Shown here: piece after piece, positions 1 to 15,150 of the stretch
Position numbering within the stretch: position 1 is the stretch's first letter
Layout of the letters: every line of letters begins with the position of its first letter
DNA from: a virus
Reading direction: 5' to 3' (one strand)
IMG/VR virus record: IMGVR_UViG_3300012964_000009
Span: 1-15,150 of that record
Length of the DNA: 15,150 bases
Notes under the pieces: generated by a model
Seen by the model: the letters and a program-made list of their open reading frames with translations, nothing else
What the model was told of the DNA's origin: nothing
Database searches by the model: none
Translations under genes and position numbers: made by a program

Positions 1-123
1 CGATAATATCAATACGTCCAACCTCTTGAAGCCCGACATAATTAACGCTTGATGTATCTCCCCCCAATGAAACTTCGGAAAGCTGACAAGGATTTGCAAT
101 GGGGCCCGTGTACCCACATGTAC
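1..123. repeat. Terminal direct repeat, copy 1 (identical to 15028..15150); overlap produced by linearising a circular molecule
   Basis: Read by eye: cgataatatcaatacgtccaacc...ggggcccgtgtacccacatgtac occurs at both window ends, 123/123 identical. Unit length is 15027 bp. The repeat lies inside an open reading frame. Confidence 0.95.
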
Positions 124-397
124 CGACTACTGCTGGTTCATACTTCATATACCCTGATACTGTGCTGCCGTTTCCATACCAAAGAGTATAATCGACTGTT
201 GTGCCAGTGGGGATGTCTATGGATATTCGTTGAACTGCCTCTCCCGTTGCTGTGTAATCCTGGGTAAGGTTTGTGGGATTTCCCGGGATAAGGATAAGTG
301 TGCCTCCCCCAAGAGGCTCCGCTGTTATCTCATATTCTGCTGACGCGAATGGGATAATAAGAGCTGCAATGAGGAGAACAAAAAGTATTGTTCTCAT
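1..397 (-). CDS. 5' part of a junction-spanning gene (300 aa in total): secreted or membrane protein with an N-terminal signal peptide
   Basis: The ATG at 397 overlaps the stop of the upstream gene (ATGA, 394-397). My translation is MRTILFVLLIAALIIPFASAEYEITAEPLGGGTLILIPGNPTNLTQDYTATGEAVQRISIDIPTGTTVDYTLWYGNGSTVSGYMKYEPAVVGTCGYTGPIANPCQLSEVSLGGDTSSVNYVGLQEVGRIDII. It stays open to base 1 and continues in frame at 15027. This part is not in the ORF track because it is cut by the window edge. Confidence 0.8.
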   Translation of the reverse strand, partial: MRTILFVLLIAALIIPFASAEYEITAEPLGGGTLILIPGNPTNLTQDYTATGEAVQRISIDIPTGTTVDYTLWYGNGSTVSGYMKYEPAVVGTCGYTGPIANPCQLSEVSLGGDTSSVNYVGLQEVGRIDII

Positions 398-2124
398 TTT
401 CTACCCATCCCCATTACGAGATATACAATGGTGAATACTGCAAAGAGTGGGATAAGTAATTTCATCCATCCTCTTACATCATTCATCATTGAACGATCTT
501 GGGCTGCATAACACGCATCGGTATCTTCCCCCCCCTCACACCCCGGCATAATAGTTACCACAACATCCCCATTTGCATTTGTGAGTACTGCGGTAGCTGT
601 TGCAGTTGCTCCGATGGTGATGGGCACCAACTCCATGCGGGTTGTGTCCGGGCCAAAGGATGAGGTTGTGAGGACGCGATCTCCCGATGTGTACCCGGTT
701 TTGGCTACTGTGAGGTGTATTGTGGATACGTTGGGTACTGACATTGTAACTGTACCGGCGCTGTTGGTTGTGGCGATCTGCTGTGTGCCGGCTGGCGTTG
801 TTGCTGATACGGATGCACCCTGCAAGGGTTTGTTGTTGGTAATGTCATTGACGATTACGATCAGGTTGACATTACCTAACCCGGGATCTCCCGATCCTCC
901 GCTGCCGGGCACTGCAAGAAGGTTTGTGGGCCACATGATGATCTCAAATGGCCCCGCTGCTGCTGTAACTCCTGTGCGGGTACTTGTAGTAAATCCGGTT
1001 GCATCTGCATATCCGCTTACGGTGTCCGTAGCTGCTGCGAAGATGTAATGAGATCCGTCAGCATCTGCTGTGGAGTTTGACCAAAGCCCTGTTGTATCAT
1101 CTGTAATCTGGATGTTTGCCCCATAGATTGCACCGGATGTAACTCCGTTAACTGCTGTGAACCATACACGGGATGAGCCGGATGGCGTTGGGGTAGGAGT
1201 AACTGGTGGAATTCCCCCGGATTCATTGAAGTAATTGAGAAATTTTACTGTGGAATTAATGGTATGTCCTGTTGCTGGAACATACATTGAGAATATTACA
1301 TCCGCCCCCACACTCACAACAGATTCGTCCGTGAATCCCGTTGTTCCAGTGTACACGAGGGAATTATTAGAATATATTTTTGTGAGAGATACAGATGATC
1401 CCGATTTAACAATATCTGAATTGAGCAACATTGTATTACTTATCTTCGTTAGGTTCGTTGCTGTGATAGTGTCTGTTGAAGTGGATTCATATGTGAAGTA
1501 GTTAGATCCCGCTGCATTGTACCATGCTCCTGATGTAGAATGATCCCACGTTATTTGCCTACCCCCACAATTCTGATATCCCCCTGCTGTTGGCCCTTGC
1601 TGATATCCAGTAATCTCACGATATGAAGGTATATCCGGCGTGAACGTGATATTTGGATTCATACAACCGGTGTATGTCATTGGTTCCCACGTATCGAAAT
1701 TAAGAAGAATCATCTCTGTATATGTAGAGAAGAACGTCCCATTATCAAATTGATACGTACCGGTTGCGATGGTGTTTGTTCCGAGTTTCAGCTCAAATGT
1801 TCCTGACTGGTCTGGGGCTGGGCCCGGTGCGGCAGATCCTTTTGAGAAGAACGCGTATTCGTTTGGAATCCCGATTGAATCAAAATTTAGATATACCCTC
1901 CGATTATCTCCACCCGTCACCGATGCACCAATATCCCAATTTGGTGTTCCGATGAATGGATCTTCAAGCGTGATCACTTCGGTGGATGCCTGTGCCTGGG
2001 GTGCGATAACAAGCGCAATGAGCAGAATGAACGCAAGGAATGCGACATAGTGGATCATCGCGTCGAAGCATGGGCCGAGTATGGCCTCTTTGCCATACCA
2101 TGTAGGATATTTTGGATATGTCAT
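394..2124 (-). CDS. 576-aa type I membrane surface protein; candidate virion spike (receptor-binding or fusion protein)
   Basis: The track ORF starts at a GTG (2151). The first ATG, at 2124, has AAGGAGAC 8 nt upstream and sits 1 nt after the TAA of the upstream gene. Signal or anchor: VAFLAFILLIALVIAPQAQA/STEV. Thr/Pro linker: PPVTPTPTPSGSS. Two roughly 80-aa segments resemble carboxypeptidase-regulatory (transthyretin-like) beta-sandwich domains (about 622..1170): RVWFTAVNGVTSGAIYGANIQITDDTTG... and GNVNLIVIVNDITNNKPLQGASVSATTPAGTQQIATTNSAGTVTMSV...AKTGYTS. C-terminal TM anchor: WMKLLIPLFAVFTIVYLVMGMGRK. There are 8 N-x-S/T sequons. Confidence 0.7.
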   Translation of the reverse strand: MTYPKYPTWYGKEAILGPCFDAMIHYVAFLAFILLIALVIAPQAQASTEVITLEDPFIGTPNWDIGASVTGGDNRRVYLNFDSIGIPNEYAFFSKGSAAPGPAPDQSGTFELKLGTNTIATGTYQFDNGTFFSTYTEMILLNFDTWEPMTYTGCMNPNITFTPDIPSYREITGYQQGPTAGGYQNCGGRQITWDHSTSGAWYNAAGSNYFTYESTSTDTITATNLTKISNTMLLNSDIVKSGSSVSLTKIYSNNSLVYTGTTGFTDESVVSVGADVIFSMYVPATGHTINSTVKFLNYFNESGGIPPVTPTPTPSGSSRVWFTAVNGVTSGAIYGANIQITDDTTGLWSNSTADADGSHYIFAAATDTVSGYADATGFTTSTRTGVTAAAGPFEIIMWPTNLLAVPGSGGSGDPGLGNVNLIVIVNDITNNKPLQGASVSATTPAGTQQIATTNSAGTVTMSVPNVSTIHLTVAKTGYTSGDRVLTTSSFGPDTTRMELVPITIGATATATAVLTNANGDVVVTIMPGCEGGEDTDACYAAQDRSMMNDVRGWMKLLIPLFAVFTIVYLVMGMGRK

Positions 2125-2125
2125 T

Positions 2126-2470
2126 TTAACGTCTCCTTGCCATTGCAACACCGATCAGAACTGCAATGAAAAATAACACTACTGCATTGGTATTAGCCCA
2201 TGCAATTAATGACGAGAGCCAATCACCCGGATCATCGAGGGGTGTTGTGCTCATCGGTTTCATTGAGAAAATATAAGAATCTCCATCAACGAGGGTTATT
2301 ACCGATGTGCTGTTGTAATAGCCGTACATTGTGCCATTGGGGTGATACACGATGATGTCACGCTCTGCGATGCCGCCGGGATTCGCCAGTGTGATTGTGT
2401 TGGCTTGTACCGGGAAAACTGCCAATGCGATAAGCACCAGCAATGTAAGAATAATGGTTTGTTTGTTCAT
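2126..2470 (-). CDS. 114-aa small type I membrane protein (signal peptide plus C-terminal TM anchor ending RRR)
   Basis: The ATG at 2470 is preceded by TTAGGAGTATGAT (SD). Signal: MNKQTIILTLLVLIALAVFPVQA/NT. C-terminal TM: AVVLFFIAVLIGVAMARRR. The stop lies 1 nt before the next ATG. Confidence 0.75.
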   Translation of the reverse strand: MNKQTIILTLLVLIALAVFPVQANTITLANPGGIAERDIIVYHPNGTMYGYYNSTSVITLVDGDSYIFSMKPMSTTPLDDPGDWLSSLIAWANTNAVVLFFIAVLIGVAMARRR

Positions 2471-2471
2471 A

Positions 2472-4265
2472 TCATACTCCTAATTTCTTTTCAAGTGCTG
2501 CTACTCGTGCTTCGAGTGCTGTGTTCTTTGCATCCTCTTCTTTCAGCGCTTGCACAAGATTGGCGATGATGGCGCGATCGTCAAAGGTATCTGTTGTTGT
2601 GCCTGTTGGAACAAATACAGATTCGTATTCATCCTCTTCGCTTGTTTTGCCTTTTTTTGTAATAACGTTCTTATAATATCCGTCCTGTTTTGTGGCTACT
2701 GCCTCTGGGATGATTAATTTTACATCACCAGCGATAAATCCGATTTTTGTTTGCCCGTCAGAATTGAGAGTATAAGAGGCCGGTTTTAGAGCCTTTGTTT
2801 TTGATATTGCGCTTCCATCATCAGAAAGATATTTTATATTCGATTTTACTTTGGCGTCCGATGTTGTATAGAGGACGCCGTTAGAATCTGCGTATACCGT
2901 CCCTGCCCCAAGTCCACGTATTCTTATGTCTGAATAATCATCAATTAATGCGGTTCCTGTTGTTCCACCAACCGATAGATTTCCGTTAGGGGATATCCTC
3001 ATCCGTTCTATCCCCTGAAGTGTGGTAGATGTCGGCGAGGTGTAAAATATTATATGCGTTGCTGCATTATATACTGTAGATCCGCCCCCCACGTTTAAAT
3101 ATGAGTATGGATTACTTGCTGCCGTAAAAAACATAGCTATAGACTCCTCGGAATTATTATAATGGCCATCTAAATAGTATGCATTTTTTGTCGTCATGTC
3201 CAAAACCGTACTTTGTAATCTAAACGAACCTATCACGTCAAGCGTAACCCCCCCGGGCGTTCTACCAATTCCAACCCTCCCCCCGTCGAGTTGTAAAATT
3301 ACATATGATGAAGTTTTCGTTGCGCTTGACGTGCCGTTAAGGATAAGGTCGTCGTTGGCTGCTGTGCCACCGGTGATTACCTGACCCCCCGGGAGACCGG
3401 GTTTGTAAGCATAGGATTCGTTGATCGCTGTTCCTGCTGGGCCGGGCGGGCCTTGTATTCCTTGAGATGTTATTGGTGATTCAATTTTTGATACACGGGA
3501 ATTGTCATCAAAATAAATTGTCGCTTCTCTCGCCGGTACACTGGTTGTGACAAGGTAATAGCGCATTATGAAGCGGTCGGTTGTATCCATTGGATATGCA
3601 TTGAGCAGAACGTATTCATCTATAAGACGTGTCACGCTGGTTGTGAGAGGTTGTCCTGTGAAACTGTATATCTGGTGTTCTGTGCCGTTGGTGTGGTATG
3701 CGGAGAGATTGTATGCGAGAGATGAAATCCCCGTTGATGTGCTGTCAATTTTGGCGTACGTGTACCACTTGCGATTGCCCGGGGGGAGTGCATTGATATT
3801 GGGGTCTCCTTCGGGCGTCATGAATTGGGCGATGAGTGTATAGGTTCCTGCTCCTGTGGATGTGGCGGATCGGTTGGATTCTTCGAGGTACGGGTATATC
3901 CTGCTCATCGATTGAAAAGAGGTATTCGCGGTTTCATTGGAATTGTGGAGGTAATAGACCACCGGCAATGTCATGGTCATATTTTCTGGACCCATTGGGC
4001 CTTGTGGGCCTTGTGGTCCTTGTAATGGGTTGGTGGGGCATAAGGGAGTCCATTCTGTGAGTGCGTATCGGCAGAAAAACGGTTGGCTTTCTACGGATGG
4101 GTTAATCTCTGCTGCGTGTGCAATTGGTGCAGTTAACAGAATGAATCCGAAGCCAACGCAGATCCACAGTATGATCCATGTTGCGAGTATGCATTTTTCC
4201 TGAAACGGAGTTCGTATAGGATCAGATTCAAAAACGGTATTGTCAGAAAAGATGCTAAAACTCAT
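2472..4265 (-). CDS. 597-aa membrane-anchored fibre protein: N-terminal TM, collagen-like G-X-Y runs, beta-rich shaft, C-terminal S74-type intramolecular chaperone (endosialidase-chaperone) domain
   Basis: ATG at 4265. TM or signal anchor: ILATWIILWICVGFGFILLTAPIAHA. Collagen-like runs: GPQGPQGPMGPE (3984..4019) and GIQGPPGPAGTA (3426..3461). Tail-fibre-like motif: GGRVGIGRTPGGVTLDVIGSF. The C-terminus (aa 469-597, 2475..2861) reads SDAKVKSNIKYLSDDGSAISKTKALKPASYTLNSDGQTKIGFIAGDVKLIIPEAV...IIANLVQALKEEDAKNTALEARVAALEKKL. This matches the S-D-x-x-x-K...GFIAQ-V...PE-V...coiled-coil pattern of phage tail-fibre autoproteolytic chaperone domains. Confidence 0.8.
   Translation of the reverse strand: MSFSIFSDNTVFESDPIRTPFQEKCILATWIILWICVGFGFILLTAPIAHAAEINPSVESQPFFCRYALTEWTPLCPTNPLQGPQGPQGPMGPENMTMTLPVVYYLHNSNETANTSFQSMSRIYPYLEESNRSATSTGAGTYTLIAQFMTPEGDPNINALPPGNRKWYTYAKIDSTSTGISSLAYNLSAYHTNGTEHQIYSFTGQPLTTSVTRLIDEYVLLNAYPMDTTDRFIMRYYLVTTSVPAREATIYFDDNSRVSKIESPITSQGIQGPPGPAGTAINESYAYKPGLPGGQVITGGTAANDDLILNGTSSATKTSSYVILQLDGGRVGIGRTPGGVTLDVIGSFRLQSTVLDMTTKNAYYLDGHYNNSEESIAMFFTAASNPYSYLNVGGGSTVYNAATHIIFYTSPTSTTLQGIERMRISPNGNLSVGGTTGTALIDDYSDIRIRGLGAGTVYADSNGVLYTTSDAKVKSNIKYLSDDGSAISKTKALKPASYTLNSDGQTKIGFIAGDVKLIIPEAVATKQDGYYKNVITKKGKTSEEDEYESVFVPTGTTTDTFDDRAIIANLVQALKEEDAKNTALEARVAALEKKLGV
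3987..4022. repeat. Imperfect 4 x 9-bp tandem repeat (tggacccat tgggccttg tgggccttg tggtccttg) encoding the first collagen-like run
   Basis: Read directly. Units 2-4 (3996..4022) differ by one base; unit 1 is more diverged. Confidence 0.8.
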
Positions 4266-4279
4266 ATAACCCTTTCTTG

Positions 4280-4308
4280 GTACCGGAAGATAATTAATCT
4301 ACCGGTAC
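4280..4308 (-). other. Stem-loop (7-bp stem GTACCGG/CCGGTAC, 15-nt AT-rich loop) in the 67-nt spacer between the 94-aa gene and the fibre gene
   Basis: gtaccgg (4280-4286) pairs with ccggtac (4302-4308). No T-tract follows on the minus strand, so it is not a classical terminator. Confidence 0.45.
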
Positions 4309-4332
4309 TTGTGAGAGGGTATTCAGACTTCG

Positions 4333-4617
4333 TTACATCCTTAATTTCGTCAGAATTGAATCGAAAAGATCCGGGAAGAACTTTGCCACTGCCATGACGA
4401 TAAAAAGTGGAATCAAGCCCAGGACAAGCGCTGTGAGGCTCGGGATGAGTGCAGTGATACCATCAACAAGTGGCCCCACTGTGCTGTTGATATCAAAGGT
4501 GACTGCCATCGCGGGTGCTGCGGTTACAACAGCTGCCGCGCCTGCGGTGATCGATAAGCGGTGCGCATGGATCTTGTCCATGAGTGAATCTTTCTTGGTT
4601 ACAACCTCTTCGGTCAT
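4333..4617 (-). CDS. 94-aa small double-hydrophobic protein; candidate major virion (capsid or membrane) protein, possibly N-terminally processed
   Basis: The track start at 4623 is TTG; the first ATG is at 4617 (MTEEVVTKKDSLMDKIHAHRLS...). An Ala-rich hydrophobic stretch ITAGAAAVVTAAPAMA has an AxA-like site (AMA/VT). It is followed by the strongly hydrophobic GITALIPSLTALVLGLIPLFIVMAVA and a short basic tail KFFPDLFDSILTKLRM. This is the first gene after the longest non-coding region, with a TATA-like box 22 nt upstream and no SD. Confidence 0.65.
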   Translation of the reverse strand: MTEEVVTKKDSLMDKIHAHRLSITAGAAAVVTAAPAMAVTFDINSTVGPLVDGITALIPSLTALVLGLIPLFIVMAVAKFFPDLFDSILTKLRM

Positions 4618-4639
4618 AATCAAACATCATCGCGTGCTC

Positions 4640-4647
4640 TATTTAAT
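4640..4647 (-). promoter_or_regulatory. TATA-like box (minus strand ATTAAATA), putative promoter of the structural (late) unit; leaderless geometry
   Basis: Exactly 22 nt separate the octamer from the ATG at 4617, and there is no SD in between. The spacing is the same as at 8483..8490. Confidence 0.45.
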
Positions 4648-5075
4648 GATTGCGCCTTGTATCTTTGTTCTTTACTTGTGTATATTTTGTGTTGGGATAT
4701 GTGCGCGCTATACAAAGACCAAAATTTATCCCGAAGTACTCAAAGCGGGATGGTAAAGGTGGAAGTTGGGTTATTGGAGTATTTCCATTAGAAATGGCGG
4801 TATGGAATGACCACAGGTATTCGCGTTTCCAGTTCTATGTACTGGGTACGGCGCGGTTGGGGTTTTGGGGAAGAGGGAAGCCGAGAGCGCTGGGAGTTTG
4901 ATGAAAAAGTCCTGGGGGATTTGGTATTGTTTGGTTGGGGCCGCACTATCTCAATATGGTTTGGCCGCTGAATTTGCTAATATAGTATGTGCAATTTCTT
5001 CTTGCTGCGTTTTACACAACACAATATAGTGCGTTGAACTGCTTTTGATCATCCACCATTGCAGATAACTGTGAT

Positions 5076-5080
5076 AAAAA
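5076..5080 (-). terminator. T5 tract (minus strand CTCTTTTTATC), putative oligo-T terminator of the early unit
   Basis: It lies 36 nt downstream of the stop at 5116 and is followed by about 450 nt without credible ORFs. Confidence 0.3.
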
Positions 5081-5115
5081 GAGGGATTCGTTTCTGCAAG
5101 TTGCGCATTGGGGAT

Positions 5116-5325
5116 TCATGGCTTTCTGGATTTCAGATAATCACAATACATTGGATAGAAAACAGATGCTATAATTACCCCAAGGAGTAGTGCAAATATT
5201 GGAAGTAATGATAACATAAGGCGCCACAACGGATCCAACATTATTACATAATCCGGAGTCAATGCCGATCCACAGTATGTCATGTTTGGTAAACACTCGC
5301 ACATCATAACACTCCATAGTGCCAT
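5116..5325 (-). CDS. 69-aa Cys-containing small membrane protein, hypothetical
   Basis: ATG at 5325. One TM (LMLSLLPIFALLLGVIIASVFY) and 5 Cys. No clear SD. It overlaps a possible 32-aa ORF (5304..5402) in another frame. Confidence 0.5.
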   Translation of the reverse strand: MALWSVMMCECLPNMTYCGSALTPDYVIMLDPLWRLMLSLLPIFALLLGVIIASVFYPMYCDYLKSRKP

Positions 5326-5398
5326 GCCATGTTGATGATGATCAGAAAGGCGAGCATTGCATTACCTGTGCATGGGTGGCAAAGGATTTGGGTGGGGG

Positions 5399-5533
5399 TC
5401 ATTCGCACCGCTTCCATTTTTCGTTTATCATTTCGGCGATTTTGTCATATTCTGATTCTGGGATTTCGAACCAGCTGCAATCAGATCCGGAAGGAAAGTC
5501 ACCTTCTAACTTTAATCCGATTTTAAAAATCAT
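5399..5533 (-). CDS. 44-aa small protein, hypothetical (below the ORF-track cut-off)
   Basis: My translation: MIFKIGLKLEGDFPSGSDCSWFEIPESEYDKIAEMINEKWKRCE. The ATG at 5533 is preceded by ACGGAGGCACCGAG (GGAGG, 7-nt spacing) and overlaps the end of the upstream gene. Confidence 0.5.
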   Translation of the reverse strand: MIFKIGLKLEGDFPSGSDCSWFEIPESEYDKIAEMINEKWKRCE

Positions 5534-6245
5534 CTCGGTGCCTCCGTGGGCTTGGGGTGCTGGTGCTCCGGAGGGATTCTATCGTTGTCTTTAATTGATT
5601 TCCATCGATCTCAAAATACGAGCATCCGTCGCATTTGCGTTCTCCGTTTCTTTGTCCAATACATCCACCTTCTGCTGAAATCTTATCGTCATAAAATGCA
5701 CAGGTTGTTAACGAATCTTCGATTTCTTTTAGCACGCCCTCGCGGGCTTGGGCGATAATGGCGGCGTCGTGCTTTGGTGTTGTGATGATGTTTGAGCATT
5801 TGGGGCAGGTATGTTCCGTTGTTTCCGGTGCTGCTTGGGATGGGATTTTTGCATTACGCCCGATTATATTATATGGTGCGGCGGGGGATGGGCGGGAACG
5901 GGTGTACTTACCGTGCCGTATTCCTGCAAGGAGCACTTGAATTTTAATTTCCAGTTCCTTGAGATCGACTGCTTCTTTCTCGATATTGATAAGTTCTGCA
6001 TAAATCGCATTGCCATCAAGGTCCTGCTGTGGCTGCTGTTGTGGATATGGGATGTGATTTAATCCCAGATCGCCATCGTCAATAGTTTCTGTTGCTTTCG
6101 GACATTTTCCATGATTGCAGATCCAGAAACAATCCCCCATAATCTTATCGCATTTGATCCATGCAACTCCATCGCCTTTGATTACAACAGATGCATCTTT
6201 GCAATGTTCCATCCCTTTGTGCTGCTGTGGCTGTGGGGGGTTCAT
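5523..6245 (-). CDS. 240-aa cysteine-rich protein (11 Cys, CxxC pairs), paralogue of the 174-aa protein; putative zinc-binding, function unknown
   Basis: The ATG at 6245 overlaps the upstream stop as ATGA. N-terminus: MNPPQPQQ; internal PYPQQQPQQ. Motifs RSRPSPAAP, HTCPKCS, AQAREGVLKEIE, KCDGCSY and ESLRSTS are shared, in the same order, with 6433..6957. Confidence 0.7.
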   Translation of the reverse strand: MNPPQPQQHKGMEHCKDASVVIKGDGVAWIKCDKIMGDCFWICNHGKCPKATETIDDGDLGLNHIPYPQQQPQQDLDGNAIYAELINIEKEAVDLKELEIKIQVLLAGIRHGKYTRSRPSPAAPYNIIGRNAKIPSQAAPETTEHTCPKCSNIITTPKHDAAIIAQAREGVLKEIEDSLTTCAFYDDKISAEGGCIGQRNGERKCDGCSYFEIDGNQLKTTIESLRSTSTPSPRRHRDDF

Positions 6246-6436
6246 CGCCGATTCTCCTCACAAAACTTATTCCAAAGATCGTCTATCTTCTTTTGCTCCA
6301 CGTCGCACTTTTTGCAATACTCATCGAACAAAACATCACACGCCTTATCGTGCTTCGCTTGGGCTTCGTGGAGTTTATCATACTGTTCTTGTGTGAAATT
6401 TATTCCGTGTATTGAACACGGCCTGTCTTTACTCAT
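6242..6436 (-). CDS. 64-aa Cys-containing small protein, hypothetical
   Basis: ATGA overlaps at both ends (6433-6436 and 6242-6245). Sequence: MSKDRPCSIHGINFTQEQYDKLHEAQAKHDKACDVLFDEYCKKCDVEQKK... Confidence 0.6.
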   Translation of the reverse strand: MSKDRPCSIHGINFTQEQYDKLHEAQAKHDKACDVLFDEYCKKCDVEQKKIDDLWNKFCEENRR

Positions 6437-6957
6437 CTCTCTACCTCCTTGGTGCTTTGGGTGCCTGTGCGGAGGGATTCAAGATATTTCTCTGGATTTG
6501 CCTGACATTCGCATAAGATATCAAGAATTTGTGATCTGGTTTTTCCTATTGTCTGCCGGTTCAATTCAACTACAAGTTCCTCGCGGGCTTGGGCGGCTGC
6601 TTCTTGGGTTGTTGTAAATATTCTACACGTTGCTCTACAAGATCGATTTGCGGTTTTGCTTGGACACGGATTGCAACAATCTGGCTCCGGTGAGGCGGGG
6701 GATGGGCGGGTGTCATTGTGTTGATAGATACATTCCTCACATGGTGGCCGGGGTTTGATGGAGGAGGATGGGCGGGACCGAATGCTTTTCTGGTGCTTGC
6801 ATCCAGTCACTTTTACAACTTTCTGAAACCGTTTCAAGTCGGATGTGTTGTTTATGGCATCTTCTGGAACAGGACATGTTCCCTGCCCGTCGTGTTCACA
6901 ATCTTCACAACAGAACCATTCATGCGGCTGCTGTGGTTGCTGTGGGGTGGGGGTCAT
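6433..6957 (-). CDS. 174-aa cysteine-rich protein (14 Cys), paralogue of the 240-aa protein; function unknown
   Basis: ATG at 6957 (ATGA overlap). Sequence features: MTPTPQQPQQPHEWFCCEDCEHDGQGTC..., RSRPSSS, TRPSPASP, PPCEECIY, DCCNPC, AAQAREELVVELN, ESLRTGT. Confidence 0.7.
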   Translation of the reverse strand: MTPTPQQPQQPHEWFCCEDCEHDGQGTCPVPEDAINNTSDLKRFQKVVKVTGCKHQKSIRSRPSSSIKPRPPCEECIYQHNDTRPSPASPEPDCCNPCPSKTANRSCRATCRIFTTTQEAAAQAREELVVELNRQTIGKTRSQILDILCECQANPEKYLESLRTGTQSTKEVER

Positions 6958-7163
6958 AGGGCTTCACCTGCTTTTTTGATGAATGATTTACAACCAACCG
7001 CTCCAATAAACGCACCCATCCAATCGTGAATAGGTTCTGCTGCTCTGAAACACGGTGCAAAACAATGCCTTGAATTAAAGAATCCCGCCTTCTTACACCA
7101 AACACAATCCATACAATTTGTCCCTTCTGTGGGGCATTGCGCAGAACCTTCATTTGGCGACAT
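6954..7163 (-). CDS. 69-aa cysteine-rich small protein (7 Cys), hypothetical
   Basis: The track start at 7193 lies inside the upstream gene. The ATG at 7163 shares one base with the upstream TAA (TAATG). Sequence: MSPNEGSAQCPTEGTNCMDCVWCKKAGFFNSRHCFAPCF... Confidence 0.55.
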   Translation of the reverse strand: MSPNEGSAQCPTEGTNCMDCVWCKKAGFFNSRHCFAPCFRAAEPIHDWMGAFIGAVGCKSFIKKAGEAL

Positions 7164-7663
7164 TATGCACGCTCCTCGGTCCAGATAGAGCACTCATTAA
7201 ATTGGGATTTAAAAAGATCCGCATTTTCTCCATGATAGAATAGCGCCGATGGGAACGTTGCTCTATTTGTTGCCATTCCGGTTTTTCCATCAATGAAATG
7301 AATTCTCTGCTTTGGAAATGCTACAAGATCCGTGTAAACCATAAGTACCCCCCATGCCTCCGTTTCCGGGGCACATTTCCATAATACAATATATTCTTCC
7401 GTATTTTTTTGATAGACAGAATCGCGCAATTTTTCAAACCACTTTTTTACCCCATGTCCATACGGAGGATTGAGGAATACTGACTTCCCCCAAATTGATG
7501 TTAATCCATCGGTTTTCCCAGGTAGAGCCGGATCATGGAAATGCCCCAAAACTGCACCAGCTCGCATTAAGATCCATGGCGGAGTATACCATTCGCAGGA
7601 TTTTGATTTTGAATAAAATTCTTCTTTCGGCTTTTGCGACAAAGAGATATTCGGCGAAGTCAT
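7163..7663 (-). CDS. DNA N6-adenine methyltransferase, phage Dam-like family (small, no target-recognition partner seen)
   Basis: CEWYTPPWIL (W-x-T-P motif near the N-terminus), ...DGLTSIWGKSVFLNPPYGHGVKKWFEKL with catalytic NPPY at 7460..7471 (aat cct ccg tat on the minus strand). 166 aa, a typical size for the phage-encoded Dam family. Confidence 0.8.
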   Translation of the reverse strand: MTSPNISLSQKPKEEFYSKSKSCEWYTPPWILMRAGAVLGHFHDPALPGKTDGLTSIWGKSVFLNPPYGHGVKKWFEKLRDSVYQKNTEEYIVLWKCAPETEAWGVLMVYTDLVAFPKQRIHFIDGKTGMATNRATFPSALFYHGENADLFKSQFNECSIWTEERA

Positions 7664-8013
7664 TCGTTAATCACCGTCGCCTTTCTGACACATCCCTTTG
7701 GGCGTTTCTCCTGCTCCTTGAGCATCCAAAGGCAATCACCCGGTTCTGGATCAAAGTCGTCGGGGCAATTGAATTCCCCAATGAATTCATACCGCATCCA
7801 ACAGTGTTTCACAGAGTCTATCGTTGAAATAATTGGAACATTTTCTTTATCGTCAAAGGCATCAACTTCCTCGTCGTATTCTTTTCCGAATTGTTCCTTT
7901 GCTTCTTCGAGCGTAAGGTGTGCTCCGATGATCACATACACATCGCCAGTTAGCCTTACAAGTTCTGGCTTCATCGGTTTCCGCTTCGCAGAATCATTGT
8001 TCTCGGAAGTCAT
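7660..8013 (-). CDS. 117-aa acidic protein, hypothetical
   Basis: ATG at 8013 with ATGA overlaps at both ends. No motif recognised. Confidence 0.6.
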   Translation of the reverse strand: MTSENNDSAKRKPMKPELVRLTGDVYVIIGAHLTLEEAKEQFGKEYDEEVDAFDDKENVPIISTIDSVKHCWMRYEFIGEFNCPDDFDPEPGDCLWMLKEQEKRPKGCVRKATVINE

Positions 8014-8192
8014 GGGAGATCGCCCCGCTCGTGCTGTGGCACCTTGGGAACCGGGGGGTAAGTCCTGGTGCGTGGGTCGAATTCAAGCGTGTGGGTGGCG
8101 GTGAATCGTGGCGCTGCTGTGGGGAGTGGGTCGGTGTTGATGGGATGGAGTTTGTCGGCTTCGCAGATTTCCGTGTGTTCGGCTTCGATCAT
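8010..8192 (-). CDS. 60-aa Pro-rich protein, hypothetical
   Basis: The ATG at 8192 directly follows the upstream TAA. CAGGAAGGTGG lies upstream (SD-like). Confidence 0.5.
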   Translation of the reverse strand: MIEAEHTEICEADKLHPINTDPLPTAAPRFTATHTLEFDPRTRTYPPVPKVPQHERGDLP

Positions 8193-8339
8193 TTATGCCA
8201 CCTTCCTGTATGTGATGGTCATTCCATCCGGTGATACTTCCCTGCGGTAGTATCCTGTTGTTCCCAACGGTGCCTGTAACATCTGTTCGTTCCCTACTCT
8301 CCGTGATTTATAGAGAGTCTCATTCAAGAGTTTTGACAT
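8193..8339 (-). CDS. 48-aa basic protein, hypothetical
   Basis: The track start at 8387 is replaced by the ATG at 8339 (MSKLLNETLYKSRRVG...), which is preceded by ACCGGAGGAATAAAACA (GGAGG). Confidence 0.5.
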   Translation of the reverse strand: MSKLLNETLYKSRRVGNEQMLQAPLGTTGYYRREVSPDGMTITYRKVA

Positions 8340-8343
8340 TGTT

Positions 8344-8460
8344 TTATTCCTCCGGTTTGTAGTGCTGGATAATCCATACAATATCATCCTGTTTTTTTCT
8401 CATTTCTTGACAGTGTTTTAATTCCTCTGCTTCAATCTGTTTCCGGGTCTTTCTTACCAT
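8344..8460 (-). CDS. 38-aa highly charged protein, hypothetical; first gene of the early unit (below the ORF-track cut-off)
   Basis: My translation: MVRKTRKQIEAEELKHCQEMRKKQDDIVWIIQHYKPEE. The ATG at 8460 lies 22 nt downstream of the TATA-like box, with no SD (leaderless geometry). Confidence 0.4.
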   Translation of the reverse strand: MVRKTRKQIEAEELKHCQEMRKKQDDIVWIIQHYKPEE

Positions 8461-8463
8461 GTA

Positions 8464-8477
8464 GAATCATATGATTC
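8464..8477. promoter_or_regulatory. Perfect 14-bp palindrome GAATCATATGATTC between the TATA-like box and the ATG; candidate operator
   Basis: Read directly and self-complementary. It sits within catatgaatcatatg (two CATATG copies). Confidence 0.5.
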
Positions 8478-8482
8478 ATATG

Positions 8483-8490
8483 TATTTATA
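8483..8490 (-). promoter_or_regulatory. TATA-like box (minus strand TATAAATA) overlapping the rep stop codon; putative promoter of the early unit
   Basis: 22 nt separate it from the ATG at 8460, the same spacing as the 4640..4647 box. Confidence 0.45.
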
Positions 8491-9655
8491 GGTATCCATC
8501 TTGCGCCAATTTGAGGCGCTGGCGTAGGGTGAGGGTTGGAGTGGTTGGCTCCTGATTTATGATTGTTGGCTTTGGTTTTCTTCCCCACTCGCAGAAATAT
8601 AGGGGGGGTGGATCGGTAATGCGTACTTTGCCTCTTGGATCTAACCAAAAATCATTATCTATCCAATCCGGGATATACTGACGATACCAGATTACCCTAT
8701 CAATTTCTACTTCCTCATTTTCTGGCGTGAGTTCGACTGTTTTTAATCGTGTTTCCAACCATACCATATCTGTTTCGTGGTCATCCTTCAAGCACATCAT
8801 ATGAGAGATGGCTTTTGATGCACCATACAGGCGGAATTTGTTATCCCATAAATGGGCATTAAAAATGAGTGTGCCTATTGACCATCCATCAAGAAGGAAT
8901 CCTGGGCGAAGGTATTTGATAAGATAGCTTTTGAGATTCTTTATATCGTCCTTATTTTTTGAGAAGTCAAGTCCGTATGTGTGGGAACCTGTACCATATT
9001 TGCGAGACCAGAGATCGCGTAATTTATCCTCCATCCCTCTACCCCGTGAGTCCTTTACATTGTTTGAAACATCAGCAAATACTGCTAGGTGATAATGCGC
9101 ATATCCTGCGTCTCCTGTTGGGTGTGGTTCAACTACCCAAAAGTAATCAGGTGCTCCGCAATATTTCTTAATCAGTTTGAGGAGTTTCACCCGGGATATG
9201 TTGAGCTGGTGCCATGCGTCCTGTACAGTTACTGTGTCCGGATGATAAGCTGTAAGGGTGATCATTGTCACGGGCCTATCACTGTGCGACTGGAACCAAA
9301 AATCGAGACGTTCTAGTTTGTCAGAAAGTTCTCTTCTGCGTACCGGTCCCCATCGGTTATTGTACGACATAGGGAGATTGAGGACCTTCCCTTTCTTCGT
9401 GTCATATCCTTTTACCATGAATCCCTTTTGCTCGCATTGATCCAGATATTTCACAAAATCCTGACATACGAAATCGTTCTTGTGCCTGGAATCGGTACCC
9501 GGTTGCTCTAGAAGCCGGATGAGAGCGTCCTTTGCTAGATCACTGGGTTGTGTGGATGTTATGCTTATGACTTGCCTAGACGGAGAAGGTTTCCCGCTTC
9601 GCGGGTTCTGACGCTGCGCTGTGCTCTTGCGATGAGCCCCATACGGGAGCGGCAA
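8486..9655 (-). CDS. rep: HUH-superfamily rolling-circle replication initiator (Rep); start codon uncertain
   Basis: Motif I: VTMITLT (aa 129-135). Motif II: EPHPTGDAGYAHYHLAVF (H187-x-H189 followed by hydrophobics; 9089..9097). Motif III: LKSYLIKYLRPG with twin tyrosines Y244/Y248 (8912..8926), comparable to YVAKY of phiX174 protein A. The track start at 9655 is TTG. The first in-frame ATG is codon 80 (9418), preceded by AAAGGGA. Confidence 0.85.
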   Translation of the reverse strand: MPLPYGAHRKSTAQRQNPRSGKPSPSRQVISITSTQPSDLAKDALIRLLEQPGTDSRHKNDFVCQDFVKYLDQCEQKGFMVKGYDTKKGKVLNLPMSYNNRWGPVRRRELSDKLERLDFWFQSHSDRPVTMITLTAYHPDTVTVQDAWHQLNISRVKLLKLIKKYCGAPDYFWVVEPHPTGDAGYAHYHLAVFADVSNNVKDSRGRGMEDKLRDLWSRKYGTGSHTYGLDFSKNKDDIKNLKSYLIKYLRPGFLLDGWSIGTLIFNAHLWDNKFRLYGASKAISHMMCLKDDHETDMVWLETRLKTVELTPENEEVEIDRVIWYRQYIPDWIDNDFWLDPRGKVRITDPPPLYFCEWGRKPKPTIINQEPTTPTLTLRQRLKLAQDGYL

Positions 9656-9745
9656 GGCTCCCTTCGGGGCCGAGGTCGGTAGGAGCGGGATTGGTACTGT
9701 GACGTAAACCGCCGGTAGGTTTATGGAGGTCGTTAAATCGCCTCC
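9593..9745. promoter_or_regulatory. Cluster of four stem-loops plus flanking GGAGCGG direct repeats; candidate rolling-circle origin and/or structured rep leader
   Basis: H1: cccgc-ttc-gcggg (9593-9605). H2: ggc(t)ccc-ttc-ggggcc (9656-9671). H3: taaacc-gccggta-ggttta (9705-9723). H4: ggagg(t)cg-ttaaat-cgcctcc (9725-9745). GGAGCGG occurs at 9646-9652 and 9682-9688, bracketing H2. Confidence 0.45.
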
Positions 9746-9758
9746 GAAAAGAAAAAGG

Positions 9759-9766
9759 TATATAAA
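9759..9766 (-). promoter_or_regulatory. Consensus archaeal-type TATA box (minus strand TTTATATA) upstream of rep
   Basis: Plus strand tatataaa. It is followed on the minus strand by a T-rich stretch and the hairpin cluster. It lies about 100 nt upstream of the first possible rep start. Confidence 0.5.
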
Positions 9767-9910
9767 TTGGCGGGTGCTATACTGTATTGTTTCCTGTTGT
9801 TCACTTGTTCTTTTTGGCTCTCCCCTGCAAGGGAGGCCTTAACTTTTTCCAAGAGGATCACCTGTCTGTTTTTTCATGGTTGGGTAACTGTGTATTCTGT
9901 TTGACGTACT

Positions 9911-9915
9911 AAAAA
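9911..9915 (-). terminator. T5 tract in TATTTTTAG (minus strand), putative terminator of the RHH unit
   Basis: It lies 30 nt after the stop at 9945. The same 9-mer TATTTTTAG recurs at 10890-10898, after the late unit. Confidence 0.3.
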
Positions 9916-9944
9916 TAGTTTGGGGAGGTGATGAGAGGCGATTG

Positions 9945-10139
9945 TTAGAGGGTGTGTGGGTCATTGCAGAATTTTATTTCTTCGGTTGTTTTCTCTGGCA
10001 CCTCAACCCATTCGGGTTTAAGCATATATCCTTTCCCATCCCATCCACATATCATCGGTAGTCTATCGCCACCCGGTGAGATCGTGCAAGGATTTTTCTG
10101 ATCCTTACAACGTATGCAGAGGAATTGTTTTTGTGGCAT
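9945..10139 (-). CDS. 64-aa Cys-containing protein (CxxC...C...C), possible zinc ribbon, hypothetical
   Basis: ATG at 10139. Sequence: MPQKQFLCIRCKDQKNPCTISPGGDRLPMICGWDG... Confidence 0.55.
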   Translation of the reverse strand: MPQKQFLCIRCKDQKNPCTISPGGDRLPMICGWDGKGYMLKPEWVEVPEKTTEEIKFCNDPHTL

Positions 10140-10141
10140 AA

Positions 10142-10609
10142 TTATACCTGGAACTTTCGGAATGAACCGTCCTTGAAGAAATACTCATCCGGTTTTCCGG
10201 ATGGAACGACGCGGGCCCGGATCCTCATTGTAGGGATAAAGCAGTTATCCCAAACCGGGATTTTGTCTTTGGGCATTTCAATCCCGATGTCCTCCAAGAA
10301 TGTAACGACCCGGGAGCGGAAAGGATCGGACGGTCCTTTACCCCAGCTCAAAGTCTCAATCTGGAAGTGGTGGAATACTTCAATACCAGTATTTAACTCT
10401 CTCCATGTGAGGGCCGCATTGGTCTTTTTTACGGGTTCTTTTCCGGCTGCTTTGTCCTCTTTTGACTGTGCGGCTTTCATCTGTTTTGATGTGGCTTCGA
10501 TGAGTTCGAAGACATATTCTTCCTGGGGATCGAGTTTTCCTTTACCTGCATTTTTTTCTCCGAGCGGAGAGAAGTTGCCTGCGATTTTTGTACCGGGATT
10601 TCCGATCAT
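10142..10609 (-). CDS. 155-aa protein with a Lys-rich, probably disordered N-terminal third; hypothetical (nucleic-acid binding is only a guess from context)
   Basis: The ATG at 10609 overlaps the RHH stop (ATGA). No motif recognised. Confidence 0.6.
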   Translation of the reverse strand: MIGNPGTKIAGNFSPLGEKNAGKGKLDPQEEYVFELIEATSKQMKAAQSKEDKAAGKEPVKKTNAALTWRELNTGIEVFHHFQIETLSWGKGPSDPFRSRVVTFLEDIGIEMPKDKIPVWDNCFIPTMRIRARVVPSGKPDEYFFKDGSFRKFQV

Positions 10610-10752
10610 GAAAAACCCCCGTGTGCGTTAGTGAATTCGACGGCAATGCGAAGGGCATCTCTCATGTTTTCAATCCCCTTTCTTTTCATGAAGTCTTTAA
10701 GCAGGAGTGAATCTCCTACATAGATTTGTGCTGATGTGGTCTGCTTATCCAT
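10606..10752 (-). CDS. 48-aa ribbon-helix-helix (CopG/Arc-like) transcriptional regulator (below the ORF-track cut-off)
   Basis: My translation: MDKQTTSAQIYVGDSLLLKDFMKRKGIENMRDALRIAVEFTNAHGGFS. The pattern is a beta strand (AQIYVG), helix 1 (DSLLLKDFMKRKG), a turn, then helix 2 (MRDALRIAVEF). It is the first gene after a 153-nt intergenic region. Confidence 0.6.
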   Translation of the reverse strand: MDKQTTSAQIYVGDSLLLKDFMKRKGIENMRDALRIAVEFTNAHGGFS

Positions 10753-10796
10753 TTGTGTTTCCTGCTGTGTATTACAGCGATAATCACGTTGATTGT

Positions 10797-10806
10797 TAAA
10801 ATATAT
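10797..10806 (-). promoter_or_regulatory. AT-rich TATA-like element (minus strand CATATATTTTAA) upstream of the RHH gene, flanked by TAATCAC direct repeats
   Basis: It lies about 44 nt upstream of the ATG at 10752. TAATCAC occurs at 10781-10787 and 10820-10826. Confidence 0.35.
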
Positions 10807-10891
10807 GAATATTGTGGTTTAATCACAAAGAGAGGATTTTTGCAATGCCGCAAAGAATCGCAGAAACAAAACTCGAGATTGCGATATAACT

Positions 10892-10896
10892 AAAAA
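10892..10896 (-). terminator. T5 tract in TATTTTTAG (minus strand), putative terminator of the structural unit
   Basis: It starts about 10 nt after the stop at 10906. TTTTGTTTC follows further downstream. Confidence 0.3.
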
Positions 10897-10905
10897 TAAG
10901 TTCTA

Positions 10906-11703
10906 TCATTCCAATTGCCACCAGTGCGGCTCTATTAAGTCGTGAGTATTGACAAGGACTTTTATATCCTTGATTTGTGTGTCTGATGGAACAACGAAGG
11001 GAATATAGCCTGACCACATATTAGATTTGCCGCAACGGAGCCGTTGTTTTTCGTAAGCCACTGGGAGTCCTTCGCTGTTATATTCTCGACTATATCCGTA
11101 TGGCTGGATTGTTTCGACGTGTCGATAATCCCATATCTCATCAAAGTCGTGTAGTCTGATGGATGGGAGCAACTCTTCGGTTCTTTGATAGATGTTGCCT
11201 TTTATGTCGAGAGTGAAATATTGCGGTTGGAATCCCCACATGCGAGAAGAATTATCGTCGGTGTATGATGCTGCATAGATGAATAGGAATTTCTTACCCT
11301 CTCCGGGATTCGCCACAAAATATTGTCCCCATGATACAGACCACCACTCCACCATTGATAATTCTTTATGGCCCCATACTGTGATGTGAGCGGTTACGTC
11401 CTTATAGCCGGATACATTGACTTTCTCAAATGTCAGCCATTGCCCTTGCTTCATACCATTATATTTTGCAAGGAACTGGGCTTCGGATAATGTGGGTTCT
11501 GGTGTGGGCGTTGGTGTTGCGATCGTTTCTATGATTATTTCGCTGGTTGGCTGTGGTGTTGGTATCGGAGTATCGACAAGGTTTTTATAAGTATTCTTCG
11601 CCGATGTGACACACCCCCCAGTCACTACCATTAATATGACGATCATCAATAATCCAAGTACCATCATTAATTGGAAAACGGTGTGATATTTTTCTTCAAT
11701 CAT
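10906..11703 (-). CDS. 265-aa exported protein: N-terminal TM with a lipobox-like TGGC, Thr/Pro linker, beta-rich domain (possibly DUF4352-like)
   Basis: ATG at 11703. VFQLMMVLGLLMIVILMVVTGGC; PIPTPQPTSEIIIETIATPTPTPEPT; then KQGQWLTFEKVNVSGYKDVTAHITVWG...GKKFLFIYAASYTDDNSS. Confidence 0.6.
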   Translation of the reverse strand: MIEEKYHTVFQLMMVLGLLMIVILMVVTGGCVTSAKNTYKNLVDTPIPTPQPTSEIIIETIATPTPTPEPTLSEAQFLAKYNGMKQGQWLTFEKVNVSGYKDVTAHITVWGHKELSMVEWWSVSWGQYFVANPGEGKKFLFIYAASYTDDNSSRMWGFQPQYFTLDIKGNIYQRTEELLPSIRLHDFDEIWDYRHVETIQPYGYSREYNSEGLPVAYEKQRLRCGKSNMWSGYIPFVVPSDTQIKDIKVLVNTHDLIEPHWWQLE

Positions 11704-12844
11704 CGGTGATCACTGGGAATCCTTCGTACCTGCTGATGAGAGCATCCGTTTCTTCTGGCTTGACAACCATTTGAGAAAACCGCCCCAACTCGGGGAAGCA
11801 CTCTTCTGTAATTTCTGATTCTTCGTTTCTTTGGTCATATTTTCCCTCATATGTAACTCGTAATCGTTTTACCCATTCCCTATCTTTTTTATCTTTTGGA
11901 TAGTGTCGGAAATTCCATGGCTTTGTTGGTGGATACGAATCGCCATTTTCAAAGACAAAGCGCCCATGCTGCGTTTTGAACTGCATTGGGGAGGGTGGAT
12001 CTCTATGAAGTGCATGGGTGCACCATTTAGAGATATTTCCATTCTCTTCTGACTTGACCATTCCCCCGTGACATATGATATTGAAAAGCATATTTTCACG
12101 GGCTGCTGGGGGAATGTTGGTGTATCCCTGTGCATAGAGGACTTCCCTTATTCCTGCGCTACGAAGTTCAAATGCATTTTCTGTTATGGCTTCGGTTGAC
12201 TTTGTGCGCTCCCCATCACCTGAAACACGCTTGCCTGCCATCGCCCACTGTGATTCGTCAATATGCATGGATGCGGGGAATATGTTTGGCATACTCCCAT
12301 CACGACATCTTTCTGCGAGTCCTTCAAAGAAATCGCATACCCATTCGATCGCCATCTCTTTTCGTCGGAAGAAATTGCGGAATGAAATAATGGTGATGGT
12401 GTCGCGCTCGGGTCTATCGTGACGAGTGCCACGAGAACCCACTGCGATTGATGATAATGCATCCTGGGGATTTGATACGTTTACAATCTCTGGATGATCT
12501 TGGATGGGTTGCCATTTCCCATTGTGGTACTCTTCGATGCAGATGTTACAAGCTGTGGGAAGAATGATCCTGATTTTTCTATCCATGCAAAGTAGGGGGA
12601 GTATTTCTCCCTGCTTGCCGGAATCGAACCATATCTGTGTTTCTAGATGTTTGAGCCAATCGATAAGTGCATACCCCTTATTGGTTTTTCCGGCAGATGT
12701 TACCCCAAAGATGAATATGTGCTTTCCGTGACCACATAAGAATTCATCATAGAATCGTCTGCCCACTGCGGTTGTGATAAAAGTGCGCTGTGATTCGTCT
12801 AACTTTTCTAAAAATTTTGGATGTATTCCGACTGTGCGCCCCAT
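11696..12844 (-). CDS. 382-aa P-loop NTPase, FtsK/HerA/VirB4-like; candidate genome-packaging or morphogenesis ATPase
   Basis: Walker A: GVTSAGKT (12683..12706, ggg gta aca tct gcc gga aaa acc). Walker B-like: SMHIDESQW (D196 E197). Q/R segment: EVLYAQGYTNIPPAARENM. No TM segment. The ATG at 12844 shares a base with the upstream TAA. Confidence 0.7.
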   Translation of the reverse strand: MGRTVGIHPKFLEKLDESQRTFITTAVGRRFYDEFLCGHGKHIFIFGVTSAGKTNKGYALIDWLKHLETQIWFDSGKQGEILPLLCMDRKIRIILPTACNICIEEYHNGKWQPIQDHPEIVNVSNPQDALSSIAVGSRGTRHDRPERDTITIISFRNFFRRKEMAIEWVCDFFEGLAERCRDGSMPNIFPASMHIDESQWAMAGKRVSGDGERTKSTEAITENAFELRSAGIREVLYAQGYTNIPPAARENMLFNIICHGGMVKSEENGNISKWCTHALHRDPPSPMQFKTQHGRFVFENGDSYPPTKPWNFRHYPKDKKDREWVKRLRVTYEGKYDQRNEESEITEECFPELGRFSQMVVKPEETDALISRYEGFPVITDD

Positions 12845-13254
12845 TAGAACACCATCTCTTCACCTTCTGGTTTTATCTTGTCGATTACTTTTGATGTGGT
12901 GATGATATCGGAGAGAACTTCAAAGAGGCCGTCCATTTCCTTCTGGAATGTCTTTTCCTCTCCTGTGCATGTGATTGAACTTTCAAAACGGGGATTATAC
13001 ATTTCCCTGATCTTACCTGTCCTTTCAAATGCATCCTGCATCATGGGCTGGATATCCCTATTGTAATCATCCGCCTTTCCTGCGTATGCGACTTTGGGAA
13101 CGTAGGTTTTGAGGTATGCATAGATTTTATGGAGTGTCTTGCGATCGTTCTCGTAGGTGTCACCTTCTTTTCCGTAGTGTGCGAGCTCAAAGAAGATGAG
13201 AGCGGGGATGCCGGTATATCCCATTCCGGCGGAGACTCTTCTATTGGCTACCAT
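12844..13254 (-). CDS. 136-aa soluble protein, hypothetical
   Basis: The track start at 13293 is TTG. The ATG at 13254 (MVANRRVSAGMGY...) is preceded by GTAGGAGAAAAT (AGGAG, 5-6 nt spacing). Confidence 0.6.
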   Translation of the reverse strand: MVANRRVSAGMGYTGIPALIFFELAHYGKEGDTYENDRKTLHKIYAYLKTYVPKVAYAGKADDYNRDIQPMMQDAFERTGKIREMYNPRFESSITCTGEEKTFQKEMDGLFEVLSDIITTSKVIDKIKPEGEEMVF

Positions 13255-13459
13255 ATTTTCTCCTACACCATGACCAGCCAACATAGAGACCAATGAGGAA
13301 GCCTATTGTCGCTGCGATGTATCCGAAGATCATAAACTGGTGAAAGATTGCTTCCCGCAATTCCATGAACTGAATGGGGGTGAATGTGATGTTGGTCTGG
13401 AGTTTCACCCCCGTGTTAATCAGGGTATCGTATCCTGGGCTACTTGGCAGATTTGTCAT
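13241..13459 (-). CDS. 72-aa tail-anchored small membrane protein, hypothetical
   Basis: The track start at 13477 is TTG. The ATG at 13459 (MTNLPSSPGYD...) is preceded by GAAGAGGAAAGAGTA. C-terminal TM: FMIFGYIAATIGFLIGLYVGW. Confidence 0.55.
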   Translation of the reverse strand: MTNLPSSPGYDTLINTGVKLQTNITFTPIQFMELREAIFHQFMIFGYIAATIGFLIGLYVGWSWCRRKYGSQ

Positions 13460-13889
13460 TACTCTTTCCTCTTCCAAGTATTCTCATATACCAAGGATCG
13501 CTCTCTTCTTTCTCCTCTGGCATCCCTGCATATCCAGAGAGGATATATTTGGGTTTCATCAGGTATGCCCATATGCGATCAAAGTACACTCCGTTTTCGT
13601 TGACCGTTCCAAGTTCATATGCACGATATAACATCAGACGAATTGAACAATTTATACCGGTGCGATTTGTTGCAGAGTGATTGATTGCTTCAAGGAGTGC
13701 TCTCCTAACATTGAATACCGGGCTGATCTTACTTGGTACTCCCATCTGATCCATAAGGAGTTTGGCCATTGCGAGATTGGCAAGCTCGGGATCAACCTGG
13801 TCGGGCCTCCATGCATTAACATCCTTGTGTGTGCTGCTCGGTGCCGGGGGAATGGCGATTTTGGTTTCTGGTTCTTGCGATTTAGGCAT
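13440..13889 (-). CDS. 149-aa soluble protein, hypothetical
   Basis: The ATG at 13889 overlaps the upstream gene by 8 nt. No motif recognised. Confidence 0.6.
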   Translation of the reverse strand: MPKSQEPETKIAIPPAPSSTHKDVNAWRPDQVDPELANLAMAKLLMDQMGVPSKISPVFNVRRALLEAINHSATNRTGINCSIRLMLYRAYELGTVNENGVYFDRIWAYLMKPKYILSGYAGMPEEKEESDPWYMRILGRGKSNDKSAK

Positions 13890-14067
13890 CTGGGTATTCC
13901 TCCCTGAATGAAATCAATTCCTTTTGAATATCGTTCATTCTATCCACAATCTCCTTTCGATCTTGCAATGGCATTGTGATAATAGTGTCTATTTCGTTGA
14001 TGTATCCCTTCAACTCATTGACAAGATCAAAAATGTGTTGCTTTTGTTCCGGTGTTGGTTGTGTCAT
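13882..14067 (-). CDS. 61-aa helical or coiled-coil-like small protein, hypothetical
   Basis: The track start at 14139 lies inside the upstream gene. The ATG at 14067 (MTQPTPEQKQHIFDLVNELKGYINEID...) follows the upstream TGA (14073-14075) by 5 nt. Confidence 0.5.
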   Translation of the reverse strand: MTQPTPEQKQHIFDLVNELKGYINEIDTIITMPLQDRKEIVDRMNDIQKELISFREEYPDA

Positions 14068-14072
14068 GAGTA

Positions 14073-14525
14073 TCACTTCAAAATCTGGCTCATCATCGGC
14101 GCGATGATAAACCATCCCAGAAGAATCCCAATGACGCAACCAATCGCCATATTGCGCAATGACTTATTGAGGTTCATCGCTTCCCCTATATCATCCATCA
14201 TGGAGAGACTTCCAAGTATGTCCTCTGCATCTGGAAGTTCTCTTGGAGTCGTATAGAGATTGCAGGTCTCCCCGGCTGGTGAGAGTGCGTAGCCAGTTGT
14301 GGTGAGCCCTCTGCTATCGATGATTGTAACCTTACGGCTGTCCTTCTTTACTTCGTAGGCTTTTGTCTCCCATGTGTTTTGGAGGCTGTTAGCCCGTAGT
14401 TTGAGATCACCAACAAAATGAATGGCTCCTACCATTCCGCTTTCGTCGATATCATCAATCTTTACGCAGGGCATATTGCGCCCTGATAATTTAAACATCC
14501 ACTGTTCAATGAATTTAATCTTCAT
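14073..14525 (-). CDS. 150-aa tail-anchored membrane protein, hypothetical
   Basis: The ATG at 14525 is preceded by AATAAGGAGGATATTTCC (strong SD) and overlaps the upstream stop (ATGA). C-terminal TM: MAIGCVIGILLGWFIIAPMM. Confidence 0.7.
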   Translation of the reverse strand: MKIKFIEQWMFKLSGRNMPCVKIDDIDESGMVGAIHFVGDLKLRANSLQNTWETKAYEVKKDSRKVTIIDSRGLTTTGYALSPAGETCNLYTTPRELPDAEDILGSLSMMDDIGEAMNLNKSLRNMAIGCVIGILLGWFIIAPMMSQILK

Positions 14526-15150
14526 GGAAATATCCTCCTTATTGTTGCTGGTATGTTGACGAGTGCATAGACAATTTCTATTAGGAATCGCACGAGCGCA
14601 ACCTGATCACTTATCCACTGTCTAAAGAATTTCTCAAGATTGCCCCGCGAATTGCGTGCTGCAAAGGCCATTGTTGCCGTCATGTATGATGCAATGATGA
14701 GATCCAAATTATTGAAGAAGAAAATTGTCCATCGGAGCATCGACTCCATAAAATCCATTACGAATTCTGTAATTTTACGGGCGAACTGGACATATTCATC
14801 TATTGCATCGAGGATACTAGTTATTGCGGCTTTCTCTACTTTATCCCGTGGTGCAACGTAAAGCGCAATCCCCGTTAAGGGTTTGTTAGATGAAAGTGAG
14901 TATTTGTAAATAACCCCCTGTGCTGCATAGAAAGCCATTGCATCTCCGCTGGAATGATATCCATATGTGGAATCATACACGAGGAATCCTTGCGTGTATG
15001 GTGTGGTAGATTTGTCTTTTGCATATCCGATAATATCAATACGTCCAACCTCTTGAAGCCCGACATAATTAACGCTTGATGTATCTCCCCCCAATGAAAC
15101 TTCGGAAAGCTGACAAGGATTTGCAATGGGGCCCGTGTACCCACATGTAC
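14522..15150 (-). CDS. 3' part of the junction-spanning 300-aa gene; C-terminal half carries two hydrophobic helices (membrane anchor)
   Basis: 397 nt (397->1) plus 506 nt (15027->14522) = 903 nt = 300 codons plus stop. The M of track ORF 14522..15094 is an internal TTG (Leu in SLGGDTSS). Hydrophobic segments are WTIFFFNNLDLIIASYMTATMAFAA and ALVRFLIEIVYALVNIPATI. Bases 15028-15150 duplicate 1-123. Confidence 0.8.
   Translation of the reverse strand, partial: TCGYTGPIANPCQLSEVSLGGDTSSVNYVGLQEVGRIDIIGYAKDKSTTPYTQGFLVYDSTYGYHSSGDAMAFYAAQGVIYKYSLSSNKPLTGIALYVAPRDKVEKAAITSILDAIDEYVQFARKITEFVMDFMESMLRWTIFFFNNLDLIIASYMTATMAFAARNSRGNLEKFFRQWISDQVALVRFLIEIVYALVNIPATIRRIFP
15028..15150. repeat. Terminal direct repeat, copy 2 (identical to 1..123)
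   Basis: Same 123-nt string as 1..123; position 15028 corresponds to position 1. Confidence 0.95.

Follow-up and report, generated by a model that had tools for sequence, protein, structure and literature searches.

A circular 15-kb replicon with a conserved membrane-protein and ATPase block represents an undescribed family of virus-like elements of methanogenic archaea

Results

Organization of the genome

In the window (the whole 15,150-nt stretch of DNA that was analysed), bases 1-123 are identical to bases 15028-15150. This exact 123-nt terminal overlap marks the window as a complete genome, a circle that closes at 15,027 bp; an independent assembly yielded the same genome as a 15,057-bp contig. 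Every long ORF that has homologues or is supported by the family lies on the minus strand, in agreement with the one-strand layout described in an earlier annotation made from the letters alone (hereafter, the first-pass annotation). Searches of Pfam and PHROG gave no match to capsid, terminase, portal or integrase families among the window proteins, as that annotation had also stated, nor to lysis genes. No tRNA genes or Rfam matches were found in the window.

The circle comprises a membrane/ATPase block and a replication half with an HUH Rep and a Dam-type methyltransferase (Table 1). The block is an 8.7-kb, 12-gene minus-strand unit that starts at 4617, crosses the junction and ends at 10906. 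Strongly hydrophobic 19-residue segments were detected in eight of the 12 products (94, 597, 114, 576, 300, 150, 78 and 265 aa), matching the earlier count of at least eight products with signal peptides or membrane anchors, and the two surface proteins of about 580 aa, previously called sequon-rich, have 10 (597 aa) and 8 (576 aa) N-x-S/T sequons. The gene that spans the junction had been read as 190 aa; on the independent assembly it is a single 300-aa gene (g300), present in 32 loci.

Table 1. Positions of genes and expression signals in the window
Feature	Position	Strand	Description
g300, 5´ part	1..397	-	crosses junction at 15027; signal peptide, beta-rich ectodomain
g576	394..2124	-	signal peptide, multi-domain beta-rich ectodomain, TP-rich linker, C-terminal anchor
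g114	2126..2470	-	signal peptide, small beta-rich ectodomain, C-terminal anchor; 22 loci
g597	2472..4265	-	N-terminally anchored fibre; collagen-like G-x-y repeats, C-terminal Peptidase_S74 intramolecular chaperone
RNA stem-loop	4262..4336	-	stable; directly 3´ of g94
g94	4333..4617	-	small precursor; signal peptide ending in AxA cleavage site
TATA-like match	4709..4716	-	upstream of g94; one of three on minus strand
Accessory genes (79, 174, 64, 240, 69 aa)	5116..7193	-	lineage-specific
Methyltransferase	7163..7663	-	orphan Dam-type N6-adenine DNA methyltransferase; PF05869 Dam
Rep	8486..9655	-	HUH rolling-circle Rep; PF23343 REP_ORF2-G2P
TTTATATA box	9759-9766		upstream of Rep gene
48-aa RHH-like protein	10606..10752	-	first gene of replication unit; called on independent assembly
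TTCATATA box	10802-10809		precedes 48-aa RHH-like gene
g265	10906..11703	-	final gene of block; 55 loci
ATPase	11696..12844	-	FtsK/HerA superfamily, 382 aa, no membrane segment; family hallmark gene
g149b	12844..13293	-	soluble, predicted helical; stop codon overlaps ATPase start codon
g78	13241..13477	-	single-span membrane protein, conserved basic ...KYG end; 47 loci
g149a	13440..13889	-	soluble block protein; 47 loci
g85	13882..14139	-	small, soluble, predicted helical; 11 loci
g150	14073..14525	-	C-terminal anchor; 37 loci
g300, 3´ part	14522..15027	-	ectodomain end and hydrophobic helical C-terminal region

Surface and structural candidates in the membrane block

The predicted mature form of g94 is ~55 aa long, with an N-x-T sequon, a long hydrophobic helix-Pro-helix and a short K-containing tail. 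The protein has no Pfam or PHROG match and aligns weakly with SSV1 VP1, at the C-terminal helix (hhalign 12%). It is conserved in 25 family loci, with tandem duplicates in some and the signal part missing in others, and is our candidate for the major particle protein. The fibre g597 has GPQ/GPP collagen-like repeats, a Peptidase_S74 domain (Pfam 8.8e-9) and matches to tail-fibre PHROGs (best 5e-16), consistent with the S74 collagen-like fibre named in the first-pass annotation; it is variable, being found in only 14 loci and differing in length among relatives. A CarboxypepD_reg domain was detected at residues 434-497 of g576 (9e-8), a candidate spike or adsorption protein that is present in 24 loci and gave an AlphaFold2 model with a pLDDT of 33. 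The g265 protein has an N-terminal anchor with a lipobox-like GGC, followed by a TP-rich linker and then a globular domain rich in beta structure. Beyond generic fibre domains, no block protein has detectable homology to proven virion proteins, a point against a viral reading.

The ATPase and its probable partner

The ATPase has a Walker A (GxxxxGKT) and a Walker B (hhhhDE) motif, 48 invariant alignment columns, and a conserved C-terminal tail, EEC.PELGRFS, that is predicted to be disordered. No Pfam or PHROG match was obtained for it. Its AlphaFold2 model (pLDDT 81) matched HerA, STIV2 B204 and EssC/EccC in Foldseek, as well as the PH1 ATPase and A32-like packaging ATPases. The modelled fold points to an FtsK/HerA enzyme whose nearest counterparts are the DNA pump HerA and two NTPases that package genomes, STIV2 B204 and PH1, in accord with the FtsK/HerA-like ATPase previously placed second to last in the unit, ahead of g265. 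After the ATPase, g149b is the most conserved block protein (77 loci), and it is likely a partner of the ATPase.

The best viral structure matches of the ATPase are packaging ATPases (PH1, STIV, Corticoviridae NTPase and A32-like enzymes) of exactly the viruses that would be expected if the element were an icosahedral virus enclosing a membrane, like sphaerolipoviruses, corticoviruses or STIV, with jelly-roll capsid proteins too divergent to recognise. Small membrane proteins are likewise numerous in PM2 and SNJ1, which also have a rolling-circle Rep. However, the soluble block proteins are just 85-149 aa and, by a crude profile method, mainly helical (g85, g149b) or mixed (g149a), with no jelly-roll or HK97 candidate among them, and the beta-rich block proteins all bear a signal peptide or membrane anchor, unlike capsid shell proteins. 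With no capsid match in PHROG or Pfam either, we consider such a virus improbable.

The replication half

The Rep matches PF23343 (28.8 bits, cut-off 27.8) and has motifs I (ITLT, 132-135), II (HYH, 187-189) and III (YxxKY, 244-248), the residues of which are invariant in 23 aligned sequences, the Reps of HRPV-1 and HRPV-2 among them. It was matched to the pleolipovirus Rep by hhalign (96.9%, E 1.4e-10) and to orf1 of the Methanohalophilus mahii plasmid pML (1e-26), the sole plasmid match in PLSDB. On these sequence comparisons, the Rep has homologues in the alphapleolipovirus HRPV-1 and in the Methanohalophilus plasmid. The methyltransferase matches phrog_111 (4e-22) and, weakly, TIGR01712. 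Both proteins had been called correctly in the first-pass annotation; of the RHH regulator named beside them, the ribbon-helix-helix-like pattern can be seen by eye but no Pfam match was found, and the 48-aa protein is a putative regulator. Several accessory genes are Cys-rich with CxxC pairs, and each has at most one homologue elsewhere among the family loci.

Expression signals

Boxes like TTTATATA, one of the grounds on which the DNA had been assigned to Archaea, are not enriched in the window (12 found versus 16 expected), but the three on the coding strand are all intergenic, upstream of the 94-aa, Rep and RHH-like genes. Read from the sequence, ATTAAATAGA, ~20-30 nt before the g94 ATG, is the box from which g94 would be transcribed without a leader. 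GGAGG/AGGA sites precede internal genes, and T5 tracts lie 3´ of the 265-aa, 69-aa and 64-aa (9945-10139) genes, as had been described for internal genes and unit ends. These signals are of archaeal type and count in favour of an archaeal virus.

The stem-loop 3´ of g94 (dG -23.1 kcal/mol, z -3.74) was equalled by none of 200 shuffles and overlaps the region immediately upstream of the g597 start codon. A T5-T8 tract and/or hairpin lies 3´ of the g94-like gene in seven of eight relatives. The stem-loop likely is an attenuator or stabiliser that holds g94 output high.

Extent of the family and its probable host

Homologues of the ATPase form 162 clusters, and 79 metagenome loci were collected, on contigs all ≤22 kb. 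The family is large and is known from metagenomes alone, and across it the 12-gene membrane/ATPase block is conserved while the replication half varies. The ATPase and Rep have no protein-level match in 50,697 phage and archaeal-virus records, and no functional names are given to family members by any source checked. No close match to a classified virus family, bacterial plasmid or phage was found. These virus-like elements of methanogenic archaea form a family that has not been described; the initial proposal, either a virus-like plasmid or a new archaeal virus lineage associated with membranes, is supported, its hedged form having survived every test run.

One relative, whose ATPase is 63% identical to that of the window, is integrated within an 85-kb contig of a Methanoregula-like chromosome and also exists as a free circle. 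The insertion site is an 11-6-11 dif-like site, recombined in its central part, just upstream of a xerA gene whose product passes NCBI's archaeal XerA model, and proteins flanking the insert cluster at ≥90% identity with Methanoregula sp. genome-bin proteins. We recovered attB, attP, attL and attR for this relative, which place the exchange within the inner left arm and the 6-bp spacer. Recombinase or integrase genes were found in none of 86 family loci, and the window has no copy of the dif-like attP, which counts against the viral reading. Because the relative is physically linked to a Methanoregula-like chromosome, the archaeal assignment, to which the archaeal xerA, the Methanoregula flanks and the pML match of the Rep all lend weight, can be upheld. 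The host probably is a methanogenic archaeon in or near Methanoregulaceae, as judged from the insert of the relative rather than from the window.

The linkage could be an assembly artefact and the element a bacterial inovirus-like phage or plasmid, given that two relatives are in genome bins labelled Dehalococcoidia and Gammaproteobacteria and that a Rep homologue is on a bacterial-looking 69-kb contig. However, the contigs in those bins are 7.6-7.7 kb and hold the element alone, such that the binning is unreliable, and the 69-kb contig carries the Rep but none of the membrane block; no bacterial provirus of the whole element was found. Both junctions of the integrated relative are on one contig, the empty attB is in five others (up to 234 kb), the exchange falls precisely at a dif-like site adjoining an archaeal xerA, and the PLSDB match is limited to an archaeal plasmid. 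A bacterial origin thus is barely credible and already largely refuted.

Discussion

Comparison with pleolipoviruses and inoviruses

The order of a small membrane protein, a large anchored glycoprotein, membrane proteins and then an NTPase is similar to that of pleolipoviruses, as the first-pass annotation had remarked. Together with Rep homology to both HRPV-1 and HRPV-2, and with the match of 11 of 76 remote ATPase relatives to phrog_1979, the family of HRPV-1 VP8, this order would fit a divergent but genuine member of Pleolipoviridae or of its class. The structural genes fit poorly: profile comparisons of g94, g576, g114, g300 and g150 with pleolipovirus VP3, VP4, ORF6 and ORF7 gave probabilities of 0.1-26%, with no similarity between g576 and VP4, and the ATPase matched VP8 at the P-loop alone (12.9%). 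By these profile comparisons the membrane block has no detectable homology to VP3, VP4, ORF6, ORF7 or VP8; no window protein matches a pleolipovirus PHROG, and six genes, rather than two, separate the spike-like gene from the ATPase. Rep genes, moreover, are exchanged between pleolipoviruses and plasmids (PMC10599561). The echo is therefore true homology for the Rep and analogy of layout for the structural genes, and membership is very improbable.

A comparison with inoviruses, made earlier in passing, fits at least as well. Inoviruses have been recognised by three operational features (Roux et al., 2019, PMC6813254): an FtsK-HerA ATPase, single-span structural proteins of 30-90 aa, and short genes, most of them without assigned function. 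All three are found in the window. In contrast to inovirus pI, which has a membrane segment, the ATPase has none, and it does not match Zot. On the best reading of its genes, by analogy, the lineage would be inovirus-like or pleolipovirus-like in logic.

A chronic virus or a virus-like plasmid

We favour the interpretation, at a probability of roughly 0.6, that the window is the entire genome of a methanogen virus of an undescribed family, one that is chronic and non-lytic and is assembled at the membrane. Rep would nick the double-stranded form to start rolling-circle replication. With its own TATA-like box, leaderless start and the attenuating hairpin/T-tract at its 3´ side, g94 would be produced in excess, enter the membrane and be cut by signal peptidase to a ~55-aa glycosylated peptide that forms the bulk of the particle. 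The particle, which may be a filament, a pleomorphic vesicle or a spindle, would display the anchored glycoproteins g576, g300, g150 and g114 for attachment and entry, together with the exchangeable collagen/S74 fibre g597. Working with g149b and the small membrane protein g78, the ATPase may load the genome into the particle as it forms at the membrane, and the particle would then exit by extrusion or budding, without lysis. Relatives could establish lysogeny through host XerA, which would recombine the chromosomal dif with a dif-like attP (one good arm plus spacer).

The main rival, somewhat unlikely in our judgement, is a virus-like plasmid in which the block is a membrane DNA-transfer or vesicle-export apparatus (FtsK/HerA pump, membrane partners and surface adhesins) with no true virion. 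Spread of this kind has been proposed for archaeal vesicle-borne or conjugative plasmids, and plasmids, too, use FtsK/HerA ATPases and small membrane partners to transfer their DNA, a point against the virus. Remote ATPase relatives match the TrwB coupling-protein, FtsK_SpoIIIE and HerA families; the only plasmid matched by the Rep is an archaeal rolling-circle plasmid; and the copies of the window seen are all episomal circles, with no other form among them. Also counted against a virus are the lack of a capsid protein recognised by Pfam or PHROG, or of any ssDNA-binding protein recognised in the window, the weakly basic C-terminus of g94, which makes DNA contact not obvious, and the rarity with which virus detection pipelines pick up the family (only two IMG/VR contigs carry relatives). 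A plasmid, however, would not readily explain a virion-type adhesin such as g597, with its S74 chaperone and tail-fibre matches, or the tiny processed g94, whose own expression signals and tandem duplicates resemble those of a mass-produced structural subunit. The block is compact and its genes collinear, an arrangement shared with chronic viruses, and neither a relaxase nor a second VirB4-type ATPase was found with Pfam or PHROG.

The family is widespread and largely missing from the collections of viruses and plasmids that were searched. A close relative inserts into the host chromosome, probably by borrowing the chromosome-resolving enzyme of its host.

A closed replicon coding on one strand

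The first 123 bases of the window are repeated exactly at its end, indicating a closed circle of 15,027 bp, and a second assembly of the same genome from a separate run gave a 15,057-bp contig with an end overlap of its own. The G+C content is ~45%, tRNA genes and Rfam matches are absent from the window, and every ORF with family or homologue support lies on the minus strand (see table; gene names give protein length in aa). Strongly hydrophobic segments are found in 8 of the 12 products of the membrane/ATPase module, and two large module proteins carry 10 and 8 N-x-S/T sequons. Pfam and PHROGs matches were limited to four, namely a collagen/S74 fibre, a CarboxypepD_reg domain in g576, Rep (PF23343) and the methyltransferase; most genes received no annotation from these databases, and no window protein matched their capsid, terminase, portal, integrase or lysis families. 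The end overlap and these searches bear out the compact, one-strand replicon without capsid, terminase, portal or integrase described in the first-pass annotation. Assignment of the 48-aa protein as an RHH regulator was not confirmed by Pfam. Several CxxC pairs mark the Cys-rich accessory proteins of 79, 174, 240 and 64 aa, which in this resemble the many small CxxC ORFs annotated in His1 and His2.

Boxes resembling TTTATATA show no overall enrichment in the window, but all three on the coding strand are intergenic, lying ahead of g94, Rep and the RHH-like gene. Upstream of g94, a ATTAAATAGA box ~20-30 nt ahead of the ATG leaves no space for a leader. Internal genes are preceded by AGGAGG-type sites, and T5 tracts follow at the unit ends. 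The expression signals read from the sequence earlier are thus present as intergenic boxes, ribosome-binding-type sites and T tracts, but the boxes are not enriched overall.

Features of the window and of related or host loci, with the number of family loci in which each module gene was found
Feature	Coordinates	Strand	Loci	Remark
g94	4333-4617	minus	25	1st gene of the 12-gene, 8.7-kb module
Stem-loop	4262-4336	minus		between g94 and the fibre gene
g597	2472-4265	minus		2nd module gene (collagen/S74 fibre)
g114	2126-2470	minus	22	3rd module gene
g576	394-2124	minus	24	4th module gene
g300	397-1, then 15027-14522	minus	32	spans the circle junction
g150		minus	37	first of five genes, in this order, between g300 and the ATPase gene
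g85		minus		module
g149a		minus	47	module
g78		minus	47	module
g149b		minus	77	module
ATPase	11696-12844	minus	86	11th module gene, 382 aa
ATPase C-terminal ~40 residues	11696-11810			
g265	10906-11703	minus	55	last module gene
TTCTGCG and TTTGCGG	10848-10865	minus		intergenic, after g265
48-aa RHH-like gene, g155, g64a		minus		downstream of the module, in this order, before Rep
Rep	8486-9655	minus		
Small ORFs		minus		beyond Rep
Dam-type methyltransferase	7163-7663	minus		after the small ORFs
Several Cys-rich accessory genes		minus		beyond Rep
Cys-rich proteins of 79, 174, 240 and 64 aa	5523-7193, 9945-10139			
g94-like tandem duplicates	L045:1686-2239; L071:2440-3009			relatives
dif/attachment sites	L001:12928-12955; L117:9940-9967; L122 ~8011-8040; L116:9940-9967; L002:8181-8208	L122 reverse		integrated relative and host
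attP-like sites	L009:13254; L022:11545			relatives; L022 site close to contig end

An apparently undescribed family defined by its ATPase

No match to the window ATPase was found in Pfam, PHROGs, NCBIfam, PDB sequences, INPHARED or PLSDB. Its homologues form 162 clusters in a collection of 5.8 billion proteins, all unnamed and metagenomic and most on contigs of 10-19 kb, and just 114 proteins were found when 1.84 billion representatives were searched exhaustively with a profile. Walker A (GxxxxGKT) and Walker B (hhhhDE) are invariant in an alignment of 25 members, across which a C-terminal tail, EEC.PELGRFS, is also conserved and may serve as a peptide to which a partner docks. Within the last ~40 residues, which are predicted to be disordered, E348 and R355 are invariant. 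Among solved structures, the AlphaFold2 model (pLDDT 81, pTM 0.80, tail disordered) matches HerA, the genome-packaging NTPase B204 of STIV2 and EssC/EccC (probability 1.0); among predicted viral ones it matches the ATPase of PH1, packaging ATPases of the A32-like type and an NTPase of Corticoviridae. The best of these matches (HerA, STIV2 B204, PH1 and A32-like) have E ~1e-6 and probability 1.0, at TM-scores of 0.3-0.55 and 8-16% identity. By its Walker motifs and predicted fold the protein is a member of the FtsK/HerA superfamily, and its initial description as FtsK/HerA-like was right.

Remote relatives, again all unnamed metagenome proteins, matched HerA/DUF87, FtsK_SpoIIIE and TrwB in Pfam, and phrog_2666, phrog_22963 and phrog_1979 (11/76 members, best E 3.7e-7) in PHROGs; phrog_1979 is the PHROG that holds HRPV-1 VP8. 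Zot was matched by one of the 76.

A scan of JGI metagenomes gave 79 family loci on contigs of up to 21.7 kb. The window, one relative at 15.6 kb (L002/L003) and another at 16.3 kb (L029) are circular by end overlap. In IMG/VR, relatives occur on only 2 contigs, one of which (IMGVR_UViG_3300037067_016798, 33.5 kb) consists of ~1.8 copies, joined head to tail, of an 18.5-kb relative (L009/L012/L013). This 18.5-kb relative carries an extra PDDEXK gene, an HNH gene and a large Dam-domain gene. Iterative searches over all ORFs of the family loci gave the counts in the table, by which the module genes are conserved; the counts fall off because the contigs are short. The fibre was found in just 14 loci and Rep in just 12, and the accessory genes are essentially confined to the window. 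In the longer relatives checked, one strand carries most long ORFs.

The family appears to be undescribed: a collection of 50,697 phage and archaeal-virus records held no match, IMG/VR held the two contigs, and no matching description was found in the literature searched. Contig C1359 (Ngo et al., 2022) was considered as a possible analogue, but the genes listed for it, encoding a DnaA-like ATPase and a capsid protein like that of His1, differ from those of the window.

The Rep belongs to a plasmid and pleolipovirus group

The window Rep matches PF23343 (REP_ORF2-G2P) at 28.8 bits against a cut-off of 27.8 and contains, in order, ITLT at 132-135 (motif I), HYH at 187-189 (motif II) and Y244xxK247Y248 (motif III). 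The cores of these motifs (TLT, HYH and YxxKY) are invariant in a 23-sequence alignment that includes the HRPV-1 and HRPV-2 Reps; the alignment with HRPV-1 ORF1 extends over ~300 residues, and profile comparison with the pleolipovirus Rep by hhalign gave 96.9% probability (E 1.4e-10). Among 72,556 plasmids the sole match was orf1 of the 2.2-kb Methanohalophilus mahii plasmid pML (E 1e-26, 31% identity over 60% of the protein). Judged by motifs and profiles, the window Rep is an HUH rolling-circle Rep of the archaeal plasmid and alphapleolipovirus group. The Rep-Arvir family (2026 NAR paper) was ruled out, as the window Rep is an HUH enzyme and not Rep_trans-like.

The homology to pML bears on the reading of the element as a virus-like plasmid, in which the module would be a transfer or vesicle apparatus. 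The two replicons have homologous Reps, but pML is a minimal replicon without any membrane/ATPase module, and we consider the plasmid reading possible though rather doubtful.

A Rep homologue with 50% identity was also found on a 69-kb contig of 60% G+C (L010; ERZ25039502 contig_153986), in a ~5-kb island that lacks the ATPase module and is flanked by the bacterial-type genes PriA, alanine racemase and RF-1. The Rep family therefore circulates in Bacteria too, and Rep alone is insufficient to fix the host.

A small, putatively processed membrane protein is the candidate particle protein

The g94 plan is retained in 25 loci: a charged N-terminus and a hydrophobic signal with an AxA end precede a mature protein of ~55 aa, comprising an N-x-T sequon, a long hydrophobic helix-Pro-helix and a short ...DKILxMLK end. 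In three loci (L007, L074 and L086) the g94-like gene lacks the signal-peptide part and encodes the mature part alone, and some relatives have tandem duplicates. In the window g94 is separated from the fibre gene by a stable stem-loop (dG -23.1 kcal/mol, z -3.7), and a T5-T8 tract and/or hairpin is found 3´ of the g94-like gene in 7 of 8 relatives. Signals of this kind suit a protein required in large amounts and expressed from a short, abundant transcript.

Profile comparison detected no similarity of g94 to M13 pVIII, the Pf1 coat protein or His1 VP21 (hhalign probability 0.7% for the last). With a fusellovirus profile built from VP1/VP3 sequences of 15 IMG/VR loci, g94 gave a weak, non-significant 12% (E 0.002, 21 columns), the matched part being the C-terminal helix of VP1/VP3.

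A relative is integrated beside xerA in a Methanoregula-like host

A family member whose ATPase homologue (P0055) is 63% identical to that of the window was found on 15.6-kb circles from several samples and on one 85-kb contig, where the element equals the circular form at ≥99.97% identity up to a sharp boundary. The gene 33 bp past the boundary site matches the NCBI archaeal XerA equivalog model (282 bits, cut-off 220), and the left junction is reached on the same 85-kb contig via a gene of the other flank. An identical arrangement of xerA and its neighbours, but with the element absent, is present on five further contigs, of lengths up to 234 kb.

The empty site, attB, reads CTTGCG[G/C]AGAA-TAGGTA-TTCTGCGCAAA, one host variant having fully complementary arms in an 11-6-11 arrangement. 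The attP of the relative is TTTGCGGAGAA-TAGGTA-CTCTGAGGCCA, and the junctions are CTTGCGCAGAA-TAGGTA-CTCTGAGGCCA (attL) and TTTGCGGAGAA-TAGGTA-TTCTGCGCAAA (attR), such that the right arms are swapped between sites while the left arm stays with its own flank. The bases at which attB and attP differ bracket the exchange between positions 8 and 17 of the 28-bp site, putting it either in the inner part of the left arm or in the 6-bp spacer. Archaeal dif sites have this architecture, with 11-bp inverted repeats around a 6-bp spacer (PMC2958812), and the attP has one arm and the spacer in common with dif, its second arm being degenerate.

A xerA/dif module has been reported for some archaea (PMC5357621). 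Xer-exploiting integrative elements (IMEX) are known from Vibrio, Neisseria and Enterobacter; several are filamentous phages, whose attP keeps one arm and the central region (PMC5357621), and the reviews consulted include no archaeal example (PMC5357621; PMC10599561). Like IMEX, the relative has no recombinase of its own, an attP with one dif arm and the spacer, and both free and integrated forms (L001/L117/L122); no tyrosine recombinase gene was found in any family locus. Unlike in bacterial IMEX, the recombinase would be a single archaeal XerA, with dif 33 bp upstream of xerA. From these junction sequences, the relative would appear to be an archaeal case of a Xer-exploiting integrative element.

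Two further loci have attP-like sites: CGCAGAA-TAGGTA-CTCTGAGGCCA in L009, and the near-complete palindrome TTTGCGCAGAA-TAGACA-TTCTGCGAAG in L022. The window itself is on record solely as a free circle, with no integrated copy, and contains no copy of the Methanoregula-type attP/dif and no convincing intergenic 11-6-11 palindrome. After g265, TTCTGCG and TTTGCGG, the cores of the Methanoregula dif arms, occur 4 nt apart, in the wrong order for dif; the attP of the relative is at the equivalent place, and the pair in the window may be chance or a remnant.

Three host proteins flanking the integrated relative cluster at ≥90% identity with proteins of a Methanoregula sp. genome bin, and the host loci fetched contain no CRISPR arrays. 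A provirus scan of genome collections returned just three short contigs with conflicting bin labels (L006, L007 and L008: Dehalococcoidia, Gammaproteobacteria and Methanoregula); the two bacterial labels probably reflect mis-binning, since L006 and L007 (7.6-7.7 kb) hold the element only. These labels and the Rep island among bacterial-type genes are what a bacterial element would draw on, and, set against the XerA/dif linkage, we give that reading next to no credence. The archaeal assignment, initially made from promoter motifs, is now carried beyond them by physical linkage in the relative.

Resemblance to pleolipoviruses is homology for Rep and analogy of layout

The Pleolipoviridae core comprises VP3, the VP4 spike, two ORFs and an ATPase (PMC10599561; PMC5867852), the two conserved ORFs (HRPV-1 ORF6 and ORF7) lying between spike and ATPase (PMC10599561). 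The window has a homologous HUH Rep with three motifs in common with alphapleolipoviruses HRPV-1 and HRPV-2, and shares with them a small circular genome, conserved core genes in one direction and a lack of capsid genes. The layout is also common to both: a small membrane protein, a glycoprotein of ~520-580 aa that begins with a signal peptide and is anchored C-terminally, membrane proteins, and an NTPase of ~340-400 aa. However, six genes lie between g576 and the ATPase gene, the window module has 12 genes including a collagen/S74 fibre against ~5 in alphapleolipoviruses, and the host would be a methanogen, against a haloarchaeon for the alphapleolipoviruses.

Profiles of VP3, VP4, ORF6, ORF7 and VP8 built from six pleolipovirus genomes were each compared with every module-protein profile, and the highest probability obtained was 26%, for g114 against ORF6 over 20 columns. 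Other pairs with VP3, ORF6 or ORF7 gave ≤5.5%. The ATPase gave 12.9% with VP8 over 25 P-loop columns, and g576 gave 0.1% with the six-virus VP4 profile and did not match phrog_2231, a sequence-level result (the two-sequence model of g576 has pLDDT 33). None of the PHROGs holding HRPV-1 proteins was matched by any window protein, and the core proteins VP3, VP4, ORF6 and ORF7 are not found in the window at the sequence level. On these comparisons the resemblance is one of homology for Rep and of analogy in layout for the remainder. The pleolipovirus echo noted at first thus holds for Rep but does not extend to detectable counterparts of VP3, VP4, ORF6 or ORF7, and a true pleolipovirus is very improbable.

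Inoviruses, spindle-shaped viruses and icosahedral viruses

Operational criteria for inoviruses are an FtsK-HerA ATPase, single-span structural proteins of 30-90 aa, and short, mostly unknown genes (PMC6813254). The window has an ATPase of this superfamily, a mature g94 of ~55 aa, single-span g78 and g69 proteins and mostly unannotated genes; regarding a pI-like ATPase, the superfamily agrees, but the window protein has neither a Zot match nor a membrane segment. Putative inoviruses of Methanosarcinaceae (Roux et al., 2019; PMC6813254) count among the nearest known analogues. The ORF2/G2P Pfam family of inoviruses (Tubulavirales) covers the window Rep, and in inoviruses, as in the family, the one gene with broad conservation encodes an FtsK-HerA-superfamily ATPase. 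Both also have a coat-like protein of <90 aa, g94 in the window, that combines a signal peptide with a single hydrophobic span and whose gene precedes a signal that would end the transcript, and the gene order of coat-like protein, large anchored proteins and ATPase recurs in the window, as do the single coding strand and chronic-type content without lysis genes. The XerCD-dependent CTXphi, VGJphi and TLCphi insert at dif without an integrase by an attP with one arm and the spacer, as seen in a family relative. Unlike inoviruses, the window has an ATPase without a C-terminal membrane segment or Zot match, a weakly basic g94 tail, no recognised ssDNA-binding protein, a genome ~2x the usual size and several extra glycoproteins, and the family has relatives on only 2 IMG/VR contigs.

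In SSV1 and His1 the major protein is small, very hydrophobic and sequon-bearing, like the candidate g94, and a motif looks shared between SSV1 (LVPLFYILVLIIVPAVVA) and the window family (LIPSIINLIVAIVPAIIV). These viruses also have genomes of ~15 kb and Cys-rich small proteins, and in His1 large anchored proteins lie downstream of the capsid gene, as they do downstream of g94 in the window. In contrast, the similarity of g94 to VP1/VP21 is non-significant, one hydrophobic region is left in g94 after cleavage, and the window lacks a DnaA-like ATPase, a protein-primed polymerase and an integrase.

STIV2 B204, PH1, A32-like ATPases and cellular HerA are the nearest structural matches of the window ATPase, as might suit an icosahedral membrane virus with unrecognised capsid proteins. 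The family ATPase differs from them in extra N- and C-terminal elements and has no obvious jelly-roll capsid candidate alongside. Crude profile-based propensity analysis predicted beta-rich ectodomains in g114, g576, g300 and g265, mostly helical g85 and g149b, and a mixed g149a, the last three being the soluble candidates of the module. Every beta-rich module protein has a signal peptide or anchor, and with all of them anchored or exported, no obvious jelly-roll shell candidate emerged among the module proteins from Pfam, PHROGs and the propensity predictions. A shell protein of this kind would thus be excluded from the module, if softly, and we regard the icosahedral reading as improbable.

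Discussion

We favor the view, at a probability of roughly 60%, that the window element is a chronic, membrane-assembled virus of a new lineage at the family level or higher. A virus of this type is a better fit than other known kinds of element because of the combination of features. A small one-strand circle with a rolling-circle Rep and no lysis genes fits; so do a mini membrane protein that would be processed and mass-produced, anchored glycoproteins, an exchangeable phage-type fibre, an FtsK/HerA ATPase with putative small membrane partners and, in a relative, apparent Xer-mediated lysogeny. Given the lack of a Zot-type pI with a membrane segment and of detected VP3, VP4, ORF6 or ORF7 homologues, the element would belong to neither the inoviruses nor the pleolipoviruses. 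It is placed among the chronic membrane-associated viruses and virus-like plasmids of archaea and is not categorically new; the hedged proposal of the first-pass annotation, a new membrane-associated archaeal virus lineage or virus-like plasmid, is supported by the physical linkage and the lack of a described match.

Within a chronic, membrane-assembled virus, a tentative possibility is an archaeal counterpart of filamentous phages, an ancient separate lineage of methanogen viruses with a membrane-inserted 55-aa coat, its FtsK/HerA-driven assembly at the membrane around DNA made by rolling-circle replication, and XerA/dif lysogeny. If true, no Xer-exploiting integrative elements would have been described in Archaea before these. 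According to Roux et al., 2019 (PMC6813254), the case for an ancestral and not horizontally acquired origin of such viruses in Archaea calls for a further archaeal clade, which the family would then supply.

The XerA/dif integration is our most surprising result and, while outside the window, bears on how an integrase-less family persists. To judge by the integrated relative, elements without an integrase hijack the chromosome-dimer resolvase outside Bacteria as well; its insertion also pinpoints a xerA-dif module in Methanoregula. The joining of a pleolipovirus- or plasmid-type Rep to an unrelated membrane/ATPase module is also a clean example of modular evolution.

Methanomicrobiales rank among the main producers of methane in wetlands, sediments and digesters, and to our knowledge hardly any of their viruses are known. 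The family is common in metagenomes of methanogen habitats, yet absent from the virus records searched and nearly absent from IMG/VR, and the ATPase together with the 55-aa protein provides a practical marker for finding further members. The integrated relative also occurs in what we take, from sample names (3300001567, 3300002498), to be toluene-degrading methanogenic enrichment cultures, so material for particle isolation may exist.

What the first reader, a model, noticed from the sequence alone, without database searches (positions are those of the whole stretch)
2472..4265. Membrane-anchored collagen-like fibre with an S74 intramolecular chaperone domain in an apparently archaeal element
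The 597-aa product combines four elements. First, an N-terminal TM or signal anchor (ILATWIILWICVGFGFILLTAPIAHA). Second, two short collagen-like runs (GPQGPQGPMGPE and GIQGPPGPAGTA). Third, a beta-rich shaft with the tail-fibre motif GGRVGIGRTPGGVTLDVIG. Fourth, a C-terminal roughly 130 aa with the hallmark pattern of the endosialidase and tail-fibre autoproteolytic chaperone: TTS/DAKVKSNIKYL...IGFIAGDV..IIPEAV...coiled coil. Cleavage is predicted at Ser469. In tailed phages this domain trimerises the fibre and then cuts itself off. Finding it on a protein that appears anchored by its N-terminus in a membrane, in a genome with no tail genes, suggests a spike of a type not described before. 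It may also record gene exchange between bacterial phage fibres and archaeal viruses.
Basis: partly seen in the sequence, partly recalled or inferred. Interest (0 to 1): 0.75.

Follow-up and report, generated by a model that had tools for sequence, protein, structure and literature searches.

The report
Phage-type self-cleaving fibre on tailless archaeal element
A small circular, apparently tailless virus-like element linked to methane-producing archaea encodes an exported fibre built from tailed-phage parts, including a self-cleaving folding domain, in a gene slot that related elements fill with other host-recognition proteins.

Summary
A 597-aa ORF lies on the minus strand at 2472-4265. It has one N-terminal hydrophobic segment, two conserved 4-triplet collagen-like runs, a jelly-roll domain, a beta-rich shaft and a genuine Peptidase_S74 chaperone domain (Pfam 36 bits against a cutoff of 22). 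Ser469 and Lys474 are invariant and align to the catalytic SDxxxK motif.

The window is a complete 15,027-bp circle with a rolling-circle Rep, a P-loop ATPase and many membrane proteins. No capsid, portal, terminase or tail genes were detected. Relatives are common in metagenomes, at least one is temperate, and the few binned ones point to Methanoregula and Geoglobus.

The new point is modularity. At least 26 representative proteins share a leader peptide and an INPSVE..C..W..C module, but end in S74 fibres, long collagen with other heads, or lectin-like domains. One close relative has an esterase in that slot instead.

The N-terminal anchor claim is doubtful. A small-x-small cleavage motif is conserved, and many relatives have short classical signal peptides. 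However, S74-bearing members have longer, anchor-like leaders.

The closest analogue is the Bdellovibrio MAT fibre family. Verdict: a new variant of a known kind, of moderate interest.

The parts
2472..4265 (-). Complete ORF of the 597-aa fibre precursor, stop codon included
   Evidence: Full-length homologues P0002-P0009 share 28-46% identity. The same 597-aa ORF is called in Logan and ENA assemblies.
4194..4265 (-). n-region, aa 1-24, a cytoplasmic extension before the hydrophobic core
   Evidence: There is no alternative start codon. The extension is partly conserved in P0002 and P0003. Long n-regions are typical of S74-type members.
4113..4193 (-). Hydrophobic leader, aa 25-51, ending in AHA. 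Most likely a Sec signal peptide, possibly a signal anchor
   Evidence: Hydropathy. Small-x-small at -3/-1 in 25 of 26 relatives. Short classical signal peptides in many relatives. AF2 predicts a helix at aa 20-45.
4026..4112 (-). Conserved N-module, aa 52-80 (AEINPSVE..C65..W..C75). Proposed virion- or envelope-docking end
   Evidence: I54-E59 are invariant among close homologues and N55-V58 in all nine. It is the only part shared with non-S74 slot proteins such as the L005 316-aa protein and P0012.
3984..4019 (-). Collagen-like run 1, aa 83-94 (GPQGPQGPMGPE)
   Evidence: Conserved in position in homologues. Below the Pfam threshold.
3471..3968 (-). Jelly-roll beta-sandwich domain, aa ~100-265, a candidate carbohydrate- or receptor-binding domain
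   Evidence: AF2 pLDDT about 80-90. Foldseek matches CBM4, CBM16, TNF-like lectins and the CocE jelly roll. It superposes at 2.5-3.5 A on uncultured tailed-phage proteins. There are 284 representative homologues, often flanked by collagen.
3426..3461 (-). Collagen-like run 2, aa 269-280 (GIQGPPGPAGTA)
2862..3425 (-). Beta-rich shaft, aa 281-468, including INESYAYKPGLPGGQ and the capping-loop-like motif GGRVGIGRTPGGVTL
   Evidence: The family profile hits Bdellovibrio MAT fibre structures 8OND (3e-9), 8OML and 8ON4. PHROG tail-fibre families match. The monomer AF2 model is poor here, as expected for an obligate trimer.
2475..2861 (-). Peptidase_S74 intramolecular chaperone domain, aa 469-597. 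Predicted to be released by cleavage between Thr468 and Ser469
   Evidence: Pfam PF13884 at 36 bits against a cutoff of 22. Profile alignment to MYRF 7DC3, GA-1 3GUD and a tail fibre 8JOV. Foldseek hit to 3GW6.
2859..2861 (-). Codon of Ser469, the predicted nucleophile and cleavage site
   Evidence: Invariant in 9 of 9 members. Aligns to profile position 1 and to the catalytic position of MYRF. Coordinates checked.
2844..2846 (-). Codon of Lys474, the predicted general base of the Ser-Lys dyad (S+5)
   Evidence: Invariant. Aligned to the MYRF catalytic Lys. Coordinates checked.
2484..2579 (-). C-terminal helix, aa 563-594, a predicted trimeric coiled coil of the chaperone
   Evidence: AF2 helix 563-594 at pLDDT about 70. 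Conserved heptad-like sequence in homologues.
4280..4308 (.). Hairpin (12-nt arms, 5-nt loop) 14 nt upstream of the fibre start codon
   Evidence: Its function was not tested.
4333..4623 (-). Small coat- or membrane-like protein (96 aa; leader plus hydrophobic helix), conserved directly upstream of the fibre slot
   Evidence: No similarity to His1 VP21 or HRPV-1 VP3.
2126..2470 (-). 114-aa type-I membrane protein (signal peptide plus C-terminal TM and RRR). Strongly conserved in the structural block (60-71% identity to L002/L001, 35% to L005). Candidate membrane partner of the fibre
   Evidence: The partner role is an inference.
394..2151 (-). 585-aa envelope-protein candidate (signal peptide, unmodelled ectodomain, Thr/Pro linker, two CarboxypepD_reg/CnaB-like domains, C-terminal TM)
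   Evidence: The test for a VP4-like fusogen fold was inconclusive.
11696..12844 (-). P-loop ATPase (382 aa), the hallmark gene of the element family
   Evidence: More than 160 clusters. Weak TrwB, HerA and FtsK signals only. Relatives in Methanoregula and Geoglobus MAGs.
8486..9655 (-). Rolling-circle replication initiator (HUH type)
   Evidence: Pfam PF23343 at 28.8 bits against a cutoff of 27.8. 52% identical to the L001 Rep.
1..123 (.). Terminal redundancy, identical to 15028-15150. Shows the window is a closed 15,027-bp circle

Best explanation
The gene encodes the precursor of an exported, trimeric receptor-binding fibre. It belongs to a small (15,027 bp) circular, rolling-circle-replicating, tailless virus-like element of methanogen-related Euryarchaeota.

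Proposed pathway:
1. The N-terminal leader (aa 25-51) sends the chain through the Sec translocon. It is most likely removed after AHA51. This exposes the conserved INPSVE..C..C module (aa 52-80), which holds the fibre on the particle or envelope through a conserved partner. The adjacent 114-aa type-I membrane protein is the best candidate for that partner.
2. The C-terminal S74 domain (aa 469-597, ending in a coiled coil) brings three chains together. It templates folding of the beta-rich shaft (aa 281-468). This also sets the register of the two short collagen-like runs that flank a lectin-like jelly-roll domain (aa 100-265).
3. The Ser469/Lys474 dyad then cuts between Thr468 and Ser469 and releases the chaperone. 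A mature fibre of about 417 residues per chain remains, with its distal end free to bind the host surface.
4. The gene sits in a swappable host-recognition slot. Related elements keep the leader and N-module but carry other distal parts, or carry an unrelated esterase.

What is shown: domain identities, invariant catalytic residues, the circular genome, absence of detectable tail or capsid genes, and slot variability.

What is inferred: trimerisation, self-cleavage, leader cleavage, the docking partner, presence in the virion, and the host.
For: S74 domain:
- Pfam hit above the curated cutoff, starting exactly at Ser469.
- S469, D470, K472 and K474 are invariant.
- The family profile aligns SDeKlK to the MYRF catalytic motif. 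It also hits GA-1, a tail fibre (8JOV) and an LTF distal subunit (6F45).
- Foldseek hits 3GW6.
- A C-terminal helix is predicted at 563-594.

Shaft and jelly roll:
- The shaft is homologous to experimentally trimeric Bdellovibrio and phage beta-helix fibres (PMC10769870).
- The jelly roll is confidently modelled and resembles CBMs and lectins.
- It recurs in collagen-, S74-, Mtd_N- and Gp10_C-containing phage fibre proteins.

Leader and N-module:
- 25 of 26 N-module proteins have small-x-small directly before the module. Many have 17-21-aa classical signal peptides.
- The N-module is the only part shared between S74 and non-S74 slot proteins.

Slot variability among syntenic genomes:
- S74 fibres in the window, L001, L002 and L019.
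- Collagen plus other heads in L004/L005, L014, L015, L016 and L017.
- A GDSL-like esterase with its own C-terminal TM in L012, whose ATPase is 72% identical to the window's.

Element:
- The genome is circular.
- It has an HUH Rep, an ATPase and many membrane proteins, with no capsid or tail hits.
- It has a temperate relative.
- Host hints are archaeal.
Against: - No experiment and no trimer model supports trimerisation or cleavage. The monomer AF2 model is poor for the shaft (pLDDT 25-45).
- Virion membership is untested. The element could be a plasmid.
- The virion type is unknown. Profile comparisons with pleolipovirus and His1 structural proteins were negative. The fusogen fold could not be modelled.
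- The window protein's leader has a 24-aa n-region and a 27-aa uncharged stretch, which is long for a cleaved signal peptide.
- Host assignment rests on a few short MAG contigs. One of them is labelled Dehalococcoidia.
Confidence: 0.6

Rival explanations
1. The N-terminal hydrophobic segment is an uncleaved signal anchor. The fibre would then be a type-II membrane protein rooted directly in the viral envelope, with a short internal tail (aa 1-24). The S74 domain would fold the ectodomain and then leave.
For: - S74-type members have longer n-regions (mean 16 vs 5 aa) and longer uncharged stretches (25.7 vs 18.3 aa, p=3e-4) than non-S74 members. That is long enough to span a membrane.
- AF2 predicts a 26-residue helix at aa 20-45.
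- A fibre that loses its C-terminus cannot use a C-terminal anchor, whereas the esterase in L012's slot does use one.
Against: - The small-x-small motif is conserved exactly before the invariant INPSVE module in all S74 members.
- Three S74 members (P0004, P0048, P0007) and L019 have short classical signal peptides.
- The homologous N-module must work with a free N-terminus in the non-S74 relatives.
- The statistics are not corrected for phylogeny.
Confidence: 0.3
2. The protein is not a virion component. It is a cell-surface adhesin encoded by a plasmid or provirus, like the Bdellovibrio MAT fibres on the predator cell. It could promote cell-cell contact, vesicle-mediated transfer or superinfection exclusion.
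For: - No capsid protein is recognisable.
- The ATPase shows only weak TrwB, T2SSE and HerA-like signals, which are also found in transfer systems.
- The nearest structural relatives of the shaft are cellular Bdellovibrio fibres.
- The architecture of leader, conserved N-domain and variable tip matches MAT proteins (PMC10769870).
Against: - The fibre gene always lies inside a conserved block of small membrane proteins and a large envelope-type protein. This layout resembles the morphogenetic modules of enveloped archaeal viruses.
- Three relatives are in IMG/VR.
- The genomes are uniformly about 12-19 kb, with a free circular form and an integrated form of the same element.
- No conjugation genes are recognisable.
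Confidence: 0.17
3. The S74 domain is retained only as a trimerisation module and no longer cleaves. The mature fibre would then keep its C-terminal coiled coil.
For: No cleavage data exist. The Pfam score is moderate (36 bits), and lower in relatives (23-33 bits).
Against: The Ser-Lys dyad and the flanking Asp are invariant across homologues as divergent as 28% identity. That is hard to explain without catalytic constraint. In all tested S74 proteins with SDxxxK, cleavage occurs (PMC10769870 and the references in it).
Confidence: 0.1
4. The contig is a fragment or satellite of a tailed virus (bacterial or archaeal), and the protein is an ordinary tail fibre.
For: All recognisable modules of the protein come from the tailed-phage fibre repertoire.
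Against: - The window is a closed circle of 15 kb with its own Rep.
- No tail, portal, terminase or capsid families were detected in this genome. The precomputed Pfam annotations of the related contigs list none either.
- The protein has a Sec-type leader, which cytoplasmically assembled tail fibres lack.
Confidence: 0.04

Closest known systems
Bdellovibrio bacteriovorus MAT (mosaic adhesive trimer) fibres, e.g. Bd3182 and Bd2133 (PMC10769870; PDB 8OND, 8OML, 8ON4, 8OJN)
   Same: - Signal peptide, then a conserved N-terminal attachment part, then a variable trimeric beta-helical shaft with VG(I/N)G..P...L capping-loop motifs.
- Either an S74 SDxxxK chaperone tip or alternative non-S74 tips.
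- Tip swapping within one family.
- Sequence-level homology of the shaft.
   Different: - MAT proteins are chromosomal genes of a predatory bacterium and are displayed on the cell or a vesicle.
- Their conserved N-domain is about 130 aa and beta-rich. Here it is a Cys-containing module of about 29 aa.
- No collagen runs or inserted jelly roll are described for MAT proteins.
- The fibre here sits on a 15-kb mobile element of archaea.
Tail spikes and fibres of tailed phages with a C-terminal intramolecular chaperone (K1F endosialidase 3GW6, T5 pb1, GA-1 gp12 3GUD). Pfam PF13884, MEROPS S74
   Same: - The same C-terminal domain and Ser-Lys dyad.
- The same position after a beta-rich trimeric shaft.
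- The predicted release point lies at the conserved Ser.
- PHROG tail-fibre families match.
   Different: - Those proteins fold in the cytoplasm, have no leader peptide and attach to a tail or baseplate.
- Here there is a Sec-type leader, no tail genes, and identity of only 26-40% over the C-terminal third.
Pleolipovirus-like enveloped archaeal viruses (Pleolipoviridae; 'Thalassapleoviridae' of Archaeoglobi, PMC10919331)
   Same: - Small circular genome of 7-17 kb, with an HUH Rep in some members.
- Genes on one strand.
- A block consisting of a small membrane protein, a large signal-peptide/C-terminal-TM envelope protein and an NTPase.
- Temperate members with tyrosine integrases.
- An ATPase relative in a Geoglobus MAG.
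- Some members (His2, AvPV1) carry a second spike-like gene.
   Different: - No profile similarity of the ATPase, envelope protein or small membrane protein to the HRPV-1 or His2 counterparts.
- The VP4 fusogen fold was not demonstrable.
- No collagen or S74 fibre is mentioned in the pleolipovirus survey searched, and the entry review does not mention collagen or chaperone domains.
Myelin regulatory factor (MYRF) ICA domain (PDB 7DC3)
   Same: A homologous S74-type domain with an aligned catalytic Ser/Lys. It occurs in a membrane-associated protein outside tailed phages and drives trimerisation and self-cleavage.
   Different: MYRF is a eukaryotic ER-membrane transcription factor. Cleavage releases the N-terminal trimer from a C-terminal membrane anchor. 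It has no fibre function.
Collagen-repeat fibre proteins of uncultured tailed phages and giant viruses (BFVD hits such as A0A6J5SWS4, A0A6J5NH96 and Solivirus A0A3G5AFS0)
   Same: They combine collagen repeats, the same jelly-roll insert and often an IMC/S74 end.
   Different: They have long bona fide collagen domains, whereas the window protein has two vestigial 4-triplet runs. They lack the leader and the INPSVE module, and their genomic context is different.

Membership tests
Peptidase_S74 / C-terminal intramolecular chaperone domain (Pfam PF13884, MEROPS S74) | Profile match above the curated threshold | tested here: met
   36 bits against a cutoff of 22, E=8.8e-9. Residues 469-523 cover profile positions 1-57 of 58. 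Homologues L001, L002 and L019 also pass.
Peptidase_S74 / C-terminal intramolecular chaperone domain (Pfam PF13884, MEROPS S74) | Catalytic Ser-Lys dyad in an SDxxxK motif | tested here: met
   S469-D-A-K-V-K474. S469, D470 and K474 are invariant in 9 of 9 members. The motif aligns to the MYRF catalytic motif in 7DC3.
Peptidase_S74 / C-terminal intramolecular chaperone domain (Pfam PF13884, MEROPS S74) | Located at the extreme C-terminus after a beta-rich trimeric stalk, and ending in a helical bundle | tested here: met
   The domain spans aa 469-597, the end of the protein. The shaft profile hits beta-helix fibres. A helix is predicted at 563-594. Foldseek hits 3GW6.
Peptidase_S74 / C-terminal intramolecular chaperone domain (Pfam PF13884, MEROPS S74) | Autoproteolytic release and chaperone-dependent trimerisation | not testable with these tools
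   This needs expression of wild type against S469A and K474A. No multimer prediction was available.
Collagen triple-helix repeat (Pfam PF01391) | Profile match, i.e. a long uninterrupted run of G-X-Y | tested here: not met
   No Pfam Collagen hit at E<=0.1 for the window protein. It has only two runs of 4 triplets. Relatives do meet it: 30 of 63 N-domain homologues, plus the L014, L016, L017 and L019 proteins. The window protein is collagen-like but is not a member.
Tail fibre of a tailed virus (Caudoviricetes context) | Genome encodes an HK97-fold capsid, portal, terminase and tail or baseplate | tested here: not met
   None was detected in the window's ORFs with Pfam, PHROGs or NCBIfam. The genome is a closed 15-kb circle. 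The precomputed Pfam annotations of the related contigs list none either. Sequence-profile methods could miss very divergent proteins.
Pleolipoviridae and pleolipovirus-like viruses | VP4-like V-shaped fusogen, VP3-like membrane protein and VP8-like NTPase | tested here: inconclusive
   hhalign of the ATPase, 585-aa and 96-aa families against HRPV-1 VP8, VP4 and VP3 and against His2 ORF33 gave probabilities below 2%. The AF2 model of the 585-aa ectodomain failed (pLDDT about 25), so the fold test could not be done. Gene layout and membrane topology are similar.
Inovirus-like (Tubulavirales) elements | pI/Zot-type morphogenesis ATPase with a TM segment, plus short single-TM coat proteins | tested here: not met
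   No Zot hit, not even at E<=10, in 12 family members. The ATPase sequence shows no hydrophobic segment. A gpII-type Rep (PF23343) and a small coat-like protein are present.
Spindle-shaped archaeal viruses (SSV1/His1-type major capsid protein) | Homologue of the VP1/VP21 two-helix capsid protein | tested here: not met
   hhalign of the 96-aa family against His1 VP21 gave probability 1%. There was no PHROG hit. SSV1 VP1 itself was not tested.
Bdellovibrio-type MAT fibres | Signal peptide, conserved N-terminal attachment domain, variable trimeric shaft, and S74 or non-S74 tip within one family | tested here: met
   The architecture is reproduced in 26 N-module proteins, 14 with S74 and 12 without. 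The shaft is homologous to 8OND and 8OML. The N-terminal attachment parts are of different size and were not shown to be homologous. This is therefore a functional analogue with a shared shaft and tip, not the same family.

The most novel reading that the evidence does not exclude
A widespread, so far undescribed lineage of temperate, roughly 12-19-kb circular, tailless viruses of methanogen-related archaea recognises hosts with a swappable cassette of Sec-exported, phage-derived trimeric fibres. In this lineage the S74 autochaperone works outside the cytoplasm. The unusually long, anchor-like leader of the S74 variants would tether three chains in the membrane until the chaperone has zipped them together. 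This would be the first S74 fibre in a non-tailed prokaryotic virus, and a new way of mounting a phage fibre on an enveloped particle.
Probability: 0.35. Interest if true: 0.7.

Novelty: new variant of a known kind. Interest (0 to 1): 0.55.

Why it matters
The S74 chaperone is the standard device by which tailed phages fold and quality-check their receptor-binding fibres.

Finding it with an export leader, on a small tailless archaeal element, shows that this fibre toolkit crosses the boundary between unrelated virus architectures. It also shows that the toolkit can be adapted to assembly outside the cytoplasm.

The finding exposes an abundant, unclassified family of methanogen-associated elements (more than 160 ATPase clusters). 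That family has a clearly delimited, hypervariable host-recognition slot. This gives a practical handle for predicting host range and receptor type of viruses that may affect methane-producing communities.

It also yields simple testable predictions: S469A should block cleavage, and the mature N-terminus should be Ala52.

Tried and rejected
1. Pfam Collagen on the window protein gave no hit. I therefore call the runs collagen-like only.

2. Whole-protein search of PDB sequences with the single sequence gave nothing. The family profile was needed.

3. Scans of reference genomes and IMG/VR with fibre N-domain patterns found no relatives. The first attempt failed because the alignment was too divergent.

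4. tblastn of the Rep and the ATPase against annotated phage and archaeal-virus genomes found no match.

5. Pleolipovirus kinship: hhalign against HRPV-1 VP8, VP4 and VP3 and against the His2 ATPase was negative.

6. Spindle-virus kinship: the His1 VP21 comparison was negative.

7. Inovirus kinship: there is no Zot signature and no TM segment in the ATPase.

8. Rep-Arvir family (PMC13107129): this is a different Rep family (DUF7845), not the one here.

9. AF2 of the 585-aa envelope protein, to test for a VP4-like fold, failed for the ectodomain. The fold search returned only CnaB/transthyretin-like domains.

10. Host naming through exact look-up of host-flank proteins of provirus L004 returned no organism names. 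No tRNA genes were found in five related loci scanned, including L004.

11. Literature searches for S74 or collagen fibres in non-tailed archaeal viruses found nothing relevant.

12. No tRNA or Rfam family is present in the window.


Full report
**1. What is at the coordinates**

The finding's coordinates hold a 597-aa ORF, but on the minus strand (2472-4265, ATG start). There is no other start codon within the first 60 codons. One public gene call starts at Met91 (P0001, 507 aa). Independent Logan and ENA assemblies call the full 597 aa, and homologues conserve the N-terminal part, so the long form is right.

**2. The four elements**

(a) Hydrophobic segment. There is one, at aa 25-51. It is the only stretch with high hydropathy.

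(b) Collagen-like runs. There are two G-X-Y runs of four triplets each, at aa 83-94 and 269-280. They are too short for Pfam Collagen (no hit at E<=0.1). Alone they are only mildly unlikely: two or more such runs occur in 3.3% of shuffles. They are conserved in position in most homologues. Relatives have true collagen domains.

(c) Shaft. The family profile of the beta-rich shaft (aa 281-468) matches Bdellovibrio fibre structures (8OND E=3e-9, 8OML, 8ON4) and phage fibres.

(d) S74 domain. Pfam PF13884 gives 36 bits against a cutoff of 22, with E=8.8e-9. Profile positions 1-57 cover residues 469-523. Thirteen PHROG tail, tail-fibre or virion-structural families hit the C-terminal third. Ser469, Asp470, Lys472 and Lys474 are invariant in all nine family members, down to 28% identity. 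The family profile aligns 'SDeKlK' to the catalytic motif of MYRF in 7DC3, and also hits GA-1 3GUD and two tail-fibre structures. Foldseek finds the endosialidase chaperone 3GW6. AF2 predicts a terminal helix at aa 563-594.

**3.

Residues ~100-265 form a confidently modelled jelly-roll beta-sandwich (pLDDT about 80-90). It resembles carbohydrate-binding modules, TNF-like lectins and the CocE jelly roll.

An exhaustive search with aa 1-300 found 284 representative homologues at E<=1e-3. Of 63 proteins sampled (the window protein and 62 homologues), 30 carry Pfam Collagen and 9 carry S74. Others carry Mtd_N, Gp10_C or BppL_N.

In BFVD the top hits are tailed-phage or giant-virus fibre proteins. 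The jelly roll superposes at 2.5-3.5 A over about 175 residues. The whole distal architecture therefore comes from the tailed-phage fibre repertoire.

**4. The element**

The window has a perfect 123-nt terminal direct repeat, so it is a closed circle of 15,027 bp. About 87% of it is covered by minus-strand ORFs.

Recognisable genes:
- an HUH rolling-circle Rep (PF23343);
- a Dam-type methyltransferase;
- a 382-aa P-loop ATPase with only weak TrwB, HerA and FtsK-like signals;
- many small membrane proteins.

Around the fibre gene lie a 96-aa coat- or membrane-like protein, a 114-aa type-I membrane protein, and a 585-aa protein. The 585-aa protein has a signal peptide, a Thr/Pro linker, two CarboxypepD_reg/CnaB-like domains and a C-terminal TM.

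No capsid, portal, terminase or tail family was found in any ORF with Pfam, PHROGs or NCBIfam. There is no tRNA or Rfam hit.

**5. The wider family and the host**

The ATPase defines a large family of more than 160 clusters at 90% identity, mostly on contigs of 10-19 kb. Three IMG/VR contigs belong to it.

L005 is another closed circle (75-nt terminal repeat). The same element is integrated in an 85-kb contig next to a tyrosine integrase and host genes that include the archaeal family DUF2124. The lineage is therefore temperate.

In reference genomes, ATPase relatives occur on contigs of a Methanoregula MAG (44% identity), a Geoglobus MAG (27%) and a short contig binned as Dehalococcoidia (56%), which I regard as mis-binned. 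One related contig encodes an archaeal Pilin_N protein.

These points make an archaeal, methanogen-related host likely but not proven.

**6. Virion type**

The gene layout recalls pleolipovirus-like viruses, including the HUH-Rep-bearing Geoglobus proviruses of PMC10919331. However, profile comparisons with HRPV-1 and His2 proteins were negative. The 585-aa ectodomain could not be modelled. The His1 capsid comparison was negative. The ATPase lacks the inovirus pI/Zot signature.

Virion type remains open between pleomorphic, spindle and filamentous. A plasmid is not excluded.

**7. The key new result: a swappable slot**

Full-length homologues of the fibre sit in the same block in L001 and L002: small membrane protein, then fibre, then a 114-137-aa protein, then a 480-585-aa protein.

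Other syntenic genomes fill the slot differently.
- L004/L005 and L014 have 316-386-aa proteins with a classical signal peptide, the same INPSVE..C..W.CD module, a real collagen domain and an unrelated head.
- L015 has collagen plus Gly_rich_2.
- L016 and L017 have collagen heads.
- L019 has collagen plus S74.
- L012, whose ATPase is 72% identical to the window's, has a GDSL-like esterase with PKD-like repeats and its own C-terminal TM, and no N-module.

Among the representative proteins, 26 carry the N-module. Fourteen end in S74 and twelve do not.

Fibre type does not follow ATPase relatedness, which indicates cassette exchange. The N-module is the only constant part, so it is the best candidate for the end that holds the protein on the particle. 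This mirrors the constant N-terminal parts of phage fibres and of Bdellovibrio MAT proteins.

**8. Anchor or signal peptide**

In 25 of 26 N-module proteins a small-x-small motif (AHA in the window) lies directly before the invariant module. Twelve non-S74 members, three S74 members and L019 have leaders of 17-21 uncharged residues, typical of cleaved Sec signal peptides. This favours cleavage after Ala51.

However, S74 members have longer n-regions (mean 16 vs 5 aa) and longer uncharged stretches (mean 25.7 vs 18.3 aa; Mann-Whitney p=3e-4, not corrected for phylogeny). The window protein has 24 and 27. This is unexplained.

One possibility is that the leader acts as a transient tether that keeps three chains together while the chaperone works outside the cell. 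I put a permanent anchor at about 0.3.

**9. Mechanism proposed**

The pathway is export, probable leader cleavage, C-terminal nucleation of the trimer by the S74 domain, folding of the shaft and registration of the collagen runs and jelly rolls, then self-cleavage at Thr468|Ser469. The mature trimer (aa 52-468) would be mounted by its N-module.

Only the domain identities, the invariant residues and the genomic context are shown. The rest is inferred from the behaviour of characterised S74 proteins. For example, the S782A mutant of Bd3182 stays uncleaved (PMC10769870).

**10. Comparison and novelty**

The domain is a bona fide S74 member. The protein is not a member of the Pfam collagen family. 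The element is not demonstrably a pleolipovirus, inovirus or spindle virus.

The closest described system in design is the Bdellovibrio MAT family, with which it shares shaft homology. The context is new: an export-leader-bearing S74 fibre in a swappable slot of a tailless archaeal element.

I found no description of this in a pleolipovirus survey. An entry review does not mention collagen or chaperone domains, and targeted searches found nothing relevant.

I rate it a new variant of a known kind, with interest 0.55.

Noticed in passing
window 1-123 and 15028-15150: A perfect 123-nt terminal direct repeat. The window is a complete circular genome of 15,027 bp, with about 87% of it covered by ORFs on one strand.
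   Followed up: yes
window 4280-4308: A hairpin (12-nt arms, 5-nt loop) 14 nt upstream of the fibre start codon, between the 96-aa coat-like gene and the fibre gene. No T-run follows. It may tune the expression ratio of the two genes.
   Followed up: partly
window 5523-6245 and 6433-6957: Two neighbouring genes (240 and 174 aa) share DNA repeats (GGTG[CA]GGCGGGGGATGGGCGGG and CCTCGCGGGCTTGGGCG), PQQPQQ stretches and Cys-rich motifs. They are probably diverged paralogues of unknown function.
   Followed up: no
window 2472-4265 (protein P0001): The JGI gene call for this ORF starts at Met91 (507 aa). It therefore misses the leader, the N-module and the first collagen run. The Logan and ENA calls have the full 597 aa.
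   Followed up: yes
L012 2055-3953: In the closest sampled relative (ATPase 72% identical), the fibre slot holds a 632-aa protein. It has a signal peptide, a GDSL/SGNH-like esterase domain (Pfam 25 bits, below the cutoff), PKD-like repeats and a C-terminal TM. It could be a receptor-destroying or receptor-modifying enzyme.
   Followed up: partly
N-module proteins P0002-P0144: S74-ending members have significantly longer n-regions and uncharged leader stretches than non-S74 members, although all keep a signal-peptidase motif. This is unexplained.
   Followed up: partly
L004 (85-kb contig) and L005 (15.7-kb circle): The same relative occurs both as a free circle (75-nt terminal repeat) and integrated next to a tyrosine integrase and host genes (DUF2124, DUF169, and a 947-aa Big_1/Invasin_D3 protein). 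The lineage is temperate. The window itself has no integrase.
   Followed up: partly
L016/L017 (IMGVR_UViG_3300037067_016798, 33.5 kb): One IMG/VR contig carries two ATPase copies (67-68% identical to the window's), each next to its own collagen-type N-module fibre. This is either two related genomes in tandem or an assembly chimera.
   Followed up: no
L006 (JBAZEO010000095.1): A 7.7-kb contig binned as a Dehalococcoidia MAG carries a 56%-identical ATPase of this element family. It is probably a binning error rather than a bacterial host.
   Followed up: no
window 394-2151: The 585-aa envelope-protein candidate has a PPVTPTPTPSGSS linker and two CarboxypepD_reg/CnaB-like domains before its C-terminal TM. 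Its 270-aa N-terminal ectodomain has very few homologues and could not be modelled.
   Followed up: partly
L003 10001-17204: A more distant S74 fibre (925 aa) has a different N-terminus that contains the common phage-fibre motif FLFLNGSRPMEGNL. It is followed by a 1458-aa ORF with no Pfam hit, on a 26.9-kb contig with an integrase. This may be a different kind of element using the same fibre.
   Followed up: no

Follow-up and report, generated by a model that had tools for sequence, protein, structure and literature searches.

A family of small hydrophobic proteins as candidate major virion proteins of circular temperate elements from probable methanogen hosts

Results

Organization of the element

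The window, i.e. the whole 15,150-nt stretch of DNA analyzed here (IMG/VR record IMGVR_UViG_3300012964_000009), corresponds to a circle of 15,027 bp, its positions 15028..15150 being an exact repeat of 1-123 that represents the assembly overlap of the circular genome. A gene for an HUH rolling-circle replication initiator (PF23343, REP_ORF2-G2P) lies on the minus strand at 8486..9655. The gene under study, also on the minus strand (4333..4617), encodes a 94-aa precursor, with its ATG at 4617 and its stop codon at 4333-4335, and translation of this open reading frame returned exactly the 94 residues quoted in the first-pass annotation. An in-frame TTG at 4623 would lengthen the product by 'MI', but homologs begin with MTE or MSE, and the ATG at 4617 was therefore taken as the start. 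Public assemblies hold an identical protein (P0001). When the window was compared with its relative L002, synonymous sites of the gene were saturated (pS 0.72-0.76) while non-synonymous divergence (pN) differed between the leader (0.54) and the mature part (0.12); judged by this pattern of substitution, the reading frame is a real, constrained gene and more than a chance occurrence.

The gene had been placed at the head of a structural unit, and it does open a block of six consecutive genes for membrane or secreted proteins, each with a signal peptide or transmembrane (TM) segment, a property found in none of the nine genes upstream (0/9). As anticipated, a large fiber gene comes next (2472..4265, minus strand); its secreted 597-aa product has a signal peptide, collagen-like G-X-Y runs, a C-terminal Peptidase_S74 intramolecular chaperone and matches to tail-fiber PHROGs. 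The same strand then encodes a conserved 114-aa protein (2126..2470) that starts with a signal peptide and is anchored by a C-terminal TM segment; a spike-like glycoprotein of 576 aa (394..2124) with an N-terminal signal/TM segment, a CarboxypepD_reg domain, 8 sequons and a C-terminal TM anchor; a 300-aa core protein that spans the circle junction (N-terminal part at 1-397, C-terminal part at 14522..15027) and combines a signal peptide and a beta-rich ectodomain with C-terminal hydrophobic helices; and a 150-aa core protein (14073..14525) with a C-terminal TM anchor. The gene for a TM-less FtsK-HerA ATPase follows this six-gene block. The core module is found also in the relatives L009 and L010. 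Core proteins that lack TM segments are 77-149 aa long and helical in appearance; the remaining core proteins had no significant match in Pfam, PHROGs or NCBIfam, and a sequence search of the 585-aa spike against PDB chains, 6QGL included, found nothing.

The precursor and its predicted mature form

Residues 1-38 (4504..4617, minus strand) are predicted to form a Sec signal peptide, in which a charged n-region is followed by an Ala/Val/Thr-rich h-region and an AMA motif, placing the cleavage site at A36-M37-A38/V39. This first hydrophobic stretch of the precursor, rich in Ala/Gly/Thr, is weak, with a KD19 maximum of 1.7, and AlphaFold2 (AF2) pLDDT falls below 50 at residues 28-38. The AxA-type leader end recognized in the first-pass annotation is retained in the family: all 66 members with a placeable site have A/S/V at -3 and A/G/S at -1, the leader itself is variable (median 39 aa, n-region +2), and the length of the mature part is tightly kept at 52-57 aa. 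Removal of the leader at this AxA-type site is thus predicted, as judged from rules and conservation rather than from a trained predictor.

The predicted mature protein (4336..4503, minus strand) has 56 aa, a mass of 6.0 kDa and a pI of 4.6. The charge pattern noted earlier held up at both ends, with D42 and D52 in or near an acidic amphipathic N-terminal segment, and K79, K91 and R93 set against D84 and D86 in a weakly basic tail of net charge about +1. Between them lies a hydrophobic core of about 30 residues (approximately 50-81), with conserved prolines P49, P59 and P70 spaced 10-11 residues apart in the hydrophobic stretch; AF2 places helices at 43-80 and 82-93 (pLDDT 85-90), and the C-terminal helix, which carries K91 and R93, is amphipathic. 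Inovirus coat proteins have been described as commonly bearing a cleavable signal peptide, as having 30-90 aa once it is removed, and as containing a single TM helix (PMC6813254), and the present protein, with its predicted leader of 38 aa, mature part of 56 aa and single hydrophobic stretch, falls within this description of size and topology. Cleavage of the leader would leave the mature protein with one TM stretch of about 30 residues and would thereby exclude the two-helix hairpin of spindle-virus capsid proteins. Consequently, although the first-pass annotation considered both spindle-type and pVIII-like architectures compatible with the protein, the pVIII-like layout fits better.

A candidate N-glycosylation site, the N-X-S/T sequon N44-S45-T46 (4480..4488, minus strand), lies six residues past the predicted cleavage site. 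Of 140 family members, 126 (90%) have a sequon in this region, close to the start of the predicted mature protein; shuffled windows have one in 20% of cases, and the sequon density elsewhere would predict 6%. The family comprises about 142 clusters (50% identity; representatives at E<=1e-3), nearly all of whose members are 85-130 aa long, and a copy is still found in the 5.6-kb mini-element of L003. The mature part carries a charge of -2 at its N-terminus and +1.2 at its C-terminus. A clearly basic C-terminal segment suited to ssDNA contact was not seen, the mean counts over the last 14 residues being 2.0 for basic and 0.85 for acidic residues (net +1.2).

Promoter, hairpin and expression

Upstream of the gene lies the longest non-coding region, as first reported: 905 nt without a called gene (4618..5522), which separate the replication/regulatory block from the structural one and show positive GC skew; the second largest gap between called genes is 723 nt. 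A putative promoter at 4636..4655 (minus strand) consists of a BRE-like GCGCAA, 3 nt, the TATA box TTAAATAG and AGC, and the box, at 4646-4639, has its last base at -22, in agreement with the 22-nt spacing described before. The motif GCGCAA-N3/4-TTAAATAGAGC is common to L002, L009 and L003 upstream of the family gene, and in about 14 of 16 relatives the ATG is preceded, at a distance of 24-32 nt, by a TATA-like box. Also in line with the earlier description, there is no Shine-Dalgarno (SD) sequence at the gene, only a spurious 4-mer match, while most internal cistrons carry SDs of the AGGAG/GGTGA type. BRE/TATA elements 22-32 nt before the ATG together with the lack of an SD imply, at the level of sequence, a leaderless or near-leaderless mRNA.

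The 67-nt spacer past the gene contains a nested stem-loop (4269..4320, minus strand). The structure originally reported at 4280-4308 proved to be the inner stem (4308-4280) of an outer stem extending from 4320 to 4269. Its fold energy is -24.5 kcal/mol (z = -3.3), a value reached by 0 of 200 shuffles, and the 3' arm of the outer stem overlaps AAAGGG, the SD-like element of the next gene. Equivalent hairpins follow the family gene in L002, L009, L010 and L100. An oligo-T run, in the form of T5-T7, occurs within about 45 nt past the stop codon in 9 of 17 relatives; hairpin z-scores in the remaining eight are <=-3 in four, about -2.5 in two, and between -2 and -1 in two. This promoter-plus-terminator layout, held in the first-pass annotation to be typical of a highly expressed structural gene, is kept in relatives and has parallels in the M13 and SSV1 records: in the former, gene VIII (ending at 1522) is followed by gene III from 1579 onward, and in the latter, transcripts T1 and T2 start at 12559, the VP1 ORF occupies 12567-13001 and T1 terminates at 13047-13059, directly past this ORF. 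Because of the promoter, the terminator and the masking of the following ribosome-binding site, the small protein would be made in large excess over the fiber and spike proteins. The sequon in 90% of members, the conserved BRE/TATA without SD, and the hairpin or oligo-T past the gene are new here.

The FtsK-HerA ATPase and its linkage to the family gene

The soluble, TM-less ATPase of 382 aa (11696..12844, minus strand) belongs to the FtsK-HerA superfamily (Walker A GVTSAGKT, Walker B HIDES) and is the product of the element's most conserved gene. Its structure model (pLDDT 83.5) matches HerA, the STIV2 B204 packaging NTPase and FtsK, and the fold matches also take in the TcpA coupling protein and EssC. 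By sequence, searches of Pfam and PDB gave nothing save a weak match to TrwB_AAD_bind (E 0.17), with no match to Pfam Zot. With hhalign, comparison with HRPV-1 VP8, M13 pI and STIV2 B204 aligned Walker A only, as for M13 pI, or nothing, and BLASTP plus hhalign against HRPV-1 VP8 found the P-loop only, the targets being single sequences of limited sensitivity. The ATPase family comprises 162 clusters at 90% identity. Wherever the sequence upstream of the ATPase extends for at least 8 kb, one gene of the 94-aa protein family is present on the same strand (13/13 loci); in relatives with enough flank it lies 5-7 kb upstream, and in the distant relatives L119 and L139 it directly adjoins the ATPase gene.

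Comparison with known coat proteins and other families

The first-pass annotation had proposed a comparison with several families of viral proteins, and no homology was supported: profile comparisons detected none to SSV1 VP1, His1 VP21, pleolipovirus VP3 or inovirus pVIII, and Pfam, NCBIfam and PDB sequence searches with the 94-aa protein found no known coat protein. Foldseek searches of its model against BFVD and PDB gave noise only, as expected because the model is a helix with pLDDT 69. Phage and archaeal-virus records contained no match to the whole window by megablast, nor to the 94-aa protein or the ATPase by tblastn, and patterns derived from the close-homolog alignment A1 had no match in the genomes scanned or in IMG/VR. 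Weak PHROG matches to Ff pVIII (phrog_1646, 3 of 60 family members, best E 2.3e-4) and to CTX Cep (phrog_1109, 1 of 60, 0.018) were seen, which profile-profile comparison reduces to the signal peptide. With a 31-sequence pVIII profile, hhalign aligned the signal peptides alone (probability 7%), and the mature part scored 11.0, the level of reversed controls. Similarly, 0 of 60 members matched the SSV families phrog_11172 and phrog_5402, and the fusellovirus MCP profile scored 16.4 in hhalign, compared with 14.2-15.8 for reversed controls. The positive control was weak, in that His1 VP21 matched phrog_11172 only at E 0.029 and failed with the fusellovirus profile in hhalign, and because of this failure the profile-profile negatives for pVIII and the fusellovirus MCP are themselves weak. 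The trimmed family profile scored at shuffle level against HRPV-1 VP3, a single-sequence target. A match to a holin or transporter, which was to have counted against a structural role, was found neither for the protein nor for the 60 family members in Pfam, PHROGs and NCBIfam, and scans of the module with Pfam, NCBIfam and PHROGs revealed no type IV secretion system (T4SS) families.

Host and distribution

The relatives form a group of 12-18-kb circular temperate elements from anoxic freshwater-type metagenomes, in which both integrated and episomal forms exist. IMG/VR holds only two contigs of the group, and the phage and archaeal-virus records searched hold none. The host is probably archaeal and a methanogen, as suggested by the TATA/BRE promoters, by the host flanks of integrated relatives, which encode DUF2124 and 'coenzyme F390 synthetase', and by one related contig that is binned as Methanoregula. 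A species-genome search returned three short MAG contigs whose bins are discordant (Dehalococcoidia, Gammaproteobacteria and Methanoregula), and some contigs of the group have been mis-binned into bacterial MAGs.

Discussion

We consider it moderately likely that the 94-aa gene encodes the precursor of a small, hydrophobic, alpha-helical protein that serves as the major virion component of an archaeal virus, temperate and non-lytic, whose host is probably a methanogen. The best reading of the sequence data is that the protein is Sec-exported, processed by signal peptidase I, probably glycosylated and single-pass, and that it belongs to an extruding or budding virus. According to this model, a strong BRE/TATA promoter directly upstream would yield a leaderless mRNA of the gene, and the hairpin (or, in relatives, an oligo-T terminator) would stop or attenuate transcription right past it, while also masking the ribosome-binding site of the next gene. 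The 38-residue leader would direct the precursor to the Sec translocon, and signal peptidase I would cut after A-M-A, as family statistics indicate. The product would be a 56-residue type I membrane protein. Its acidic N-terminus would be outside and glycosylated at N44, a single long hydrophobic helix with proline kinks would lie in the membrane, and a short, amphipathic, weakly basic C-terminal helix would be on the membrane's cytoplasmic side. Judging from gene context, the mature protein may build up in the cell membrane and be acquired as the main coat or envelope subunit as the genome, made by the HUH Rep, exits through the membrane. This exit would presumably be driven by the FtsK-HerA ATPase, with the membrane-anchored spikes and the collagen-like fiber joining as minor components. 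In layout and logic such a pathway would resemble that of inovirus pVIII and, more loosely, that of SSV1 VP1; the particle itself may be filamentous, spindle-shaped or a pleomorphic vesicle.

Several alternatives bear on the topology of the protein or on its rank within the particle. Were the leader to remain uncleaved, the 94-aa protein could form a two-helix hairpin with both termini inside and a glycosylated loop outside, as a subunit of a spindle-shaped virion. Two hydrophobic stretches flank the sequon-bearing segment, as in SSV1 VP3 and His1 VP21, the TM helix (L-[IV]-P-x10-[IV]-P-A-[IV]-[IV]) resembles the C-terminal helix of SSV1 VP1/VP3, and in His1 the gene for the 73-aa MCP likewise precedes a block of proteins with signal peptides and C-terminal anchors, with intergenic gaps on both sides. 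The profile tests of spindle homology were, moreover, of low power, given the failed control of the fusellovirus profile against His1 VP21. Nevertheless, the first hydrophobic stretch is weak and variable and ends in conserved small residues at -3/-1, as expected of a signal peptide and not of a capsid helix, and with neither SSV PHROG matched by any of 60 members and hhalign scores equal to those of reversed sequences, we regard this arrangement as quite unlikely. Somewhat less improbable, though still unlikely, is a membrane protein in a particle that is dominated by another component, either a pleolipovirus-like vesicle with a VP4-type fusogen or an icosahedral virion with an internal membrane similar to those of PRD1, PM2 and STIV. 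HUH Rep and integrase variants are known among pleomorphic archaeal viruses, some of which infect methanogens (PMC10919331). The gene order (small membrane protein, anchored spike, membrane proteins, NTPase) parallels HRPV-1 VP3-VP4-ORF5/6/7-VP8, and the ATPase resembles the STIV2 B204 packaging NTPase. On the other hand, the family has no similarity to HRPV-1 VP3, the ATPase has none to VP8 beyond the P-loop, and the 585-aa spike has no sequence similarity to the solved VP4/VP5 structures. The icosahedral form is rated low because no cytosolic beta-rich protein suited to a jelly-roll capsid is apparent in the core, and even in a vesicle or icosahedral particle the expression design would point to a major component.

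Other explanations would remove the protein from the virion altogether. Like conjugative pilins, the 94-aa protein combines a long leader that ends in an AxA site with a very hydrophobic mature peptide, here of about 55 aa. The element might then be a plasmid or integrative element with a pilus or DNA-transfer apparatus, in which the protein is a pilin of the VirB2/TraA/Ced-Ted type, the ATPase, whose fold matches TcpA and EssC and which weakly matches TrwB_AAD_bind, is a coupling or VirB4-like enzyme, and the HUH protein serves as relaxase. This is very unlikely in view of the lack of VirB4-, VirB6- or VirB8-like genes, the failure of other core proteins to match any family, the tail-fiber protein with its S74 chaperone, the single hydrophobic helix of the mature peptide where a pilin has two, and the size of 12-18 kb with episomal and integrated twins, which is typical of a temperate virus. 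A small hydrophobic protein might also serve a non-structural role, as a holin-like egress factor, in superinfection exclusion or as an assembly scaffold. We consider this highly improbable, given that no holin or defense family was matched in Pfam, PHROGs or NCBIfam, that linkage to the ATPase and the spike block is strict, that a predicted cleaved leader precedes a conserved exposed sequon, that the gene has a monocistronic high-expression design, and that a copy is kept even in the L003 mini-element.

For the favored reading, a major virion protein, inovirus pVIII (M13 G8P) is the closest analog in layout, and at most a putative relative. Both are small precursors with a Sec signal peptide and an AxA-type cleavage site (here predicted), whose mature forms of about 50-56 aa run from an acidic N-terminus through a hydrophobic middle to a basic (here weakly basic) C-terminal end and adopt, in the present case by prediction, an N-out/C-in membrane intermediate; both genes are followed by a terminator or hairpin and then by the gene for an adsorption protein, and both genomes encode a G2P-type HUH Rep and an FtsK-HerA ATPase. 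A hydrophobic alpha-helical MCP together with an FtsK-like ATPase has been stated to be the hallmark of filamentous-phage morphogenesis (PMC13595969). The differences are also substantial. The present protein lacks significant sequence or profile similarity to pVIII outside the signal peptide, its C-terminal tail of just about +1 is poorly suited to DNA neutralization in comparison with that of Ff pVIII, its three conserved prolines would introduce kinks where the helix of Ff coats runs straight, and it carries a conserved N-glycosylation sequon. Unlike M13 pI, the ATPase has no TM segment and no Pfam Zot match, and the 15-kb genome, the many membrane glycoproteins and the archaeal host depart from what is seen in inoviruses.

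With SSV1 VP1/VP3 and His1 VP21 the protein shares small size, great hydrophobicity, alpha-helical structure, sequons on the exposed part and, probably, an origin in a non-lytic archaeal virus. SSV1 VP1 is likewise made as a precursor, of 144 aa, from which the N-terminal part is removed; its gene, too, has near-leaderless transcription and a terminator directly past it, and the proline-punctuated C-terminal helix of VP1/VP3 (L-V-P-x10-V-P-A-V-V) is similar. Spindle MCPs, however, retain two TM helices in the mature protein, where one is left here after the predicted cleavage; the leader resembles a standard signal peptidase I substrate and not the 65-aa propeptide of SSV1 VP1, and there is no PHROG or profile match to the SSV1 or His1 MCPs. 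HRPV-1 offers a small membrane protein, VP3, encoded directly upstream of the spike gene, within a 7-17-kb type of element that has an HUH Rep and an NTPase, but VP3 is 132 aa long, has another hydrophobic pattern and shows no similarity to the 94-aa protein. The Dehalococcoides IME1 elements, integrative as well as episomal, encode a pI-like/FtsK-HerA ATPase and short signal-peptide/TM proteins and were proposed by their authors to be budding or filamentous viruses (bioRxiv 10.64898/2026.09.15.751708). The pattern of inference, from an FtsK-HerA ATPase and several short signal-peptide/TM proteins, is shared with the present element; IME1 differs in its bacterial (Chloroflexota) hosts, its size of 21-28 kb, its primase-helicase replication and a candidate coat protein that structurally resembles SSV1 VP1.

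Small hydrophobic helical coat proteins are a hallmark of filamentous phages and archaeal spindle viruses, and pVIII with its FtsK-family partner pI is the hallmark pair of the realm Efunaviria. Because such coat proteins are too short and too biased in composition for routine homology searches, whole virus groups remain invisible. The protein family described here and its partner ATPase together mark the 12-18-kb element group. Should the protein be the coat, it would provide a searchable marker for a new lineage of methanogen viruses, an instance of a viral coat subunit whose processed N-terminus bears a conserved site for glycosylation, and a concrete test for inovirus-like extrusion in Archaea, which to our knowledge has so far been predicted from four sequences only. 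We propose tentatively, as a possibility that may well not hold, that the window is the complete genome of one member of a widespread, hitherto unrecognized group of methanogen viruses with a filamentous-phage mode of assembly. A glycosylated pVIII analog, freed of its signal peptide, would pass from the membrane onto the DNA as the latter is extruded with the aid of a TM-less FtsK-HerA ATPase. If true, Archaea would have a first well-populated equivalent of the Efunaviria-type (inovirus) morphogenetic module, whether by very distant kinship or by convergence.

Results

The 94-aa protein is encoded on the minus strand from an ATG at 4617 to a stop codon at 4335-4333, and translation of this CDS matches the sequence quoted in the first-pass annotation residue for residue. 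An in-frame TTG at 4623 is an unlikely start, as homologs begin with MTE or MSE, and the gene casts an antisense shadow, an ORF of 120 aa at 4394-4756 of the other strand. A protein identical to the 94-aa product is found on 15-kb contigs from other assemblies. Among five close homologs the first ~38 residues are variable and the last 56 almost invariant. Between the window and the related locus L002, synonymous sites in the gene are saturated (pS 0.72-0.76) and the non-synonymous proportion is 0.54 in the leader against 0.12 in the mature part, a contrast that is similar in other pairs. These patterns mark the ORF as a genuine gene under constraint. When 1.84 billion representatives were searched with a profile, 142 proteins were recovered at E<=1e-3, nearly all of 85-130 aa and sharing the layout of the 94-aa protein; the family had no match in Pfam, NCBIfam or PDB sequences.

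The signals previously ascribed to the flanks of the gene were borne out. Upstream lies the largest gap of the genome, a 905-nt non-coding region; a TATA-like box (TTAAATAG) occupies 4646-4639, its last base at -22; a Shine-Dalgarno sequence is indeed absent, internal cistrons of the same genome having mostly AGGAG, AGGAGGT or GGTGAT; and the downstream stem-loop is nested (4320-4269, inner stem 4308-4280), with a folding energy of -24.5 kcal/mol (z = -3.3) that was equaled by none of 200 shuffles. The element GCGCAA-N3/4-TTAAATAGAGC has the same spacing to the ATG in the window and in the related loci L002, L009 and L003, CAAAAA...TT(T/A)ATA(T/A)A occupies the corresponding place in more distant relatives, and a TATA-like box 24-32 nt upstream of the start codon is present in about 14 of the 16 non-redundant relatives with upstream sequence. 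At archaeal spacing, this distance would place the transcription start at or beside the ATG, so that the mRNA is predicted to be leaderless.

T runs of the T5-T7 type are an intrinsic terminator signal of archaea, and such a run is found no more than ~45 nt past the stop codon in 9 of 17 relatives; in the remaining 8, hairpins are predicted after the stop. Hairpin z-scores range from -3.1 to -4.8 for the window, L002, L009 and L100, are approximately -2.5 for L109 and L119, and reach only -1.9 for L139 and -1.0 for L125. In three of these loci (the window, L002 and L009), the 3' arm of the outer stem takes in AAAGGG, an element immediately ahead of the next start codon, such that the hairpin would mask the ribosome-binding site of the next gene. 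The same arrangement is annotated in known viruses: M13 gene VIII ends at 1522, ahead of a gene III start at 1579, and in SSV1 the VP1 ORF (12567-13001) lies between the start of transcripts T1 and T2 at 12559 and the end of T1 at 13047-13059.

The anatomy proposed for the protein also held. Its leader ends in an AxA-type site (A-M-A before V, residues 36-39), and the 56-aa remainder (6.0 kDa, pI 4.6) is acidic at its N-terminus, hydrophobic over ~50-81 and weakly basic in its tail (K79, K91 and R93 versus D84 and D86). Across the family, the leader has a median of 39 aa, with a net charge of +2 in the segment preceding its hydrophobic region, and all 66 members in which a simple rule could place the cleavage site have A/S/V at -3 and A/G/S at -1. 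The predicted mature length is 52-57 aa (median 55), with net -2 over the first 16 mature residues, net +1.2 over the last 14, an end that is mostly K-(L/M/I), and three recurring prolines 10-11 residues apart (P49, P59 and P70 in the 94-aa protein). An N-X-S/T sequon, which the first-pass annotation had not mentioned, is found among the first few residues of the predicted mature part in 126 of 140 members (90%; N44-S-T in the 94-aa protein), against an expectation of 20% from shuffling the same windows and 6% from sequon density elsewhere in family proteins. The sequon is retained while neighbouring residues vary (DINST, DLNAT, INDS, LNGT, NIT), as expected for N-glycosylation at an exposed mature N-terminus, and is a candidate site for that modification. 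The AF2 model contains helices at 43-80 and 82-93 (pLDDT 85-90) and has low confidence at the leader end. Taken together, the leader, mature length, charges, sequon and model suggest a Sec signal peptide that signal peptidase I would remove, and a predicted type I, single-pass mature peptide oriented N-out/C-in.

An exact 123-nt terminal duplication (1-123 identical to 15028-15150) indicates that the window is a complete circle of 15,027 bp. As claimed, the 94-aa gene heads a structural unit: it opens a run of six consecutive genes, each encoding a signal peptide or TM anchor, in the order 94-aa protein, 597-aa fibre, 114-aa protein, 576-aa spike, 300-aa protein (a core gene spanning the circle junction, minus strand, 1-397 plus 14522-15027) and 150-aa protein. 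Three soluble proteins, the 382-aa ATPase and a lipoprotein-like 253-aa protein follow. The last (253/265 aa; minus strand, 10906-11703) has an N-terminal TM segment ending in a lipobox-like VVTGGC and then a Thr/Pro-rich linker, is kept in L009 and L010, and is possibly an anchor of the archaeal lipoprotein type. A 155-aa basic protein (pI 8.9; minus strand, 10142-10609), encoded in the interval from the structural block to Rep, matches no family; it is a candidate ssDNA-binding protein, an activity that would bear on whether ssDNA is packaged. The other genome half encodes soluble products only: the HUH Rep (PF23343, REP_ORF2-G2P), a Dam-like methyltransferase, and Cys-rich and Q/P-rich proteins. 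Two Cys-rich neighbours of 240 aa (5523-6245) and 174 aa (6433-6957), both on the minus strand and without a family match, have similar Pro/Gln-rich N-termini (MNPPQPQQ..., MTPTPQQPQQP...) encoded by GCTGCTGTGG-type DNA repeats at 6035-6054, 6221-6240 and 6927-6946, and are possible paralogous zinc-binding regulators.

The large fibre gene expected downstream is present (minus strand, 2472-4265); its 597-aa product has collagen-like runs (GPQGPQGPMGP, GIQGPPGPAG), a Peptidase_S74 intramolecular chaperone domain and matches to tail-fibre PHROGs. Phage tail fibres typically show this architecture, which here occurs in an element that appears to be archaeal. Other proteins take its place in L002, L009 and L010, and the gene looks like an exchangeable host-recognition cassette. 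A 30-nt direct repeat (87% identical) has one copy at 4144-4173, encoding the fibre signal-peptide/TM segment (ILWICVGFGF), and another at 5250-5279, out of frame in an uncalled 69-aa ORF (5116-5325) of the 905-nt non-coding region; exchange of fibre modules may have left this repeat as a scar.

The ATPase family comprises 162 clusters at 90% identity, mainly on 12-19-kb contigs, with no Pfam domain. The AF2 model of the ATPase (pLDDT 83.5, pTM 0.81) matches HerA, the STIV2 B204 genome-packaging NTPase, FtsK, TcpA and EssC at probability 1.0, which identifies the protein, at the level of modeled structure, as a motor of the FtsK-HerA superfamily; it lacks a TM segment. L009 and L010 (12.5-14.7 kb) share the module, with ATPase identities of 54-64%. 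Exactly one same-strand member of the 94-aa family lies 5-7.3 kb upstream of the ATPase gene in 13 of 13 loci with at least 8 kb of upstream sequence. In the distant relatives L119 (915-2500) and L139 (17-1022), whose ATPases are 39-42% identical, the small-protein gene directly follows the ATPase gene, and linkage is thus kept despite rearrangement. One 33.5-kb contig (IMGVR_UViG_3300037067_016798; L078/L079) carries two copies of both genes ~18 kb apart, and is explained either by a tandem dimer or concatemer or by head-to-tail assembly of two related elements; only one other contig of the element group is present in IMG/VR.

The element type occurs both as integrated copies carrying tyrosine integrases and as episomal twins (L013 versus L014/L015). 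It is a small, temperate rolling-circle replicon and appears non-lytic, no lysis genes having been found. A 5.6-kb mini-element integrated in a 133-kb archaeal contig (L003, 5596-11155; also L004 and L005), with prenyltransferase genes on either side, has a gene content limited to an integrase, a weak Rep-like gene, a few small ORFs and a family member of 90 aa whose promoter is of the TTAAATAGAGC type, as in the window. ATPase and spike genes are absent; the mini-element may be a decayed provirus or a satellite that brings a coat subunit of its own.

Discussion

The 94-aa product is most likely, on circumstantial evidence, the precursor of the major membrane-derived virion protein. A small, very hydrophobic helical protein that has a predicted cleavable leader and its own insulated promoter and is strictly linked to an FtsK-HerA ATPase, a membrane-anchored spike and a fibre in a temperate rolling-circle replicon, is the signature of viruses that store their coat in the membrane. 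The pair of a hydrophobic helical major capsid protein and an FtsK-like ATPase is named in a recent realm description as the hallmark of filamentous-phage morphogenesis, of which archaeal members are only predicted (PMC13595969; PMC6813254), and a similar inference has been published for the IME1 elements of Dehalococcoides (bioRxiv 10.64898/2026.09.15.751708). We propose that a strong promoter of its own would express the gene, insulated from those downstream, and that the coat subunits would wait in the cell membrane to be collected during genome exit. By analogy, the protein would work like pVIII in layout and logic.

Kinship with the coat families suggested for comparison (SSV1 VP1, His1 VP21, pleolipovirus VP3 and inovirus coats) did not emerge. 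M13 pVIII matches its own family, phrog_1646 (Ff pVIII), at 2.7e-26; only 3 of 60 members of the 94-aa family matched it weakly (best E 2.3e-4), and one of 60 matched the CTX 'core-encoded pilin' PHROG (0.018). Against a 31-sequence pVIII profile, the signal-peptide part alone aligned (probability 7%), the mature part remaining at control level. None of 60 members matched the SSV1 VP1/VP3 PHROGs (11172, 5402), and hhalign against the fusellovirus profile stayed at the level of the reversed-sequence control, a weak negative given that the positive control (fusellovirus versus His1 VP21) also failed. The TM helix of the family (L-[IV]-P-x10-[IV]-P-A-[IV]-[IV]) locally resembles the C-terminal helix of SSV1 VP1/VP3, a likeness inseparable from hydrophobic bias. 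The family had no similarity to HRPV-1 VP3 (132 aa), and the ATPase shares only the P-loop with HRPV-1 VP8 and M13 pI. The V-shaped VP4/VP5 fusogen is the pleolipovirus hallmark (PMC10919331; PMC13595969); the spike sequence matched no PDB chain. Four features speak against a DNA sheath of the literal pVIII type: the tail of the 94-aa family is only weakly basic, three prolines are conserved, the ATPase lacks a TM segment and the set of membrane glycoproteins is unusually rich. All four would be equally compatible with a particle that is enveloped and pleomorphic or spindle-like.

The promoter type, the host flanks (DUF2124 at L013; Ku/LigD and a cluster named 'coenzyme F390 synthetase' at L003) and one related contig binned as Methanoregula point to an archaeal host, probably a methanogen. 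Short element contigs also occur in Dehalococcoidia and Gammaproteobacteria MAGs among GTDB species genomes (L016, L017), and one NCBI protein is named accordingly; because these contigs consist wholly of element sequence, they are probably binning errors, and such contamination could mislead host assignment.

No description of the 94-aa family or its element group was found in the databases and literature searched; the kind of protein is already known, as the small, hydrophobic, processed coat of an extruding or budding virus. The family would serve as a marker for a widespread, unrecognised lineage of methanogen viruses and would allow inovirus-like assembly to be tested in Archaea.
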